From: Bdellovibrionales bacterium
GTDB taxonomy: Bacteria; Bdellovibrionota; Bdellovibrionia; Bdellovibrionales; UBA1609
Direction of reading: 5' to 3'
Assembly (NCBI GenBank): GCA_050246815.1
Contig: JBFWVI010000012.1
Location: 1-64,000, forward strand
Length of the DNA stretch: 64,000 nt
A model generated the notes under the pieces. It saw only the letters and a program-made list of their open reading frames with translations. It was not told where the DNA came from and did not search any database. This document shows positions 1 through 64,000 of the stretch, piece after piece; the first letter of the stretch is position 1; each line of letters starts with the position of its first letter. The position numbers and the translations under genes are program-made.

Positions 1-1847
1 ATCGCGTCAAGAAGCAGATGGAAAAGTCGCAAAAAGAGTACTACCTGAACGAGCAAATGCAGGCGATCCAAAAAGAGCTGGGTGAAAAAGACGACTACCA
101 ACAAGAATTGATGGAACTGGAAGAGCGTGCGGCGAAAAAACGCTGGCCCAAAGAGGCCGCCGAGCGAGTGAAGAAAGAAATCAAGAAGTTGAAAATGATG
201 TCGCCGATGAGCGCCGAGGCCACCGTGGTCCGTAATTACATCGATTGGATGTTGGATCTGCCGTGGCAAGAGTACGCGGTTGAAAAGCATGACATCGCCG
301 CCGCGGAAGAAATTTTGAACGACGACCACTGGGGCCTTGAGCGGGTTAAAGAGCGTATTCTGGAGCACTTGGCCGTACAATCTTTGACCGACAAACTGCG
401 CGGTCCCATCCTGTGTTTGGCCGGCCCTCCCGGTGTTGGTAAAACATCGCTGGCTCGCTCGGTCGCCAGGGCCTTGAACCGCCCTTTTGCCCGCATCTCG
501 CTCGGCGGTGTGCGCGACGAGGCCGAGATCCGCGGTCACCGCAAAACCTATGTCGGTGCGATGCCAGGTAAAATCATCCAATCGATGCGTAAAGTGGACA
601 AAGGCAATCCGCTGATCTTGCTGGATGAAATTGATAAAATGAGCATGGATTTCCGCGGCGATCCGTCGGCGGCTTTGCTTGAGGTGTTGGACCCCGAACA
701 AAACAACACCTTCCAAGATCACTATTTGGAAGTGGATTATGATCTTTCGCCGGTGATGTTCATCACGACCGCGAACTCCTTGCACCCGATCCCGCGCCCC
801 TTGCTGGATCGTATGGAGGTGATCCAACTTGAGGGCTACACTGAGAGCGAAAAATTCAACATTGCCAAACGCTACTTGGTGCCGAAGCAAATCGAAATGC
901 ATGGATTGAAAGATTACAAAATCAACTTCAGCGATGCGGCAATCAAAGAGATCATTCGCTCATACACACGTGAGGCCGGTGTGCGCAACCTTGAGCGCCA
1001 AGCCGCGACCGTGTGTCGCAAGCTGGCTCGCGACATTGTCAAAGAAGAGCTGAAGTTGTCTGAGAAAAGCAAAGTCAAAGGTGGTAAAGGCCGGGATTTA
1101 GCAGTGGCCAAGGCCAAGTCGAAAGCGATTCAGCACACGTTAACGCCGAAGAAAGTGACCGAGTACCTGGGTCACAACAAGTTCAGATTCGGCAAGATCG
1201 AGGGTGCCAACGAAATCGGACTGACCAACGGAATGGCCTGGACCGAAGTGGGCGGCGATCTTTTGGTGGTCGAGGCATCGGTGGTCCCAGGGCGTGGCAA
1301 GTTCACGGTCACGGGGCAACTGGGCGACGTGATGAAGGAATCTTGTGCGGCGGCAATGAGTTACGTGCGTTCGCGTGGCCCCTTGTTTGGTATCGAGAAA
1401 GAATTCTTCTCGGGCTGTGACATTCACATCCATGTGCCGGAAGGCGCGATTCCGAAAGACGGCCCGTCGGCGGGCATTGCGATCACCACCAGCATTGTGT
1501 CGGCCATCACCCGTATTCCGGTGAAAAAGAACGTGTCGATGACCGGCGAGGTCACCTTGCGAGGCCGCGTGATGGCGATCGGTGGTTTGAAAGAGAAAGT
1601 CTTGGCCGCCCATCGCGGCGGGATCAAAACCATCATCTGCCCCAAAGAGAACGAAAAGGACCTGAAAGACATCACCAAAGAGGTCATGAAGGACCTGAAG
1701 GTGATTTTGGTCGACCATGTCGATCAAGTGTTGGTCAACGCGCTGGATATCAAGCACGCCAAGGACTTATTCAAAGCCCGTGGCGAACGTGGTTCAGGCC
1801 TGCGCGCCCAATACACAGGCCACACCCAGCAAGAGACCCAGCACTAG
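1..1847 (+). CDS. lon: ATP-dependent Lon protease (5' end lies before the window)
   Basis: Walker A GPPGVGKT, Walker B LLDEIDK, catalytic KDGPSAG and [19 protein letters not shown] motifs; frame open from the window start. Confidence 0.97.
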
Positions 1848-1895
1848 CCGCTTCTTTTTGCGGGAACGATGCGCAACGATTCTTATAGAGACACT

Positions 1896-1928
1896 AAAAG
1901 CCGCCTTTTCAGGCGGCTTTTTCTTTTT
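1896..1928 (+). terminator. Rho-independent terminator after lon
   Basis: aaaagccgcct-tttc-aggcggctttt hairpin followed by a T-rich run. Confidence 0.85.
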
Positions 1929-2023
1929 GGGGTGCGGAATGTGAGTTGAATTTCTTCTAAATGGAGGATGGTGATTGCCTCAGCGCCACAGACTCACTAG
2001 TTCAATCCCAACAGGGGGAACTT

Positions 2024-2554
2024 ATGAAAATTTCGAAGAAGCACCTAATTTTACTGCCCATCGCACTTTTTGCCTTGGTCGGGCCATCGGCAATAGCGCT
2101 GACACCGGCCGAAAAACTTGAAAAGGACCTCGAAGAAGTTCAAAAAAGCTGCGATCTGCAGGAGCCGAACTGCACCCAGCCTTACACAGAGGCCACCTTT
2201 GAGGGGCGCGACTTTAAACATCTGAGCAATTATCGCCAATTGAAGCAGATGGCTTTGGATTTAGCGCGAGTCTGGAGCGACACAATTCTTGAAGGCGATT
2301 ACGTTTCTATCGGCAAGACTCAACTTGATCGTGTTGTAACCGTGAAACGCCAAGGTAAAATTGTGCTTTATTACATCACCTTTTCAGAGCGTGCGCTGCA
2401 AATCGGCTCTGGCGATTGCAGCTTAAATGAGGACAAAGAACGCTGGGAGGGCGATTGCACCAAAGGACGCATCATTGAAAGCGCTGTTGTCAGCCCCGAT
2501 TACAAATACAACACTCAGCTTGAAAATGACTACGCGGATTTTTACGAAGACTAA
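2024..2554 (+). CDS. Hypothetical secreted protein
   Basis: ATG after a ggggga RBS; signal peptide MKISKKHLILLPIALFALVGPSAIA; paired Cys residues. Confidence 0.75.
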   Translation: MKISKKHLILLPIALFALVGPSAIALTPAEKLEKDLEEVQKSCDLQEPNCTQPYTEATFEGRDFKHLSNYRQLKQMALDLARVWSDTILEGDYVSIGKTQLDRVVTVKRQGKIVLYYITFSERALQIGSGDCSLNEDKERWEGDCTKGRIIESAVVSPDYKYNTQLENDYADFYED

Positions 2555-2712
2555 AGCCGCGTTATCTACGCCAGGGCTTTGTTGATTGAGGCAGAGCCCT
2601 TTGCCGCGAAGAGTTATTCATCAATTCTCATCACCAAATGCCTGACTTCGTGCTCCATTATTGACCTTTTTTCAATGCTCTGTAAGAAAGTGAAAACGGC
2701 CACAGTAAGTGT

Positions 2713-3864
2713 ATGAAGATATTTGGGGTGGGAATCGTGGCGAGTGATCAAAAAAACAGCGAGTCCAAAGTTGATCCGCAGGATCTTTTCGAACTCGCTC
2801 GTCTTTATTGTGATCGCGGTGACTTTAAACTCGCCACCGAAAAATTAAATCGATCCGCCGAAGAATTTGCAATGCGCCGGGATTTTACGGGCTATTTGAA
2901 TTGCCAAAATCTTTTGTTACGGGTGGCGGCTGAGCTTGAAGACGCCAAGGCCATTAACGCCACCAAAGAAAAACTGCAAGAACTGGTGGTCAAAGAGAAT
3001 GTCGAGCTGAACTCCAAAACATACTACACGCTTGCGCTTTGCGCCTCGTACAAGTCGCAACACAAAGTCGCGCTTGAATACCTCGAAAAAGCCTTGGCCA
3101 TCGCCTTGGCTGCTGATGACAAAAAAGATATTTGTTATGCCATTCATGGCCTTGCCTTGGTGTATTTTACCTTGGGTCGGTTGGAAGATGCACTTCGTGA
3201 AATCTATTCTTTGCAGGTGTTTTTTCAGGTCTTATCTTTGCCTGATATGAAATTGTCAGCCCAAGTGGTGAACGGCCATATTTTGCGCAAGATGGGCAAG
3301 TTTGACCAGGCGCTTGAGATTTTCTGGCAGTGTTATGACGGTTTGAAGGCGGCAAAAAATCTTTACATGTACATCAACATTCTTTACGCCATGGGCGTGA
3401 CCTACGCGGAGGCCGGCGACTTGGATTTGGCCCGAGTATATTTGAATTTAGCGAAGATGGCCGCTGATCCCGAAAATTTAAAGTATTCCGCCCGCCGCAT
3501 AGAAGAGCGGCTGGCCACTTTGGGCGAAAAGGGCGAAAGCAAGTACGACATTGTGTTCAACGCGGCTTCAAATGCCGTCACCGAACGCAAAAAAGGCGTT
3601 GTTGATTTTAAGAACCAATTTATTTTACTCGATATGCTGCGTATGTTTTTGCGCCATCCTGGTGAGGTCTACACCAAAGAAGCTCTGGTGAGTGCTGTGT
3701 GGAAGCAGCAATATGATCCAGCCGTCCATGACAATAAAATATACGTTACGATTAAGCGCCTACGTCGCATGATCGAACCTGATTTTGACAAACCAAAATA
3801 CATTTTTCGCGCGAAAAACGGCTACTATTTGAATAAAAACACACGCATTCTGTTCGAGCACTAA
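2713..3864 (+). CDS. TPR-repeat protein with C-terminal OmpR/PhoB-type winged-helix DNA-binding domain
   Basis: Helical TPR-like repeats; C-terminal PGEVYTKEALVSAVW...NKIYVTIKRLRRMIE...YIFRAKNGYYL matches the Trans_reg_C pattern. Confidence 0.85.
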   Translation: MKIFGVGIVASDQKNSESKVDPQDLFELARLYCDRGDFKLATEKLNRSAEEFAMRRDFTGYLNCQNLLLRVAAELEDAKAINATKEKLQELVVKENVELNSKTYYTLALCASYKSQHKVALEYLEKALAIALAADDKKDICYAIHGLALVYFTLGRLEDALREIYSLQVFFQVLSLPDMKLSAQVVNGHILRKMGKFDQALEIFWQCYDGLKAAKNLYMYINILYAMGVTYAEAGDLDLARVYLNLAKMAADPENLKYSARRIEERLATLGEKGESKYDIVFNAASNAVTERKKGVVDFKNQFILLDMLRMFLRHPGEVYTKEALVSAVWKQQYDPAVHDNKIYVTIKRLRRMIEPDFDKPKYIFRAKNGYYLNKNTRILFEH

Positions 3865-3874
3865 GGGGACTTCT

Positions 3875-4390
3875 ATGTTGGGCAAATTCACTCGAAATTT
3901 TCTGGCCGTGGTGCTGTTGCTAAGTGCCACACTGGCTGCGGCCGAGGTCAGAAAAAAAGGTGATCTTTTGCCCTGGCCATGGGGTTCCGAGTGCCCCTTC
4001 CCGTGGACCAAGATTGAAGGTGAGTGGACCTCGCGCCAAAAGAACAACCCAGACCGCTTTACCTTTGAAGTCAAGGGCACTTGGGACAATGGCACTCGTG
4101 TTTTGGAAATCCGCCGCTACAATGAAAAAGATGAGTTGATTGGCCTGGGAGAGGGCACTTCGCAGCGCCGTGAAAAGATCGTGCGCGCCTCGATGGCCGG
4201 GGTGGGCCCTGCTGAGGGTGAGTCCTACTGGGCGATCATTCGCACCTATGTCGAAGAGGAGCAGAAACGATCCTGTTCTAAGAATAGGCAGGTGACGGTG
4301 ATCACCCTTCGTGATGCCAATGGCTCCGAAGAGAATGATGTTCATCTGATTATCGACAAAGACGACGCCTCCCGCAAAACCAAGCCCTAA
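3875..4390 (+). CDS. Hypothetical secreted protein
   Basis: RBS aagggg; signal peptide ending LAAA; follows the regulator by 10 nt. Confidence 0.75.
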   Translation: MLGKFTRNFLAVVLLLSATLAAAEVRKKGDLLPWPWGSECPFPWTKIEGEWTSRQKNNPDRFTFEVKGTWDNGTRVLEIRRYNEKDELIGLGEGTSQRREKIVRASMAGVGPAEGESYWAIIRTYVEEEQKRSCSKNRQVTVITLRDANGSEENDVHLIIDKDDASRKTKP

Positions 4391-4495
4391 TAGGCGTATG
4401 GCGTTCGATTTCGGCATGAAATAATGGCAGGACTTGTCAAAAAGACCTTGCGCGAAGGCGAAATGGGCCCTAGTTAAAGCCTCAGCAGTCGATCT

Positions 4496-4571
4496 AGGGA
4501 ATTAGCTCAGTTGGTAGAGCGCCACCCTTACAAGGTGGATGTCGTCGGTTCGAGCCCGGCATTCCCTACCA
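4496..4571 (+). tRNA. tRNA-Val (anticodon TAC)
   Basis: 76-nt cloverleaf: AGGGAAT/ATTCCCT acceptor stem, GCTC/GAGC D stem, CCACC-CTTACAA-GGTGG anticodon arm, GTTCGAGC T loop, encoded CCA. Confidence 0.98.
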
Positions 4572-6370
4572 AATCCTACAACTTGCAAATTTCCGACATC
4601 CAAATTGTGAAAATCCTCCCCTTCGGGGGAACCAGCGTCAGCCGACGCCGAATCAGGGAACGAGCCTGAGGGCTTCGCACGTCTTTTTTCTGCCATTTCA
4701 ATGACGTTATTTTCGTTAATCTTTGCCGTTGAGAGCTCGTCAGGAGTGACGGGCTTATTGAGGTCATGCTTCAAACGGAATTGAATCATGAGCCCTTTAG
4801 GACCAACCAGGATGAAATAAATGAGGTCCTTCAACAGAGACTTCTTTTGAACTGCTGACGCCTTTGCCCAGCCCCGTTTGAAGGCCATAAGCCGATCTTT
4901 GAGATCTAAAACGGCATCGTCAACGTCATCCTTAATAATCTCTTTGCCTTTAAGATTTTCAAGCTCTGCCTCAAGATGGCGTTTTTTTCGGCTCAGTTCC
5001 TCTAGCTCTCGGGCCGTTTCTTTGATGGCTTCGGAATCAGCATCCAAGGCCGACTGAATTTTGAAAGTGTTCTTTACGGCGAAAGTCACTTTTGAAAGTT
5101 CCTCTGAAAGCCGATTTCTTTCGGCTTTCAGCTGCTCCGGTGACTGCGAAACCATTTGTCTGATTCGTTCCTCAATATTTTCAAAGTGACCAGCTTGCAG
5201 AAGAATTGAGGACAAGTGTTCCGCAAGCTTTGACTCAATCTTGTCAGCTTTGATCCGTTTCATTGAGCAAGTGATGACATCACCCTTTTTGGTCGAGTGG
5301 ACATAATATCGGTGAACCTGCTTTGTTCCATGAGCGGATTGGCCGACAAGTTTTCGTCCGCACTCGTCGCAAAGGCAAAGCCCAGAGGCAGCAAAGACTC
5401 TTGTGACTGACGTATCAAGACGCATTCTTTCTCGTTCGGCATTTTCTTCTAGGATCTGGGCAGCGGTTTTGAACGTCACCTCATCAAGGATCGCGGGCCA
5501 TGAGGCGCGGTAGGTGCCGTACCTTTGCCACATTTTTAGTTTCCCTTGGTCTTTATTTTTATTCGACTTGTTGGCTTCGCGAACGGCAATGTAGGCACAG
5601 TTTTTAAGGACAAAACTCAAGGAGTCATGGGTCCAGCGGCCAGCTTTCACCAGACGGTTTCTGGAATTTTCTCGGGCTTTTGGTTTGATTCCTTCTGCCG
5701 CGAGAGTATCAATTGTGCGGCTTAAAGTTCTGTGTTCAATAAAGAGTTCAAAGATTCTACGAACCTGTTTTGCTTCGTCTTGATTGACGATGAAAGTTGC
5801 CTTCTTTGCCGGATCTTTATCATATCCAAGGATCGCAGGACCGCCGTTGAGAAACCCGCGTTGGGCGCGAGAATGGCAGTTGATGGCCACACGCTCTGAC
5901 GTTTGCTCCCGTTCAAACTGGGCCAAATTTATCATATTATAGAGCATCATTTTTCCAGCTGGCGTACTTGAATCAAATTGTTCTTTGATCGAAAAAAACT
6001 TCGCGCCGTGGTTTTCGAGCATCTTATGAAAGTCACAGAAGTCAGGAATATTGCGCGAGAGACGCGACAACTCCGTCACCATGACCGCATTGATCTTGCC
6101 GCTCTTCAGGGCTTTCATCATCCGCTCGTAGGCGGGACGATTGGTGTCTTTTGCCGAGTAGCCATCGTCAATGAAGTGCTCAACCAAGCGTCCCCAGCCA
6201 GGCTCTTGCATGTTTTTGATGTCGATAAAGGACTGCATTCGGTGACGCTGATTATCGAGTGAACCTTCGATAACATTTGCCTGCTCATCCGTTGAGACCC
6301 TCGAGTACGTCCCAACAAGAAGCGGAGTTGATGAACTGATGTTTACGTCAGGCTGCTTTTTGTTCTTCAT
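4502..6370 (-). CDS. Large serine recombinase (integrase); 3' end overlaps the tRNA antisense
   Basis: Catalytic YSRVST, DDGYSAKDTNRP, ELSRLSRN; recombinase domain (GYDKD...GRWT); Zn ribbon CDECG; coiled coil; ATG 6370 preceded by aaggag. Confidence 0.93.
   Translation of the reverse strand: MKNKKQPDVNISSSTPLLVGTYSRVSTDEQANVIEGSLDNQRHRMQSFIDIKNMQEPGWGRLVEHFIDDGYSAKDTNRPAYERMMKALKSGKINAVMVTELSRLSRNIPDFCDFHKMLENHGAKFFSIKEQFDSSTPAGKMMLYNMINLAQFEREQTSERVAINCHSRAQRGFLNGGPAILGYDKDPAKKATFIVNQDEAKQVRRIFELFIEHRTLSRTIDTLAAEGIKPKARENSRNRLVKAGRWTHDSLSFVLKNCAYIAVREANKSNKNKDQGKLKMWQRYGTYRASWPAILDEVTFKTAAQILEENAERERMRLDTSVTRVFAASGLCLCDECGRKLVGQSAHGTKQVHRYYVHSTKKGDVITCSMKRIKADKIESKLAEHLSSILLQAGHFENIEERIRQMVSQSPEQLKAERNRLSEELSKVTFAVKNTFKIQSALDADSEAIKETARELEELSRKKRHLEAELENLKGKEIIKDDVDDAVLDLKDRLMAFKRGWAKASAVQKKSLLKDLIYFILVGPKGLMIQFRLKHDLNKPVTPDELSTAKINENNVIEMAEKRRAKPSGSFPDSASADAGSPEGEDFHNLDVGNLQVVGFGRECRARTDDIHLVRVALYQLS
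4566..4586 (+). repeat. attL: left copy of direct repeat CTACCAAATCCTACAACTTGC
   Basis: Overlaps the tRNA 3' end; 20/21 identical to 37346-37366. Confidence 0.85.
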
Positions 6371-6554
6371 CCGAAATCTCCTTTCGCGGGCGTCCTCTTG
6401 TTTGACCAAGAAGGATAATTTTTGCGATCAATTTTTCCACTCGTTCACGTCGAGCCTCGGCGTCTTCGGAAGTGTCGGCAACACCTATCAGCTCAACAGT
6501 CATTTCCTCTTCGTCAAAATCCACCGCCGCTTTGTACGTGGACTTCCTACCCAC
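6348..6554 (-). CDS. Small protein upstream of the integrase (possible directionality factor or DNA-binding protein)
   Basis: GTG start overlapping the XRE gene stop; RGRPRK AT-hook-like motif; function inferred from position only. Confidence 0.5.
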   Translation of the reverse strand: MGRKSTYKAAVDFDEEEMTVELIGVADTSEDAEARRERVEKLIAKIILLGQTRGRPRKEISDEEQKAA

Positions 6555-6804
6555 GTTTTCGTCCTTTGGTGGACTTCTTTGCTTCATCCATGTGCCGCTG
6601 AAACTCCTCGAGAAAATCCTGAGCTTTTCGTTCTGAGAGACTTCCCAAGTAGCTCATCACGGCACTGATGAGCGGACTTGGCGTCCTAAACCCAGTTTCC
6701 AAGTGACTGATCGACTTCTTTCCAGCTAACCCTAAAACTTGAGCGAGTTCGTCTTGTGTGAGTCCCAGTTGTTCTCGTGTTTCTTTGAATTGTTTTGGAC
6801 TCAT
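6547..6804 (-). CDS. XRE/Cro-C1 family helix-turn-helix protein
   Basis: REQLGLTQDELAQVLGL...SISHLETGFRTPS. Confidence 0.88.
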   Translation of the reverse strand: MSPKQFKETREQLGLTQDELAQVLGLAGKKSISHLETGFRTPSPLISAVMSYLGSLSERKAQDFLEEFQRHMDEAKKSTKGRKRG

Positions 6805-7235
6805 ACAACGTCATCACTTTCCTGGAGTCTCTCATTGAGAGACTCTTGTTTCAAGTTCTTTTTTGCCTTTTTCGACGTCGCACTGACTTCGCCGAAGAAA
6901 TGTTTATCCAAAACAGCTTGGATGTCTGGCGGCAACTCTCCGATTGCCTTATACTTCTTCTGAACCGCATCGAGCATCGAAAATGCGTTTGCCGAGCGGC
7001 GGCGAATTTCCAGAATCACGTCATCAGGGGCATGGGCCTTAAACCAAAGGATCATGAAACTTGCGACGTCAAATCTTGTCGCCCGGCCTGCATCAAAGCC
7101 GTCGTTTACGGCATCTGCAAACTCCGCCACGACCGCTTCAGCCTCAAGACTTACGACCATTCGCCCTTCTTTTTTTGACGTTTCTTCTTTTGATTTTTGT
7201 TCTTTGTCTTCTGTATTTCTGTTTTCCTCCTTCAT
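6801..7235 (-). CDS. Hypothetical protein
   Basis: ATG after aggaggtg RBS; ATGA overlap with the XRE gene. Confidence 0.7.
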   Translation of the reverse strand: MKEENRNTEDKEQKSKEETSKKEGRMVVSLEAEAVVAEFADAVNDGFDAGRATRFDVASFMILWFKAHAPDDVILEIRRRSANAFSMLDAVQKKYKAIGELPPDIQAVLDKHFFGEVSATSKKAKKNLKQESLNERLQESDDVV

Positions 7236-7270
7236 ATCTTCACCTCCTATTTAATAAATTTTTGTTATTT

Positions 7271-7381
7271 CCACCCAACCCCGCCGTACCGCCTCCCCCG
7301 GTTCCTGTCCACCATCAACCAACTCGTTGGGTGGGGGTGGACAGGAAAAATCGTAGATTTAGGGGGAGGCGGTACGGCGGG
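7271..7381. repeat. Nested inverted repeat, candidate oriT
   Basis: Perfect 20-bp arms 7280-7299/7362-7381 and 12-bp arms 7302-7313/7336-7347, next to the relaxase 3' end. Confidence 0.6.
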
Positions 7382-7413
7382 CGCGATCTCACTGAATTTG
7401 TTTGAATTTTTCC

Positions 7414-8229
7414 TCATGCGGCTTCGCCTTCTTGGCTTTTTCTAAAGCGGACGCTTGTCCGATTTAGATCCGTTTTAGAACTGGCAATATCGACAGATTT
7501 TTTTGTTGCGATCTCCAGGAACTCCCTCATCGGCATTTGATTGCTTCCGAAGCGAATCGGAGCTTCAAGCGATTGAATTTCGAAATCTGAATACTGATAA
7601 AGACCAGGGATCTTTTTCTGGTCTGTGAAAGCGCGACCTTGAAAAGCACGACGAACGGCGTTCTCCGTCCAAGCGTTCCCACATGCAAACAGTGTTATTC
7701 CAATTTTTTTGTATCCTAGATAAGTGAGAGCCATCTTCGAGTAACGGGCTTGTGTCTTCGCCGTTTTTTCAACTTCAAGCGCGCAGCGCAAAGTGCCGGT
7801 TGCCGTCTTCAAATCAAAAACCATGTCGGGAATCCGATGAAGTCGTTCCGCGCCCAGGACCTGATAGGCTGTCATTGGATCTCGGAGAAGCTCATCTTCG
7901 AGCCAGTAGGCTGAAATGAGCTTTGTACGCTCCAGGGTCAGCAGGAACTTTGCTGCGATAGCATCATGCTCAATGTATGTGGGGAGCCGGGAGGGTCTTG
8001 CCGACTTTCCGAAATCTGACCTGCGGCTTTTAAGACTCAAAAGAAGAACTGAATCAGATGCGGCAGAACGAATGAATAATCCCGACGCCACCAAATGGCT
8101 CCAATATTCATAACACTGGCTTCGACCAAATCCACAAATGAAATCAAAAAAAATGTCTTTGGTCAGAAATCCCCAACGAGATGCGAAGACCTGAGCGTTT
8201 CGGATAATTTCTGAGTTCATTGTCCTCAT
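7414..8229 (-). CDS. Replication-relaxation (Replic_Relax/MOBC-like) PD-(D/E)xK relaxase
   Basis: EHD motif, RIPDMVF...ALEVEKTAKTQARY nuclease motif, N-terminal wHTH-like region; lies downstream of the coupling protein. Confidence 0.75.
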   Translation of the reverse strand: MRTMNSEIIRNAQVFASRWGFLTKDIFFDFICGFGRSQCYEYWSHLVASGLFIRSAASDSVLLLSLKSRRSDFGKSARPSRLPTYIEHDAIAAKFLLTLERTKLISAYWLEDELLRDPMTAYQVLGAERLHRIPDMVFDLKTATGTLRCALEVEKTAKTQARYSKMALTYLGYKKIGITLFACGNAWTENAVRRAFQGRAFTDQKKIPGLYQYSDFEIQSLEAPIRFGSNQMPMREFLEIATKKSVDIASSKTDLNRTSVRFRKSQEGEAA

Positions 8230-8510
8230 GGCGGCCCAACCTTTGTTGCTGGAATCAGGACAAAGTGCCCAAGTTCAATGCTGCCGTTTTCAAGATTGGG
8301 CTCGACCCAATCTAGAGTAAATTCAGACAAGGTGGTCCCTTTCAGACTTTGAGGGATCTTAAGCTCTGATCCAATAGTGACCTGACGAATACGGACCTGA
8401 CAGCTATTGGTCCCAGAAAGAATAATGCGAGCGCCTTGCGGATTGCCACACTTGGGAGAATGGGCACAGGCTGAAAGCATTGTTGTGAAAAGCAAGATAA
8501 ACCACTTCAT
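8226..8510 (-). CDS. Small lipoprotein (VirB7/TraV-like)
   Basis: Lipobox LSAC; ATGA overlaps at both ends within the T4SS operon. Confidence 0.6.
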   Translation of the reverse strand: MKWFILLFTTMLSACAHSPKCGNPQGARIILSGTNSCQVRIRQVTIGSELKIPQSLKGTTLSEFTLDWVEPNLENGSIELGHFVLIPATKVGPP

Positions 8511-10165
8511 GCTGCCGCCTTTCCGTCTTGCGGAGTCGAGAGCTCCTCGACGACATCCGCAGTTTCCTTTGCAGGCTGCGTTTGATCGCTCGGAGTATCA
8601 TCCTTAATTTTCGGAAGGCCCATGGGCATTGGTTTTAAAAGCTTCGGAATTTGCGGCACGTCGAGATCAAAAGTTCGTTTAAACTTGAGCCTGACAGAAA
8701 GGCTTCCAGTTTCGTGTGGAAGAACCACGACGGCCTCTCCGATCCCAAGCTCCTTCTTAAACACATTGGGGTGTACCTTATATTCCTCGACCTCGCGAAC
8801 AGATCCGTCGCCGGTTTTCTGACTTCCGAATGTGCCATCTTTTTGCCGCTCAGTGACTTTAACGGATCGAACAGTGCCGATGACGCCCGCGAAGTATTCC
8901 GCTGACTCGGGTTCGTTTGTTCTCATGAAAACTTTTAAGTTTGAGTTGGTCAGGATTGTGTTGCTTACACCTTCACCTAGAGATGCTAGATCACCTAATG
9001 CCTGATGAGCAAAGACGATTCCGACATTTGCACTTCTAGATTTATTCAGAAGTGTAACGAAATTGGGTGTGAGATATTCCGTGAAATCGTCCAGGTAAAC
9101 GGAAAAGAACTTCCGGCTGGTCGCACTTCCAAGATGCCGGGATGAAACTGCACTTTGGAGGCATTGGAGAATCAGCTTGCCAGTCATTTTGCCTAGAGTC
9201 GGAATCTTAAGGGCCGGAAGCTGGCAGTAAACGATTTCTCCATCCTCAAGAGCGCGCTCCAAATCAATGTCCGAATTTTCGCAGTTGAAAATGCTTGCAT
9301 TAGGCCCAATTGAAAAGCACTGAAGCTGTGCAATCAAGCCGCTTGTACGCTGTTCGCGCTCCTCGCGCTTGAGGCTTACAAAGTCATCCACCCAAGCCTG
9401 AAGCCTCTCGTCCTTTGAGTTTTCACGCAGATGAAGCAATTGCTTTTCTTGCTTCAGACACTCAATCATTCGATAGGGGGTAGCCTTAATTTTGGCTTCT
9501 TCCAGTAGAAGCAGGCAGTGCAGGAATGCGTCGTATTGTATGCTCCTAAAGTATTCATTTTCAAAAGTGAGGGCACCAAAGACCCTTTCAACGACTTCGA
9601 GCACAGATCCACCGGCCAGTGGGTTGAATGTGTGGCTGATCTCGGGACTACAAAGGGAAAGAATGCGGACATCGTGCTCGCGATGATGTTTTTTGGCGTA
9701 GGCATAAAGCTTGTTAAGGAGCCCGGAATCCGATTTACCGTCGATCATCAGAAGTCCTCGGCCTTTTTTGATGTCGTCTACGGCCCACGGGATGATGACG
9801 GACTCGGTCTTTCCGGCGTTTGTTGTGCCGACGACCTGAGTATGCATCCTTTTAAAGGATTGTTTGATATAAACAGATTTTCCCTCGGGTGTGATGCCAG
9901 CAAAAACGGCATCCTCATTTTCCCCTGGAGAAAGAACCAGTTTTTCCAGCTCGGCAGGTTTTCGCCGCTCGAGAAATTTTCGTTTTATCCAATAATAGGA
10001 GCCCATGATCAATGCTGTGATAGCGACAGCGATCCCGTAACGCCATTTCAAATAAAATGCGACGATCTGTAACTTGAATTTGAGCCAGACGATGAAACCT
10101 ACAAGTCCAACTGCTAAAATCGCAAAACCACGATCTGACATGCCTCCGTTCTTATTTTCATTCAT
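8507..10165 (-). CDS. virD4: Type IV coupling protein (VirD4/TraD/TraG family)
   Basis: Two N-terminal TM helices, HTQVVGTTNAGKT Walker A, IDGK, YLDDF Walker B, KSRSANV, ESAEYFAGVIGT. Confidence 0.9.
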   Translation of the reverse strand: MNENKNGGMSDRGFAILAVGLVGFIVWLKFKLQIVAFYLKWRYGIAVAITALIMGSYYWIKRKFLERRKPAELEKLVLSPGENEDAVFAGITPEGKSVYIKQSFKRMHTQVVGTTNAGKTESVIIPWAVDDIKKGRGLLMIDGKSDSGLLNKLYAYAKKHHREHDVRILSLCSPEISHTFNPLAGGSVLEVVERVFGALTFENEYFRSIQYDAFLHCLLLLEEAKIKATPYRMIECLKQEKQLLHLRENSKDERLQAWVDDFVSLKREEREQRTSGLIAQLQCFSIGPNASIFNCENSDIDLERALEDGEIVYCQLPALKIPTLGKMTGKLILQCLQSAVSSRHLGSATSRKFFSVYLDDFTEYLTPNFVTLLNKSRSANVGIVFAHQALGDLASLGEGVSNTILTNSNLKVFMRTNEPESAEYFAGVIGTVRSVKVTERQKDGTFGSQKTGDGSVREVEEYKVHPNVFKKELGIGEAVVVLPHETGSLSVRLKFKRTFDLDVPQIPKLLKPMPMGLPKIKDDTPSDQTQPAKETADVVEELSTPQDGKAAA

Positions 10166-11117
10166 ATTCGCCACCTCCTTCTTGAAGCCCTAGGGATTCA
10201 TTCAAGACGGCATCACATTCGCTGCCTGCCATGAGTTCGATCCACTCTCGTTCCGTTTTTAACTTTTCTCCGTAGACCTGGGCGCGTGATTGTGCCGTTG
10301 CCGACACCGCACCCAATAAGCCATTAGTCAGTCCTCCTTTTGATCGTCCAAGGATATCCGTTTCCATACTGCCCGAGGCCAAGCCTCCCACAAAAGTGGT
10401 GAGCACTTGTCCTGCTGTATTTTTCATTCCATCCGAGAAGATGCGGCCTTCGATTCCGGGCTGACCGTCCTTTCCGAGAGCTTGAGCTGAGATTTTCCGA
10501 ATCTGACCGCTCGGTAAGGAAAGCTGTGTGAATCGCACAGATGCTCTCTCGCTTCCGCGCTGAAAACTGGCTTCGCCGTAAAGTTTGGTGCCAGCCGGAA
10601 GCTTGAGTCCGGAATCTGTTTGCGAATCAAGGAGAAGTTCGGCAAGGACTGGTACCGGATCTTGAGAGATAATAACTTTATCAAGAATGCGAAGGGGAAG
10701 TCGGTGGCCCGCTCGGAGTTGAGTTTTGGCATTGCCTCCCTTCTGCCCAAGAATCATCGACGTGTTGTGATTGACTTGGCTTCCACCACCTCGGGGAAGC
10801 GAAACATGAGAAGAAGACCATAGAGAATGTGCAGCAGATTTTTGCGAGGACTTGTCTTGATTTTTTGCATCTGCGTTCGAACTTCTTGAGTCTGAATTTT
10901 CAACTTTTTCGGTGAATTCAAGAGGCACATCGTCCGGTAATAAGAAGACAACGCCTACGAATACAAAAACACTGGCAAGACCCAAGGTCTTAAAAGCCTT
11001 GAAATTCACATCTCCTTTTTGGCTTACATTGCTGTCTCGAATGAAAACCTTGCGGACGTTTGTGACCAGAGATTTCAATTTGCTTCCGGCATTTGCAATG
11101 AAAGACTTTACTTCCAT
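10158..11117 (-). CDS. VirB10/TrbI-like T4SS core protein
   Basis: N-terminal TM, low-complexity linker, LPAGTKLYG...DGQPGIEG motif. Confidence 0.82.
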   Translation of the reverse strand: MEVKSFIANAGSKLKSLVTNVRKVFIRDSNVSQKGDVNFKAFKTLGLASVFVFVGVVFLLPDDVPLEFTEKVENSDSRSSNADAKNQDKSSQKSAAHSLWSSSHVSLPRGGGSQVNHNTSMILGQKGGNAKTQLRAGHRLPLRILDKVIISQDPVPVLAELLLDSQTDSGLKLPAGTKLYGEASFQRGSERASVRFTQLSLPSGQIRKISAQALGKDGQPGIEGRIFSDGMKNTAGQVLTTFVGGLASGSMETDILGRSKGGLTNGLLGAVSATAQSRAQVYGEKLKTEREWIELMAGSECDAVLNESLGLQEGGGEYE

Positions 11118-11818
11118 AAAGTTCCCTCCGGCAAAGTCAGAGAGATTTTTTGTTTACTGCGAAGCTCGATGGTGAGGGACCTTTTCTCAAAAAGATCGGA
11201 TTTCGCAAGCGAAATTCCGATGAGGACCGGTTTTGATTTTGAAAGCTTGAGATCTGAAATGAAAAGTCCATTGATTACTTTCGATGTTCCGTTTTGTGTG
11301 ATCCAAAAATCGTCAGGCTTTAGAGTTGTGGTTTCAGTGGATGATGAGACGAGCTTGGCATCTAGTAGGATGAATCCCTGATTGGAATAGCCGATGCGAG
11401 AAATGGCGAATCTGATGCCATTGGCTTCAGTGAATCTGGAAACGGTTGTCCAGCGTGATACTGGTTTTGCTTCTGGATGTTTCACATAGACAACATAATC
11501 AGCCGTATCTTGCGACAGCGTGAGTAGGCGAAGATTGTAGCGACGTTTTTCGGTGTTCAGATATAAATTGGTCTTTACACCCCACCGCAAAGGCTTGATC
11601 GTTACTGCTTTGTCTAGGTACTCCACCTTAAAGCCAGAGCTATCGCCAATGATGGCGGACTGAATTGTCTCGGGAACCTGAATGATCGTGGCAATCCCAA
11701 GAGCCGCTCGGATGGTGAGGATCTCGTCACTGGTCGCCACTAAATTTCGGACATGCGCAAACGCAGGCCAAGATTGCAGAAAAATCGCCGTTAGGGCCAA
11801 GATTGTGACCCCCCTCAT
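11108..11818 (-). CDS. VirB9/TrbG-like T4SS outer-membrane core protein
   Basis: Signal peptide; TIIQVPETIQSAIIGDS...IKPL...TNLYLNTEKRRYNLRL. Confidence 0.82.
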   Translation of the reverse strand: MRGVTILALTAIFLQSWPAFAHVRNLVATSDEILTIRAALGIATIIQVPETIQSAIIGDSSGFKVEYLDKAVTIKPLRWGVKTNLYLNTEKRRYNLRLLTLSQDTADYVVYVKHPEAKPVSRWTTVSRFTEANGIRFAISRIGYSNQGFILLDAKLVSSSTETTTLKPDDFWITQNGTSKVINGLFISDLKLSKSKPVLIGISLAKSDLFEKRSLTIELRSKQKISLTLPEGTLWK

Positions 11819-12405
11819 GGTCTGGCCTCTTCTGTTTCCTTCGTGATATAGATTCCCCAAGGGTTCACCACTGTTCGATCATCCAAAGCTATTTGGAGAA
11901 CAAGGCGCATTTCGGTTGCGGCCTTGAGGTTTTCAAATTCAGTCACTCGGTCAGCGAGCACGGTGACTTTCTTTTCTTTAAGGTCGACATCGACGGACTT
12001 TGGATAAACACGCTGAGTAATTTTCTTTTCGCGAACGAATTTTTGAGTTTCAGCCATGGATTTATCAAACGCCGAGACAAGCGAAGGCAGAACAAAGAAT
12101 TTTGCCTTTGCGACCTGATTCGCAATTGTGCCGTCAGTCCAAGAGTAGCGATAGGAAACGTACTCTTTGATTGCAGCCTTGACCTGAAGGTCGGTCACTT
12201 TAGATTCGACCCTGGTGATTTCGCCGGTGTTGTCCAAGGCGATGACCATAGGTCCCTTTTTCACCAGATAAAGCACAAGAAGTAGCATGACAAAGAAAAG
12301 GCCCAGGAGACTTGCGCAAAGAAATTTAAGATTGAGATTTTCTTCGGCGAAGGTACGCATGGCTTTCGGATAAGAGCTGATTTGTAGTGTTGTTTTTTGA
12401 TTCAT
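11815..12405 (-). CDS. VirB8/TraE-like T4SS inner-membrane protein
   Basis: Single TM, C-terminal NPWGIYIT motif, position between VirB6 and VirB9. Confidence 0.78.
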   Translation of the reverse strand: MNQKTTLQISSYPKAMRTFAEENLNLKFLCASLLGLFFVMLLLVLYLVKKGPMVIALDNTGEITRVESKVTDLQVKAAIKEYVSYRYSWTDGTIANQVAKAKFFVLPSLVSAFDKSMAETQKFVREKKITQRVYPKSVDVDLKEKKVTVLADRVTEFENLKAATEMRLVLQIALDDRTVVNPWGIYITKETEEARP

Positions 12406-12420
12406 AGGTAGCACCTCCTT

Positions 12421-13299
12421 TTATGGCCGCTTGGGGCCGTTAATTTTGTTTTGAATAGATTGAAGTTTATGACTGGCAAATGCCCGAGTGTTTGAGAGCA
12501 CCTCACGCGTGATTGCCTTGGCAGCGAGCATCTTTCCGGGTAAAGCGACTGCTGCAAGGACCGCCGTCGTTCCGATGGTTTGAGCTGTTGCCTGGACTCC
12601 TTCTCCAATAAGCGAGTGCATAACCTTCGGTGTAAAAAGAAGGGCAATGGCTATCACGAAGTTCATCACGATTAGCGTCAGGTAAGAGCCATCCGTTCGA
12701 TAAATATTCCCGAAGGAAAGCGAGGTCAGCATTGCAGACATGATCGCCCACAAGATTTTCCAGCAAGCGACCTCGATGAGCCCCCGGTAAAGATTCGCGG
12801 TTATTCCCGCCGTCTTTGGGAAAATGTAACAAAGAATCATCAGGGGTGCGCAGACCGACAGGAGAACCCAGTAGAAATAATAAAGAGCAATCGTGATATA
12901 GCGGGCGATCAATAGCAGAACGAAACTTCCAAAGCTTAAGACCGCCATGAAGAGATCATCGAACTTAAGGAGCAGGACGTTCTTGGCGGTGGCATAGCTT
13001 TGCGATTTCTCCTGCGCCATGCGCATGAAAGTTTCAAGGCCCGACATATTATCAATTTTCGCGGCGATACCGTCGCAAATATCCAGAATGATATTTGATA
13101 CCTCAGGAAAAGAAGCCAGAAGCAGACTTGCAACGAGGGCCCGCTTGATTACGTCCGGATAATCGGCATCTCCGGATTTGAGGTATCCAAAGACAACCGA
13201 AAATAAAATTGCCAGCGGCAGCAACACGTAAAATAGCTGACTCAAGCCTTGATAGAGATCGCGGACCAGAGAGCCGAGCATGTCAAGATTTGGAATCAC
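12421..13299 (-). CDS. VirB6/TrbL-like polytopic membrane protein
   Basis: Multiple TM helices; APL...FPKT motif; operon position. Confidence 0.8.
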   Translation of the reverse strand: MIPNLDMLGSLVRDLYQGLSQLFYVLLPLAILFSVVFGYLKSGDADYPDVIKRALVASLLLASFPEVSNIILDICDGIAAKIDNMSGLETFMRMAQEKSQSYATAKNVLLLKFDDLFMAVLSFGSFVLLLIARYITIALYYFYWVLLSVCAPLMILCYIFPKTAGITANLYRGLIEVACWKILWAIMSAMLTSLSFGNIYRTDGSYLTLIVMNFVIAIALLFTPKVMHSLIGEGVQATAQTIGTTAVLAAVALPGKMLAAKAITREVLSNTRAFASHKLQSIQNKINGPKRP

Positions 13300-13997
13300 T
13301 TTCCACCTCCAAGTCTTGGAAGCTCAGTTCCCTTCGGCAGTTCCTTAAACCCGTTTGAAAGGCCCTGGTAATTTTCTTGGAAATTTTGAGTCGCAAGCTT
13401 TTCCTTGCGAGTATCGTAGGCCATGTTTTGGGCCATGATTTTCAGCATCTGACTTTGAGAGCGAAGAAGCTGAGTTGTAACGCCAATCAGCACACCAAGA
13501 GCCTGATTTTGAAGTTTTCCGGCCCCTTGGGGACTGACAACTTGTGCATGAAAGAGGATTTTGTCTCGCTCACGATCCACTTGGTCGGCGTAGTCATAAA
13601 GATTTCGATTCATTGCAATGACTTCAGCGACACTTTGATCTTGAGACCGCATCAAGTCCTCATCCATTCCTTGAGGGACAGCTCCATAAACAGATTGAAT
13701 TGCCCGAAGAACATCGTCGGCGGTTCTTAAATCGCCATACACGCCGGGATTGAAATTTGGATTGATAATCTGAATGAGATCGAGCCCACTTCTTACTCCG
13801 GCGTTGATGTCACGCATGAGATCCAAAGTATCTTTGCCGTTTTCCAGCATACTTTTAAGTGTCAGCACCGTTTGAATAGCTTGAGCAAGAATCTGTGTGA
13901 GGACAACAACGTCGCCGCCAAAAAGATCAGCGCGGGCCGGATGGGGGCTTACCATCATAGATAGAACTAAAAGAGAGCTCAGAATTCTTTTCTTCAT
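13296..13997 (-). CDS. VirB5/TrbJ-like secreted helical protein
   Basis: Signal peptide (PARA-DLFGGD), helical Q-rich body, between VirB4 and VirB6. Confidence 0.65.
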   Translation of the reverse strand: MKKRILSSLLVLSMMVSPHPARADLFGGDVVVLTQILAQAIQTVLTLKSMLENGKDTLDLMRDINAGVRSGLDLIQIINPNFNPGVYGDLRTADDVLRAIQSVYGAVPQGMDEDLMRSQDQSVAEVIAMNRNLYDYADQVDRERDKILFHAQVVSPQGAGKLQNQALGVLIGVTTQLLRSQSQMLKIMAQNMAYDTRKEKLATQNFQENYQGLSNGFKELPKGTELPRLGGGK

Positions 13998-16459
13998 GCC
14001 GGAACCTCCTTTGTTGATGCGATTCCGAATGGGGCAACTTGAGCTGCCTCCATCAACGCTTCTTCGAGTGATTGATGTTTGAGTTTAAGATTTTCCAAGA
14101 ACTGGTTGTCTCTGGCGTCTGAAGTTGAAATCCAATATTCAAGTGGCGAAGGCTGAATCCGGATGACTTGCCGACTTTCTCCTTCCATCAAGAAGCCTTC
14201 ACTGAAAACACCTTTTCGTTGTTCAAGACTCTGGATAAGTCTCAGCTCTTGAGAGTTCAGCTTGAGGGCATCCCCTAAAACATTGGTGTCACCCTTCTGA
14301 AGCATCACAAGCTTGGTGGCCGTGTTGTTCAAAATGGCAGGGCCCATGCCACACGCAATAATTTCTTCAACGCCTTGGGTGATGAAGCTCACGCCACTTC
14401 CGGTTTTACGAAAAGTTCGCGCCGCATACTCCATGAAAGAACTTGCCGCTGGGCTTCTGAGTAGCTCCCAAGCCTCGTCGAGCAAAACTCGTTTCGGAAC
14501 GGTCCGATCCGTTTCAACTTGCTCCAGAATGAAGTTTGTCAAAATAAGGATCATTACGGACTGGAGATCCGGATACTGAGAAAGCCCTTTCAAATCGAAA
14601 GCGACTATTGCTCGATCCGATTCAATTTTTCCAGGGCGGTCCAAAAGACGGCCGTAGGGAGTTTCACCAAGCCAAGGGAATAGCAGCTTGCCAATTCGCT
14701 TGAGTGATTCATCAGGGTCTTTTTGGCAGTGGTGAGCCAGGTCCGACAATGTTGGCGACTTGGGATCATCAGACTGCCGCGCCTTTTCAAAAACAGTGGT
14801 GAGAGCGGTTTCAAGCAGAACCCGCTCAAACCGAGAAAGTTTCTCGCCAGCATCAACAACCATTTGCTCAACGATGCTGACAAGACCTTTCAGCCGATCA
14901 CCACTTGGCGGAAGGCTGGGATCGCGTAATTCAAATGGATTTAGGGCATACTGGCCAGTCAGGTTGATTTCAAAGTACTGGCCGCCCAGAACTTCTGTCA
15001 TCTTTTTGTAGGAGCCACCAATGTCGATGATAAAAACCTTCGTTCCACGTGCAATCTGCTGAAGCATCAAAAAATTGTTGGCAAAACTTTTTCCTGAGCC
15101 GCTGGACCCCGTGATAAGCGAATTAAAATTATTCAGCCGGTTTGAATAAGGATTGTGAGTATAGAGAGTGCCGAGCCGAGTCTTTAGTAGACAGACCGGC
15201 ACATCGTCGCCGGTGGCAGCACCATAAAGCGGAAAGAAATCGACCAAATTATTGGTCTTCATCCGCTTGGTTCTCACCGGACTCATAGGGGCTAGAGGCA
15301 AGTCGGACTTAAAGACTTTCCAGCTTCCAACCGTTTCCTGAATGCCTTCGGACCCACTTAGGGTTTTGAATCGGGCCAGAACTTCTTTTGTATGCAGATT
15401 CAGGCGTCTTGCGCCCTCCCGCGTTTCTTCTTCACGGAGAATAATCAGTAGTTCTGTTTGAAAGATTCTCTGACCTGTTTCGATAATCTCGCGGAGGAGG
15501 TCGGTAGTTTGGGAAAGGCGCGATTCACTTTCAAGATCAGAAACTCGATTTGAGGTCGTGGCCGAGAGCGAATGGGCCATTCGGCGCTTTTGCTCAAGGC
15601 TTCTGATTTCTTTAGATTGATCCGGAGTCTTGAATGAAAAGATCAGTTCATACTTGAACGGAAGCGCGAGAAACCCACTCATCATCCCGGCAAATGTCAC
15701 TTCGGGAAGAGTTTTAAGGGTGATGACGCGAGTTCTAAGTCCATCAAGGATGAAATCTTCCCGGTCCAGAATCAAATCTCCAAACACGATCTGGGACCTT
15801 GGTGATGGATCATCAAGATCTGTTGGTCGCACGGCTACTACGGGACAAGTAATGTCAGCGCTTCGTTTTGGATTGAAATGCTGGTAGAGAATTTCAATCA
15901 GTCTTTCGCGGGTCAGATGCGCAGATGAAAACCCAAGCGAAGCCAGGGAACTTTCGGCTCCTTCAAGAGCTTGACTCAAAGTTTGAAGACGATCCTCGAA
16001 TCCTTTTTCAAATTCGAGAGCGAATTTCTTTGTTTGTGAAAGGGAAAGAGTGCCGGGCCACTCAGTTCCTTCAGTTTTTAAAAAAAATAGAAGTTTCGGG
16101 CGGAAGACCAGACCCGCTTTGACCTGTTCATAAATCGAGCTCGCTCGTGCTTTGTCCAACGATTGAAGGAATTGATTTTTTGTGGTGACGAGGCATTCGT
16201 GTTTTTGCAAGACCTCCTCAACGTCGGTCTCAATTTTTACCATGAACTGGCTCGTCATGCCCTCTGGTAAGGAGTTCGCGAAGGCTCGCAGACCTTGGGT
16301 AAGCTGGTTAATTCTGGATTCATCAAAACACTCAATATCGAGTGGCAAGAGTTCAACACCGGAACTGATGGACCCATCCCATAAGACGATATGAGGAAAA
16401 GGATTGGATTCAAATTCCCAATAGGGAAGATTGTCGCTTAATGCGTTTTCGTTATTCAT
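13994..16459 (-). CDS. virB4: VirB4/TraC conjugative transfer ATPase
   Basis: GSSGSGKS Walker A, IIDIGGSY, LDEAWELL Walker B, RTFRK, ITQ. Confidence 0.95.
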   Translation of the reverse strand: MNNENALSDNLPYWEFESNPFPHIVLWDGSISSGVELLPLDIECFDESRINQLTQGLRAFANSLPEGMTSQFMVKIETDVEEVLQKHECLVTTKNQFLQSLDKARASSIYEQVKAGLVFRPKLLFFLKTEGTEWPGTLSLSQTKKFALEFEKGFEDRLQTLSQALEGAESSLASLGFSSAHLTRERLIEILYQHFNPKRSADITCPVVAVRPTDLDDPSPRSQIVFGDLILDREDFILDGLRTRVITLKTLPEVTFAGMMSGFLALPFKYELIFSFKTPDQSKEIRSLEQKRRMAHSLSATTSNRVSDLESESRLSQTTDLLREIIETGQRIFQTELLIILREEETREGARRLNLHTKEVLARFKTLSGSEGIQETVGSWKVFKSDLPLAPMSPVRTKRMKTNNLVDFFPLYGAATGDDVPVCLLKTRLGTLYTHNPYSNRLNNFNSLITGSSGSGKSFANNFLMLQQIARGTKVFIIDIGGSYKKMTEVLGGQYFEINLTGQYALNPFELRDPSLPPSGDRLKGLVSIVEQMVVDAGEKLSRFERVLLETALTTVFEKARQSDDPKSPTLSDLAHHCQKDPDESLKRIGKLLFPWLGETPYGRLLDRPGKIESDRAIVAFDLKGLSQYPDLQSVMILILTNFILEQVETDRTVPKRVLLDEAWELLRSPAASSFMEYAARTFRKTGSGVSFITQGVEEIIACGMGPAILNNTATKLVMLQKGDTNVLGDALKLNSQELRLIQSLEQRKGVFSEGFLMEGESRQVIRIQPSPLEYWISTSDARDNQFLENLKLKHQSLEEALMEAAQVAPFGIASTKEVPA

Positions 16460-16779
16460 GTGACGTCCCTGGATGAGAATCGTCGATATTTTTTGTCGGT
16501 CGAATTTGCCGATTGGATGGTCGGAGAAATGAGATGTTCAACGAAATGCTGGATGTAGCCGTCCGGCTTTCCGCGTTTGAAAAAGAACAGCACTCCGAAT
16601 AAAAGAAGGCTCGATCCAAATACCATCGGAATTTTGGCGACGGTTGAGCCAAAAAGAAGATTCTGGACCGAAATGTTTAAGAGCAAAATCAGAACGTCGG
16701 AAAGCTCAAGGCCCAGGATTTTATTTTTCGTCTCTAGGGTTCTGGGAACATTTGATGTCAATAGAGAATCGTCGTTCAT
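16456..16779 (-). CDS. VirB3/TraL-like small membrane protein
   Basis: Two TM segments, KRGKPDGY motif; between the pilin and VirB4. Confidence 0.7.
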   Translation of the reverse strand: MNDDSLLTSNVPRTLETKNKILGLELSDVLILLLNISVQNLLFGSTVAKIPMVFGSSLLLFGVLFFFKRGKPDGYIQHFVEHLISPTIQSANSTDKKYRRFSSRDVT

Positions 16780-17066
16780 CAGCGCACCGTCTGCGAGATG
16801 AAGTCAACGATGGCCTGAGCGCCGAAGCCAATAATAGAGCCGAAAATCGCATACCACATATGGGTTTTGGCTCGCTCGTTTCCGCTCATCATCGAAAATG
16901 CGGCCCATGCGATTCCAATGATTGAAAGCGCGGGCAAGATCACTCGAGTCAATTTCGTCTGAATCCCGATGAGAGAAGATTCGACACTGGCAAGGCCAAG
17001 CTCTGGCATCAGAACTAGAACGAGGCTCATGACAGTCAAAGTTAAAAACATTTTTTTTCTATTCAT
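16779..17066 (-). CDS. VirB2/TrbC-like pilin
   Basis: Signal peptide plus two hydrophobic helices ending IIGFGAQAIV; strong RBS caggaggtg. Confidence 0.82.
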   Translation of the reverse strand: MNRKKMFLTLTVMSLVLVLMPELGLASVESSLIGIQTKLTRVILPALSIIGIAWAAFSMMSGNERAKTHMWYAIFGSIIGFGAQAIVDFISQTVR

Positions 17067-17096
17067 AACGTCACCTCCTGTTTCAAATTTAGTTTT

Positions 17097-17510
17097 TTAA
17101 GATGCAATATGGTCCTCCTGGGGTTCGTTTTTCTCAGGGAATAGGCAGAGAAAGATGTTTTCAGGTAAGAGCTGAATCCTGAGAACGATAAAGCTTCCAA
17201 GCAGCCGGCCATTGCCAATGCGATTCCAGCTTGTCCGCGTCTCTCCAGTCGGAAGCTGGTACTCCTCAAGGCTTAGAACCACGTATTTCGTATCGTCCTT
17301 GTCATCGGGCATGATGAAATACTGATGACTTGGGAACACGAAGAGCTTTAGGCGAAACTTCTTTGAGCCGGGTTTGAGATACGCGATCCCGACGCATTCA
17401 CCTTCAACGACTTCACCACCTGAGGTGATTTCACCGAGGTAGACACCGAAGCTGTCAGATTTGCGGATGGGAATGACGTTGCCGTGGCGTGAATCATTAT
17501 ATTCACTCAT
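17097..17510 (-). CDS. Hypothetical protein with duplicated beta-rich unit (possible ssDNA-binding)
   Basis: Two similar segments (VGIAYL...FRLKLFVFP and IGNGRL...VLRIQLLP); ATGA-coupled. Confidence 0.55.
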   Translation of the reverse strand: MSEYNDSRHGNVIPIRKSDSFGVYLGEITSGGEVVEGECVGIAYLKPGSKKFRLKLFVFPSHQYFIMPDDKDDTKYVVLSLEEYQLPTGETRTSWNRIGNGRLLGSFIVLRIQLLPENIFLCLFPEKNEPQEDHIAS

Positions 17511-17758
17511 GCAGCAAACCTTTCCATCTCAAACATTTCCACGACGTCTTCGGTCCACCCACATTCAGAGCACGTCAGATAACCGCTCCTGAAATCGGTT
17601 AGCCCTCGGCACTCAGGGCACAGGTCTCCATCCACGGGAGGGCCCGCCTTTTTGAAATTGAGATACCGACGTTTCAATCCAGGCTCCATTTGTCTAGCGT
17701 AGGTCTTCTCGCTCTCAGTTCGATAGATCGGATTTTTGTCCTTAAAAGTTCGAGCCAT
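17507..17758 (-). CDS. Small zinc-ribbon protein
   Basis: CPEC...CSECGW. Confidence 0.65.
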   Translation of the reverse strand: MARTFKDKNPIYRTESEKTYARQMEPGLKRRYLNFKKAGPPVDGDLCPECRGLTDFRSGYLTCSECGWTEDVVEMFEMERFAA

Positions 17759-17967
17759 CAGAACCTCCCCATGTGATTAAAATCAGTGGGGGGACGGCAC
17801 CTCTTCATCTCAAGGCGTTCCCATTGCTCGAAGCTCAGATCAGATTTCGTGAAGGGGAGTTTCAATCGTTCCCACAGAGTGGGTTTTGCCGCCTTTTCAA
17901 GAGGGATGAGCGAGAGATTCGCGGCCCTCTTTGTTTCACTTTGAATTTTGATTTGTTTTGCATTCAT
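17758..17967 (-). CDS. Hypothetical protein
   Basis: ATG after aaggaggt RBS; coupled to the next gene. Confidence 0.6.
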   Translation of the reverse strand: MNAKQIKIQSETKRAANLSLIPLEKAAKPTLWERLKLPFTKSDLSFEQWERLEMKRCRPPTDFNHMGRF

Positions 17968-17991
17968 AAACGTACCTCCTTTGTTTTTTGG

Positions 17992-18264
17992 TTAAGCGAT
18001 CCGTTGCGTACTGGAAGAGAAGTCTTCACCGACGCCCGCGAGATCGATTGTGTTTTCGTTTTCATGGTTGACGTTGAAATCAACGTCGCTGCCGAATTGC
18101 TGACGAACGGCTTCAAAAATGTTGTCGAGCTGGCCGAGTTCGACCAGGAGCAGACTGTTGTCCCAATCGCAGCCGCAACACATTTGATCGATGCCTAAGG
18201 TCAGAATTTCTTTTGACCCGCACTTCGGACATTTTTCCTTTTTGTGTTCAGTTCCAATTTTCAT
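17992..18264 (-). CDS. Small zinc-ribbon protein, first gene of the transfer operon
   Basis: CPKC...CCGCDW; RBS aagggg. Confidence 0.62.
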   Translation of the reverse strand: MKIGTEHKKEKCPKCGSKEILTLGIDQMCCGCDWDNSLLLVELGQLDNIFEAVRQQFGSDVDFNVNHENENTIDLAGVGEDFSSSTQRIA

Positions 18265-18315
18265 AAGCCCCTTCTTTCTGCGGCTTTTAAAGCCGCGGTT
18301 ACACCCGACCTTAAG

Positions 18316-18331
18316 AGCAGGAATGGGTCCG
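18316..18331 (-). promoter_or_regulatory. Candidate sigma54 (-24/-12) promoter of the transfer operon
   Basis: Minus strand CGG-ACCCATTCCT-GCT has GG-N10-GC spacing, about 50 nt upstream of the first gene. Confidence 0.45.
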
Positions 18332-18418
18332 AAACGTGGGCGAGAGCCCAGATGATGGCTATGTGATTGAATTGCCTTTGGATTGGCAGATTTCGAATGC
18401 GCTTTTGAAAATCGCTGT

Positions 18419-18537
18419 GTGGCTCAGTTGAGCCACGGGCTAGCGGTTAAAAAATCAATTTCTCAAAGGAGATTAAGCAGATAGATCGGACGCTGTTGAA
18501 GTGGACCAAGTGATCCACGGTTGGCTCAAATGAGCCA
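18419..18537. promoter_or_regulatory. Three palindromic boxes TGGCTCAnnTGAGCCA (candidate enhancer sites)
   Basis: gtggctcagttgagccac 18419-18436, gtggaccaagtgatccac 18501-18518, tggctcaaatgagcca 18522-18537. Confidence 0.65.
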
Positions 18538-18590
18538 GTCAAATCAAATCGAATTTAGGGAAGAATGCAGAAAATACCGGAAGGAAGAGT

Positions 18591-20132
18591 CTAAACGACG
18601 ACGATAGGAATGTCACTCAACGCTGTTTTTGGAATAAGGGGGATTTGACGTGTCTTACATGCCGACTGAACTATGGGATCGTCAAAGTGTCCTGTAACCA
18701 AGAATTTCTCCGCACCTGGCGATGAGATCTCAGCGAGCAAATCAATGCCGGTTTTCTTAGTTCCCAAATCATAGTCTGCAAAGACAACAACCCGGCCTGA
18801 AGCAGCACCTGATTGACTGCTTAAAAATGACAACGCGGCTCTAGCGGTCTCATGGCATGTAGGTACATTGGTAAAACCAGCTTCTCTCAGGCGCTCTCGC
18901 CAAATGTCATGCATGGTTACTTGGTCATCAACCACAACAACGGTATCACTGTTCTTGAGCTTGATCCGTGGAACATACCAGGGCTCTCGGGACTGAATTG
19001 GAAGAGTCACTTGAACGGATGTGCCGAATCCAACCTCTGAGGAAATTCTTAAAGATCCGCCCCAAGCTTCAATATTTTCCTTTGCGTGATGAAGACCAAG
19101 TCCGGTCCCTGTAGGCTTTCCAAATGAGAAACCCTTCTCCGTGACTTTTGATTGAAGTTCAGAAGGAATTCCTTTTCCATTGTCTTTTACCTCGATGATG
19201 ACCCGGTCCCCGAAGTCCTGCGCGATGAGATCGACTCGTCCACTGTCAGGTGTTGCTTCAAAGGCATTCGTTGCCAAATTTGTCAAAATAGACCTTAGCT
19301 CGTGCCCTATGAAATCTCCATGCGCGGAAATCAACGAATCATCAACCTGGGTTGTAACGATCAAACGCCCTGGTGATACGAGGCGAACCTCTCGCATCGC
19401 ATCGGTCAAGATTGGATGAAACAAATTGTCTGACGCTGACTTCTTGTTCGGCTCGTCCAAGTCTGAAACTAAATTTTTAATGTGCGTGATGACGTTCGAT
19501 AGAAGTTCTTGGTTATTATCTGAAGGGCCTTTCCGATTTGAAAGACGAATCAGTGCAGAAAGCGGTGTTCGGATATTGTGTCGAAGTTTTCTTGCGACTT
19601 CGGCTCGGGCCAATTCGGTCTCGATACGCAAAGATTCGTCAAAGCCCTCAACAATTCGTTTCTTCATCAAGCGCGTTTGCGGGATTGAAACCAGATTCAA
19701 GACCACCCAAATTAAAAATGCCCAGCCGATTTCTTTCAGGCGGCTAAACTCAAAAATAATTTTATCTTGGCTCGTTGTAATAGTCGGAATATCCACCGCA
19801 ACTTCGTCATAGGTTAGGCGTCGCAAAAACGATTTGTCAGGAATAAGATCCGCCAGTTCTGGGAGCGTAAAAGATCTACGAGGATCAGATGAAATGTATC
19901 GAATCGTTGAAAAGTGATCGAGCCTTGCTTCCTGGAGGGTTATACCGACCTCTCGAAAATCCTCGACTTGAATCATACGAGAAATAAACTTTGCTGTCTG
20001 CATGGCTTGGCCACTTAGATGAATGTAGTTGAAGACAATCGAGAGACAAAAAAGAATCAAAAGGCCAAGCAGCGAAGCTATGAGCTGTTTTCTTTCAAAA
20101 CTTTTAAGGCGATGCTTCAATGATTCTCTCAC
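18591..20132 (-). CDS. Hybrid membrane sensor histidine kinase with C-terminal receiver-like domain
   Basis: Two TMs; H box RHNIRTP, N box NLATNAFEA, DNGKGI, GTGLGL; VVVDDQ...FADYDLG...VTG receiver features. Confidence 0.9.
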   Translation of the reverse strand: MRESLKHRLKSFERKQLIASLLGLLILFCLSIVFNYIHLSGQAMQTAKFISRMIQVEDFREVGITLQEARLDHFSTIRYISSDPRRSFTLPELADLIPDKSFLRRLTYDEVAVDIPTITTSQDKIIFEFSRLKEIGWAFLIWVVLNLVSIPQTRLMKKRIVEGFDESLRIETELARAEVARKLRHNIRTPLSALIRLSNRKGPSDNNQELLSNVITHIKNLVSDLDEPNKKSASDNLFHPILTDAMREVRLVSPGRLIVTTQVDDSLISAHGDFIGHELRSILTNLATNAFEATPDSGRVDLIAQDFGDRVIIEVKDNGKGIPSELQSKVTEKGFSFGKPTGTGLGLHHAKENIEAWGGSLRISSEVGFGTSVQVTLPIQSREPWYVPRIKLKNSDTVVVVDDQVTMHDIWRERLREAGFTNVPTCHETARAALSFLSSQSGAASGRVVVFADYDLGTKKTGIDLLAEISSPGAEKFLVTGHFDDPIVQSACKTRQIPLIPKTALSDIPIVVV

Positions 20133-20938
20133 AGCTTGCCTCCGGGGATTGTTACCCGCACAAAAGTAAGGGGAATGTCTGTGATAGAACGACTAGCAAG
20201 GGTCTCACGATGGACTGGAAAGTTCGTAGGCGTAGTTGTTGAGGACGAGGAGATGCTTGGTTTTTCGAACACATTTCTGTGTGACTCAAAAAAGGAACTA
20301 CTGCAGCACCAAAGATCCGGATTTGTTTCCACAGCTTCTAAGAACTGTTCTTTATTCTCGCTATAGGCAGCATAATTTCTGAGCGCCTCGATAGCCGCAT
20401 GAAGTTGAGTTTCATCTGCGTTGCCGCCAAGTCCAATACCTAAAAATTTTCGGTCATCCTTTTCAATGAGACAAAGACTCGATTCATAAGCCCAGGCAGG
20501 GCGTAGTTTCATCCACGAAATTGTTCCTCCTCGAGCTATAATTGCTTGCGAAATTTTCTGTGTTTTAGGGAGAGTAATGTCTGAAATGAAAGGTGTTTTT
20601 GTGTTGAGATGCCATCGAAACAAATACCGTTCAATTGCTTCTCGGCCCGCATTATGATCGGCGAACTCGGCAATAGAATGAGCTGCAACTCCTTCGGTTG
20701 AAAGGTCGTTTTCAAAACAAACGAATCGCTCTAAGGCTTCAGCAGCAGCTTTCTCAAAGGCAAGATTTTGATCAGTGGATGATCCTCGGCCAGAATGGCG
20801 ACCGCCTAAAATAGAAATCTCAAAGTCAAAGAGAGGAATGCCGTAGCCAGTTCCCCATTTGAACTCGTGAAACTTGACTTCAAGTTCCGATTTTTTTGAA
20901 ATAAGCCATTTTGCAGCGACTAATGTTTGATCAGCCAT
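20129..20938 (-). CDS. Minimal YcaO-like protein
   Basis: GRGSS...AAAEALERF, STEGVAAH...AGREAIERY and GIGLG...AAIEALR match the ATP-binding motifs of YcaO. Confidence 0.75.
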   Translation of the reverse strand: MADQTLVAAKWLISKKSELEVKFHEFKWGTGYGIPLFDFEISILGGRHSGRGSSTDQNLAFEKAAAEALERFVCFENDLSTEGVAAHSIAEFADHNAGREAIERYLFRWHLNTKTPFISDITLPKTQKISQAIIARGGTISWMKLRPAWAYESSLCLIEKDDRKFLGIGLGGNADETQLHAAIEALRNYAAYSENKEQFLEAVETNPDLWCCSSSFFESHRNVFEKPSISSSSTTTPTNFPVHRETLASRSITDIPLTFVRVTIPGGKL

Positions 20939-22464
20939 AATTGATTATTCGCATAAATTTCTGAAAGTTCCATTTTCCAGGGATTTCTGGCAATCGCGAC
21001 AAATGGCGCGATAACCAGCGGAACGATTGCGGCGTCCGCTAGGGCCTTGAAATGGAGCTCTCGAAGAACTTTTGTTCTTTCCTCTTTGCTTGAAAGCGAC
21101 ATGTAATTGGCCATCCACTGAGAACGTTCAGATTTTTTAAGTCCTAAGAATCCTGTATTCAGTGAATATGAAATCAGGTTGATGTCTTCCATAAAGCCGG
21201 TGTCAGTTCCAGCAATGATCGCATGAGGCATCTCTGAAGGATCTTTGTACACATGAAGGTCCGGAAGAACTTTTTCCAAATAAAGATCGGCTTTGGGCAA
21301 CACTTCTCGAATAGGGGTAGCCCATTGTTCAAAATCACCAGACTTAAATAGTCCAATGCGCAGGTTGGCCGGAGCTTCCCCTTTGACTTGGCCGATTAAG
21401 CGATGAATTTCAGCTTGCTGATTATCGCTAAGGCCGCCGTCTCCAAGTGCCGGAAAAAATTCTTCTGACGGCTGATAGCCAGGAAGTCCTTGATAAATCT
21501 TTGTGAATGCTTCGCGGACTTTTCTTCCGACGATATGGCGCTGTTCAGCTGTAAGTCCCTTTTTTCCCCGATCCGTGAAAATCAGAACAAAGTTTTTGAT
21601 TTTCATGGTCGCATGAAGCTGGACATCAGAATGATTGCGAGCGTAGTTGATAATATCCTCAATTTTGGAAGCATTTGTGGTAAGAAGATGATCGACCTTT
21701 CCTTCGTCAAATAAGGCCAAGGCGCCGGGAGATGCTTTAGGATCGAAGGCCACCATAGTCACTTCCTTCGCTACGCCCTCTTGCGACCGAAAGTGATTCG
21801 GATTTTGTTTCAAGTGTATGGAGCCGTCATCATCTTGCTTGGCTAGGTAATAGAGTCCCGTAGTTTCACTGTAATCCATGATTTCAAGTGTCTTAGGATC
21901 AACTGCAGATTGCGGAATGATAGCGAAGTCGATTGCCGAAAGCATTGGAAGCAGAACGGTCTTCTGCGATCCAGGTTTCAAGACAACAGTGTCGCCGCGA
22001 AGCTCAACACCTTTGCAGCTGTCAGTCACACCTTTCATGACTTCGCCCGGGCAGATTAAATCACGAAAATTGCCATGGGTATTTTGAGAAAGAAGGATCA
22101 CTCGCTTCAGAGAAAAGATAACGTCAGAAGCTGTGACGGGTTTGCCGGATATAGTGCGCAGATCAGAGCGAATCTTAAAATGAAGTTCCGGTCCTTCCCA
22201 CCGAAAAGATTCCGCCAGAGCAGGAAGGACCTGACCGCCTTTAGGATCAATTTCAACAAGTGGTGAATAAAGATTTTCTAGCAAAATGTATTCATAAGCC
22301 ACATGGATGTTTGTGGGCTCAAAAGTTTTGATTGGGCGCTTGGACGGAAATGCCACACGAAGCGTTTCCGTCTGATTTGAATCTGAGTTATTTATTGTAT
22401 AGCCCACAAGCCCTCCAGCCAAAATCAAAAGCCCAATTGTCATCCAGGTTTTCATAGTTGTCAC
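20920..22464 (-). CDS. Family 5 (OppA/DppA-like) solute-binding protein with no transporter partners
   Basis: LYSPLV...PALAESF.W...FKIR...GKPVTASDVIFSL signature; N-terminal hydrophobic anchor. Confidence 0.85.
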   Translation of the reverse strand: MTTMKTWMTIGLLILAGGLVGYTINNSDSNQTETLRVAFPSKRPIKTFEPTNIHVAYEYILLENLYSPLVEIDPKGGQVLPALAESFRWEGPELHFKIRSDLRTISGKPVTASDVIFSLKRVILLSQNTHGNFRDLICPGEVMKGVTDSCKGVELRGDTVVLKPGSQKTVLLPMLSAIDFAIIPQSAVDPKTLEIMDYSETTGLYYLAKQDDDGSIHLKQNPNHFRSQEGVAKEVTMVAFDPKASPGALALFDEGKVDHLLTTNASKIEDIINYARNHSDVQLHATMKIKNFVLIFTDRGKKGLTAEQRHIVGRKVREAFTKIYQGLPGYQPSEEFFPALGDGGLSDNQQAEIHRLIGQVKGEAPANLRIGLFKSGDFEQWATPIREVLPKADLYLEKVLPDLHVYKDPSEMPHAIIAGTDTGFMEDINLISYSLNTGFLGLKKSERSQWMANYMSLSSKEERTKVLRELHFKALADAAIVPLVIAPFVAIARNPWKMELSEIYANNQLWLIKH

Positions 22465-22769
22465 TTTTCCGACGGTATCGCCGCAACTGGATCAACGCAG
22501 ATGACACCTTCCTTCATTGGAACGGTTTGAATCACACCTTCACGGCGAAGCTCCTCAACCAAGTCTTTGTTAATTTTAAGACCCTTCGCTGGCCGAACGG
22601 TCAGCGCGCGGGATTGCAAAAGAACCATCAATGCTTGTTTGATGGTTTCTTTGTCGTAAACGCGGGTATCGATCTGATTTTGACCTTCCGTGTTTTCGCA
22701 TTCCGCTGACCAAGCGGTATGGCTCAACATCAAAACCAGAAGCAAGGCTGTTACGTTTGATTTTTTCAT
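22461..22769 (-). CDS. Small secreted protein (candidate signal or RiPP precursor)
   Basis: Sec signal peptide ending AWSA; 4-nt overlaps with both neighbours; C-terminal EGVICVDP. Confidence 0.7.
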   Translation of the reverse strand: MKKSNVTALLLVLMLSHTAWSAECENTEGQNQIDTRVYDKETIKQALMVLLQSRALTVRPAKGLKINKDLVEELRREGVIQTVPMKEGVICVDPVAAIPSEK

Positions 22770-24172
22770 TGTTCACTCCCTTTTTGTTCAAATGGATTTT
22801 CAATTTCTAAAGCTCTCATTCTCGATCTCAGCATACTGCGGGCAATTCCCAGCCGGTCCGCCGCCTCAGTCAAACTCTTCGAGGCGTTTAAGGCGCGCTG
22901 GACAAGTTGCTTCTCTTCGCTGACGGTGCGAAGTCGCCAGATTTCATAATCAATCTCGGCGGCGAACTTTTTCTTTGGAGTTTTCGGCTCCATTTGCGTT
23001 GTGGCTCTCTCAAAGGCGTCTTCGGTTATGACTTTTCCGTCGGTCATTAAGTGCATTCGAGAAATCACATGCGAAAGCTCACGGATGTTTCCAGGCCAAG
23101 GTTGTTTCATCATCAGGCTTGCGCACGAAGACAAAATTTCCTTCTGTTCGCCTGTGACTTCGTTTTCTTTTTTAAGGAAAAATTCGATCAAGCACGGAAT
23201 GTCCTCGGGCCTGTTGCGAAGTGGTTCAAGCGTGATTAGTAGAGCGTTGATTCGATAGAAAAGATCCTGACGAAATCTGCCACCAGCGATCATTTCTTCA
23301 AGAGGAGCATTGGTCGCGGTGATGACGCGAACTTTTACCTTCTTCGGAACATTTGAGCCAACGGGAGTAATTTCTCCTTCTTGAAGAACGCGAAGTAGAG
23401 TGGCCTGCAAATGGATTGGCAGTTCACCAATTTCGTCCAAGAAAAGTGTACCGCCATTGGCGGCTTGAAATTTTCCAACTCGGTCTTTAGTTGCTCCGGT
23501 GAATGAGCCGCGTTCATGCCCAAAGAGTTCAGATTCGATCAATTCAGCCGGAATTGCTCCGCAGTTGACTGCGATGAACGGCCCCAGACGACAGGTCGAA
23601 TTGTCATGAAGCGCGCGAGCTATGCGCTCTTTTCCAGTTCCGTTTTCACCACGGATCAGAACTGACTGATAAGAAGGGGCGTATTTGAGAACTAGCTGGG
23701 ACACGTCGGCCAAATGGTTCGATGCTCCTTCCATACGAAGACTTTGAATCAGTTTTCGATTTTCGGTTGGGCTCGCAGCCGGAAGGACTTTGTTTTTCTT
23801 TTCGTACTCACGGCAAATTCGGTGAATGATTCCGAGAAGCTTTTCGTTACCGGTGTCTTTGGCGACGAACATCAGTGCGCCGGAATCGAGCGACTCGTTA
23901 TGCGCTTCGATCCCGTCGTCGCATGAAAATCCCAGCAGATGGAGTTTGGAATCGAATTCTCGAATTTTAGAAATGACCTCGGGTCCCTTAATACCCGGCA
24001 TGTGGTAATCCACCAAAGCTAATGAGAAAGGGACAACTTTTTGCCGGACAAGTGCCACGCCCTCATCGCCGGTTTCAACGGCCTTTACGAAGAAACCTTC
24101 ATCTTCAAGGAATGTCTTCATGGATGAACGGACCGAAGAGTCGTCATCTATAAGTAGGATGTTGTGCTTCAT
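22766..24172 (-). CDS. NtrC-family sigma54-dependent response regulator
   Basis: Receiver LIDDD...VDYHMP; AAA+ GENGTGKE, ESELFGHERGSFTGA, FLDEIGEL, WPGNIREL; C-terminal Fis-type HTH. Confidence 0.95.
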   Translation of the reverse strand: MKHNILLIDDDSSVRSSMKTFLEDEGFFVKAVETGDEGVALVRQKVVPFSLALVDYHMPGIKGPEVISKIREFDSKLHLLGFSCDDGIEAHNESLDSGALMFVAKDTGNEKLLGIIHRICREYEKKNKVLPAASPTENRKLIQSLRMEGASNHLADVSQLVLKYAPSYQSVLIRGENGTGKERIARALHDNSTCRLGPFIAVNCGAIPAELIESELFGHERGSFTGATKDRVGKFQAANGGTLFLDEIGELPIHLQATLLRVLQEGEITPVGSNVPKKVKVRVITATNAPLEEMIAGGRFRQDLFYRINALLITLEPLRNRPEDIPCLIEFFLKKENEVTGEQKEILSSCASLMMKQPWPGNIRELSHVISRMHLMTDGKVITEDAFERATTQMEPKTPKKKFAAEIDYEIWRLRTVSEEKQLVQRALNASKSLTEAADRLGIARSMLRSRMRALEIENPFEQKGSEQ

Positions 24173-24200
24173 TGGCTTACCCCCACGCCGCTAAGAAGCA

Positions 24201-24218
24201 TTACAAATTCAGTGCCTA
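24201..24218 (-). promoter_or_regulatory. Candidate sigma54-like promoter of the signalling operon
   Basis: Minus strand TAGGCACTGAATTTGTAA: strong -24 (GGCAC), variant -12 (TTGT). Confidence 0.4.
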
Positions 24219-24385
24219 GAAATTGAACACGGCAAAATAGTCCTTATTTACTCTGGTTCGATTTGGCGGTGGAAGTGTCTGACTTTTGAAGGCTCTGCCA
24301 TGTAAGAAGTGCATGGTCGTAATGTCACCAGATCGGGCGAAGATCGTAAGTGCATGATTGGAAAAGAGAATCAAGAATCGGAGAG

Positions 24386-24401
24386 TGGATTATTTGAGCC
24401 A
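24386..24401. promoter_or_regulatory. Fourth copy of the palindromic box (TGGATTATTTGAGCCA)
   Basis: 12/16 identical to the 18522-18537 box; upstream of the regulator gene. Confidence 0.45.
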
Positions 24402-24548
24402 TGCTATCAATTAGACTTAGATCGTAAGCAATATCACCAACAACCCTTCAAAGATCAGATCGGGACATCATATAAGAAATAGTTTTAGCATTCGATGTGA
24501 CACAGGCGCGCTACACGCTAAATTTTGCTTATTTGGGGAAATTTGAAG

Positions 24549-25460
24549 TTAACACTTCACAGCTATAATCGGCAATCCTGCGACTGCAAGCGTGTCTCTT
24601 AGGGTGTTGCCCCAAACAGCCGTCACAAATCGATTCTTGGTTCTAGAACCCATGATCAGTAGCGAATAGTTCCCTTCTTGAACAGCAATGACGGACTCCG
24701 CGACGGAGCGAGCCTCTGTGTCCAATATAAATTCACATTCTACGCCGTGTTCTTCGAAGAATTTTTGTTTTGCGAGAAGTGCTTCTCGTGATTGTCTTTC
24801 GATTGTCTGAATTGTTTCCTCAAAAATGAGGGGTACTGCACCTGCCTGAATGGCGGCGTCTTCCATTGATTTGTATGTTCGCCAAGTATTGTGGATGAGA
24901 GTGACGGAACTTCCTATTCTCTTAGCAAACGACATAGCGTAAGTTTCGACGGATTGAGATCGATCCGATAAATCGGTGGCCACTAAGATTCTGCCATCAA
25001 TCGAAAGTTCCGATTTTTTCTCCCAGCTCGCAATTGCTTGTGAACTCAGGAGAGCCAAGGGCTTTTCAGAGTTTTTCGCAAGCTCCTCTGTCACAGACCC
25101 TAAGTAAAGACGCTTAATTATTCCTATTCCTCGAACACCTAGAACGTAGATTTCAACAGGAGAATCTGTATCACTACCTAATTTCAAAAGTTCGGAAACG
25201 GGTGCACCTGATTTTAAACTAAAAATCCAACTCCGGTTTTTAGCTAATTCTCGAAGGTGTTCAAGTTCTTGCGGATTAACCTTTGAGTGATCTTCAATAT
25301 TTCCCTTTGAAGGCGATACATAGATCAGATGCACGGAAGATTTTAGTCGCTTCTCTAAAGCATGAGCGAAGTTTGATAGTGCAACAGCCCTACTTCTTCC
25401 GGTGTCGGATGAATCCTCTAGATCAATCCCTACAATTATTTGTCCGTGCATTGAAGACAT
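24549..25460 (-). CDS. Tandem-domain universal stress protein
   Basis: IIVGID...LGSVTEEL and ILVATDLS...LLIMGSR...GNT USP motifs; ATG 25460 after gagg. Confidence 0.88.
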   Translation of the reverse strand: MSSMHGQIIVGIDLEDSSDTGRSRAVALSNFAHALEKRLKSSVHLIYVSPSKGNIEDHSKVNPQELEHLRELAKNRSWIFSLKSGAPVSELLKLGSDTDSPVEIYVLGVRGIGIIKRLYLGSVTEELAKNSEKPLALLSSQAIASWEKKSELSIDGRILVATDLSDRSQSVETYAMSFAKRIGSSVTLIHNTWRTYKSMEDAAIQAGAVPLIFEETIQTIERQSREALLAKQKFFEEHGVECEFILDTEARSVAESVIAVQEGNYSLLIMGSRTKNRFVTAVWGNTLRDTLAVAGLPIIAVKC

Positions 25461-25467
25461 AAGACCT

Positions 25468-26796
25468 CTAATTTCCTTGCAGGCTTGGTAAGTCCAAGCT
25501 TTTTCCCAAAGCAAGTTCAAGATTTGAGATTGATTCAACTGCATCGATCTGAGCATGTACCACTTTTGCCTTTGCTACATTCAAGTCATGTTCAGCATCG
25601 AGGACTTCGGTATTGGTTCTTGTTCCGGCACGAACAGCAGATTTAGCAAGCCGAATGGTTTCCTCAGATTTTTTGATACCGCTTAGGCCCGACTGATAGA
25701 CGGCTATCCCGTGAGCGAGTTTTCGTTTCCAAAAATCAATGTCGACCGGAATAGATTGATTAAGAGATCTCAGGCCTTCTTGGGTTTTCTTAAGTTCTTC
25801 GAGTGCAATCCTTCGTTCGGCGGTGGATGCACCACCGTCGAATAAATTCCAGTTTAACATTACGCCAACCGTGTAGGCGTCTTTGAATCTTGAGTTCCCA
25901 CCTATGTCTGAACTTTCAAAGTTGTACCATTCCTGCTGCCCAAACAGATAAATCTTCGGAGACCACGCCGAAAGACTTGCGCTGGATTTAGCCATCGCGC
26001 CTTCTTCTCTCTCACGAAGAGCTCTTTGATCAACCCGATCAGCTTTCGCAAGATCCAATTTCTTTAGCATCTCCTGTTCTAAAGTCGGAAGTTTTCCTTG
26101 GAGAGGACCAGCGATTGAATCGACGCCTAAGACGCGCGCTAACTGAGCGATTGATAAAACTGCATTATCCTCAGCCGCGAGTAAATCCGTTTGGGCATCC
26201 TGAAGCTGCACCTCTACTTTTAAGAGATCCAACTTTGTAGCGACTCCGCCTTTGATCATGTTTTTGACATCTTCAAGGTGAGCCTCGAGCATCGCCACAC
26301 TTTGTTTTGCCACTTCAACTAGAGCTTGCGAACCGAGGGCTTTAAAATATTGAACTCGGACTTTTTGATTGAGATCAAACTCTGCTCGCTCAAGTTCTAA
26401 CTCTTTAGCGGAACGTTCATACTTAGCCGATCTATAATTGTTCCATGTGCCAAATCCGTCGAATACTAAGAGGGATGCTCCCAGTGTCGCCTGAGACAAA
26501 GGCTGACGAACTGGGAACTCAATAGGCGAAGGACCAAGGCTCACTTCCATAACTTGAAATTTCTGATCTAAAAGGTGACGAGCAGTCGCATTGACTTGAG
26601 GAAGTTGAGGGGCGAGAGCTTTTGTGACTTTAGCCCTTGAGATTTCAACGTCTGAATTCATTTGCCGAATACTTGGATTGTTCTCACGCGCCGTCTTTTG
26701 AGCCTCTGAAAGCGTTAATTGCTGCCCCCAAGAAGCGGAAGAGTAAAGGAGTGCAATTATTGGAAAAATCTTTTTAAAACTAACTTTAGTATTCAT
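25468..26796 (-). CDS. TolC-family outer-membrane efflux protein
   Basis: Signal peptide; LSEAQKTARENNP, GVATKLDLLKVE, WNLFDGG, GTRTNTEVLDAE repeats. Confidence 0.92.
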   Translation of the reverse strand: MNTKVSFKKIFPIIALLYSSASWGQQLTLSEAQKTARENNPSIRQMNSDVEISRAKVTKALAPQLPQVNATARHLLDQKFQVMEVSLGPSPIEFPVRQPLSQATLGASLLVFDGFGTWNNYRSAKYERSAKELELERAEFDLNQKVRVQYFKALGSQALVEVAKQSVAMLEAHLEDVKNMIKGGVATKLDLLKVEVQLQDAQTDLLAAEDNAVLSIAQLARVLGVDSIAGPLQGKLPTLEQEMLKKLDLAKADRVDQRALREREEGAMAKSSASLSAWSPKIYLFGQQEWYNFESSDIGGNSRFKDAYTVGVMLNWNLFDGGASTAERRIALEELKKTQEGLRSLNQSIPVDIDFWKRKLAHGIAVYQSGLSGIKKSEETIRLAKSAVRAGTRTNTEVLDAEHDLNVAKAKVVHAQIDAVESISNLELALGKSLDLPSLQGN

Positions 26797-26804
26797 AGCC
26801 TGTC

Positions 26805-28370
26805 CTATTCCATAATCATTGGTTCTTCGGATTTGTGCTGCGGAGGATCGCCCGGCAAAAACAAAGCCGGTAAGATGGTTACAGCCACAATGATGGAACC
26901 AGTTAAAAACGAATCTTGAAAGGCACGCTCAGAAGCTCGCATGGCACCAGCCTTAGCAATAAAGCTTTTTGCGATGAGTGCTGCGTTTGCATGAGAATAT
27001 CCAATGGCGTGAGCACGTTCGGCCAAGTTTCTTACACCCTCTTGAAAAATCGGAGAGGAAGAATTCATCAAGCTGCCAGCTACTGAAAGATGATGGTGAA
27101 TTCTGTTGCTCAGAACAGTTGCCAGTACTGCAATCCCAAGCGATCCACCCACTTGCTGAACGATATTCATCATCGATGACGCCATTCCGGCTTTCTGTTT
27201 AGGAACTGCGTTCATCATCGTAGCCATGAGGGGAGCCATCAAAAAAGAAATGCCAAAGCCACGAACGAGAGTGGGTAAAATGATATGCCAATTACTCGTG
27301 TCTTGGTTGATGTCGCGGTACATATACATAAAGACAGCTAGTGCGGTAAGCCCTGCTAACGCCAGATAACGAGGCCCAATCTTTTCACTCAGCCGTCCCG
27401 CCATAGGCATAAAAAATCCGATAATGAGAGATCCTGGCAGAAGAATGAGTCCACTTTCAATCTCATCAAGCCCTTTCACTTGCTGTAAAAAAACAGGAAG
27501 AAGAAAAACTCCGCCAAATAGAGCCATGGATCTTGTGGCCGTTAAAATCATGCTGACTGTAAACACAGGAAACTTAAATAATTCTAAATCAATGACACGA
27601 TAGGGAACTTGAGACTCCACAAGCAGAAAAATAACAAAGCTAAAAAAAGCGATGATCCCGCACCAGACGATGAGTGGCGAAGTCCATCCTTCATGCTCTC
27701 CCTTAGAAATTCCAAACAAGAATGAAATTAAGAATATGGTCAGAAACGCAAAACCCCACCCATCAAATCGCCGATGCTCTGTGTGATGAGGTTTATCAGG
27801 CGCTAAAATACTCGTCGCCATCAGAACACCGGCAATGCCGATGGGTAAATTGATAAGGAAAATAGAAGGCCATCCGAAAACTTTCGTTAAATAACCTCCA
27901 ACCGTAGGACCAAATGCCGGTCCAACGATGACGCCGATTCCCCAATAACCCATGGCACGGCCTCTCTCGTGGGGCTCAAAGACTTCAGAAATCATGGCCA
28001 TACCAGTGGGAGTAAGTGCGCCGCCTCCAATGGCCTGAATAATTCTAGCAATGACGAGTGACGGAGTATCCCACGCAAGCCCGCAAAGAACCGAGCCTGC
28101 AGTGAAAATAATAAGACTACCAATATAAAGCTGTTTATGGCCGACCCGCTCTCTGAACCAAGCCGTCAGCGGCATAAGGGCTGCAAAGGCGAGCATATAG
28201 CCCGTCACAACCCATTCGATATCGTCGAGACTTGCACCGAAGTCAGCCATGATAGCAGGGATTGAGACATTCACGATGCTTGTATCAAGTGCGGCCATCA
28301 TGGTGCCAATCATCACCACCACGAGAACTCGCCATTTGTACCGACCGTCAACACCGGCTACTGGTTTCAT
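26805..28370 (-). CDS. emrB: DHA2 family MFS efflux permease (EmrB/QacA)
   Basis: LDTSIVNVSIP, ARIIQAIGGG, GPAFGPTVGGYL, FLINLPIG; 14-TM type. Confidence 0.92.
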   Translation of the reverse strand: MKPVAGVDGRYKWRVLVVVMIGTMMAALDTSIVNVSIPAIMADFGASLDDIEWVVTGYMLAFAALMPLTAWFRERVGHKQLYIGSLIIFTAGSVLCGLAWDTPSLVIARIIQAIGGGALTPTGMAMISEVFEPHERGRAMGYWGIGVIVGPAFGPTVGGYLTKVFGWPSIFLINLPIGIAGVLMATSILAPDKPHHTEHRRFDGWGFAFLTIFLISFLFGISKGEHEGWTSPLIVWCGIIAFFSFVIFLLVESQVPYRVIDLELFKFPVFTVSMILTATRSMALFGGVFLLPVFLQQVKGLDEIESGLILLPGSLIIGFFMPMAGRLSEKIGPRYLALAGLTALAVFMYMYRDINQDTSNWHIILPTLVRGFGISFLMAPLMATMMNAVPKQKAGMASSMMNIVQQVGGSLGIAVLATVLSNRIHHHLSVAGSLMNSSSPIFQEGVRNLAERAHAIGYSHANAALIAKSFIAKAGAMRASERAFQDSFLTGSIIVAVTILPALFLPGDPPQHKSEEPMIME

Positions 28371-28372
28371 AC

Positions 28373-29251
28373 TTAGTGCACTCTTACTTTGATCTCAACT
28401 GACTGACCGACGCGCAGATGGGATCCTTGTCCGGCCTCAAGGGCGACTTTCACAGGAATTCTTTGAACGACCTTAGTAAAGTTTCCAGCCGCATTGTCAC
28501 TCGGAATAAGAGCAAATTGTGAGGCGGTAGCAGATCTAACTTCGCTAATCCTTCCTTGAAGCTCGCCACCTTCATCAATAGAAATATGGACAGGTTGGCC
28601 AACCTTCACCAATCCAACAGATGTTTCTTCGATGTTTGCTGAAATCCAAGCGTGATCCGCATCAGCGACAGAAAGGGCAGTCTGTCCCGCCTCGAGAATA
28701 TTTCCGACTTCTGCCACTTTTTGAATAACCACACCATCAAAAGGACTTTTCAAAAAAGTATTTTCTAAAGCAACTTCAGATTCATTCAGATCAGCTTTTG
28801 CTGAATCATAGTTGGATCTTGCGTTGTCTAAATTCTGCGGAGTGACGGAACCTTGCTTGAAAAGCTGCTGCATTCGTTGAAATTCTCTTTCAGCAAAATC
28901 TGCTTTTGCTTTTGCTCGGTCGTACTTTGCTTGCGGAGCACGGTGATCAAGTTCAACAAGCACATCGCCGGCCTTAACTCTGGTGCCTTCTTCGACATTC
29001 ACTTTCGTCACCCGCCCGCCAGTTCCGAAGGAAGCCACTCGTACAATCGTCATGGCAACTCGCGCGTCATCGGTTGAAACAAAAGGGTAAAACAAAATTC
29101 GCCACAACACCGTCCCGGCCACCGCAATCACAAGTAGTGCTGCGCCGACTCGTTTAGATTTAGTCGATTGCCACCACTTCATTTGCTCTTTTTCTTCAGT
29201 AACAGCATTGCTGATAGGGCGCTCCATAGTTAAATTTCCACTATTTGACAT
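28373..29251 (-). CDS. emrA: EmrA/HlyD-family membrane fusion protein
   Basis: STDDARV, VKAGDVLVELD, SPFDGVV, FALIPSDNAAGNFTKVVQRIPVK. Confidence 0.92.
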   Translation of the reverse strand: MSNSGNLTMERPISNAVTEEKEQMKWWQSTKSKRVGAALLVIAVAGTVLWRILFYPFVSTDDARVAMTIVRVASFGTGGRVTKVNVEEGTRVKAGDVLVELDHRAPQAKYDRAKAKADFAEREFQRMQQLFKQGSVTPQNLDNARSNYDSAKADLNESEVALENTFLKSPFDGVVIQKVAEVGNILEAGQTALSVADADHAWISANIEETSVGLVKVGQPVHISIDEGGELQGRISEVRSATASQFALIPSDNAAGNFTKVVQRIPVKVALEAGQGSHLRVGQSVEIKVRVH

Positions 29252-29695
29252 TTAAGACTCCACATTTGTTTCCATTATTTTACAATTTTCAGAACTAATC
29301 CCATTTTCAATTTTAGTAAGTAGTCGCAAAAGTTCCTTTTGCTCTTTTGGCTCAAGAACAGAGGCCAGGTGGTCTGCAATTAGCCCGTATGTTTTTTCGA
29401 TTTTTGAAAAATTGCGAGAACCTTTCGCCGAAAGCGTAATAAATATTTGCCTTCTGTCGGAGACCCCGTGCTCTCGTTGCAGCCAGCCAGCAGCCACCAG
29501 CGAACTGACAATGCGGGTGACAGATGCTTTGTCGCTGTTTGTTCCATCAGCGATTTCGGCCATCGTGCATTGTTTTCGCTTACCGACCAGTCTTAATGCG
29601 ACAAGTTGCTTTGGCCCAAAGCCGAGCTCGCGAAGATAATGAACGGCCATGCGCCCGACAGCTCTTCGAGCACTACCATATTTCTCAAGAAGCAT
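29252..29695 (-). CDS. MarR-family transcriptional regulator
   Basis: DKASVTRIVSSLVAAGWL.R...DRRQIFITLSAKG; start chosen downstream of the promoter and operators. Confidence 0.9.
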   Translation of the reverse strand: MLLEKYGSARRAVGRMAVHYLRELGFGPKQLVALRLVGKRKQCTMAEIADGTNSDKASVTRIVSSLVAAGWLQREHGVSDRRQIFITLSAKGSRNFSKIEKTYGLIADHLASVLEPKEQKELLRLLTKIENGISSENCKIMETNVES

Positions 29696-29702
29696 GACAT
29701 TA

Positions 29703-29747
29703 CTTAACATATCAACTAAGTTAGGCAAATAAGATTGATATGTCAAT
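29703..29747 (-). promoter_or_regulatory. sigma70 promoter overlapped by two MarR-type operators
   Basis: TTGACA (29746-29741)-N17-TAACTT (29723-29718); imperfect palindromes attgatatgtcaat 29734-29747 and cttaacatatcaac 29703-29716. Confidence 0.65.
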
Positions 29748-29827
29748 TAATTGTTAAAAATGGCTTATTTCGGCACGGATTGAAATACGGGCGCAATAAC
29801 TCGTTGCCCTAGCTCCCTTGCGCTATT

Positions 29828-30193
29828 TCAATCTTGGGAGGAAAGCCAATGCGCCGCTCTTATAAGGTCACTGTAGAAGACCTTATAATCTCCTTCGCCA
29901 AATGCCAGGCGAGCTAAATATGCCATTCGAGCATCGCTCACCACAATCGCGCGACGAAACTGGGGCTCAGTCTTCTCTTGACTCAACTCCCACTGCTTTC
30001 TTGGTACTTCTATTGATGGATGAGACATTTCTAGAGCGTCAATTAATACACGTTCATTCCGCGAACTTTTGACTAACTTACGTATTTCCTCGCTCAGGTC
30101 TAAGAGCAGGTCCAGAGTGAGATTTCCTGTTATCCTCGCCACTACGATTTCGCCAACCAACTCCACTGAAAACTGCCCGGCCATCTTTTCCAT
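29828..30193 (-). CDS. Hypothetical protein, SpoIIAA/STAS-like fold
   Basis: ITGNLT...VLIDA...RRAIVV...VFYSDLIRAAHWL pattern. Confidence 0.6.
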   Translation of the reverse strand: MEKMAGQFSVELVGEIVVARITGNLTLDLLLDLSEEIRKLVKSSRNERVLIDALEMSHPSIEVPRKQWELSQEKTEPQFRRAIVVSDARMAYLARLAFGEGDYKVFYSDLIRAAHWLSSQD

Positions 30194-30201
30194 ACTCCAA
30201 C

Positions 30202-30642
30202 CTAGGCACGCTGACCTGGGAAATGTTTTTTGATGAAGACCGCTTTGGCGCGGACAATCTCCACACCGTTTGCAAGATGAAGGCTTGCGAAAGCTGTTAT
30301 TTTTCGACCTCGAATTTTTCCAACCGTAGCGTTCAACCTCAAATTCTTACAGAGAGGAGTGGGAGAAAGGAATTCGACTTCAAGCTTCAAGGTGTATCCT
30401 GTGTTTTGGCTAAGCCAAACAGCGGCTCCCATTGCTTCATCAAGTACCGACGCAATCGCGCCACCATGAACTCGCCCTGGGGGGCCTTCGGCGCGCTTTC
30501 CGAAGTACACGTCGGCAATGATTCGATCTCGTTTTGCGTTGGTGCCGTAACGAACCCGAATGAATCCTGAGCCCCTATTGCTAGACACAAAAGATCTGGA
30601 CTGACGAAATGGATTATTCTTAAGAGGAAATTTGACCTTCAT
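30202..30642 (-). CDS. PaaI-family hotdog-fold thioesterase
   Basis: EGPPGRVHGGAIASVLDEAMG. Confidence 0.9.
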   Translation of the reverse strand: MKVKFPLKNNPFRQSRSFVSSNRGSGFIRVRYGTNAKRDRIIADVYFGKRAEGPPGRVHGGAIASVLDEAMGAAVWLSQNTGYTLKLEVEFLSPTPLCKNLRLNATVGKIRGRKITAFASLHLANGVEIVRAKAVFIKKHFPGQRA

Positions 30643-30693
30643 TAGTGACTTGATTTCAATCCAAATACCTTCCCTTGCCCGGCAGCAAGCGCC

Positions 30694-31176
30694 CTACAAA
30701 AGACTCTCAATTTTGAGAGTGAGTGACTCCGGTTTTGTTTTCGGTGAAACTCGGGCCACAATACTTCCATGTCTATCAACTAAAAATTTTGTGAAATTCC
30801 ATTTGATACTTTTCGTACAAAAAATTCCTCTTTGTTCTTGCTTTAGAAATTGATAAAGCGGGTGTGCATTTGCGCCATTAACGTCTATCTTTGAAAACAA
30901 CGGAAAACTCACACCAAAATTAGATTCACAATAATTTTTGATTTCGTCCGCGTCCCCTGGCTCCTGTCCACCAAACTGATTGCAAGGAAATGCAAGAATT
31001 TCTAGTCCTCGAGAGTTGTACTTTCGGTAAAGATCCTCCAGGCCCTTATATTGCGGAGTGAATCCGCAATGACTCGCGACGTTTACTACAACGAGAACCT
31101 TGCCTTTGAATTCAGACATTTTGACATCTATGCCGCTTATGGCTTTTGCAGTGAAATCATACACGGTTGTTTTCAT
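30694..31176 (-). CDS. Glutathione peroxidase family protein
   Basis: VNVASHCGFTPQY, FPCNQFGGQEPG, WNFTKFL; ATG 31176. Confidence 0.93.
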   Translation of the reverse strand: MKTTVYDFTAKAISGIDVKMSEFKGKVLVVVNVASHCGFTPQYKGLEDLYRKYNSRGLEILAFPCNQFGGQEPGDADEIKNYCESNFGVSFPLFSKIDVNGANAHPLYQFLKQEQRGIFCTKSIKWNFTKFLVDRHGSIVARVSPKTKPESLTLKIESLL

Positions 31177-34100
31177 TAACGACCCCCACGATTTCAGGGG
31201 CAGACCCTTTATGTGAGCCATTTGTGACAACCGGATGGCCACCAGATTTAGATTTGTTTCCAACTAAGCGTAACACCAGTCCAAGACTCCAGACCCGATA
31301 ACGTTCCATATAAGAAAACGCCGCAGGCACAACCAGTAATGTTAGTAAAGTCGAACTGATCAATCCGCCGATAACCGCAACACCCATTCCTGTACGCTGC
31401 TTCGAGGCTTCGTTGAGTCCGATTGCAATGGGAAGCATGCCCGCAATCAAAGCAAAGGTTGTCATGAGAATAGGCCGCAATCGGACCTTTCCTGCCGCGA
31501 TAACTGCCTTAGAATAATCCATTCCCTCTTTAAGCATCTGATTCGTGTAATCTACCAGAAGAATTGAGTTCTTCGTTGCCACGCCAAGCAGCATGATACA
31601 ACCGATCATCGAGAAGATGTTGAGGGATTCGCCAGCCACCAAGAGTCCGAAAAAGGCTCCGCAAGCGGCGAGCGGCAAAACTAGCATAATCGTAAATGGA
31701 GTAACGAACGACTCATAAAGACTGGCAAGAACTAGGTATATGAACAATACACCTAGCAAGGCTGCAGCTATCATGCTGGAGATAAGCTCCTGAAAGTTTT
31801 CAGCCTGCCCAACAAAGGCATACTTCATTCCAGGAGGAAGCTTGATGTCGTTTGCAAACATTTGCTGAATGTCCGTCATTACGGCACCCATGCCAGGACC
31901 TTTAGGCGCGACATCTGCTGCGATCTGAATATACCGGCCACGATCTTGCCGCGTGATATTTGCAGGCCCCGTGGTTTCTACAGGTTGCGCCACGCTGCTC
32001 AAGCGCACTAGGCTTTGATTCACATTCGGCACGAATGTATCGCCAAAAGCTTGTTTCAAATTTCTCTGATTTTCTTCAAGGCGAACTCGAATGTCATATT
32101 CTTCGCCCTTCTCCCTAAATACCGCAGCAACAGTGCCTTCGATTTGAGTTCGAAGCTCCTGCCCAATTGTAGTCGTAGCAACTCCAAGTCGTTCAGCTCT
32201 TACTTTGTCAGGAACTACTTGGAACTCTGGCTTTCCTGGGCGATAGGTAACATCGACGTCTTTAAGGGCCGGATGATCTTTTAATCTTTCGTACACTTTG
32301 TTCGAAACTTCCTCAATCTGAGCGAGATCAGTACCAATGATATTTAGGTTGAAGGGACGTTGACCGCCCATGACCATGTCGATGTCTTTTACAATTGGTC
32401 GCGCTTTTGCGAAGGGTTTCAGTTGCTCCCGCACTTTATCTTTAAAATCAGATGTATTTATCTTCCTTTGATCACTAGGAACCATAGTAACAAAGAATTG
32501 GGCTTTATTTGCCTCTCCAGTTCTTCCTCCGATGATCATTACAGAATCTGCGACCTCAGGGTTAGCTCTCATTATTTTATCAACTTCTACTGCCACTTCT
32601 GACATCGCATTCAAGCTGGTCCCCGGTGGCATATCAAGTGATACCGAAAACTCTCCCATATCTTGTGCTGGCAAGAACGTCTTCGGGATGAATTTTACGA
32701 TCCACAAGCTCCCAACAAAAATGATAATGCTAGTTCCAATGACTAAGAGAGGATTCTTCAGCGTCCAACCGAGAATTTCTTCATAGCGATTTTCAAGCCA
32801 GGTTTGAAATCGATCAAATCCTCCGACCAAACGACCCATCGTTTTGCCCCAAAAACCTTTGCTATCTTTTGGGCCATGGGTTGTACCGGCAAAATAAGCG
32901 GAAAGCATGGGGGCCATAGTTACAGCATCAAACAAACTGATTGCCATCGCAAAACAAACCGTCAGGCCGAATTCCTTAAAGAATTGCCCTACGACGCCCT
33001 TTAAAAATCCTATCGGAGCAAATACTGAGACCACGGCGAGAGTTGTCGCAATTACGGCGAGGAGAACTTCTTTGGTTCCATCGGACGCAGCTTGTATAGG
33101 TTCTTTACCCAATTCGGTATGCCGGAAAATATTCTCACGAACGACGATGGCGTCATCAATTAAAAGACCAACCGCAAGGCTCAGCGCCAAAAGTGACATG
33201 ACATTGATGGTGAATCCAGCCGTGGACATCAAAAAGAAAGCGCCGATCAAGGACGTAGGAAGCGCCAAACCCGTAATGAAAGTCGACCGACCGCTACCGA
33301 GGAAGAAATAAACCACGATAATCGTCAAAATAATTCCGATAATGATCGCCTCATAAACGTCGGCGACATTGGCGCGAATCATTTTTGATCCATCACGAAC
33401 AACTGTAACTTTCCCACCATTAAGTTCAGAGTTTAATTTTTCAACACGAGCTTTCACGGCATCGGCGACAGCAATTGTATTCGCTCCGGATTGTCTGAAA
33501 ACCATCATGAAGACCGACCGCTCACCGTTGGTATAAGCACGTGACTTTTCATCTTGAACCGTATCAACAACTTGGCCGACATCGGCCACTGTCACAGGGA
33601 CGTCGTTCCCCAGGAAACTGACAATGACAGAACTGATATCCTTTACATTTTTAAATTCACCTAATGTTCTAAAGACCGTTTCTGTCTTTGCTTCGTCTAC
33701 TTTTCCGGCAGGGATGTTTTGTCCGGCTGCTGAAATGCGACTGACGACCGTTGAGGCTGAAACCTCGTAGGATTTTAATTTTTTGCGGTCCAACTCAACG
33801 TGAATTTCTCTCTCACGACCACCGATAATTTCAACCAGTCCAACCTGGTTAACCTGCTCGATCTTTGGCTTTACTGTTTTATCAGCGAGATCAAACAACT
33901 CAGCCTCAGGAAGCTTTGCAGTCAGAGCGAGAATAACAATGGGCTGATCCGCCGGGTCGATTCTCCGGATCACTGGCTCTTCAATATCTTTGGGGAGCTT
34001 GCGTTTAGCGGAGCTAACTCGGTCGCGGATTTGTTGTTCCGCATACTTAATATCGGTTTCTAGTGTAAATTCAGCGATTACCATACTCAGGCCTTCGCTG

Positions 34101-34351
34101 TTTGTTGAGCGCAATGTTTTAATCCCCGTGACGGTGCTCATTTCCTCTTCGAGTACACGTGAGACAAGGGTTTCAACTTCTTCGGGTCCAGCTCCAGGGT
34201 AAAGAGTACTTACTGAAACAATAGGAAATGTGATGTTTGGAAACAAATCTACCGACATGCTTCTTAGAGACATATAACCGAGAGCCAGAAGAATAATGGC
34301 GAGCGCTGTAACAAAAACGGGCCGCTTGATGGAAATATCTGCTGGGCTCAT
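31157..34351 (-). CDS. RND efflux transporter permease (AcrB/SwrC-like)
   Basis: GLLIDDAIVVRENI, KNSILLVD, RLRPILMTT; 1064 aa. Confidence 0.95.
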   Translation of the reverse strand: MSPADISIKRPVFVTALAIILLALGYMSLRSMSVDLFPNITFPIVSVSTLYPGAGPEEVETLVSRVLEEEMSTVTGIKTLRSTNSEGLSMVIAEFTLETDIKYAEQQIRDRVSSAKRKLPKDIEEPVIRRIDPADQPIVILALTAKLPEAELFDLADKTVKPKIEQVNQVGLVEIIGGREREIHVELDRKKLKSYEVSASTVVSRISAAGQNIPAGKVDEAKTETVFRTLGEFKNVKDISSVIVSFLGNDVPVTVADVGQVVDTVQDEKSRAYTNGERSVFMMVFRQSGANTIAVADAVKARVEKLNSELNGGKVTVVRDGSKMIRANVADVYEAIIIGIILTIIVVYFFLGSGRSTFITGLALPTSLIGAFFLMSTAGFTINVMSLLALSLAVGLLIDDAIVVRENIFRHTELGKEPIQAASDGTKEVLLAVIATTLAVVSVFAPIGFLKGVVGQFFKEFGLTVCFAMAISLFDAVTMAPMLSAYFAGTTHGPKDSKGFWGKTMGRLVGGFDRFQTWLENRYEEILGWTLKNPLLVIGTSIIIFVGSLWIVKFIPKTFLPAQDMGEFSVSLDMPPGTSLNAMSEVAVEVDKIMRANPEVADSVMIIGGRTGEANKAQFFVTMVPSDQRKINTSDFKDKVREQLKPFAKARPIVKDIDMVMGGQRPFNLNIIGTDLAQIEEVSNKVYERLKDHPALKDVDVTYRPGKPEFQVVPDKVRAERLGVATTTIGQELRTQIEGTVAAVFREKGEEYDIRVRLEENQRNLKQAFGDTFVPNVNQSLVRLSSVAQPVETTGPANITRQDRGRYIQIAADVAPKGPGMGAVMTDIQQMFANDIKLPPGMKYAFVGQAENFQELISSMIAAALLGVLFIYLVLASLYESFVTPFTIMLVLPLAACGAFFGLLVAGESLNIFSMIGCIMLLGVATKNSILLVDYTNQMLKEGMDYSKAVIAAGKVRLRPILMTTFALIAGMLPIAIGLNEASKQRTGMGVAVIGGLISSTLLTLLVVPAAFSYMERYRVWSLGLVLRLVGNKSKSGGHPVVTNGSHKGSAPEIVGVVNENNRV

Positions 34352-35775
34352 CGGCCACCTCCAAATGTCTTAAGTTGCGCGAAAATATTTAGCACTTCCG
34401 CTTGGGCACGAATGCGAGCCAGTTGTGAACTGGCGAAATCTTGCTCGAATAAAATGACCTGATAGGTCGTAGTGCGTCCGCGTTTGTGACGATTTCGTTC
34501 ATGATCAAGCTTTGTTCTCTGAGCTGATTCAATTTGGCGTGCAAGATCTAACCTTTGTCGTGCTTCAGAGAATTTTTTATTGAGATCGTTCCACAAGCGT
34601 TGTTCTTCAAATGATTTTTGCTGATAAACCATCTGGGCAGCTCGAGATTCACTTTCATAGGCACGACGGTCATCGCTTAATTGGCCTAAATCAAGTGGCA
34701 TGTTAAAGCGTATTCCAACAGTGCTATGGGGGTGCTTATCCGTAAAGGACTCAGACATTGACTCATCGGATTTAGGATCACGTCCGTTAAGCCCAACATT
34801 GACGTAAGCATCGAAAGTGGGTTTGTTTCGCTGTCTCGCAAGCTCTGCGTTGGCTTGTGCGGCGATCTGCTCTTGCTCCGCTGCTTTAACGTCCTCTCGA
34901 ACTCCTTTTTTATCCGGAGCCTTAAGATTTTTAATTGTATTCTCATCAAAGCCATTTAAATTTTCAGAGACCAGGTCGGACTCGATGCCTCGTGAGGTAT
35001 TGAAAGCACGGCTTGCAGCCTTCTCCTCATCTGTAGCAGATTGTACTTCAAGTCTACGTGATAACAATGCCGCTTCAGCCTGAAGAAAATCCGCCTTGTC
35101 GGCGAGATCCAACTTTGTGCGACCAGAGCTCCAGCTTCGGATTCTTTCAGCACGTTCCAGATTTTCTTTGGCCGCAGCTAAGGCTTCACGGGCTAAAGCC
35201 AGACGCCAATAAAGAGATTCCGCTTCAGCGCCAATAGATGTCTGGCGGAAGCTCGCCAAGTATTTTGCGGAAAGTGCTTGGGCCTCCTGCAATCTCTGCG
35301 TCGCCCGAATTTCACCACCGAACCCATTTTTACCAAAAGATTGTGTCAACTCCAGGTAGGGTCCGGTAGTAAAAAAATGTGGGTCTGCAAGGAAAGAGGG
35401 ATTAGCCCCATTAACGGTCGTATCGTTGTAATTATATGAAAGCTTGGCAGCAAGACCAAAGCTTGTTTGCTGACTGATTCCTAAACTGTAGGTATCTACC
35501 GTTGTTTCATTTCCCTGCAATGTCGGAGAGCTTACTTCTCGTTTATCATTAAACCTTTGGGCTAGCCCAAATAATGATGGCGACGTTAAAAGCGTCCACT
35601 CTTCCTTTCTCAATTCAGCGGCTTCTTCGCTTATTTCGGCGCCTTTATATATTCCGTTTTTAGCACCTACCTGCTTAAGGTAATCATCAAGACTCAGCTT
35701 TGTGGCTGCGGAATCCTGAGCCCATGCAGGGCAGATTGTTAATACGCTAGTAATTATAGCTAACCATCTACTCAT
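34348..35775 (-). CDS. TolC-family outer-membrane protein
   Basis: Signal peptide; DFLQAE and GRTTTYQVILFE repeats; coupled to the RND gene. Confidence 0.85.
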   Translation of the reverse strand: MSRWLAIITSVLTICPAWAQDSAATKLSLDDYLKQVGAKNGIYKGAEISEEAAELRKEEWTLLTSPSLFGLAQRFNDKREVSSPTLQGNETTVDTYSLGISQQTSFGLAAKLSYNYNDTTVNGANPSFLADPHFFTTGPYLELTQSFGKNGFGGEIRATQRLQEAQALSAKYLASFRQTSIGAEAESLYWRLALAREALAAAKENLERAERIRSWSSGRTKLDLADKADFLQAEAALLSRRLEVQSATDEEKAASRAFNTSRGIESDLVSENLNGFDENTIKNLKAPDKKGVREDVKAAEQEQIAAQANAELARQRNKPTFDAYVNVGLNGRDPKSDESMSESFTDKHPHSTVGIRFNMPLDLGQLSDDRRAYESESRAAQMVYQQKSFEEQRLWNDLNKKFSEARQRLDLARQIESAQRTKLDHERNRHKRGRTTTYQVILFEQDFASSQLARIRAQAEVLNIFAQLKTFGGGR

Positions 35776-36476
35776 TTTAAATTCTCCTTGGACTCTGAAC
35801 TTCTGGCCGATAAGCCTTCAAGAAAAATAGGAAGTATTTGTTCCTCAAGCTTTTTGCGGACAGCGGGCATTTGGACTGAAAAATTAAATAATTTTTCGTT
35901 TAATGTATTCAATCGCCCTAATTGATTCAGACTTCCTATAAAAAGGGATGCCGCAATAAAGGGGTCTATGTCTTTTCGAATCAGCCCCTTTTTTGCGGCA
36001 GAATCGAAGAATTTCAGGAGACACTCAAAGACTTTTAGAAAAGTTTCAGCGAAAATATCTCTGGCAACAGGTAGACCTAATTCGCACTCTCGGTGAATAA
36101 TCGCGGTTAGTTCAGGTTCATCCGTATAGCAGACGAGCATTTGTTCTATGAACATCTGAAGCCTGACGCGAACCTCTTCAGTGTTTTCGGCAGGACGTAA
36201 TATCCTTTCTGCCAACTCCAGATTTTCTCGCCCAAATTCATTTAAACAGGATTTGTATAACCCTTCTTTTCCATTAAAGTAGTAGCTGATCAAACTTACA
36301 TTCGCTCCGGCCTGCTCAGCGATTTCCTTTACTGAGGTTCCCGCATAGCCTTGGGACGAAAACAGCATAGTCGCTGCTGAAATCAAAAGTTGCTTGGTCG
36401 TCTCATGCGTAGGATCCGACGTGTGATTAGACTTCGCTTCTTCTTTTTTGGAATTTCGAACCTTTACTTTTCCCAT
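35772..36476 (-). CDS. TetR/AcrR-family regulator
   Basis: FSSQGYAGTSVKEIAEQAGANVSLISYYFNGKEGLY. Confidence 0.93.
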   Translation of the reverse strand: MGKVKVRNSKKEEAKSNHTSDPTHETTKQLLISAATMLFSSQGYAGTSVKEIAEQAGANVSLISYYFNGKEGLYKSCLNEFGRENLELAERILRPAENTEEVRVRLQMFIEQMLVCYTDEPELTAIIHRECELGLPVARDIFAETFLKVFECLLKFFDSAAKKGLIRKDIDPFIAASLFIGSLNQLGRLNTLNEKLFNFSVQMPAVRKKLEEQILPIFLEGLSARSSESKENLK

Positions 36477-36616
36477 GATTTTCTAATCCCTCAGATAAAA
36501 ATATCGGTCATATTGACAAAATAATTAATCAATTTATTGAAAAAATTCAAATGCTCATTTTAATATATTGCGTTACTTCGCTAGTTTTAGATGGTTTTAA
36601 GTCCTGGCCAAAAGGC

Positions 36617-36838
36617 TCAATGATTTGTGTGGCGAAACGATGTCTTCTGTTCTACGGCAAGTGAAGCTTTCGATGTTGACGGGAAAAATCGAGGACTGCC
36701 CCAGGTCGACGTACGGGATTGATAAACCACTTTGGCCTGTGCCCGCCAGATCCATGCTTGTAGAACGTCAAGCTTTCCCATGACAGCAAATGCGATTACG
36801 ATAACAGCAATCCAGGTAAAAAGTTTGTCGAGATTCAT
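36617..36838 (-). CDS. Small hypothetical membrane protein
   Basis: RBS aaggagagg; N-terminal TM; ATGA overlap with the upstream ORF. Confidence 0.6.
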   Translation of the reverse strand: MNLDKLFTWIAVIVIAFAVMGKLDVLQAWIWRAQAKVVYQSRTSTWGSPRFFPSTSKASLAVEQKTSFRHTNH

Positions 36839-37350
36839 GTGACCTCTCCTTTTGTTAGTATTGTTAGTAAAGTCAGTTTTTTGGCTTTAAGCCTTTGAAC
36901 GATGTTAAAGACGTGAGCCTGGCCCCAAGATTTCCCATGGCGAGTTTTGAATCCTTTCCTGCTCAAATGTCGGGCGATCTCAGTTGGAGTGTGGCCGAGC
37001 TGACGTTGCTTTTCGATCATTTGGAGAATTGAATACTCGCGAGGGTCCTTTTGGAGTCGGCCTTCGAGGTAGCAGTATCCATATGGTGGCGGCGCTGAGT
37101 TTTTGAAAGTCTGCCGCTGCCCCCCCGAAAAGCTGACGGATTTATTCGTTCTGAGCGTCACTCCCAATCTGATGAGCTGGTCTCGGACAGTAGAATAGGG
37201 AAATCCAAGCCGGTCACCGATCTCGTTTATAGAGAGGCCTTGCTCGTAAAATGCTTTAAAATCAGCGTTTTCGTGGGAAATTTTGTGGATGCTGATCTCA
37301 ATGAAATCATGTACTTGACTCAGATTGCAGGTTCTCGGAAGATGGCTACC
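36835..37350 (-). other. Detached C-terminal integrase module (HTH plus recombinase-like domain), in frame with the integrase across att
   Basis: Stop-free frame from the att GGT codon (37350) to TGA 36835; GLSINEIGDRLGFPYSTVRDQL HTH and PPYGY...EIARHL...KTRHGKSW motif; no ATG/GTG/TTG upstream of 37167. Confidence 0.75.
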
Positions 37351-37366
37351 AAATTCTACAACTTGC
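37346..37366 (+). repeat. attR: right copy CTACCAAATTCTACAACTTGC
   Basis: 20/21 identical to 4566-4586. Confidence 0.85.
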
Positions 37367-37472
37367 GAACCAGCGATGCCCGATGCCCAGATTGTTAAAT
37401 CTGGGGTAGAAAAAAATCAGAAATTGGGGTTCTACGGTTCTACGGATTAAGAGGCAAGTTCAGCAAGAGTTG

Positions 37473-37616
37473 ATGAGAAAGCGTCTAACGCATCTTTGCC
37501 GCGAGAATCTCTACCGAATTTTTTCGAATAAACGGACCCCTAGACTTGAGTCGTTGGTTAAAATTCTAAACGCATTGGGGTTCAAGCTCACGATTACGCC
37601 TAAGGGGGTATCTTAG
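37473..37616 (+). pseudogene. Truncated addiction-module antidote (HigA/HI1420-like HTH C-terminus)
   Basis: Translated by hand: LCRENLYRIFSNKRTPRLESLVKILNALGFKLTI; N-terminal half missing. Confidence 0.6.
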
Positions 37617-38524
37617 GTTCGCCGCTCTAGTAATCTTCTCGACTCCTGAGCCACAAAGTCGGTTTCTTCTCGATCACAGTTAGCTTGGCTAATGATATAA
37701 ATCCGATGGAGTCCAATTTCTTTCGGCGCTTTTTCGGATGAGCTCTTGGGCAGCAGCTCGACGAGATCGTCCTGCCTCGTAGCCACCCGATTGGGTAAAA
37801 CCGCGACGATTGATCCAGCGGCTGCGGCAGCTCTGAGGGTCTCAAAGCTGTCACTTAGAATCGCAGGTTTGTTAAGGCCACGCTGCCGCATAAACTTCGT
37901 AAAATACCGCGGAAGACTGTCCTTTCCTGGGGCCAGTGAGCCATAACCATATTTCTCAATAGCATCCCAACCGTCACTAACTATCGTGTGCCGTTTGGAA
38001 ACGTACAGACCCAGTCGGTCTTCTGTTACTTCTTTAACGTAAAACCGATCTAGATCGTCGACTTCCGTAATCAGCGCCGAACAAAGCGCTCCCTTTCGAA
38101 CCATCGAGATCAAATTAGCTGTGCGAGATACTCGAAGACCTAATCTCAAACTCGGCAGTTTGGTTCTCATGCTATTAATAAGGCCAGGTAAAAGATCGAT
38201 CGCGATGCTTTCGTAGGTACCGAAATTCATCCAGCTGATTTTAGGCACGGGAGCATGATTAAGGTTACGGAGGCGATCAAAGACTTCAAACGCGGGTCTT
38301 ACAATCTCCAAAAGAGAAATCGCATCTTCAGTTGGAGCAACCGATCCTTTCTCCCGAACCAAAAGCGGTTTGCCGAAAGAATGCTCTAGCGACGTGATGG
38401 TCTGCGAAATGGCGCTGGGCGACACCTTTGCTTGAAGAGAGGCTTTTTTTAGACTTCCTTGCTGGATAACAAGGTCCAGTATCCACAGTTTTTTTATTTG
38501 ATCTACATTCAAATCTCGAGCCAT
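37613..38524 (-). CDS. LysR-family transcriptional regulator
   Basis: GSLKKASLQAKVSPSAISQTITSLEHSFGKPLLVR; ATG 38524. Confidence 0.9.
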   Translation of the reverse strand: MARDLNVDQIKKLWILDLVIQQGSLKKASLQAKVSPSAISQTITSLEHSFGKPLLVREKGSVAPTEDAISLLEIVRPAFEVFDRLRNLNHAPVPKISWMNFGTYESIAIDLLPGLINSMRTKLPSLRLGLRVSRTANLISMVRKGALCSALITEVDDLDRFYVKEVTEDRLGLYVSKRHTIVSDGWDAIEKYGYGSLAPGKDSLPRYFTKFMRQRGLNKPAILSDSFETLRAAAAAGSIVAVLPNRVATRQDDLVELLPKSSSEKAPKEIGLHRIYIISQANCDREETDFVAQESRRLLERRT

Positions 38525-38743
38525 AGAGCGCCAACTTAACACAGCTTTAGAAGGGAGTGAACAGATTCCTTGCATGGTGAGTATTCCACCGATCATCCAA
38601 AATTAGATCTACTTACAATTTTATTAAACAAACCTAAATTCACTCATACTTATCTCTCTATTAAGAATCTCTAATCACGACATTTCAAACTAGTGGGCGT
38701 ACACAAAGAGCATGCGAATAACCGCGGAAAAATGGAGCGCAAA

Positions 38744-39106
38744 ATGAAAAAATACCTAATGATAGCGATACTGGCCGTAATGAGTTTTGCAATTAATACG
38801 CAGGCAAGTACATCTGTCGGGTCTATTGCAGAATACGTTGAGGAATTAAATGCTCTATCTGGAGCCAAGATTCCGTCTAATGCTCTGATAACACGCGATC
38901 AGTGTAATGAAGTGACTTATGATGGAATTGTTGGCTTAAAAGCTCAGGAGCTTTTTGAATCCGGAGACGCCAGATGTATGAAGACTGGAGAGAGATCTTT
39001 GTATGGATACCTTCTCACAGTTCCATATTCCTGCAGGTTTTTTCCAAACACGGCTGGCAGAGCTTCTGCAACGCTAACCCAATGTGCACTCACAACTATC
39101 AGATAA
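38744..39106 (+). CDS. Hypothetical secreted Cys-containing protein, divergent from LysR
   Basis: ggag RBS; signal peptide MKKYLMIAILAVMSFAINTQA. Confidence 0.7.
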   Translation: MKKYLMIAILAVMSFAINTQASTSVGSIAEYVEELNALSGAKIPSNALITRDQCNEVTYDGIVGLKAQELFESGDARCMKTGERSLYGYLLTVPYSCRFFPNTAGRASATLTQCALTTIR

Positions 39107-39130
39107 AATATAAAAAACAAGGAGTCTCAA

Positions 39131-39667
39131 ATGAGAAATTTAAAAATGGTACTTTTGGTGTCTTTGATCTCTACTTTTTCAGCTTTGAACGCAAAGGCAG
39201 AGCCTGTGAACGAAATGACTCGCGGATTTAATTCTAAGTATACATTTAGAATTAGTTCGAATTCTTTAGGTCGGTATTTGATTGCTAATTTAAGCGGCAT
39301 TGTTGCGACTCAAATATTTGAAACCTTTTACGCCAAAGAATCTTCCGTTGACGATAACTCGGGAACACACTTTTTCCTGACACTTCCTGACAGCTCGAAA
39401 ATTGCTTGTTCGAGATATAAAAATGGCAACAGTGTCTGCGCACTTTATTTAAGTTTGCTCGAAGAACCTGCTGGAGACAATCGCTCATTTCGCTATAAGT
39501 TTTCTAAGTCGGAAAGTATTTCTGTTTCAAAAACATTGAGAGGCAATGTGATTCAGGGGCCAGTTCAGGATTATGAATTTTTCCCCGCTGCAAAGTCGTT
39601 AAATGAATATTTGAGCTTAAATTGCTCATTGATAGATGATTGCTTTATTGACGTCACAAACAATTAG
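39131..39667 (+). CDS. Hypothetical secreted protein
   Basis: aaggag RBS; signal peptide ending AKA. Confidence 0.7.
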   Translation: MRNLKMVLLVSLISTFSALNAKAEPVNEMTRGFNSKYTFRISSNSLGRYLIANLSGIVATQIFETFYAKESSVDDNSGTHFFLTLPDSSKIACSRYKNGNSVCALYLSLLEEPAGDNRSFRYKFSKSESISVSKTLRGNVIQGPVQDYEFFPAAKSLNEYLSLNCSLIDDCFIDVTNN

Positions 39668-39702
39668 TCAGACTTTCTCTTCCATCTTGAGTCGACCTGG
39701 GA

Positions 39703-39729
39703 TTGGGGATGGTGCTGCACCATCCCCAA
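39703..39729. repeat. Perfect hairpin ttggggatggtg-ctg-caccatccccaa
   Basis: 12-bp stem downstream of the secreted-protein pair; no clear T tract. Confidence 0.6.
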
Positions 39730-39798
39730 GTTCATTCAGCTGTGCCAAATAGGAAGCCTCATGACTCCCGTCAATGAACCTGCAACAAAATCAGCAAG

Positions 39799-40219
39799 TT
39801 GGTGATTGTTAAAACTCATGGGCACGTCAGGAAGCTTAGCGCCGCGCTCTTTGAGATCAAATTCAACAATGGAAACCGCCCCTGCTGCAAGGAAAAGATT
39901 GTTGACGGCAAGGTTATGATTTTAATTCTTGGAGGAAATAAAAATGGACAAGACAAAGACATCAAAAGGGCGCAAAAACAGCCGAAAAAATCCATAGTGA
40001 TTAATGGTGTTGAGTTAATCCGCCATGATCCCTCATTGATTTTTAAGAATCACAGGGAAATCAAATTGGCTTTGTCAGAAGCTTTGATGGGGGGTGATAA
40101 GGACGCCTTCGTCGAAATCCTGTCTGGTTACGTTCGGGCCCAAAGCTATCAGTGACGATGGCAACCCGTCACTCGATACACTTTGTAAGATCATGACGTC
40201 CTTCAATAAAGCTGCCTAG
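39799..40219 (+). pseudogene. Degraded RelE/HigB-type toxin fused to antidote remnants (HI1419/HI1420-like module)
   Basis: LFEIKF...MILILGGNKNGQDKDIKRA toxin fragment runs into LSEALMGGDKDAFVEIL; antidote tail AISDDGNPSLDTLCKIM is in another frame. Confidence 0.65.
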
Positions 40220-40487
40220 CCAATCGCCGCAATATTAGATCTGACGTCTGCATGACATTTCCTCCAACCTGCGAATGGCGGTAATGACTGTACTCGGGGG
40301 TGCCCCCAATATTTTGCAAATCTGCCTTGAGCCAAGCCCTTGATGCCTCACTTGGCCGTGCATCGTCCACGGCTGGGTCTAGCTAGATGGAAGTCTAGAG
40401 CTTTAAGTTATTTTCAGTTCATGCTGCTACAGTGCGCCAGCCATTGTTATATTTCGAGTATATTTCGCGTCCAGAGTCTGAGTTGCA

Positions 40488-41321
40488 TTGTGGGGTGCGT
40501 CGTTGAAGTTCTTCTCTGATCAAGCGGATTTTTTTTCAGACGTCAGCGGTGAGGTTGGGAACTTTTGCGAAAAAGTGAAGGTCTTTCATCTGAACATGTG
40601 GGAAAAAGTGAAGAACGAAAATGGCGTTTTTGTTCACGAGGGTTTGCCCCCTAAAGAGGTGGTCGCCACCACTCATCAAAAACAGATCAGCCACTTGGTG
40701 CAAAAAAACAAAGAGGGCTTTTGCCAAGATCTTAAGCTGGCGGGCTTGCTGGTTGAACATCCTGATCAGTACTTTACTCAAGGGCCGCTGATTGTGACCG
40801 CAGGTCAATTGCAAAGCTGTCAGATATTTTTTGATAGTGCAGCAGATAAAGAAAAAACTTTTGATCGCGCGATAGGCTTTTTAGATGCGCTTCAAAGCGA
40901 GATTACAAATCAGGCTGCAGTTGTAGTTTTAGAGGAACTATTTATGAACGCCACCATCGACGCGCCAAAAGAAGCGCAACGCAAAGGGCTTCAGCCGAAC
41001 AAAAAGCAATGTGAGTTTTATCTGTGTCATGACGAAAATACGTTGCAAATATCCTGTTCGGACCCTTATGGCTCACTTGATCTTAAAAAACTACTTGCAC
41101 GTATGGATGAGGTTTATCGAAAGGGTGCCGGAGAAGCCATTAATTTTGACGGCGCTGGTGGCGCGGGTATTGGTTGCTATTTACTCTTTGAACAGTGCAA
41201 AACATTGATTATAGGCGTTCGTCCTGGACTGCAGACGAAAGTCTCGTGCTTGATACCACTAAAAATGAGCCGCCGCAGAAAAAGTGAAATAAGTAAAAGT
41301 CTGCACAGTTTTGAGTCCTAG
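40488..41321 (+). CDS. HATPase-like (anti-sigma factor kinase-like) protein
   Basis: LEELFMNA N box, SDPYG, GAGIG G box; no His-phosphoacceptor domain recognised; start uncertain. Confidence 0.6.
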   Translation: MWGASLKFFSDQADFFSDVSGEVGNFCEKVKVFHLNMWEKVKNENGVFVHEGLPPKEVVATTHQKQISHLVQKNKEGFCQDLKLAGLLVEHPDQYFTQGPLIVTAGQLQSCQIFFDSAADKEKTFDRAIGFLDALQSEITNQAAVVVLEELFMNATIDAPKEAQRKGLQPNKKQCEFYLCHDENTLQISCSDPYGSLDLKKLLARMDEVYRKGAGEAINFDGAGGAGIGCYLLFEQCKTLIIGVRPGLQTKVSCLIPLKMSRRRKSEISKSLHSFES

Positions 41322-41458
41322 CATTCGCGGCCTGGCGATTGAGGACAGCTGGACCAATTGCCAGTCGAATTTGAATTCTCTTCTCGGTTTGTGCCAGTGC
41401 GCTATCATGTAAATGATTTGTTAATAGTGTTTAAGAGAAATTTGATCAGGAGCTAATC

Positions 41459-41968
41459 GTGCGTGTAAATATCCTTCCACAGTCAATGGTTTTCGAGGGT
41501 GTCTTGGATGAAAACACTTCTCTTGATGACTTAAACGCGGCCTTTGCAAAGCTTAAGGCGGCTAATCCCAAGGGGGTCATTACGCTGGATTTGTCAAAGG
41601 TCGCCCGTGCCAACTCGAGCGGCATACTGACCTGGCTCAAATTTTTAAAAAATTCGAACTACCCGTTCAAGTACGTCAATTCACCGGTTTGGCTGGTGAG
41701 TCAATTTAATATGATTTCAGGCTATTTTGAGGGCGGAAGTTTTGTTGAAAGTTTTCAGGCGCCCTACTACGCGCCACAATCGCAATCTTCTAAAAGCTTC
41801 AACCTGATCATCGGTCGCGATGTGCCCCTGCAGCAAGATTATTCAAATTTTTCTTTTAAGAATCGCACCGTCAATGGAGAAGAATTTGAAATTGATTTTG
41901 AACCTGAACAATATTTTCAGTTTATTGCAGTCAACTATGAAAACTTTAAAAGCTTAAAACATGGTTGA
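41459..41968 (+). CDS. STAS-domain anti-sigma-factor antagonist-like protein
   Basis: EGVLDE...LDLSKVARANSSGILTW. Confidence 0.7.
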   Translation: MRVNILPQSMVFEGVLDENTSLDDLNAAFAKLKAANPKGVITLDLSKVARANSSGILTWLKFLKNSNYPFKYVNSPVWLVSQFNMISGYFEGGSFVESFQAPYYAPQSQSSKSFNLIIGRDVPLQQDYSNFSFKNRTVNGEEFEIDFEPEQYFQFIAVNYENFKSLKHG

Positions 41969-42932
41969 AGTTACGATTTTCACCCACTTTTCAATCGCCC
42001 GCTGGCCCTTGGTCAACAAAATGAGCGGCATCGCCAAATGCCTTAATGTTGATCTTATCCATTGTCCCAAAATTGAGCTTCTTAAGCAGGCTCTCACCAA
42101 CGTCAAAACCAAGAAGGTCTTGCTGCTGACGGATGACGGGATGATTGATTACATATTGGCTCTCGATAAAGAGGTTTTTGACTTTGAACTCGAGATTGCA
42201 GTTTTTATCCAGCAAAAACTTTCCAAGTTTGCAGAAAAAATCAACCAGCTAAGCCGCGTGCGGTATCTGCTGGAGTTTGACGAGAAAGATGCCTTCGTTG
42301 GCCGTCATCTTGCAATTCTTGTCAAAAAAGTGAAGGACAACAATATTCTTGATTTGAACAAGTACCTTGGCTTTGGCGCCGCGATTCAATCAAAAACAGT
42401 AAACTCCAAAAGCAGCAAGCAGAGCGCGGTCGAGGAAATTTCATTTTTTATTGAAAATTTGGGTGACCCCAAGCACGCCAATCCATTTAAGGAATACGCA
42501 AGACGCATAACCGAAATGGTGGACGAGTTGATTATTAATGCCATTTTTGGTGCAAATCCAAGAATGAAAGATGCTGATCGCTCCGAAGATTTTAGGCTCG
42601 GCAAAGAAGAAGAGGTTTATTTGTCCTGGGGCTACGATGGCGAGTATTTTGGGGTATCGGTTCGCGACATGTTTGGCCAATTCAGCGTGGAGTCGATCAT
42701 GCAGCACCTTTCGATGAAACCTGAATTTGAAAACATTGTGCAGTCGAAAAGCGCGGGGCTTGGGCAGAAACTGGTCGTCGAGCGTGCGCACCAAATCATC
42801 ACCAACGTGCAGGTCAAAAAAATCACTGAAGTGATTGCAATCGTCAAATTTGAAAATCGATTGCTGGACTACGAAAGAACAAAAAAGTCATTTTTTTATT
42901 TTACAGAAGGCAACGGCGCAATCTTCAATTAA
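41961..42932 (+). CDS. HATPase-like (anti-sigma factor kinase-like) protein
   Basis: VDELIINAIF, SVRDMFG, SAGLG motifs. Confidence 0.6.
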   Translation: MVEVTIFTHFSIARWPLVNKMSGIAKCLNVDLIHCPKIELLKQALTNVKTKKVLLLTDDGMIDYILALDKEVFDFELEIAVFIQQKLSKFAEKINQLSRVRYLLEFDEKDAFVGRHLAILVKKVKDNNILDLNKYLGFGAAIQSKTVNSKSSKQSAVEEISFFIENLGDPKHANPFKEYARRITEMVDELIINAIFGANPRMKDADRSEDFRLGKEEEVYLSWGYDGEYFGVSVRDMFGQFSVESIMQHLSMKPEFENIVQSKSAGLGQKLVVERAHQIITNVQVKKITEVIAIVKFENRLLDYERTKKSFFYFTEGNGAIFN

Positions 42933-42968
42933 AAAAAACCATCAAACACTATTACAGCAGGTAACAGC

Positions 42969-44114
42969 ATGAAAACAAATCAGATCATCATAAAAAATCA
43001 AAATCTTCTGACGGCTTCCTTGGATAAAATCAACGAAAACGACCCACAGCTCGGCATTGTATTCGCATCAACGAATGCGTTTGAAAGCGCAGACTTCATT
43101 CAGAAGTTAAAGAAGTCTTCACCTAAGATTCAATGGGTCGGCTGCAGCACAGCGGGCGAAGTCAGTCGCTCTGGGGTTACGGATGACACTACAATTTTAA
43201 CGACCATCCATTTTGACAACCCAAAATCAAATTTTCGAATTGCTGCCAGCAAAGTAACCAATGCCGACGACAGCTACGCAGCCGGAAAACGACTTGCCGA
43301 AGAGCTAAATAATGAAAATTTGCGCGGACTTGTTGTTATGGCGCCAGGGGTAAACATCAACGGAAGTCAGCTGGTCAAGGGCGCCAGCGAAGCTATCGGC
43401 AATAAAGTCGTTATGACCGGGGGGCTGGCCGGCGACGGTGGAAAATTCGTAAAGACCTATACTCTTTCCCCTTCAGGGGTCTCAAGTGATCATGTCATCG
43501 GCATCGGATTTTATGGCGATACGGTTAATCTTCAGTACGGGTGCCGCGGGGGATGGGATGCCTTTGGCAAAGAGCGTAAAGTCACCAAATCAAAGGCCAA
43601 CATTCTTTATGAGCTCGATGGTAAGCCAGCCCTAGACGTTTACAAAGAATATTTAGGGGAATATGCGAAGGATTTGCCGGCATCCGGCCTGATGTTTCCG
43701 TTTTCACTGATGAGCGGCCAAGAGGCCGGAAATGATTTGATCAGAACAATTTTGGGCATCAATGAGGCCGAAGGTTCTTTAACTTTAGCGGGCAACATCG
43801 AACAGGGGTCCACGGTTCGGCTGATGCACGCCAGCACAGGCGGCTTGGTGAATGGTGCGAAAGCAGCGGCCACCCACGCCATACAGGGCGGACGCGGCCA
43901 ATCCTCTCTTGCGATCATTGTCAGCTGCGTTGGGCGCAAGCTGGTGATGGGTGCCAATGTTGATGAAGAGATCGAAGAAATCGCAGAGATGTTTGGCCCC
44001 CAATGCACACTCACAGGTTTTTATTCGTATGGAGAAATCAGCCCTTTTGGAACTTTGATGACATGCGAACTCCATAACCAAACCATGACGATTAGCTATA
44101 TTTACGAAAACTGA
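42969..44114 (+). CDS. FIST N/C domain sensor protein (NosP-like)
   Basis: GCSTAGE, GGLAGD, NILYELDGKPA, SCVGRK, GFYSYGEI, LHNQT. Confidence 0.93.
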   Translation: MKTNQIIIKNQNLLTASLDKINENDPQLGIVFASTNAFESADFIQKLKKSSPKIQWVGCSTAGEVSRSGVTDDTTILTTIHFDNPKSNFRIAASKVTNADDSYAAGKRLAEELNNENLRGLVVMAPGVNINGSQLVKGASEAIGNKVVMTGGLAGDGGKFVKTYTLSPSGVSSDHVIGIGFYGDTVNLQYGCRGGWDAFGKERKVTKSKANILYELDGKPALDVYKEYLGEYAKDLPASGLMFPFSLMSGQEAGNDLIRTILGINEAEGSLTLAGNIEQGSTVRLMHASTGGLVNGAKAAATHAIQGGRGQSSLAIIVSCVGRKLVMGANVDEEIEEIAEMFGPQCTLTGFYSYGEISPFGTLMTCELHNQTMTISYIYEN

Positions 44115-45718
44115 TGAAGAGCAAGCTTCTTAAAAGGCTCCTCAAAAAAGGTTTTGCGGTCAGTTCTCGTGGCGAGCTGCATGAGCTGCTTATAAAGCGT
44201 TGTGGAAAAGCGGAAGCTTCAGACAGCGCGGCAGGGTCGATTGATTTTGTCGAAGAGATGATGACCATTCTGGACACAGTAGACCGGGCCATTTGTGATT
44301 CCGATCGAGTGATCGAAATTCGTGACCGGACGTTGGCCATCAGTTCTGCAGAGATGACCTCGTTAACTAATGAAATTCGAGCTCATTCTGAAAGGCAGGC
44401 TTCAGTTTTACGTCGGCTGCAAACCACCGTGGATCTTTTGGCGGGGTCGAACTCGGCAACCGGCCAAGAACAAGACATAGAAAAACTTGTCGTTTTTGTA
44501 GAGCAACTAGTTCAGCATCAGATGAATTCAGCAGAGCTGCAAAAGCTGCTTTACCAAGAGGGTTTAAAGATTTGCTCGGTGCTCAACTTTAAGAGTCTCG
44601 AATTTCAAATAAAATCCTCGTTTCGCCATCTGACTGGAGCCGACGTAAGGTTTTCAATTTTCTTTTGTGGCAATTTATTTGAAGGCAAAGATCCGATTGA
44701 TTATTACCAATGTGATGAGCACAATCAGGCCATCGAAAACAAAAAGCTGTCGATGGCGGAACAAAAGGAAGGCGTTAGTTTTATCAACATTGACTCGCCG
44801 GGGGGGAATGGCCGATTGGCGATCATTCAAATTGGTGGGGGTTCTCAGGCACAGGGGCTTGATCTAAATATGGCCCTAGAGAGGATTTCGCCATTGGTGC
44901 CGAGTATCGCTTCAACTCTTGAAAACATCAAGCTGCTGAAAGAAGAAAAGCACAAGCAGTACATGGAAAATGAATTAAACACCATTCGCATTGTGCAGCA
45001 AACTTTGTTGCCCCCGTCATCACCCAATATTTTTGCGAAAGATATCGAGGTCAACGGCTATTATCAAAGTGCGACTGAATGTGGGGGCGATTGGTGGACA
45101 CATTTTACTTTGCCCGATCAGCGTCACGTGGTTTTGCTTGGGGATGTTACTGGGCACGGAACCGGAAGCGCCATGGTTTGTGCGGTAGTTAAGGGATATT
45201 GTGATTCATTTCTAAATCAGCCTGATTTTAAGATTTCAAAAATGCTCAGCGAATTGAATGCGGTGGTTTATCGAATTTCTAAGGACCTTGATCGTGCCAT
45301 GACCATGGCGGCGTTGGTCATCGACACCAAGCTCAACAAAGTGGTCTTCTCAAATGCAGGTCACCCTTTACCGATACATATTGCTGCAGGCAGTGGCGGA
45401 GGTGCGATCAAGCACCTTTCTTGTTCGGGACCAATTTTGGGGTTTTCAGCCGAAGCCGAGTTTATTGAAATGACCTATGATTTTAATTTCGGCGATAAAA
45501 TTGTGCTTTATTCGGATGGTTTGGTGGAGTGCCCGAATCGGCAAGATGTCATGTATGGAGAGGGACGGCTGCGGCGACTGATCGCAAGCGCCGGAGTGGA
45601 TAAAACCGCTGCCAACCTCAACAGTGAAATCATCAAAGATCTAAAAAACTTTTGCCTTGGTGAAGGGCTAAAGGATGACCTGACCACCGTTGTGGTGCGA
45701 AATCTTTCTGGGGCCTAG
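44114..45718 (+). CDS. SpoIIE/RsbU-type PP2C phosphatase
   Basis: VQQTLLP, GGDW, GDVTGHG, NAGHP, YSDGLVE, DDLT. Confidence 0.93.
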   Translation: MKSKLLKRLLKKGFAVSSRGELHELLIKRCGKAEASDSAAGSIDFVEEMMTILDTVDRAICDSDRVIEIRDRTLAISSAEMTSLTNEIRAHSERQASVLRRLQTTVDLLAGSNSATGQEQDIEKLVVFVEQLVQHQMNSAELQKLLYQEGLKICSVLNFKSLEFQIKSSFRHLTGADVRFSIFFCGNLFEGKDPIDYYQCDEHNQAIENKKLSMAEQKEGVSFINIDSPGGNGRLAIIQIGGGSQAQGLDLNMALERISPLVPSIASTLENIKLLKEEKHKQYMENELNTIRIVQQTLLPPSSPNIFAKDIEVNGYYQSATECGGDWWTHFTLPDQRHVVLLGDVTGHGTGSAMVCAVVKGYCDSFLNQPDFKISKMLSELNAVVYRISKDLDRAMTMAALVIDTKLNKVVFSNAGHPLPIHIAAGSGGGAIKHLSCSGPILGFSAEAEFIEMTYDFNFGDKIVLYSDGLVECPNRQDVMYGEGRLRRLIASAGVDKTAANLNSEIIKDLKNFCLGEGLKDDLTTVVVRNLSGA

Positions 45719-45726
45719 GGATAGCT

Positions 45727-47037
45727 TTACGGCGTCGACAGGGCTGCGTTACAGCTTGAGTCGACATATGGTCGAATGTTCGTAAAAAAAGCGTCGATGG
45801 GCGTGTTTTGGCTTTGCTTTGCAAGCAGCCACTGCTCCAGGTCATTCAAAAGGGATTCCGCGTAGGGGAAAAACGCATGATGCTTGTTGACCGGCATCAT
45901 TTTGTCAGCGATCAGGCTGGAAATACCTGATCGATATTCGACTTTGAAGCTGACCCAAGAAGATGAATACAAAGGGCCGATGCGTGTATTAGAAGTCAGG
46001 CCGCTGAGGCGCGATAGCTTAACGCCAGGACCCGCAAAAACTTGAGTGTGTTCCTCTTGAAAGCGTAAATTGGGTACGGCATTTATTTTTTCGTAGTAAA
46101 ACACAGAGTGACCGGGTTGAGTTTGTGTTGTGTGAACAAGCGTGTTGACGGCAAAGGGGCCGTTGAATTCGTGCTTCCCATCGCTCATTACTTTAAAATA
46201 ATAAGCAGTTGTTGAATCTGGATCTGTGACCTGGCGGTTCGCGGCTAGCGACTGGTTGTTGGCGTCGACCCGCAATACAACTCCGGAGTCTTTATCCATG
46301 CCCGTCTTGGAGTCTCGAGCGAAATAGATAAAGTTATTTTTTTCAACGATACCGTTGGGCTCGAGCTTATTGTAATTGGCCGGGCGCGAAGAGCCGGGTG
46401 GATTACCTAAATAAAGATCCGTTACGTCTTGTCTGGTTCGCACAGGGCTAGTTGCGAGGCTTGGCTGGACCATCTTAAATTTGTAAGTGTATTGTGCCTG
46501 GGGTTCGGTGAATTTGAACTCAAGCTCATCACCGGTTTTGCCAACACCCAGCAATGAAAGGTGTCGCCCGGTTTTATGCGCGAATGAAATGGGGAAAGGG
46601 ATTTTGACTACACTTTGATCAGGAATAAATTCGTATGGCACAAAAGGGTTTAAATCATTGGCATCGACGGGCAATTGAAATATTTCGCCACTGGCAGAAA
46701 TCCAATCCAACGACCAGCGGTTACACTCGGGGTCCCCCGGGGCGCAATTCTCAAGCTCACGATAAACCAGTGCGATCACGCCAAACTGATGGGGGTCAAT
46801 TGGAACTCGGCCAACCCCGTACTGTACGGCACGAGGATCGACCTGATAAATGGCGCCGACCTTAACGAAGTTGACTCGAAAACGAGATGGGTTGGCCTGG
46901 GCCTGTTCGGCCGGGCCCAAATGCAGGGCAAGAGCGACAAAAAGGGTCACAGCTTGGGCGCTTATCTGAACCAGCTTATCGCTTTTTATCCGTCTTGCAG
47001 GCATAGCGGTCTGAATAGCAATAAAGATGCCGAGCAT
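45727..47037 (-). CDS. Hypothetical secreted protein
   Basis: 436-aa ORF with hydrophobic leader ending AQA; start uncertain. Confidence 0.65.
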   Translation of the reverse strand: MLGIFIAIQTAMPARRIKSDKLVQISAQAVTLFVALALHLGPAEQAQANPSRFRVNFVKVGAIYQVDPRAVQYGVGRVPIDPHQFGVIALVYRELENCAPGDPECNRWSLDWISASGEIFQLPVDANDLNPFVPYEFIPDQSVVKIPFPISFAHKTGRHLSLLGVGKTGDELEFKFTEPQAQYTYKFKMVQPSLATSPVRTRQDVTDLYLGNPPGSSRPANYNKLEPNGIVEKNNFIYFARDSKTGMDKDSGVVLRVDANNQSLAANRQVTDPDSTTAYYFKVMSDGKHEFNGPFAVNTLVHTTQTQPGHSVFYYEKINAVPNLRFQEEHTQVFAGPGVKLSRLSGLTSNTRIGPLYSSSWVSFKVEYRSGISSLIADKMMPVNKHHAFFPYAESLLNDLEQWLLAKQSQNTPIDAFFTNIRPYVDSSCNAALSTP

Positions 47038-47127
47038 GGCAGGACCTTCGTCACCGATGTCTAAAACCGAGTGGCGGGCGAGGGATGGGCATTGCTACAA
47101 TCAAATAAAGGTCTATTGGGTGAAGAT

Positions 47128-48180
47128 ATGAAATTGTTCTTTTATGTGTGCGTGGCACTGATGAATGGATTTTCACCCAGCGCATGGGCCTTAGAGATGA
47201 AATCACAGGACCGTTTGGCCGCACTAGTTCAATATCAAAATTTATCAGATAACTTTGACGATTTATTAAATGAAATGGTCGCCTTTGGCGGCTTAACGAC
47301 GCAGGAGCGCGGAGCGATCGAATCCTTTTTAAAGGCTCAATCCATCACCAAGGCGACCGCATTAACAAAAGTATCGTTCAAAGAGCAGACACTATCATGG
47401 GGTGAAGTTAGTCTGACGTTGCAACCCGACGGCACATTTAAAACTCAAGATGGAAAAATTTTGCGAAGCAGCAAAAGCGAATCACGAGATCTCGTCTTTA
47501 AAAAGACCTTTAATGCGCTGGTCGAGAAAAAGTATTCTATAAAACGGCATTGGCCAATGTTCTTGGAAGAGGCGCAGGCCGAATCGAGTATTGAATTCCG
47601 GCACGCTCTTGCAACGGCGAAAGCTGTGAACGCGGCCACCGCAGCATTAAGTCGAACTCTATGGGCGGCCCTTTCGGGGTTAGCCGTTCCAATCTGCGGC
47701 GTTAGTGGTATTCCGCTGGACGGCATTTCTTGGTGGATGAAGAAACTCATTCGCGAAGGCAAAGTCGTTTGTGACGGCCGGGACTATGTCATGCTTCACT
47801 ATGATGAGTTTTGGAAGCAATTTGAAGCCGACTATAATGAGGCCCTCAAGCGGGTCGGCGGGCAAAAGTCGTTGTTTGCTGTGACAGACCAGGCCTTTTC
47901 GGCCGCATGTTTTGGACCCTATGCCAGAGTCATATTCGGAGACCACTTTAAGGCCGAATCTAGAACAAGAATGAAAGAAATAAACGCACTTGATTTGCGA
48001 GATGCGTTTCCTGACAAGTCGGTTCCATTTTGCAATTCTAAAAGTGTGAGCATCGCAAATGATTATATGAAGGCGAAAATGGTCGCACTTAGGCGTTTGT
48101 TGGATGAGGCCGCACAAAAGGCAAGGTTCGGTTCAAGCCATTTAGCGCCACGGCCCACTTATCCTGGAGCTTCAAGGTAG
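47128..48180 (+). CDS. Hypothetical secreted protein
   Basis: Signal peptide ending AWA; long ORF. Confidence 0.7.
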   Translation: MKLFFYVCVALMNGFSPSAWALEMKSQDRLAALVQYQNLSDNFDDLLNEMVAFGGLTTQERGAIESFLKAQSITKATALTKVSFKEQTLSWGEVSLTLQPDGTFKTQDGKILRSSKSESRDLVFKKTFNALVEKKYSIKRHWPMFLEEAQAESSIEFRHALATAKAVNAATAALSRTLWAALSGLAVPICGVSGIPLDGISWWMKKLIREGKVVCDGRDYVMLHYDEFWKQFEADYNEALKRVGGQKSLFAVTDQAFSAACFGPYARVIFGDHFKAESRTRMKEINALDLRDAFPDKSVPFCNSKSVSIANDYMKAKMVALRRLLDEAAQKARFGSSHLAPRPTYPGASR

Positions 48181-48188
48181 CCTTTGCA

Positions 48189-49301
48189 CTAGGGGGTTTT
48201 CAGTAAGTAGGCGTTCTGCTGCATATCATTCACAAGTACAAATGCCTTCAAAGCCTTAGAATAAGAAAAACGTTTGTAGGTCCCTGTTTGTTGCGCGGAT
48301 CCGGGGCCTCCGGGAAAAGATTTTGCTGTCCACGTGGCAGAGTCAAAGTTAAAAACGTAAGCGGCATCGCCACCGTTCCAAGCCACAATTGCCGCGGCTT
48401 CATCACTATAAGCCAATCCTGGATATCCGGAACTCACAATCGGATTGCCGCCGCTTGTGCTGAGTGTCTGTCGAGTGTAGGGTCCCGAGGCGGAGGAAAT
48501 ATCATAAGAATAGACAGAGCCTGAACCAACAATAAGCATTCTCTTTCTGACTGGATCGATCACAGCGGTCATAGTATAAGTCATCGCATTGTCGCCCGAA
48601 ACCTGCGCGATCACGTTTGTCATCGGGTCATAGCGATAAAGGTAGTGGTCGTCGTGAATGAAAACCTTTCCTGAATTGGGATCGTAGGCTGTGACCAATC
48701 CTGGAACGGGCCGTGGTGTGGGGCCTGAAGGTGTTTTTCTCTCCCACCTCATGGTCACCAAATCAAAGGTCCAAATATCACTCCCAAAAGCGCCATTGAC
48801 TCCTGCATAGGCACCGCCAATGACAAAAAGCTTGTCGACGTTTTCCATGTAGGCCAGGCCGTCATAGGTATGTCGACTATTGGGCTGTGTCCCACCCGCG
48901 ATAGCGGGGGGGCCATAGCTGCCATCCATCGGCGCAAGAGGTAGTCCTGGATCGTTCAATCGTTGGATCGTTTTGCTAGTTAGGTTTACGGCATAGATTT
49001 CGTTACCGTAATAATCATTGTGTCCACCGCCCCAAACAAGAAGACGATTTCTTTTGGTGTCCATAAAGGCACTGCTCCAGGCGGTTACAACACCTCGACA
49101 ATTGGTACTAAAAGCGTAGTTTGTTCCTCCAAAGTTGTTGGGTGGGCACAAGGTCTGCAACTTTGTATTGGCTATTTGAGTCCAGCCCGTGCCAGGTACC
49201 GAAGATGAAGTGATTTTGATTGTGGTTGGTGACGAGGAGAGCGTTACCGCATGCGCGGCGGAAGAGACCAAGATGAATGATATGACTACAAATTGCGACA
49301 T
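48189..49301 (-). CDS. Secreted Kelch-like beta-propeller protein
   Basis: Signal peptide; LVWGGGHNDY, SRHTYDG, FVIGG...IWTFD...W, AYDP repeats. Confidence 0.75.
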   Translation of the reverse strand: MSQFVVISFILVSSAAHAVTLSSSPTTIKITSSSVPGTGWTQIANTKLQTLCPPNNFGGTNYAFSTNCRGVVTAWSSAFMDTKRNRLLVWGGGHNDYYGNEIYAVNLTSKTIQRLNDPGLPLAPMDGSYGPPAIAGGTQPNSRHTYDGLAYMENVDKLFVIGGAYAGVNGAFGSDIWTFDLVTMRWERKTPSGPTPRPVPGLVTAYDPNSGKVFIHDDHYLYRYDPMTNVIAQVSGDNAMTYTMTAVIDPVRKRMLIVGSGSVYSYDISSASGPYTRQTLSTSGGNPIVSSGYPGLAYSDEAAAIVAWNGGDAAYVFNFDSATWTAKSFPGGPGSAQQTGTYKRFSYSKALKAFVLVNDMQQNAYLLKTP

Positions 49302-49329
49302 TACGCACTCCTGTTTGTGAGATCAGCCA

Positions 49330-51321
49330 TTAGGGCCTAGGCACGATTCCCCAAATTGGGACATTGTTGAAGCCACTATTCAAAACGGTGGGCCAGTTGC
49401 TGGCACTGGTCAGGCGGCCCCACGCCGCACTCGCACCTGGGGCGTTGTGGTCAACCGAGTACGCGGCGGCAGGCATGAGATTGCCCCAGTAACCAGTCGC
49501 AGCGGATGCTGGATCGCCGCCGCTGCTTCCAAGCAAAGTATTGCCACAGGCGGCTGCGCCAAAGGTGGCCGTGAACACTTGGCCCCAGTTGTTGTAGGCC
49601 ATAGTCAAATTCGCGACCGGTCCTGGCGCGGCTTTGACCGTATATGTCGATGCATAGTTGAAACAATAGCTTCCTGCGCCACCGGCTCCCAAAAGTCCAA
49701 CGGGAATTTTGTAAAGCCAGTTTCGGACCGTGTTCCAGCTTGTCATATTGGCGAAAGGCTCTAGATCGCTGACCATGCCGTAGCTTTGCACCATAAAATC
49801 GTGCATAAAAACCGAAGTCAGGCCGGAACCATAACTATTAAAGCAAATATCACCCGGGCAGTATTCGTACAAAATGCCAAGCTGGTTCATTCCTGTCACT
49901 TGAGTTTGCGTCAAGAGGTCAGTCATGTTGTTTTGCAGATAGGTCGACCACTCGCTGGTCACACTGTCGGCGGGCGCTAAAGCCACAAGTTGTCCCAAGG
50001 TGCGTGAACACCATGCCACTGAACGCACTTGGCTTCCCATAAGGCGATTCAGGCCAGAGCCGTTGGTTGAGCTGTAATACAGAAAACAGCTTCCCGCTTG
50101 ATGCTGCATATTTTCGAGCGCCAAATAATCGCCTGTGACCATATAGGCCAAGTATCCAGAGGAGCCATGATGAGCCAGTTCCCAGCTGAGTGGCCCGGCC
50201 CCGACTTCATTTGCTCCTCCGCCATTGGCGCCATTCACGGTGTAATTGGGATATTTCGAGGGCCGAACGGGCAAGTTCTGATCCGTTGATCCGCGATAAA
50301 TAATCGCGTAACTGCCAAGGGCTTTGGTGTTGGCGATCACGGACTTCAGCGCCCGTTCGTCACCGCCACTAGTCAGATACAAAGCATCCCAAAGCGGCAG
50401 CAGGCCAATTTGGTCTTGATAACCCGTTTCTCCCATCAACTTCGTCCAACCACCGTTTTGATAGGGCACATAATTTTGATAAAGCCCACTTAAAACCGCC
50501 GAGCTTGGCGTTTGAGTTATGTAGTTTGGAACGAGTTTCGAGTTTATTAAATAATTCGTATTCAATTTAAACATCACCTGCGGGTTGCCGTTGACCCAGC
50601 CTTCCGCGGTCCAGCGCGTGTGGTTGTAATGAGTGATTGCGCCACTGAACACATTGGCGCCGCCAATAGAGACGTTCGCATTGTAGGATTTGTCGCTGCC
50701 GCTTAAATCCACATGCCCATTTTCAACGTTGGCGCGGATCCAAATGCGCCCGTTCTTGAAAAGTCGCACATGAAAGTAAACCAAAACGCCGCCGGTCGCA
50801 CCTTGGTAATGGGCCTCGACCATTTCGGGGCCGCTGATAAAAGTTCGCACCGGCGTGGCCAAGAGAGAGGACAAATTTACCGAGCCCAATGCGCCCAGAC
50901 TTACCACAGCCGAGGGGTTGGCTGCCTGAATATTGGCGGCTGTTAATGCTGTTTGCGCACCTGTGGTACCGCGTAAGATTGTAACCGTTTTTGCCACGTT
51001 GGCCGCCAAGGCTGCATGGCCCGAGATGATCGCATGTTTGACACTGCCATCGTTCCATCGTCTCATCACGACGACTTGTCCATCCGGGATATCCAGCACG
51101 GCCGAGGTCGGCACATCGCCGGATTTGAACCCCATTCCCAAGGTGAACGGTAAAATTCCAGCATTCGTCGAACTCAATTCAAACGTGGTCACGGGACCAG
51201 CCGTTTGCGGCGCCGGTTTCACTGAAATTTTAAGTGGCGCCGTTTTGATTTGGATTGCCCAAGAGCAGGGCCCCGGCAAGATCACGAACAAGAAGCATAT
51301 GAATTTGGATCTGCTGCCCAT
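49330..51321 (-). CDS. Secreted protein with YetA/PcRGLX-like N-terminal barrel (putative polysaccharide lyase-like)
   Basis: PFTLGMGFKSGDVP...RRWNDGSVKHAII, GPEMVE, VRLFKNG motifs; W/Y-rich helical C-terminus. Confidence 0.6.
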   Translation of the reverse strand: MGSRSKFICFLFVILPGPCSWAIQIKTAPLKISVKPAPQTAGPVTTFELSSTNAGILPFTLGMGFKSGDVPTSAVLDIPDGQVVVMRRWNDGSVKHAIISGHAALAANVAKTVTILRGTTGAQTALTAANIQAANPSAVVSLGALGSVNLSSLLATPVRTFISGPEMVEAHYQGATGGVLVYFHVRLFKNGRIWIRANVENGHVDLSGSDKSYNANVSIGGANVFSGAITHYNHTRWTAEGWVNGNPQVMFKLNTNYLINSKLVPNYITQTPSSAVLSGLYQNYVPYQNGGWTKLMGETGYQDQIGLLPLWDALYLTSGGDERALKSVIANTKALGSYAIIYRGSTDQNLPVRPSKYPNYTVNGANGGGANEVGAGPLSWELAHHGSSGYLAYMVTGDYLALENMQHQAGSCFLYYSSTNGSGLNRLMGSQVRSVAWCSRTLGQLVALAPADSVTSEWSTYLQNNMTDLLTQTQVTGMNQLGILYEYCPGDICFNSYGSGLTSVFMHDFMVQSYGMVSDLEPFANMTSWNTVRNWLYKIPVGLLGAGGAGSYCFNYASTYTVKAAPGPVANLTMAYNNWGQVFTATFGAAACGNTLLGSSGGDPASAATGYWGNLMPAAAYSVDHNAPGASAAWGRLTSASNWPTVLNSGFNNVPIWGIVPRP

Positions 51322-51610
51322 ACTTAGTAACCCCCATAAACACCAATTTAAACGGCATTCAGCGCGGCAGCCACTATGATTGTGGCTCGCTTATGTTTCA
51401 AATCGGGACTGAGCCGACTAATCTGGCTAACCTTTTTTCGCTCGACGTTGGCAATTGTTGCTTGTCCAATTTTCCCTTTTCGAACGTGTCTTTTTGAGAA
51501 ACTCAAAAACCGCCAGTCCTTTCAAGAGGCAAAAAGTTCGTCATTTTTCCCCACTTTTCTCATTTTGCCGGAAGGCCCTAAACTGAAAGCACCGCAGAAC
51601 TGGAGAACTT

Positions 51611-52084
51611 ATGAGTAGCAAAAAGCCTTTCAAAATGGTTCCGGTAGGAATTTTGGTGATTTCTGTCACCGGCTTTGCCGCTTTTTTGACAAAAGACTCG
51701 CTGCACGGATGGATCATGGCGAAGATGCAGCCAAAAACCAAAGTGACTTTTTTGGCTGAAAATAATCAGCCCTCTTTTCAAGCGTTGGTCAGGGGCCGAA
51801 CGGCGGAAATTCAATCTTGCTACAATGCCCAGCTTAAAAAGGGTCTGAACAAATCCGGTAAGCTGGTGATCAAGTGGCTGGTCAGCTCAGAGGGGCGGGC
51901 GGATGACTTTGTCGAAGAACAGAACGAATTGGGATCCCCAGAGCTTTATGAATGTGCCCGTAGCGCCATCCAATCCTGGTCGTTCCCTAAAAATCGCCCG
52001 ACGTATATCCGGCACACCTTTAAAATGCGCAATACTACCCCTGATAACGTGGCGCGCGCAGCCACGGAAGTTGAGGCCGAATGA
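51611..52084 (+). CDS. AgmX/PglI (TonB C-terminal-like) domain protein
   Basis: TM followed by IQSCYNAQL...GKLVIKWLVSSEG...ECARSAIQSWSFP. Confidence 0.8.
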   Translation: MSSKKPFKMVPVGILVISVTGFAAFLTKDSLHGWIMAKMQPKTKVTFLAENNQPSFQALVRGRTAEIQSCYNAQLKKGLNKSGKLVIKWLVSSEGRADDFVEEQNELGSPELYECARSAIQSWSFPKNRPTYIRHTFKMRNTTPDNVARAATEVEAE

Positions 52085-52160
52085 AAAGAATTCCAGACTA
52101 GAAAAACGCTATCTGCTTCGCCCCGATTTCGTTATTGGTTAGCACTAACGGGGGCGAACC

Positions 52161-53054
52161 ATGAAAAAATTGATGCTTTTTGGCTTGGGCGTATTTGCGG
52201 TTTCGGCGTTGGCTCGCGAGACCAAGCTGGACGTGGATTTGTTATGCAAACAAACATCTCGTGAGTGGGTCGAGGTGGGCCTGAAGCGCACGGATGGTGA
52301 AAACACGGTTTTCATTGTTCTGAGCGAGGGCGGGCAGCGGGGGCTTTACCGCAAAATACTCGCCAATAAAGGCGAAGATTTTTCTGACATGTTACGTAAG
52401 TCCACAGCCTACACGGATTTGCAAACGGGTAAACGTTTACGTTTTCGCGTGAGCGAATATAAAAAAAACGACAAATTTAAGCGTGGCATTCAGGCCCAAA
52501 TTTATATGAGCAGTTTGTACGGCGACGTTGAGGTCATGGGCCTTACTTGTCAGAAGCGCGCGGAACTGAAATGGGATCCAGCTGTTCGCTACGGCAACCG
52601 TGCCACATCCAAGGACTCCAAGTTGATCTTGAAAACAGTCGAAGAGCTTGGCGATTTGGCCCATGGTGTTTCTGCCTATCGTGTAGAGGGCAAGAATATT
52701 CGCCAAATCGTCGCTAACTTCGCGTTGGACCAAGATGGGGAAGACGAAGAACGCGAGTTTGATTGGGATTCCAAAACGGGCCCCGAGTCTGATGGCAGTG
52801 CATGGGGCTCGATGAATCACAGGGTAGCCGTGGGCGTTGTCGGCTTTGTCGAGAAAGATGGCGAAATCGATGAAAAGGCTTCGGCCAAAATGCAAAAGGT
52901 GCTTGAGCGCCTGCAAGACGTGGGTACAGCCGCCTACACGTGGCGCCCCAGTGATTACAGTTACTGTGGTGCCAGCTTCCCCAGCATCGCCATCGTCGAC
53001 CTTGAGGCCGGAATTATATATATCGTGCACCAGGGGCTTTCGGGCAGCTGTTAG
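52161..53054 (+). CDS. Hypothetical secreted protein
   Basis: Signal peptide MKKLMLFGLGVFAVSALA. Confidence 0.7.
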   Translation: MKKLMLFGLGVFAVSALARETKLDVDLLCKQTSREWVEVGLKRTDGENTVFIVLSEGGQRGLYRKILANKGEDFSDMLRKSTAYTDLQTGKRLRFRVSEYKKNDKFKRGIQAQIYMSSLYGDVEVMGLTCQKRAELKWDPAVRYGNRATSKDSKLILKTVEELGDLAHGVSAYRVEGKNIRQIVANFALDQDGEDEEREFDWDSKTGPESDGSAWGSMNHRVAVGVVGFVEKDGEIDEKASAKMQKVLERLQDVGTAAYTWRPSDYSYCGASFPSIAIVDLEAGIIYIVHQGLSGSC

Positions 53055-53140
53055 GAGGGGCGGTCGATAATCACTTCCTTTTATTTGCTTAAAGAGGTGT
53101 GCTTTTGTATGACTAGTGCGCACCTTTAAAAGGAGTGTAT

Positions 53141-53575
53141 ATGGATAAAAAGCCCATAATTGATGCGCTCAATAAAATTCTCGAAAATGAATTGGCTGGG
53201 GTGGTCCGCTACACTCACTATTCCTTGATGGTTTATGGTTACAACCGTATCCCCATCGTTAAATGGTTGCGCGATCAATCGACCGAGTCCCTTGGACATG
53301 CCAATGCAGCGGGCGAGCACATCACTACTTTGGGGGGCCACCCCTCTTTGAAAATCAGTTCGCTGCTCGAAACACACAAACACACGATCAATGACATTTT
53401 AGCCGAAAGCTTAGACCATGAATCCAAGCAGCTCGAAAACTACAAAGAGCTTCTGCGCTTAGTCGAAGGCCAATCTGTCTTCTTGGAAGAGTATGCTCGC
53501 GAGATGATTTATGACGAAGAGACGCATATTTCGGAAGTCGTAAAAATGATGCGCAAGCCGGATTCTCCATCTTAA
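53141..53575 (+). CDS. Bacterioferritin-related ferritin-like protein
   Basis: LNKILENELAGVVRY...ESLGHA...LGGHP...HE...EETH; RBS aaggag. Confidence 0.85.
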   Translation: MDKKPIIDALNKILENELAGVVRYTHYSLMVYGYNRIPIVKWLRDQSTESLGHANAAGEHITTLGGHPSLKISSLLETHKHTINDILAESLDHESKQLENYKELLRLVEGQSVFLEEYAREMIYDEETHISEVVKMMRKPDSPS

Positions 53576-53657
53576 CTGAAAGTGACATTGCAGCCCCACG
53601 CGCGCTGACATACGATAATGAATATTGTCGTAGGTCAGGCAATGAAAGGACTTCGGC

Positions 53658-54893
53658 GTGCAGAAGGGCCCTGCCTTTACCGGCTATCAAAAATTCGTGG
53701 TGGCCGTTCTAGCATTTTTGCAGTTCACCATTGTGCTCGATTTCATGATTTTGTCGCCTTTGGGGGCAATTTTGATGCCGGCTTTGAATATATCACCCAA
53801 ACAATTTGGCGTGGTGGTGTCGGGTTACGCGTTTAGCGCGGGACTTTCTGGTCTTTTGGCAGCGGGCTTTGCGGATCGCTTTGATCGCAAAAAATTGCTG
53901 CTGTTTTTTTATGGCGGCTTTATTTTAGGTACTTTGCTTTGTGGTTTGGCCCCCAACTACCATTTTTTGCTGGGTGCACGCGTTGTAACCGGTGTGTTTG
54001 GCGGTGTCATTGGCTCAATCGTAGCGGCGATCACCACCGATCTTTTTGCGTTTGAAATGCGTGGGCGGGTGATGGGTTTTGTGCAAACAGCATTTGCCAG
54101 CAGTCAGATCTTAGGAATTCCCGCGGGACTTTATTTTTCGAACCTCTGGGGCTGGCATGCGCCCTTTATTATGATCGTGTGTGTGGGTTTAGTTGTCGGC
54201 ATCTTAATCTCACGCTACCTAAGGCCCATTGACGAACACCTGAAATTGCCGCAGGCACAACAAAATGCATTTTTACATTTGCGCAGCACGGTAACAAAAC
54301 CGATCTATCTGCTGGCATTTGCCGCCACAGCGTTGCTGACCACTGGCGGTTTTATGCTGATGCCGTTTGGAAGCGCTTTCACTGTGAACAATATGGGCAT
54401 ACATATTGAGAAGCTCCCCTTGATGTATTTGATCAGTGGAATCTTTGCGATGTTCACGGGGCCTTTGATCGGGCGGGCCAGTGACAGCTTGGGCAAATTC
54501 AGAGTTTTTCTATTCGGCACCCTTTTGACCATGGTTATGGCGGTCATTTACACCAATCTTGGTGTTACGCCATTTGCGGTGGCGGTGATGATCAATGTGA
54601 TTTTCTTTGTCGGGATTTTTTCGCGTATTATTTCATCGCAAGCACTGATGTCGGCGATTCCAGATCCGGCAACTCGCGGATCTTTCATGTCGGTCAGCTC
54701 TTCGCTGCAACAGATTTCAGGTGGCATTGCTTCCGTGATCGCCGGTTTAATCGTCGTGCAGGCCCCCGGCGGCCAGCTGGAACACTTTGATACCTTGGGG
54801 TACATTTTAGTCGGCACGACCGCCATCACTCTGGTGATGATGTTCTTCATTCATCGCGTAGTGCCTGAACCGACCGGGCCATTGGTGAGTTAA
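53658..54893 (+). CDS. MFS transporter
   Basis: GFADRFDRKK motif A; ARVVTGVFGG; about 12 TMs. Confidence 0.92.
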   Translation: MQKGPAFTGYQKFVVAVLAFLQFTIVLDFMILSPLGAILMPALNISPKQFGVVVSGYAFSAGLSGLLAAGFADRFDRKKLLLFFYGGFILGTLLCGLAPNYHFLLGARVVTGVFGGVIGSIVAAITTDLFAFEMRGRVMGFVQTAFASSQILGIPAGLYFSNLWGWHAPFIMIVCVGLVVGILISRYLRPIDEHLKLPQAQQNAFLHLRSTVTKPIYLLAFAATALLTTGGFMLMPFGSAFTVNNMGIHIEKLPLMYLISGIFAMFTGPLIGRASDSLGKFRVFLFGTLLTMVMAVIYTNLGVTPFAVAVMINVIFFVGIFSRIISSQALMSAIPDPATRGSFMSVSSSLQQISGGIASVIAGLIVVQAPGGQLEHFDTLGYILVGTTAITLVMMFFIHRVVPEPTGPLVS

Positions 54894-56936
54894 ATGAATT
54901 GGATATGGATTGCAATTGCAGGATGGGTGATTGGCACATTGAGTGGGTACGCAAGCGCGGTGGAAACCGCAGAAGGCGACCATGTGAAAATTTCTTGGGT
55001 GGCGCCGAAATCTTTCGGTATTTCACCCGAGACAATTGGACTTCGATTTCAGATAGATCCCGACTGGCACATTTATTGGAAAAACCCAGGTGATTCGGGT
55101 GCCGCGCCAAAGTTTGTCTTAAGCGGAGATTCGGCTGGACCGCTGTTGTGGCCGCGTCCCCACCGAATCCAAGTCGCCCACTTGACCAATATTGGTTACG
55201 AAGACGAAGTGGTTTTTACGTTTGAGGTGACGCCAGCCGCAAAGGCGGCAAAGGTTCAACTTAAGGCGCAACTTGAGTGGCTGGTGTGCAAAGTGGAATG
55301 TATTCCGGGATTCGCCACTCTGGAGATGATGCGCCCGATTCAAGGCGCACAGGCAGAGTGGTTGGCTTTGAACTTGAAGAAACGAGATGCATTTTTAAAT
55401 CAAGTGCCAAGTTCGGACCCGCAACAAATTGAGTCTTTAAAGAAAGCCTGGTTGGTTTCGCGGGCCGAGAACGGTTTGCGGATTGAGGTTCGTGATGCGG
55501 AATCAAACGAACAAGACGCCCTGCAGTTTTACCCCACGGATCCCGAGATTTTAAAGCCCGCTGCGCCTATTTTCGAAAGAACCGACCAGGGGTACAGTCT
55601 GCTCTTTGCGACTCGTCCCGGGCAAACCGTGCCTACCCAAGTGGGTTTTGTGGTGGCAAAGGCCGATCAGTCTTGGGAGATTGCGGATTTAGTTGTGGCA
55701 AATGGACCTGCTGAAGTTGCGGACCCGCCTTTAGAAGTTTCTTTATGGCTTTTACTTTTATCGGCGCTTTTGGGAGGGGTCATTTTAAATCTAATGCCCT
55801 GCGTGTTGCCGGTTTTATCGATCAAATTTTTCTCTTTGGCCAAAGCGAGTGCAAGTCATCGTCGGCAAGAAGGGCTACTTTATGCGGCAGGAGTGCTGGC
55901 CACATTCACCATTTTGGGCGGCGTGTTTTTGTTGCTTCGCGCGGGCGGGGCATCCGTCGGGTGGGGCTATCAGTTGCAATCCCCGCCGACCATCTTGGCC
56001 CTGATCTTATTGTTTTGGCTGATGGGCTTGAACTTTTTTGGATTTTTTGAATTTGGCACTTCTTTGATGAGCGCGGCGGGACGGTTTAAGAATGCGGGCT
56101 CATTCGCCACCGGCATGTTGTCGGTTTTTGTGGCGGCCCCGTGCACGGGGCCTTTTATGGGTGCTGCGTTGGGTGCGGCGGCGACGCTTCCGACGTTGCC
56201 GTCAATTTTGATTTTTGTGTTTTTAGGTTTGGGTTTAAGTTTGCCATTTTTGTTGCTGTCATTTTTTCCGTCTCTACTGAAGGGTATGCCCAAGCCCGGT
56301 GCTTGGATGGAGCGCTTTAAGCAATTTTTGGCCTTTCCCTTATTTGGTACCGTGATTTGGCTGCTTTGGGTTTTGGGTGTCCAAGTGGGTACGAATGGTT
56401 GGTTTTACGCCAGCGTGTTGTTGTTTGTGGTGGCCTTTGCGATTTGGTTGGGGCGAGGCCGTCGCCTTAGCCAGGTGCTGGGATGGTTGCTGGTCATAGC
56501 CGCACTGATTTTTTCTTATCAGGGTTTGCAGCGAGCCGCTATGCGCGCAACCCGCCCGTCTGATCAGGCGGTGTCGGCCAATTGGCAAAACTATGATCCA
56601 CAATTGCTTCGATCGGCCCAAGCCAATCGGCAGGCGGTGTTTGTCGACTTCACGGCGGCTTGGTGCATCACTTGTCAGGTGAATAAAAAGGTTGTGCTTG
56701 AAACTAGTGCCGCTGCTCAGATTTTCGAGCGTAACAAGGTACTGTTGATGCGGGGGGATTGGACCAAGCAGGATCCCGTGATCACTGAGGCCTTGGCAGC
56801 TTTTGGCCGCAATTCGGTGCCGTTTTACGTTTTTTATCCCGCCAGCGGGGCCACGCCCGTCGTGCTGCCCCAGATATTGACCGTGGCCATGATCGAAGAT
56901 CTATTTAGCACTCAAGCCAAAGGAGGCCCGAAATGA
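54894..56936 (+). CDS. dsbD: Thiol:disulfide interchange protein DsbD (ScsB-like)
   Basis: WHIYWKNPGDSG, CKVEC, NLMPCVLP, APCTGP, thioredoxin WCITC. Confidence 0.92.
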   Translation: MNWIWIAIAGWVIGTLSGYASAVETAEGDHVKISWVAPKSFGISPETIGLRFQIDPDWHIYWKNPGDSGAAPKFVLSGDSAGPLLWPRPHRIQVAHLTNIGYEDEVVFTFEVTPAAKAAKVQLKAQLEWLVCKVECIPGFATLEMMRPIQGAQAEWLALNLKKRDAFLNQVPSSDPQQIESLKKAWLVSRAENGLRIEVRDAESNEQDALQFYPTDPEILKPAAPIFERTDQGYSLLFATRPGQTVPTQVGFVVAKADQSWEIADLVVANGPAEVADPPLEVSLWLLLLSALLGGVILNLMPCVLPVLSIKFFSLAKASASHRRQEGLLYAAGVLATFTILGGVFLLLRAGGASVGWGYQLQSPPTILALILLFWLMGLNFFGFFEFGTSLMSAAGRFKNAGSFATGMLSVFVAAPCTGPFMGAALGAAATLPTLPSILIFVFLGLGLSLPFLLLSFFPSLLKGMPKPGAWMERFKQFLAFPLFGTVIWLLWVLGVQVGTNGWFYASVLLFVVAFAIWLGRGRRLSQVLGWLLVIAALIFSYQGLQRAAMRATRPSDQAVSANWQNYDPQLLRSAQANRQAVFVDFTAAWCITCQVNKKVVLETSAAAQIFERNKVLLMRGDWTKQDPVITEALAAFGRNSVPFYVFYPASGATPVVLPQILTVAMIEDLFSTQAKGGPK

Positions 56937-57532
56937 AATCTCTCGCCTTAGTTTTTGCTCTTGCCTTGAGCCCCTGCGTTTCTTGGTCCGAAGCTCTGCC
57001 GGGTGAAGCCGCGCCCAACTTTGAAGTCAAAGATGCAAACGGCAAAGTGCAAAAGCTTGCCGACTACAAAGGCAAGTGGCTGGTTTTGGAGTGGTTCAAC
57101 AAGGACTGCCCTTACGTGAAAAAGCATTACGGCTCGCAAAACATGCAGAGGCTACAAAAAGAGTTCACTGACAAAAAGGTGGCATGGCTGACGGTGATTT
57201 CCTCGGCCCCGGGCAAACAGGGTCACGTCAGTGCCAAGCAGGCCTTGGCGGACATGAAAGAGCGCGATGCCAAACCAACGGCTACGCTTTTGGATGAGTC
57301 CGGTGCCATGGGTAAAACCTACGGCGCGCAGACCACGCCGCACATGTTCGTGATTAATCCCGAACAACGAGTGGCTTACGCCGGCGCCATTGATGACAAC
57401 GATTCGGCCGATCCAGGCGTGATCGCAAAGTCGAAGAACTATGTGAGTGCCGCATTGACTGCAGGTTTGGCTGGCAAGCCGATCGAAAAAAACAGCGCTC
57501 GCCCTTACGGATGCAGCGTCAAATATCAATAG
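56933..57532 (+). CDS. Periplasmic redoxin (peroxiredoxin-like)
   Basis: Signal peptide; EWFNKDCPYV, YGAQTTPH, YAGAIDD, YGCSVKY; coupled to dsbD. Confidence 0.88.
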   Translation: MKSLALVFALALSPCVSWSEALPGEAAPNFEVKDANGKVQKLADYKGKWLVLEWFNKDCPYVKKHYGSQNMQRLQKEFTDKKVAWLTVISSAPGKQGHVSAKQALADMKERDAKPTATLLDESGAMGKTYGAQTTPHMFVINPEQRVAYAGAIDDNDSADPGVIAKSKNYVSAALTAGLAGKPIEKNSARPYGCSVKYQ

Positions 57533-57539
57533 GTAAAAA

Positions 57540-58250
57540 ATGGACTTAAGCTTACTTGCCACATTCAGTCTTTTGGTTGGCCTAGAAATCGTCCTTGGGA
57601 TCGACAACATTTTGTTAATCTCAATTCTGACGGATCGATTGGCCCCAGAACATCGAGCCAAGGCCAGGTATCTAGGTCTTGGCTTGGCGCTGGTGGCAAG
57701 ATGCTTTTTGCTGTTGGGCGCAGCTTACATTGTGAAATTGAATGAGCCGGTATTTTATGATTTCAGTTGGAAAAGTTTGATTTTGATCGGTGGTGGCGGC
57801 TTTCTACTATTTAAGGCGGTCAAAGAAATCCATCATGTGGTTGAGCACGTGCCAGGCGAAGACGAACATAAAAAAGGTGTCGGTGCGTCGTTTTCGGCCA
57901 TCATCACGCAAATTATAGCGCTTGATTTGGTCTTTTCGATTGATTCGGTGATCACAGCGGTGGGCTTAACCGATAATCTTTATGTGATCTATGCTTCGGT
58001 TCTGGCATCTTTTGCTTTGGTTTTGATTTTTTCTGGATCAATTGCCAGCTTTGTTCAGCGCCACGCCACGCTTAAAATTTTGGCGCTGTCTTTTTTGGTG
58101 ACGATCGGTGTGACCTTGGTGATGGAAGGTTTTGGTGGCCACGTGCCAAAGGGCTACATTTATCTGCCGATGGGCTTTGCTTTGGTGGTGGAGCTGTTGC
58201 AGATGCGTTTCGCCCGCAATCAAAAGCGGGCGCCGCTGCCAAAACCATAA
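57540..58250 (+). CDS. terC: TerC-family membrane protein
   Basis: LEIVLGIDN, LDLVFSIDSVITAVG, PKGYIY. Confidence 0.9.
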   Translation: MDLSLLATFSLLVGLEIVLGIDNILLISILTDRLAPEHRAKARYLGLGLALVARCFLLLGAAYIVKLNEPVFYDFSWKSLILIGGGGFLLFKAVKEIHHVVEHVPGEDEHKKGVGASFSAIITQIIALDLVFSIDSVITAVGLTDNLYVIYASVLASFALVLIFSGSIASFVQRHATLKILALSFLVTIGVTLVMEGFGGHVPKGYIYLPMGFALVVELLQMRFARNQKRAPLPKP

Positions 58251-58422
58251 GGATCGATATATTCGCCGTCAGCTGCGGCCTATTGGAACAGGGCCCGTCT
58301 GACAATATGTCTAGGTGATCCCAGACTTTGATGCTAAGGTGCGGACAAGTCATTGCTAGTTGAGAGTTTATGTTCATTCCGTTCATTCCTCCAAAGTAGC
58401 GCTCAAGCCTTTAGGAGGTTTT

Positions 58423-58725
58423 ATGAGTAAAAAATTATACGTCGGTAATCTTCCCTATTCTGCAACGGACCAGTCCTTGACGGACATGTTCTCGCAGTGT
58501 GGTAGCGTGCAGTCTGCACGAGTGATCATGGATCGCGATTCTGGTCGCAGCAAAGGTTTCGGATTTGTTGAAATGTCGACAGACCAAGAAGCCACCAACT
58601 CGATCAGCCGCTTGAACGGCGCCGATCTTGATGGCCGCGCGATCAACGTGAGTGAGGCCAAGCCGCAAGCTCCGCGTGATGGATCTCGTGGTGGCGGTGG
58701 ATTTAATTCTCGCAACTCTTACTAA
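58423..58725 (+). CDS. RRM (RNP-1) RNA-binding protein
   Basis: LYVGNL, SKGFGFVEM, Gly-rich tail; aggagg RBS. Confidence 0.95.
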   Translation: MSKKLYVGNLPYSATDQSLTDMFSQCGSVQSARVIMDRDSGRSKGFGFVEMSTDQEATNSISRLNGADLDGRAINVSEAKPQAPRDGSRGGGGFNSRNSY

Positions 58726-58766
58726 GCGCGAAGACAATCTGATCTTGATTTAAGAATCAAATTGAT

Positions 58767-58798
58767 AAAAGCCGGCCTTTCGGGTCGGCTTTTATTTT
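58767..58798 (+). terminator. Rho-independent terminator
   Basis: aaaagccggcc-tttc-gggtcggctttt followed by atttt. Confidence 0.8.
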
Positions 58799-58814
58799 CA
58801 CTGAAAGGAATCAC

Positions 58815-59285
58815 GTGAGCATTCAGGTTATTTCCTTTAATTGTCTTCTTAAAAACAAAGCTGGCCGGTTGATCAGCTCGACCTTCAACCGCGAAGTTTT
58901 AAGCAGCTGTGGCAATGAAAACGCCATGCTAAGCGGCCTTTCAAAAGCCTTGCAAAATCTTAAAAAAGGCGAAAAAAGAACGATCTCGCTTTCGGCAGAA
59001 CAGGCCTATGGCCTTTATGATCCGCAAAAAATTATTCTTTTCCCTAAGAAAAAGCTGCCCCGACATTTGCGCGTGGGCGAAATGGTGACCATCGTAGGCA
59101 AAAGCGGAACTGCGCGTGTCTATAAAGTTGTGCAGTACTACGACGACATGGTCAGCCTCGACGGCAACCATCCTTTGGCAGGACAAGATTTGATATTTGA
59201 AATTGAAGCCCTCGACGCCCGCGAGGCCACCCCCCAAGAAATCGATGATTCGCTCAATGTGTTGTCTTCGCAGCTATTGCACTAA
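58815..59285 (+). CDS. FKBP-type peptidyl-prolyl isomerase (SlyD/SlpA-like)
   Basis: GEKRTISLSAEQAYG, DGNHPLAGQDLIFEI. Confidence 0.9.
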   Translation: MSIQVISFNCLLKNKAGRLISSTFNREVLSSCGNENAMLSGLSKALQNLKKGEKRTISLSAEQAYGLYDPQKIILFPKKKLPRHLRVGEMVTIVGKSGTARVYKVVQYYDDMVSLDGNHPLAGQDLIFEIEALDAREATPQEIDDSLNVLSSQLLH

Positions 59286-59317
59286 GCCCTGCAGTGAGGC
59301 TTGAGGACGCTTTGGAT

Positions 59318-59333
59318 TGGCACCGTATGTGCT
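59318..59333 (+). promoter_or_regulatory. Candidate sigma54 promoter
   Basis: TGGCACCGTATGTGCT, close to the TGGCAC-N5-TTGC consensus. Confidence 0.55.
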
Positions 59334-59460
59334 AGCTTATAGGGAATGTCGAGCCCGTCAGGCCTGCCCTATTTAGGTTTGTTTAAAAGCCCCTTTGATG
59401 GGCGCCAAATTGTCTATTGGGAAGATCCCAACAGTCTAAAATGGCTGGCACGTGGCCTAG

Positions 59461-60690
59461 GTGGCAAAGGTTTCACGAAGATCTCACGTTTTTATGAAGC
59501 CCAATCCGATAAATTTATGTGCGGCCCAGGTGATTAAGGCTGGCGCCTCGGATCCCTATGGAACCAAACCCAGATTCATTCAAATTAAAAATCTCGAGCT
59601 TCATGGCGCAGCCACGGGCAACACCTTCACCAGTCTAACCGGCGCAACCATGACGTATGGTGACTCTGCCGGCATTTGGATACAGCCCTCGGTCGACATC
59701 TTGCTTGAGAACAATGTGATTTATGACAATGCATTCGGCATTTTCACAATGGCTAAAGACGGAGAACTCGCGGCCGCTTGCGAGCGGATCACGGTTCGCA
59801 ACAGTCGCGTCTACGGTAACGGCCGCGTGAACAATTACTACGATCATAACTTTTATATTCAAGCAAGCAATCCGGTCATCGAGGGTAATTACATAGGCCA
59901 AACGCGCGCGGGTTCGCAAGGGTCAAGCTACAAAAGCCGCAGCAGTGGAGAGATTTTTCGTTACAACTACGTCGAGGCCAGTGCCCGCGCTATTGATTTG
60001 GTTCACTCTGAAGATCAACAAAACGGCATTGCCAATTTGCCTGACTACGGAACTGATTATGTTTATGGCAATATTATTGTAAACGACTGCAGTCTTGGAA
60101 ATTGTGCGTCCAATCCCATTCATTATGGCGGTGACAACTTTGGCGAACAAGACAATGTTGTGGCAGTCTTCAACCCCGGGATCAAGTATCGGCAAAGACT
60201 TTACTTCTTTAATAATACGGTCATTAACAAAGTCATGCTCGGTCAGTCATATCGTACCCATGTCTTTGATTTGTCTTTGGTTGGCACGACAGTCGAAGCT
60301 TGGAACAATATTTTCTCATTTGAAGGCGATTCAAACTTCTCTTGGGTCGAAAGCGCCGGTGTGTTGAATCTTCGCGGCAACAATCTGGTGACCAGAACCA
60401 TTCCAAAGGGTGACATGAGCGCCTTGGCTTCAAATTACACAATCAATAACGTGGGCAGTCTGGTGATGGCGGCAAGTCCTGCGGCCCTCTTTGTTAATCC
60501 GGCCAACAATTATAATTTAATTTCTGGCGCACCTGCTATTGATCGAGCCACTGCGGTTCCAGCGGGAATTACTCCCGACTCAAGATATATACAAACTCCT
60601 CTGGTTGGCCAGCCTTATATGAAAGCAAATGGGATTCTGCTTCGATCAGTTCGGGGTACCGCAGCTGACCTAGGGGCCAATGAATTTTAG
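59461..60690 (+). CDS. Right-handed parallel beta-helix (pectin-lyase-like) protein, probably 5'-truncated
   Basis: Asn-ladder repeats (LLENNVIYDN, VIEGNYI, VYGNIIV, FFNNTV); C-terminal APAID...DLGANEF; no signal peptide. Confidence 0.75.
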   Translation: MAKVSRRSHVFMKPNPINLCAAQVIKAGASDPYGTKPRFIQIKNLELHGAATGNTFTSLTGATMTYGDSAGIWIQPSVDILLENNVIYDNAFGIFTMAKDGELAAACERITVRNSRVYGNGRVNNYYDHNFYIQASNPVIEGNYIGQTRAGSQGSSYKSRSSGEIFRYNYVEASARAIDLVHSEDQQNGIANLPDYGTDYVYGNIIVNDCSLGNCASNPIHYGGDNFGEQDNVVAVFNPGIKYRQRLYFFNNTVINKVMLGQSYRTHVFDLSLVGTTVEAWNNIFSFEGDSNFSWVESAGVLNLRGNNLVTRTIPKGDMSALASNYTINNVGSLVMAASPAALFVNPANNYNLISGAPAIDRATAVPAGITPDSRYIQTPLVGQPYMKANGILLRSVRGTAADLGANEF

Positions 60691-60803
60691 ACAGCGTTGG
60701 ACTGTTTCATTTTTAGGCGTGATGGCCTCATGTCCTGGGCGACTAACTTGTCGACAGCCGTAGACCGTATGAAGATAGAAAGCCCTTAAAAGCAAGGCCA
60801 ATT

Positions 60804-60819
60804 TGGCCATTCATTTGCA
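60804..60819 (+). promoter_or_regulatory. Candidate sigma54 promoter
   Basis: TGGCCATTCATTTGCA, GG-N10-GC spacing, about 50 nt before the next ORF. Confidence 0.45.
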
Positions 60820-60867
60820 GATTACTGTCCTAACCGGATCACATAAATATTCCCGAGAGGATCACGC

Positions 60868-62475
60868 TTGGCGACCACCGTAAGCAATTTGCGACTGTTC
60901 TTAGCAGCAACGATGATGAGTCTGTTGCCGAGTCTTGCACACGGGGCGGTTGATTGTTCTGCCGCTAAGCTTAAAGAAGTATTAGAGCCCTTGTCTGCAA
61001 CTAAAAGTTCGGTTTCTGTTCAATGCAACCTTAATCTTAAATCCTATGATGTCGTGACCAAAAAAATTGTGGTTTATGGATCAAACGCCTCTGGGATTAC
61101 CATCAATTGCAACGGCGCCACCATCGGCAGCGACACGGTTTCCCCCAGCCGCATGGTTTTGCAAATCGCTTCACAAAAAGTAACGGACCCCTCTACGGGC
61201 CAGGTTCAGTGGCGGCGTCCCGAAAACGTGACGGTCAAAAATTGCGTGATTAAAGGGCGTGCCGGCGTCAGTGGCATGGCCTCGGCGGATCTTAGGGTCT
61301 CATCCTATACCGCCGGTCATACCGGCCGGGCGCAAGCGGCGGCTCCAAAAAATATCCAATTCGAAAATATGACCATGATCGGACAAAATATTATCCCGCT
61401 CTACGTTTATCCAGGGGCGACCTATGTGTCGGTGCGAAACTCAACGTTTACCGGAGTATCAAATAGCGTTACTGTTTATTTAGATGCAGAATCCGCACAT
61501 CATACCATCAAAGATAACACCTTTAGAACTCGTACAAGGCGTGAGCACCTGGCTGTTGATGGATCGGCTTACAATAAAATCATTGGCAATAAATTTTTTC
61601 TGGATTACTTGGGGGGCATTTTTCTTTACCGCAACTGCGGAGAGGCGGGCGTTGTCCGCCACCAGACGCCTTCTCAAAATCAAATCCTCAATAACTACTT
61701 TGATTTCGGAAACTCCACAGGATACAACGGAGTTACTCCGGCCATCTGGGTGGCCTCGCGCAATGGCAATCGTGACTATTGTTCCCATGATAATGGCTAC
61801 CCCGTTGGCAGCAGCGTGAACAACAACGACTTGGCACGCTACAATGTGATCTCGCAAAATCAAATTCGCCACTATAGCGCGGCGGAAATGATCAGAGTCA
61901 ATGCGTCGCCCAACACTCTTAATGCTAATGAGACTGTGAGTAATGAAATTTCGCGGCCCGCAGCCTGCTATCTTGACTCCGCCCTGCCGACGAACTTTTT
62001 TGCCAGTGGCACAACAACCAGATATGTCATGGCTGATGGTGAGCCCACCTGCAATGGTCGCAGTTATAAGTGCAACGATGGCGAAATTATTTCTGCATCA
62101 ATATCCTGCGCAAACACACCCTTGCCTATCGAAGTTCCTTTTTCATGCAAAGCGGACAATAATAATTCGGGTTGTAGGGGGGTGGTGACCTGCCCTTCAC
62201 GCAAAAATCTGCTTGCCGTTCGAGCCGGCTGCAACCTCGAGTTTGGATTGGTTTCGCAAAGCCGACTTGCATCAGTGCCATGGAATCAGGTCGAGGTCGT
62301 TCGTGCTTCTGACTATATCAACGCTGGGTTTTGTTTTGTGGCAGATGCAGAAATTTCGTCTGGATCTTCAGCCATCAACATCGGCAGCCAACAAAATTCT
62401 TTTGAGTACAGCTGTCGTGAATTTGATAGCAATGGCGGCGAGTGCCATGTCTTCGGCACGGCTCTTTGCTTGTAA
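60868..62475 (+). CDS. Secreted right-handed beta-helix protein with Cys-rich C-terminal domain
   Basis: Signal peptide ending AHG; NVTVKNCVI, HTIKDNTF, NKIIGNKF, NQILNNYF repeats; many C-terminal Cys. Confidence 0.8.
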   Translation: MATTVSNLRLFLAATMMSLLPSLAHGAVDCSAAKLKEVLEPLSATKSSVSVQCNLNLKSYDVVTKKIVVYGSNASGITINCNGATIGSDTVSPSRMVLQIASQKVTDPSTGQVQWRRPENVTVKNCVIKGRAGVSGMASADLRVSSYTAGHTGRAQAAAPKNIQFENMTMIGQNIIPLYVYPGATYVSVRNSTFTGVSNSVTVYLDAESAHHTIKDNTFRTRTRREHLAVDGSAYNKIIGNKFFLDYLGGIFLYRNCGEAGVVRHQTPSQNQILNNYFDFGNSTGYNGVTPAIWVASRNGNRDYCSHDNGYPVGSSVNNNDLARYNVISQNQIRHYSAAEMIRVNASPNTLNANETVSNEISRPAACYLDSALPTNFFASGTTTRYVMADGEPTCNGRSYKCNDGEIISASISCANTPLPIEVPFSCKADNNNSGCRGVVTCPSRKNLLAVRAGCNLEFGLVSQSRLASVPWNQVEVVRASDYINAGFCFVADAEISSGSSAINIGSQQNSFEYSCREFDSNGGECHVFGTALCL

Positions 62476-62603
62476 TTTTTGATACAGGCTAACTTGCACT
62501 GTCGAGCAGATTTCTATGTCAAGTTTCTGGGCGACCAGATCTATTGCAAATGGAATACGGCAAGAATACAATTTGCATAGTATTAAATGGTCATCGCGGG
62601 GGC

Positions 62604-64000
62604 ATGTCCATGCTGCAAAGAAGCACTTCATTTTTATTATGGCTGTCGATCTTATTGGCGGGGCTCTTGGTGTCTCAGTCTGAGGCAGCGGTTTATAAAA
62701 GCAATCCAACCTCGGTGTTGGTGCGGGCCAATTTGCCTGGGAATAATTCGACGCTTCTATTTGTTTCTTCGCCGACTGTAGGAAGTGTCAATGTGCGGCT
62801 GCACCCAAGTGCGCAAGCGGTTGGGGCTAATGCGCAGGCCGTTATTTTCGGCGTGCCCTTCCCCAAGGGGGCAGTGTCTAATGCAAATCTCATACGGGCA
62901 CTTGATCAAAATGACGTCGAGATACCTTCACAGGTCAGCGTTTTAAGCTTCTGGCGAGATTTTCAGAACCCCGCTGTGCAACAGTCGATTCGCAGTGTGC
63001 GAATTGTGGTGAGCCGTAGTTTTGCAAACACGACTCCGATTAATATCAAAATTCAATACGGCTCGCCGCGGCAGCAAAACTTGAGTGGAGTCTTTGACAC
63101 GGTTTCAACCTGGCAAAGTATCAGCTTAGGCCCAAACCCAAGCGAATATCCCGCCGCGGCCAATGTTCGTGAGCCGATCGTTTACGCCACGTTAGAATCT
63201 GAATGGATGAGTTCTTGTTTGCTGCAAACGCGCACAGCAACAGTCAATTCACAAAGCGCCTACAGTGTTTTTGATAATTCGTTTTTGCGCCATACGGACT
63301 CGGCTATCTCTGGTACGGCCTACCAAACAACATCAGAGCCCTGGCTTTATGATCGAGCTCAAACACTTTTTATCGCCTATTTTCGCACAGGCAGCGTGGA
63401 TCGCTTAAGAAGTGCGCATCGCGCGGCTCAGTTTTACAAGGCGAACATCAATGCGGCCGGTGGATTTGCCTTGGGGGGAGATTCTAAGTACGTGTACGGC
63501 CAGTCAATGTACTATGATTTGATGTTGACCGGCGATACCACTCTGGTCCCTGTCATCGAGCGGGCGACTTTGCCGCACGCGGGCTGGCCAACAACTTATT
63601 CAGCGGCAACAAATTTTTGGACGGAGCGAAATAGTGCTTATGCCCTTCACGCAAGCCTTGCGGCTTATGAGGCCACCGGTGCCGCGGCTTATGCAGTTCG
63701 AGCAAGAAGTTTATTTAATAGCTATTTTTCGATGCAGCAAACACCGATTAATGGTTGGGTGAAGAATGGCTGCACACTGCACACCAACACTCAGCACGAT
63801 CCATCCGAAGCATTGCCAAATGTTGTCTGTTCGCCATGGATGGGTGCGCTGCTGGCGGATGCGATTTGGAAGTATTATATTTTGTCTCTAGACAACAACG
63901 CCCTGATCTATTTGGCGGACTTTGCCGACTTCATTCAACAGTATGGTCTTTACACGTCCGGCACGGCCCGGTTGCCCTATTACGGGGCTTCAAGTTATGG
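62604..64000 (+). CDS. Secreted YetA/PcRGLX-like protein (runs off the window; absent from the ORF track)
   Basis: Translated by hand: MSMLQRSTSFLLWLSILLAGLLVSQSEA signal; FGVPFPKG...LDQNDVEIPSQVSVLSFW barrel motif; EPWLYDR, FWTER. Confidence 0.7.
   Translation, partial: MSMLQRSTSFLLWLSILLAGLLVSQSEAAVYKSNPTSVLVRANLPGNNSTLLFVSSPTVGSVNVRLHPSAQAVGANAQAVIFGVPFPKGAVSNANLIRALDQNDVEIPSQVSVLSFWRDFQNPAVQQSIRSVRIVVSRSFANTTPINIKIQYGSPRQQNLSGVFDTVSTWQSISLGPNPSEYPAAANVREPIVYATLESEWMSSCLLQTRTATVNSQSAYSVFDNSFLRHTDSAISGTAYQTTSEPWLYDRAQTLFIAYFRTGSVDRLRSAHRAAQFYKANINAAGGFALGGDSKYVYGQSMYYDLMLTGDTTLVPVIERATLPHAGWPTTYSAATNFWTERNSAYALHASLAAYEATGAAAYAVRARSLFNSYFSMQQTPINGWVKNGCTLHTNTQHDPSEALPNVVCSPWMGALLADAIWKYYILSLDNNALIYLADFADFIQQYGLYTSGTARLPYYGASSY

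Follow-up and report, generated by a model that had tools for sequence, protein, structure and literature searches.

The integrated element

The window analysed (the whole stretch of 64,000 nucleotides) carries a 32.8-kb conjugative element of a Bdellovibrio-like bacterium, with the CCA end of a tRNA-Val gene as the insertion point. An integrase, att ends, a coupling protein and type IV secretion genes, by which an ICE is recognised, were all present. The features are as follows.

4496..4571, plus strand: tRNA-Val(TAC) (ARAGORN), the target; the element starts at its CCA end
4502..6370, minus strand: large serine integrase, short form, 622 aa (ORF and Pfam)
4566..4571, no strand: attL core CTACCA (coding strand TGGTAG, with GGT as the junction Gly); the match to attR runs on to 4589
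6348..6587, minus strand: 79-aa ORF that overlaps the beginning of the integrase gene; a candidate RDF, proposed from position and conservation alone
6547..6804, minus strand: 85-aa XRE-type HTH regulator (Pfam HTH_3, 2e-7), found in 18 of 20 related elements
6801..7235, minus strand: conserved 144-aa ORF of no assigned family; at E<1e-6 it recurs in 16 of the 20 related elements
7414..8229, minus strand: 271-aa ORF, weakly like MobC-type replication-relaxation proteins (NCBIfam NF041423, E 0.0075, far below cut-off), possible relaxase
8507..17066, minus strand: conjugation cluster with coupling protein, VirB10, B9, B8, B6, VirB4/TraC and VirB2-like genes (Pfam)
18591..36476, minus strand: cargo, namely two-component genes, Usp, MarR with an EmrAB/outer-membrane efflux set, glutathione peroxidase, an RND pump and TetR
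36835..37350, minus strand: start-less distal frame of 171 codons, the split-off integrase C-terminus (Pfam, profiles and family tests)
37346..37351, no strand: attR core CTACCA; in 18 close relatives conservation begins exactly here
37352..37381, no strand: probable relic of an earlier family member, namely its integrase-side arm; the translation resembles an integrase end

The integrase is read from ATG 6370 through 600 codons and then through 22 residues (GRECRARTDDIHLVRVALYQLS) that are an antisense reading of the tRNA, which gives 622 aa and confirms the sequence-only reading. It consists of a catalytic domain (residues 21-172), an RD (198-310), a Zn ribbon (329-386) and a conserved body to about residue 540, followed by a variable linker. 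Pfam recognised Resolvase, Recombinase and Zn ribbon domains in that order, the invariant residues are present in the family alignment, and the gene is cut at residue 601, behind every Pfam domain. Membership of the SSV1-type suicidal class was rejected, as the domains are those of a serine recombinase and all of them precede the cut. Ccr or XisF identity was also rejected, as the integrase reached neither of the curated NCBIfam cut-offs (125 of 900 bits for CcrB, 113 of 375 for XisF). A role of the antisense tail as a degradation tag was discarded, its length ranging from 7 to 46 residues among relatives with no common end.

The two att copies (4566-4589 and 37346-37369) are identical at 22 of 24 bases without gaps; chance would give about 1e-6 matches of this quality across the window. 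Both stand in the same codon register, as had been claimed, with GGT at 4570-4568 and at 37350-37348, and the junction Gly encoded by this GGT is nearly invariant in the family alignment. As the copies match without gaps, any crossover within the match preserves the reading frame. The element joins the class with attP inside the integrase gene: the frame crosses the att core and the C-terminus is swapped, while the catalytic body remains intact.

The real att core is probably about CTACCA (~6 bp). L114, also of this family, has an integrase-side arm that by eye agrees with 28 of the 30 bases following CTACCA rightwards at attR, so most of the 24-bp repeat would be a relic of an older element. 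This arrangement indicates that the present element went into an attL-like site left by an older member of the family. Insertion into such a site was found also at G222:C46 and G164:C16. The outer attB arm is not conserved (26% identity).

The distal frame

At the far end of the element a frame of 171 codons begins at the att core. It is bounded by an in-frame TGA at 37419-37417 and has its first ATG/GTG/TTG at 37167, exactly as first described. It comprises a linker, an HTH (about residues 29-61) and a second recombinase-type winged-helix domain (about 92-150). The two DNA-binding parts proposed earlier were recovered by Pfam as HTH_23 (3e-6) and Recombinase (6e-4, slightly short of the curated cut-off), and in a profile comparison the second domain matched the SPbeta integrase RD (E 4e-7). 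Weak likenesses of the tail include paired-domain and Cbp1-type repeat binders. A profile search of representatives was crowded by multi-HTH repeat proteins, and a word search gave no longer relatives of the tail, though fusions do exist.

The HTH part had been predicted to be made only after circularisation, as a 771-aa fusion. The joined ends do give 600 + 171 = 771 residues, and relatives support the start-less frame; "only" is better taken as a prediction, since tandem-array junctions also give the long form and the non-canonical starts CTG, ATT, ATC and ATA are present among the first 61 codons, though no Shine-Dalgarno sequence is obvious before any of them.

An alternative is that the distal frame forms a small gene of its own, with a non-canonical or internal start. 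Its product would serve in trans, either as an RDF or as an accessory subunit, and the junction would be in frame only incidentally. Databases do carry the module as stand-alone proteins of 150-200 aa, and some ATG/GTG/TTG precedes the HTH in 72 of 104 unfused tails. In a search of 362 genomes of the class, tails were found in more genomes than integrases (196 against 160, with differing thresholds). The start position is not conserved, however: an ATG precedes the HTH in 31 of the 104 tails, and 32 have no ATG/GTG/TTG there. No promoter-like site was found on the coding strand near attR, although this is a weak test. The frame stays open exactly as far as the att core: stop codons interrupt 3 of 104 linkers, but 35 of 101 of the eight-codon stretches lying just outside the core. 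The start-less codons are under purifying selection, dN/dS being 0.24 for the first 60 codons (which hold no ATG/GTG/TTG in the window) and 1.3 outside the element in 17 relatives. A separate gene is thus improbable.

Conservation among relatives

A frame-blind search placed 21 of 23 testable element pairs in frame, which bears out the expectation that homologous elements keep the distal module in frame; four of the original 27 pairs had been dropped, no RNA gene being called, and the relatives are kin, so that this and the other family counts overstate significance. The two pairs out of frame by best score were G069:C5, for which the second-best match looks in frame, and G164:C2, whose core looks decayed. 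A TGG precedes the tail profile by 22 nt in 82 of 114 distinct tails and by 23 nt in 13 others. Among 53 full-length integrases, 34 read across the 3' end of a tRNA or tmRNA gene, 5 are fused to a tail and 14 lie without a called RNA gene; no integrase ends before it reaches an RNA gene that was called. Integrase and tail identities were correlated over 25 elements (Pearson 0.92), a co-variation expected for any two genes sharing an element.

Long forms of around 770 aa, for which a survey had been suggested, occur naturally: fusions of 726-779 aa were found. The two with readable context are tandem-array junctions. N-terminally shortened integrases were considered as a distinct satellite gene and rejected, since their starting points differ from one to the next and look like the result of deletions.

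The tail might be dispensable and its frame retained through descent alone. Some tails are indeed frameshifted (L060 and G000:C107). Against this, dN/dS is 0.10-0.29 along the tail, and the frame is kept among elements that target many different RNA genes and in which the integrase shares only 33-48% identity with its nearest sampled relative. This explanation is the least probable of those considered. Taken together, these sequence comparisons strongly support a single gene that its own attP divides and whose distal module is conserved in frame.

Search for the circular form

Among the matches listed for contigs of four public runs over positions 27000-46000, no joint or loose end was found at the attR core, nor did a free circle or attP junction of the element come up; such contigs are uninformative on excision. 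A joint of 43011 to 37408, seen in two runs, involves an A-rich look-alike site and was taken as chance. No plasmid or phage record covered 80% of the 769-aa protein as a free circular or phage-borne form, and the viral contigs searched gave nothing, or distant integrases only. Three metagenome loci were found, of which the near-full-length one is integrated at tRNA-Val.

Relation to known systems

The principle of an attP within the integrase gene is already published, for the large serine integrases DsiB and Goe14 and also for Mx8 and SSV1. The sequence-only reading named no precedent for a large serine recombinase with an added DNA-binding module and overlooked DsiB (PMC3146451) and Goe14 (bioRxiv 10.1101/2021.11.22.469490), which are direct precedents for the principle in large serine integrases. 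The folded HTH and RD tail itself was not found in print in the text accessible.

DsiB, of the ssrA islands of Dehalococcoides, is a large serine recombinase of about 540 aa. The 3' end of its gene always overlaps attL and runs antisense into the target RNA gene, and its authors propose that it works fully only from the circle or next to a neighbouring island; a second, small serine recombinase is invoked for these islands (all PMC3146451, in the parts available). The attL overlap, the antisense run into an RNA gene and the tandem arrays are shared with the present element. In contrast, as far as the available text of PMC3146451 goes, the missing 3' fragment of DsiB is uncharacterised, no added domain is named and tmRNA is the sole target. 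Four genomes reached through distant integrase matches, one of them a Dehalococcoidia bin, gave partial tail-profile matches only.

The Bacillus phage vB_BsuS-Goe14 encodes a large serine integrase with attP in the part of the gene that codes for the C-terminus, from which integration removes 131 aa, and its authors speculate that the long form serves integration and the short form excision (bioRxiv 10.1101/2021.11.22.469490). It thus resembles the present element in the place of attP and in the proposed division of labour between isoforms. In the portion of that preprint seen, it differs in that the tail has no similarity to a known structure, insertion is into the protein gene spoVK, an RDF like sprB was not seen, and the carrier is a phage and not an ICE.

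SPbeta SprA/SprB, Bxb1 and phiC31 share the catalytic-RD-ZD order, the short crossover core and a small RDF (here a candidate), whereas, in the sections available, they have a single RD and a gene that is intact in both states (PMC11795197, PMC11722253). According to the accessible part of Islander (2014), no serine integrase was then known to have a tRNA gene as its target (PMC4383910). The present integrase departs from the canonical ones in its conditional second RD-like domain, in its target, the CCA end of many tRNA genes and of tmRNA, and in an unconstrained outer attB arm.

The integrase of the myxophages Mx8 and Mx9 is a tyrosine recombinase, with other chemistry and att architecture than the enzyme studied here. 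Its attP lies within int, and the new 3' end alters specificity without inactivation, in the account given by a review (PMC6070905, seen in part); the available part of Islander lists it among tyrosine integrases (PMC4383910). Archaeal suicidal integrases (SSV1, pTN3, pT26-2) are likewise split by integration, and chimeric genes re-form between related elements (PMC8371274, in part). Both features recur here, but those are tyrosine enzymes in which the catalytic part is severed from the start, whereas here the catalytic body is whole and an accessory DNA-binding tail is removed.

No description of the HTH and RD tail or of the present Bdellovibrionota family was found in the full-text literature, most subscription papers lying outside the search; the accessible parts of PMC12884075 and PMC13626063 hold nothing on either.

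Proposed function of the two forms

The isoforms may plausibly set recombination direction or stability. The preferred reading takes the element as an ICE whose integrase gene spans attP; the sequence shows a single reading frame, cut at a Gly codon that falls on the CCA of the tRNA. Most likely, with a probability of about one half, the long form acts in integration and the short form, together with an RDF, in excision. The circle arriving by conjugation would make the 771-aa integrating enzyme, whose tail would add DNA contacts and help to engage a target with a fixed tRNA-side arm and an arbitrary outer arm. By sequence, integration leaves a 600-residue enzyme with all standard domains and a junk antisense tail, the last 171 codons being parked without a start at the other end of the element. 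The short form alone would then be produced, and integration would therefore shut itself off. Excision would need the short form and a small upstream protein as RDF, under control of the XRE gene. A homologue of the 79-aa ORF directly precedes the integrase in 17 of 20 related elements (E<0.005); the product, which has neither a Pfam family nor an Atlas match, could be such a conventional RDF. In tandem arrays the integrase of the older element would fuse to the tail of the newer one, so that the chromosome would again encode a long form, now chimeric. There are also intact tails in cassettes with no detected integrase; this preferred model would explain them only as recent remnants.

The short form might instead be inactive or unstable in both directions, in the manner of SSV1 and pTN3, and the element trapped until an incoming circle or a tandem junction supplies the long form. 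Full-length chimeric genes are re-formed at tandem junctions (P0011/L101 and L091) and decayed remnants are common, with three in this genome; a similar proposal was made for dsiB by McMurdie et al. (PMC3146451) and is described in the archaeal review (PMC8371274), in the parts of both that were available. However, the cut lies about 60 residues past the conserved body and, unlike in SSV1, the catalytic, RD, zinc and coiled-coil parts are whole. The Mx8 integrase is active after its tail swap, according to the accessible text of the review (PMC6070905), and a conserved RDF-like gene exists on the element. A trapped element is thus rather unlikely.

Somewhat less likely again is a tail outside the recombination chemistry, with the long form as a circle-specific DNA-binding regulator that, for example, represses promoters of the element or tethers the circle. 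The bipartite tail of HTH and winged helix on a flexible linker, the variable linker between tail and body, and the best structural likenesses, which include the paired-domain and Cbp1-type binders but are all weak, would suit such a role; yet the closest likeness of the second domain is to the serine-integrase RD, the domain that binds att arms, and the element already has an XRE regulator.

Implications

A broader reading is possible, although more tentative than the preferred one. Widespread serine integrases would be rewritten by their own reaction, the circle form carrying a third, detachable DNA-binding module (HTH and duplicated RD) and inserting at the CCA ends of many tRNA and tmRNA genes via one specific half-site. 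Each insertion would give the newcomer's tail to the integrase of the prior resident, so that tandem arrays would shuffle bodies and tails, and integrase-less tail-arm cassettes would be moved in trans, leading to arrays at the ends of tRNA genes that resemble integrons.

With members in 160 of the 362 genomes of the class the family is common, and its targets, many tRNA types and tmRNA, are present in every bacterium. The "recombinase family proteins" of 150-200 aa that Bdellovibrionota annotations list as stand-alone entries probably do not represent genes in their own right. As the chromosomal annotation gives the short form, cloning screens in enzyme mining may assay the wrong isoform. Directionality is normally ascribed to a separate RDF; here the reaction itself would add or remove a folded DNA-binding module, and this two-protein system would offer a clean test of direction control.

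The integrative element and its attachment sites

The following features lie at or near the two ends of the element, the last of them outside it.

4496-4571: tRNA-Val(TAC), the sole tRNA gene of the window
ATG at 6370, minus strand: large serine recombinase (integrase) of 622 aa, with Pfam domains Resolvase, Recombinase and Zn ribbon
upstream of the integrase: a 144-aa ORF, an XRE gene and a 79-aa ORF (6348-6587, minus strand) overlapping the integrase start
36835-37350, minus strand: distal frame (tail) of 171 codons
39799-40155: ORF with weak likeness to RelE/ParE

A 24-bp stretch at 4566-4589 was repeated at 37346-37369 without gaps and with 2 mismatches, which is far beyond chance expectation. 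A type IV secretion cluster and efflux and regulatory cargo lie inside these att copies. The element is a 32.8-kb ICE, with a GC content of 46% versus 50% in the flanks, and the source labels of close homologues were Bdellovibrionaceae or Bdellovibrionales. The cargo at 25468-36476 includes two efflux sets, a MarR gene with EmrAB-type and outer-membrane genes and a TetR gene with an RND pump. The one model to pass its cut-off in this cargo was that of the generic DHA2 family; none for a named resistance gene did.

The sequence-only reading proposed that the att site splits the integrase gene in phase, and the GGT-register frames were confirmed. The last 22 residues of the 622-aa integrase are the antisense reading of tRNA-Val, and the 171-codon frame begins at the second att copy in the same codon phase. 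As also proposed, the distal frame has no ATG, GTG or TTG before 37167, and an in-frame stop is present 22 codons upstream of it.

Comparison of 18 sequences closely related to the distal frame shows conservation starting precisely at TGG, which reads CCA on the other strand; identity outside it falls to 26%. Compared by eye, 28 of the 30 bases beyond attR, the far end of the element, agree with the arm that lies on the integrase side of another member of the family. Together, the arm match and the conservation edge indicate that the present element inserted into attL of an older element and that the true att core is probably about 6 bp; this shorter core leaves the argument on the reading frame intact. 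The region 37370-45700 had a GC content of 45%, versus about 50% in the flanks. It holds the RelE/ParE-like ORF and also LysR, FIST and SpoIIE genes, and is probably what remains of the older island. The motif AACCGTAGAAC, at times in tandem 8-bp units, was seen at 37428-37445 (minus strand) and at the fetched loci L036, L045, L061 and L103. Of 100 flanks, 5 had an exact copy and 7 a copy with up to 2 mismatches at a distance of 40-130 bp from the attR core, on its outer side, versus 1 in control windows. The motif could indicate that these sites contain an arm of a different type of element.

Nature and conservation of the tail

The predicted HTH and second recombinase-like domain were recovered in the tail: Pfam Recombinase matched 25 of 27 aligned tails and HTH_38 matched 23 (E<=0.01). 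The tail profile also matched residues 150-245 of the SPbeta integrase (E 4e-7). In the AlphaFold model (mean pLDDT 80), residues 29-61 form an HTH of three helices and a winged-helix unit begins at 92, with a less confident linker between them. No significant match was obtained by Foldseek with this model; its weak rows included the recombinase-type domains (RD) of the SPbeta, Bxb1 and LI integrases, and paired domains. By profile and model, the tail is best read as a putative bipartite DNA-binding module with a duplicated RD. Such a module might serve regulation rather than recombination, which we consider quite unlikely.

Integrase/tail pairs on the same contig and strand were picked from the listed top matches (n = 27), and 4 were dropped as no RNA gene was called. 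With the window's element counted, a search blind to frame placed the best match to the RNA 3' end in frame in 21 of the 23 testable pairs, as expected if homologous elements keep an in-frame distal module. The two others were G069:C5, where the match ranked second does look in frame, and G164:C2, where the core looks decayed. Integrase and tail identities co-varied across 25 elements (Pearson 0.92), as expected of one gene and equally of separate genes carried by the same element.

A TGG lay 22 nt ahead of the tail-profile start in 82 of 114 distinct full tails, and 23 nt ahead in 13. A stop occurred within the eight linker codons in 3 of 104 unfused tails with context, versus 35 of 101 within the eight codons immediately beyond the core, these being counts of relatives that are not independent of one another. 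Some ATG, GTG or TTG was present ahead of the HTH in 72 of the 104 unfused tails, as a separate small gene would need; any ATG was present in only 31, and no start position was common to the 104. A separate gene is improbable, and the tail appears to be read from upstream. Among 17 relatives, dN/dS was 0.29 in the first 21 codons, 0.24 in the first 60 and 0.10 beyond, versus 1.3 outside the element, and a tail without function is accordingly very hard to credit. A role as att arm may add to the constraint on the first codons. At the level of sequence, these comparisons establish the gene split, its position and its upkeep by selection.

Long forms and remnants

The sequence-only reading expected a long fusion on the circle. 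Fusions of 726-779 aa exist in relatives, and two with readable context are tandem junctions. The tail is present in the homologues P0011 (769 aa, 79% identical to the window's integrase) and P0039 (726 aa), and fusions of 730-779 aa are encoded at L091, L105, L125 and L126. At P0011 (locus L101) and L091, which are tandem-array junctions, the tail is that of the neighbour element now abutting the tRNA. The fusions at L105 and L126 likewise appear to be chimeras, and L125 and P0039 could be cognate long forms. No free circle of the element was seen in the contigs of four sequencing runs, the long forms being known from tandem junctions and fused loci. By eye, the end of P0120, a 654-aa homologue, looks like a short HTH-only tail and not the HTH and RD module.

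Tails without an integrase in the fetched stretch were seen as cassettes of 1-6 kb and arrays (L336 of G023:C21, L060, L061, L062, L063 and L079). Several adjoin a tRNA end, and the L336 tail is about 80% identical to that of the window. Either the remains of deletions or cassettes mobilised in trans would account for them. The window's own genome has three further family remnants, on contigs C4 (tRNA-Arg), C107 (tRNA-Met) and C62 (tRNA-Leu), which are integrase 3' fragments lacking the catalytic domain beside a tRNA; two have a tail 2-6 kb off. Small serine resolvase-like genes (frames of about 240 codons) near tails at L058, L059 and L103 recall DsiA of the Dehalococcoides islands.

Distribution and targets of the family

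Of the 362 genomes of the class, 160 matched the integrase profile (E<=1e-40) and 196 the tail profile, the latter at the different cut-off of E<=1e-8. The fetched loci contain 53 distinct full-length integrases. Of these, 34 read through a tRNA 3' end (Leu, Ala, Met, Val, Arg, Pro, Gly, Asp, Ser or Gln) or that of tmRNA, 5 have a tail fused to them, 14 have no called RNA gene, and none ends short of a called RNA gene. Integrases 80-90% identical were seen with different targets, Val and Met (P0003-P0017; G184:C23 versus G135:C13). These two tRNAs have the same last acceptor-end bases, which suggests easy target switching.

Comparison with known systems and possible function

McMurdie et al. 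described dsiB as always overlapping attL, as the window's integrase gene does, and raised the possibility that the gene is whole only in the circular form or when another island adjoins it (PMC3146451). The available text on Goe14 reports that its integrase loses 131 residues upon integration, and its authors speculated that the long form serves integration and the short form excision (bioRxiv 10.1101/2021.11.22.469490). The split-gene principle for large serine integrases is thus already in print, and Mx8 and SSV1-type integrases are tyrosine counterparts. No report of a folded HTH and RD tail, or of the present family, was found in the literature searched, a point to which the supplementary material on dsiB and Goe14 could be relevant.

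Homologues of the 144-aa ORF, the XRE gene and the 79-aa ORF were present in 16, 18 and 17 of 20 related elements. Recombination directionality factors (RDFs) have no common sequence, their binding site being the junction of zinc domain and coiled-coil, according to PMC11795197. The 79-aa ORF was therefore called by its position, as a candidate; the element may also have a conventional RDF.

We give a probability of roughly 0.5 to a model in which the long form would be the integrating enzyme, its tail compensating for a target with an arbitrary outer arm, and the short form with the small protein would be the excision set. Loss of the tail upon integration could instead leave a suicidal short form, which we regard as unlikely. 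The split of the integrase is real, conserved and directly testable.

Follow-up and report, generated by a model that had tools for sequence, protein, structure and literature searches.

Does the operon beside the conjugation genes of this Bdellovibrionales element encode a modified peptide signal together with the proteins that read it? The window, the whole 64,000-nt stretch of DNA analysed here, contains a 32.8-kb conjugative element integrated at tRNA-Val, and the element carries a five-gene cassette. Judging from gene content and conservation, we consider it fairly probable that an autoregulated, element-specific modified-peptide circuit gates conjugative transfer. The cassette genes are as follows.

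22766 to 24172, minus strand: NtrC-type sigma54 activator, 468 aa (Pfam Response_reg, Sigma54_activat and HTH_8; receiver, AAA+ and HTH)
22461 to 22769, minus strand: candidate precursor, 102 aa, with a signal-like N-terminus and Cys91
20920 to 22464, minus strand: family-5 solute-binding protein, 514 aa (SBP_bac_5, 1.4e-13), with an N-terminal hydrophobic segment
20129 to 20938, minus strand: minimal stand-alone YcaO, 269 aa, called from the family profile and kept residues
18591 to 20132, minus strand: two-TM hybrid histidine kinase, 513 aa (HATPase_c, HisKA and receiver)

These five open reading frames (ORFs) and the overlaps between them, 4 nt at ATGA/GTGA and in one case 19 nt, are as the first-pass annotation described. 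The operon is on the same strand as the type IV secretion system (T4SS) operon, but it is not immediately upstream as claimed; the kinase and virB2 are about 1.5 kb apart, a stretch that includes a regulatory gap of 326 nt along with three short ORFs (90, 83 and 137 aa). Other features of the element are listed below.

4496 to 4571, plus strand: tRNA-Val, the integration target
4566 to 4589, plus strand: direct repeat at the end of the tRNA, att-like, differing at 2 of 24 nt from its partner at 37346-37369
37346 to 37369, plus strand: distal att-like repeat, pairing with the repeat at the tRNA end
4502 to 6409, minus strand: large serine recombinase (Resolvase, Recombinase, Zn ribbon), the 3' end of its ORF running into the tRNA
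7414 to 8229, minus strand: probable relaxase, Replic_Relax/MobC-like (weak NCBIfam MobC match, E=0.0075)
8507 to 17066, minus strand: T4SS operon with virD4, virB10, virB9, virB8, virB6, a 233-aa ORF, virB4, virB3-like and virB2
17097 to 18264, minus strand: the transfer operon's three small leader ORFs, of 137, 83 and 90 aa; related elements conserve them

By its genes this is an integrative conjugative element: recombinase, att repeats, coupling protein and T4SS are present, and the relaxase call is weak. The relaxase homolog in the related locus L017 matches Replic_Relax at 6e-7. The 233-aa ORF is virB5 by position only, and neither virB11 nor virB1 was recognised in the T4SS operon. In the two possible source runs, contig depth was lower inside the element than in the flank (9.1 vs 15.7 and 15.5 vs 20.4); an empty-site junction was not seen. 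No empty integration site was found in two same-genus genomes, where other genes follow tRNA-Val and contigs are short. The host genome has rpoN. Viral contigs gave no relative.

The activator is of the sigma54 class, and candidate sites for control by sigma54 precede both operons.

18317 to 18331, minus strand: putative -24/-12 sigma54 promoter for the transfer operon; the match is weak, its position conserved
18360 to 18372, minus strand: IHF-like site before the transfer operon (2 mismatches to the consensus)
18420 to 18435 and 18522 to 18537, no strand: enhancer-like palindromes TGGCTCA-NN-TGAGCCA, with no further exact copy in the 3.4-Mb genome
18502 to 18517, no strand: copy of the palindrome with 3 mismatches, within 18420 to 18537
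24203 to 24217, minus strand: predicted sigma54 -24/-12 promoter of the cassette
24347 to 24359, minus strand: IHF-like site before the cassette (1 mismatch)
24386 to 24401, no strand: copy of the palindrome with 2 mismatches, some 182 nt in front of the cassette's promoter

At both promoters the palindromes are followed by IHF-like and sigma54-like sites, and these predicted sites support a common enhancer/IHF/sigma54 architecture for the cassette and the transfer operon. Of 43 loci, 31 have a sigma54-like site just upstream of the cassette's first gene. A strict rule asked for the same palindrome at each of the two promoters; 6 of 25 loci pass it and 19 fail, and cross-locus palindrome matches are confined to loci having one common motif. 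The best sigma54 match falls 101-104 nt after the palindrome for 9 of 58 palindromes (about 1.3 expected; 3/56 antisense; 3/240 random); the offset was picked after earlier data had been seen, and the loci are related to each other. When 1500-nt transfer leaders were scanned for sigma54 sites without an anchor, the real sequence did better than every one of 30 shuffles at just 4 of the 25 loci, and the window is not among these four; sigma70 and terminator scans of 17000-25000 stayed at or near shuffle level.

The window YcaO alone falls below the Pfam cut-off (E=0.085), and a single-sequence PDB search returned spurious repeat proteins only, none of them relevant. A profile of the 146-sequence family, by comparison with solved structures, matches MJ1094 (6.6e-15), McbD (1.6e-10) and TruD (5.9e-6), and Atlas features place the protein with YcaO clusters at 0.95. 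Residues E67, R71, G83, E100, E103 and R104 are invariant in 88 YcaO rows and E70 is Glu in 86; the window protein keeps all of these together with T81 and E184. In the rows classed as short, E67, E70, R71, G83, E100, E103, R104 and E184 are invariant (23/23). In YcaO enzymes the conserved Glu and Arg residues bind ATP and Mg. The earlier call of a minimal YcaO is borne out by homology through the family profile and by the retained residues. At 269 aa the protein is among the smallest of its family in this analysis. It has no Pro-rich C-terminal tail (PxPxP) and ends IPGGKL, where most relatives end PHP-x-G-like; the tail-less clade has 16 members (SH-aLRT 100 in a quick version of the tree). 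No E1-like/RRE partner or dehydrogenase was recognised among the five cassette genes. The Pro tail is proposed as the general base in McbD, and McbD without its terminal Pro still formed thiazoles at Cys (PMC6395948, in part). Like McbD and TruD/LynD, the window YcaO has the ATP/Mg-binding motifs and a Thr148-equivalent, T81 (PMC6395948, in part). Unlike them, cassette YcaOs are about 270-330 aa, miss the segment linking the first motif to the second and stand without E1/RRE partner or dehydrogenase, in the window clade also without the Pro tail, and the product appears to be a signal and not an antibiotic.

The substrate would be the 102-aa protein. A signal-like N-terminus was found, by a crude hydropathy rule, in 68 of the 82 small ORFs adjoining YcaO cassettes. 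Among these 68, Cys occurs in the last 16 aa in 54 (5.8% vs 1.1% in the middle) and is absent there from 14, some being mis-picks. Cys91 of the window precursor sits in G-[VS]-I-C-V-D; G88, I90, C91, V92 and D93 are invariant in eight close homologs, and a helical region (L74, G78) is conserved as strongly as the Cys. In line with the candidate Cys core of the first-pass annotation, the small proteins share a signal peptide and, in most cases, a C-terminal Cys. As in azoline-forming YcaO systems, C-terminal cores in relatives are Cys-bearing or Gly/Ser/Cys-rich (PMC6395948, in part). The first-pass caveat that a Sec-dependent precursor must be modified before export has a precedent in the chryseobasins, bufferins and Dyb, MNIO-modified RiPPs whose signal-bearing precursors are modified near the C-terminus in the cytoplasm prior to export (PMC13056109, in part). 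The cassette precursor likewise bears a signal, and we propose the same order of events; the enzyme is of a different family, and the binding-protein/kinase circuit present here was not seen in the accessible part of that source. An RRE-like fold of the small protein is not claimed: a low-confidence model gave only weak wHTH-like neighbours (TM 0.39-0.51), and an Atlas search with the protein gave no usable feature match. An apparent fusion of precursor and binding protein in loci with a long binding protein proved, at L067, to be a separate small ORF inside an over-extended frame. A strict rule that tailed YcaOs go with Cys-X-stop and tail-less ones with an extension applies broadly to order-A cassettes that have the activator. 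Since L036 and several loci lacking the activator break it, and since it reflects few events on the tree, we do not use it as evidence of co-evolution.

Conservation of the cassette was examined at 93 YcaO places, and binding protein and kinase are both present at 75 of them, without a transporter. Linkage to virB4 depends on the activator: virB4 lies within 25 kb at 29 of 43 places with the activator and at 1 of 41 without it. On contigs with at least 15 kb on both sides the figures are 17/22 and 0/16. Since 41 places have the core of four genes with no activator and at a distance from any T4SS, this core is a signalling module of general use that these elements have adopted, which departs from the earlier view. 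We surveyed the enzyme slot at 20 further virB4 loci. A distant YcaO cassette is found at five and a radical SAM enzyme in the YcaO slot at two, one of which is complete with small protein, SBP5 and kinase. At one locus an alpha-KG-HExxH peptide hydroxylase (54 bits vs a cut-off of 40) lies between the small protein and SBP5. Five loci have kinase and activator without a recognisable enzyme, and four have no such cassette upstream. In both gene orders and in several families, the enzyme and the small protein remain within the sensing operon. Divergence is far greater in the cassette than in the adjoining T4SS (virB4 79%; precursor 19-21%, YcaO 30-31%, SBP 47%), as would be expected of specificity modules.

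In the circuit that we propose, the cytoplasmic YcaO would use ATP to modify the backbone at Cys91, most likely to a thiazoline (-18 Da). The signal peptide would then direct export of the precursor, which host proteases may trim, and the product may bind the membrane-tethered family-5 protein, which would act as co-receptor of the hybrid kinase. By the established chemistry of these families, the kinase would set the phosphorylation of the NtrC-type activator; kinase H185, the N/G boxes and receiver residues D402/D403/D453/K502 are invariant in 17 aligned sequences, and no Hpt for the receiver is encoded in the cassette. As the promoter sites suggest, the activator would bind the TGGCTCA-NN-TGAGCCA palindromes and open the sigma54 promoters of both operons. 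The overall reading of the first-pass annotation is partly supported, namely by conservation, the activator-dependent virB4 link, the Cys motif, the replacement of one RiPP enzyme by another and the common promoter architecture. It had the peptide switch transfer on. We lean slightly to a peptide that turns kinase and transfer off, because a sigma54-driven cassette must start without its own product. With the same slight lean, and by analogy with PhrI and iCF10, such a peptide might be a "neighbours already carry me" signal.

The same wiring could also be cell-autonomous. The modified mini-protein would stay periplasmic, and binding protein and kinase would report its level or loss (envelope state, growth inside prey or mating contact) and not population density. 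A mature precursor of about 80 aa exceeds the porin size limit, neither protease nor outer-membrane exporter is found in the cassette or conserved beside related ones, and the helical region is as conserved as the Cys. We nevertheless judge this unlikely: precursor, enzyme and receptor diverge strongly among elements whose T4SS is nearly the same, and this, like the interchangeable RiPP enzymes, fits an identity signal better than a stress gauge. An outside ligand on the binding protein, to which kinase and activator would respond by controlling transfer, much as in ChvE-VirA or CBP-ChiS, with the YcaO modifying the small protein for another purpose or another protein altogether, as E. coli YcaO does with uL16, appears improbable, as three unrelated classes of peptide-modifying enzyme occupy the same slot and enzyme and small protein are kept in the sensing operon. 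Loci L117 and L125, which have secreted protein, kinase and activator and neither enzyme nor precursor, speak for it. Known SBP-kinase pairs sense nutrients, including family-5 CBP with ChiS (PMC8050422, in part), and stand-alone YcaOs can modify folded proteins (PMC13063428, in part).

It seems very improbable that the peptide instead goes from the binding protein to a host Opp/Dpp permease and on to a cytoplasmic receptor, as with PrgZ in pCF10 (PMC6540685, in part), while the kinase senses something else. The host genome does have ABC permeases elsewhere (13 matches), but no permease is encoded in the cassette or matched on the window's contig, the cassette and leader ORFs show no cytoplasmic peptide receptor, RRNPP-like or other, and binding protein and kinase keep together as counted above. 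Loss of the tail and long branches could mean that YcaOs of the tail-less clade are no longer catalytic, or are chaperone-like binders, an unmodified Cys peptide being the signal. We give this hardly any credence, given the invariant residues of the short rows and the thiazoles formed by McbD without its terminal Pro (PMC6395948, in part).

The modified-peptide circuit has parallels in known systems. Staphylococcal agr and Bacillus ComQXPA combine precursor, modifying enzyme (AgrB/ComQ), a membrane kinase binding the peptide directly and a LytTR/NarL response regulator in one autoregulated operon, and their specificity parts diverge fast. The cassette is similar in having precursor, enzyme (both roles proposed), kinase and regulator in one operon with its own candidate sigma54/enhancer sites. 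It differs in its diderm host, the YcaO (or radical SAM/HExxH) enzyme, signal-peptide export, the interposed SBP_bac_5 protein and an output to the transfer genes through a sigma54 activator. ICEBs1 RapI/PhrI and pCF10 PrgZ/PrgX/iCF10 use unmodified peptides, Opp import and cytoplasmic RRNPP readers. As proposed here, an element-encoded secreted peptide gates conjugation in both and its gene is co-induced with regulator or transfer operon, and pCF10 has a dedicated peptide-binding protein (PMC6540685, in part); the cassette, in contrast, has a kinase and no RRNPP receptor. In CBP-ChiS, ChvE-VirA and LuxP-LuxQ a periplasmic binding protein, SBP_bac_5 in the case of CBP, is the kinase co-receptor. 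Their ligands are sugars or AI-2, whereas the ligand proposed here is ribosomal and encoded in the same operon (PMC8050422, in part). No description of such a circuit was found in the literature searched.

With somewhat less than even confidence, we suggest that Bdellovibrionota have modular RiPP pheromones, each with a signal-peptide precursor, an interchangeable minimal YcaO, radical SAM/SPASM or alpha-KG-HExxH enzyme, and a family-5 binding protein and kinase as reader. Conjugative elements may couple them to a sigma54 activator and an element-specific enhancer, so that each element would have its own private chemical channel for deciding between cells whether to transfer, and tail-less YcaOs may work partner-free without the canonical C-terminal base. 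Modified-peptide pheromones are textbook knowledge for Gram-positive bacteria, and control of conjugation in Gram-negative bacteria is known mainly via small molecules. The sequence yields parts that can be tested directly, namely two promoters, an enhancer, a single Cys and the stand-alone YcaO of 269 aa. This enzyme could be useful in peptide engineering and for testing what the YcaO C-terminal tail does. If our reading is true, a YcaO product would be a signal, read by a chain of binding protein, kinase and sigma54 activator, in predatory bacteria, a group in which signalling between cells has been described little.

An ORF check of the window bore out the five genes at 18591-24172, all on the minus strand, with the overlaps described in the first-pass annotation. 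Pfam assigned the activator a receiver-AAA-HTH architecture of the sigma54 type, the family-5 solute-binding protein (SBP5) to SBP_bac_5 (1.4e-13) and the kinase to HisKA-HATPase-receiver. YcaO as a single sequence gave a sub-threshold Pfam match (0.085), and the 102-aa protein matched no Pfam family. Two hydrophobic segments were seen in the kinase and one, N-terminal, in the binding protein; none was found in YcaO or the activator. The cassette had been placed immediately upstream of the T4SS operon. It is upstream, but the kinase gene and virB2 are separated by three small ORFs and a gap of 326 nt. The cassette is part of a 32.8-kb ICE-like element bounded by a 24-nt repeat, one copy of which overlaps the 3' end of a tRNA gene:

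4496-4571, tRNA-Val
37346-37369, distal copy of the 24-nt repeat

The DNA between the repeats encodes a large serine recombinase, a probable relaxase and virD4 to virB2, together with the cassette and cargo genes. The cargo (24549-36476) includes Usp, TolC-MFS-HlyD with MarR, a thioesterase, glutathione peroxidase and an RND pump with TolC and TetR, giving two efflux systems. Nested inverted repeats at 7280-7381, just 3' of the relaxase-like gene, have 20-nt perfect arms and a 22-nt hairpin and are a candidate oriT. A short ORF with a Recombinase-domain match (36835-37167), adjoining the distal repeat, is a possible directionality factor or remnant. The genome carries rpoN and, on another contig, a second cassette without activator (G000:C46:14603-15496 and neighbours). 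The C46 cassette is divergent, with an 81-aa small protein ending VVCEATK, SBP5, a tailed YcaO and a kinase; neither an activator nor virB4 was found on that contig.

A search with the window YcaO alone gave 10 places, spread over 7 of 60 relatives, and a profile search matched 158 of 401 genomes of the phylum, its weak end taking in other YcaO types. Sequence was fetched for all 10 and for 80 more among the strongest matches, giving 93 YcaO ORFs with the window and C46. L022, L023, L069, L070 and L082 were left out for want of a binding-protein-sized neighbour, and 75 of the remaining 88 places have both SBP5 and kinase. The genes are arranged as (activator)-small protein-SBP5-YcaO-kinase or as YcaO-small protein-SBP5-kinase-(activator). 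The proposed association of the cassette with virB4 held for the versions with activator. When the four places with neither SBP5 nor kinase were omitted, virB4 lay within 25 kb of 29/43 cassettes with activator versus 1/41 without, and of 17/22 versus 0/16 where at least 15 kb of contig was available on both sides. The link recurred across several families and with either gene order, though kin are non-independent. L022 and L023 have activator-YcaO-kinase with neither a precursor nor a binding protein adjacent; in L022, SBP5 lies further on, on the opposite strand. At L020:14340-19900, a cassette without activator directly adjoins a CRISPR-like repeat array. L068:5067-6471, L071 and L072 hold a different YcaO system, without kinase, composed of a 134-137-aa protein, YcaO and a glycosyltransferase. 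This protein is PqqD-like by eye with a Thr/Ser-rich tail, and a family search gave no match.

The window YcaO matches 429 representatives (E<=0.001), and the clusters closest to it are mainly from Bdellovibrionota. A 146-sequence profile matches solved YcaOs, with MJ1094, McbD and TruD as best matches. Among the 88 cassette YcaOs the ATP-motif Glu/Arg are almost invariant, and the position aligned to McbD Thr148 is Ser/Thr in 83. The domain is minimal, because motifs 1 and 2 are only about 10 residues apart. Most relatives have a PHP-x-G-like C-terminal tail; the window YcaO belongs to a 16-member tail-less clade (SH-aLRT 100, quick tree) in which every ATP residue is retained. A general-base role has been proposed for the terminal Pro of McbD, and excerpts of the same paper report that McbD without it still forms thiazole at Cys (PMC6395948). 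A tail-less YcaO acting on a Cys-only substrate would therefore be plausible.

A small ORF lies within 120 nt of the start of the binding protein in 82/88 places, with at least one wrong pick (L021), and 68 of the 82 pass a crude signal-peptide rule. Cys occurs among the last 16 residues in 54 of these 68 (5.8% of residues there versus 1.1% mid-protein). An L-x-x-x-G helix followed by an x-C-hydrophobic/E motif is present in 29/31 order-A precursors with activator. An alignment of 47 sequences showed conservation of the candidate core Cys: C91, like G78, is the same in at least 90% of them, and L74 does not vary. Some relatives have Ser/Thr in place of Cys (PTSI and PTTTF versus PSCV and PTCW) and some have Gly/Ser/Cys-rich ends, a pattern that would suit azoline formation more than a disulfide function. 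The caveat that modification must come before Sec export has a precedent in MNIO RiPPs, in which, according to excerpts of PMC13056109, cytoplasmic modification precedes signal-peptide export. In L012:15058-15540, L013:4614-5024 and L018:14808-15227 the helical unit of the precursor is apparently duplicated, which suggests a repeated recognition module.

Twenty further virB4 loci were chosen among virB4 matches not linked to a known cassette. Upstream, five have a distant YcaO cassette, two a radical SAM enzyme, and L112 an alpha-KG-HExxH peptide hydroxylase (54 bits against a cut-off of 40). In five, a kinase and an activator are present with no enzyme recognised, no such module was found upstream in four, and in three the contig ends too soon. 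Two of the loci read:

L123: activator, 73-aa ORF, radical SAM enzyme, 117-aa signal-bearing protein, SBP5, kinase
L112: activator, 94-aa signal-bearing protein, alpha-KG-HExxH peptide hydroxylase, SBP5, kinase

The small protein is probably an enzyme substrate, and the strongest argument is that three unrelated peptide-modifying classes fill one slot. The 73-aa ORF (L121:7240-7461, L123:13079-13300) lies between the activator and radical SAM genes and looks HisKA-like, with no Pfam match. Upstream of the transfer genes, L117:10862-14669 and L125:5063-8854 encode a secreted 380-aa protein (no Pfam family), a kinase and a sigma54 activator, without enzyme or precursor.

The enhancer-like palindrome TGGCTCA-NN-TGAGCCA occurs twice as an exact match in the 3.4-Mb genome, each time inside the gap between the kinase gene and the virB operon. 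Allowing two mismatches gives one more in the window, upstream of the activator, and 33 in the genome. Sites were called against general sigma54 and IHF consensuses. A sigma54-like site lies just 5' of the first cassette gene in 31/43 loci (counted without shuffle control). The cassette palindrome-to-promoter spacing in 14 loci is 181-182 nt in six, 192-194 nt in two, and other values or none in six. Of 58 palindromes in transfer leaders, 9 (in 9/25 loci) are followed at 101-104 nt by the best sigma54 match, against about 1.3 by chance, 3/56 in antisense and 3/240 in random genome segments, the offset having been picked post hoc after an earlier look at leaders. Most of these nine have an IHF-like site at +63/64. 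An unanchored sigma54 scan of the leaders was significant in only 4/25 loci. By a strict rule, both promoters carry the same palindrome in 6/25 loci. Cross-locus hits numbered 29/528, all among eight loci with one common motif and none with the window or L013; the motif varies between elements, as does the activator HTH. Predicted control of both the cassette and transfer operons by the activator is well supported, because the enhancer-IHF-sigma54 layout is canonical, and control of transfer itself is likely. An exact 10-nt direct repeat (24341-24350 and 24419-24428) flanks the palindrome upstream of the cassette promoter and is possibly a site for a second regulator.

Elements whose virB4 is 79% identical to that of the window are far less alike across the cassette: identity falls to 19-21% for the precursor, 30-31% for YcaO, 30-32% for the HTH, 42-45% for the sensor region of the kinase and 47% for the binding protein. 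Judged from these identities, swapping or diversification has reshaped the cassette on a conserved transfer backbone. The first-pass annotation proposed that sensing of the peptide lets the activator switch on transfer. Excerpted text describes the element-encoded peptides of ICEBs1 and pCF10 as inhibiting transfer and being co-induced with their own operons (PMC6540685), and binding proteins as able to repress or activate their partner kinase (PMC8050422). Switching on would therefore be only one of two options. No description of the cassette was found in full-text searches of PMC open-licence papers and bioRxiv. The system is real and conserved, and apparently undescribed, and true cell-to-cell signalling through it is plausible, with the balance leaning slightly in its favour.
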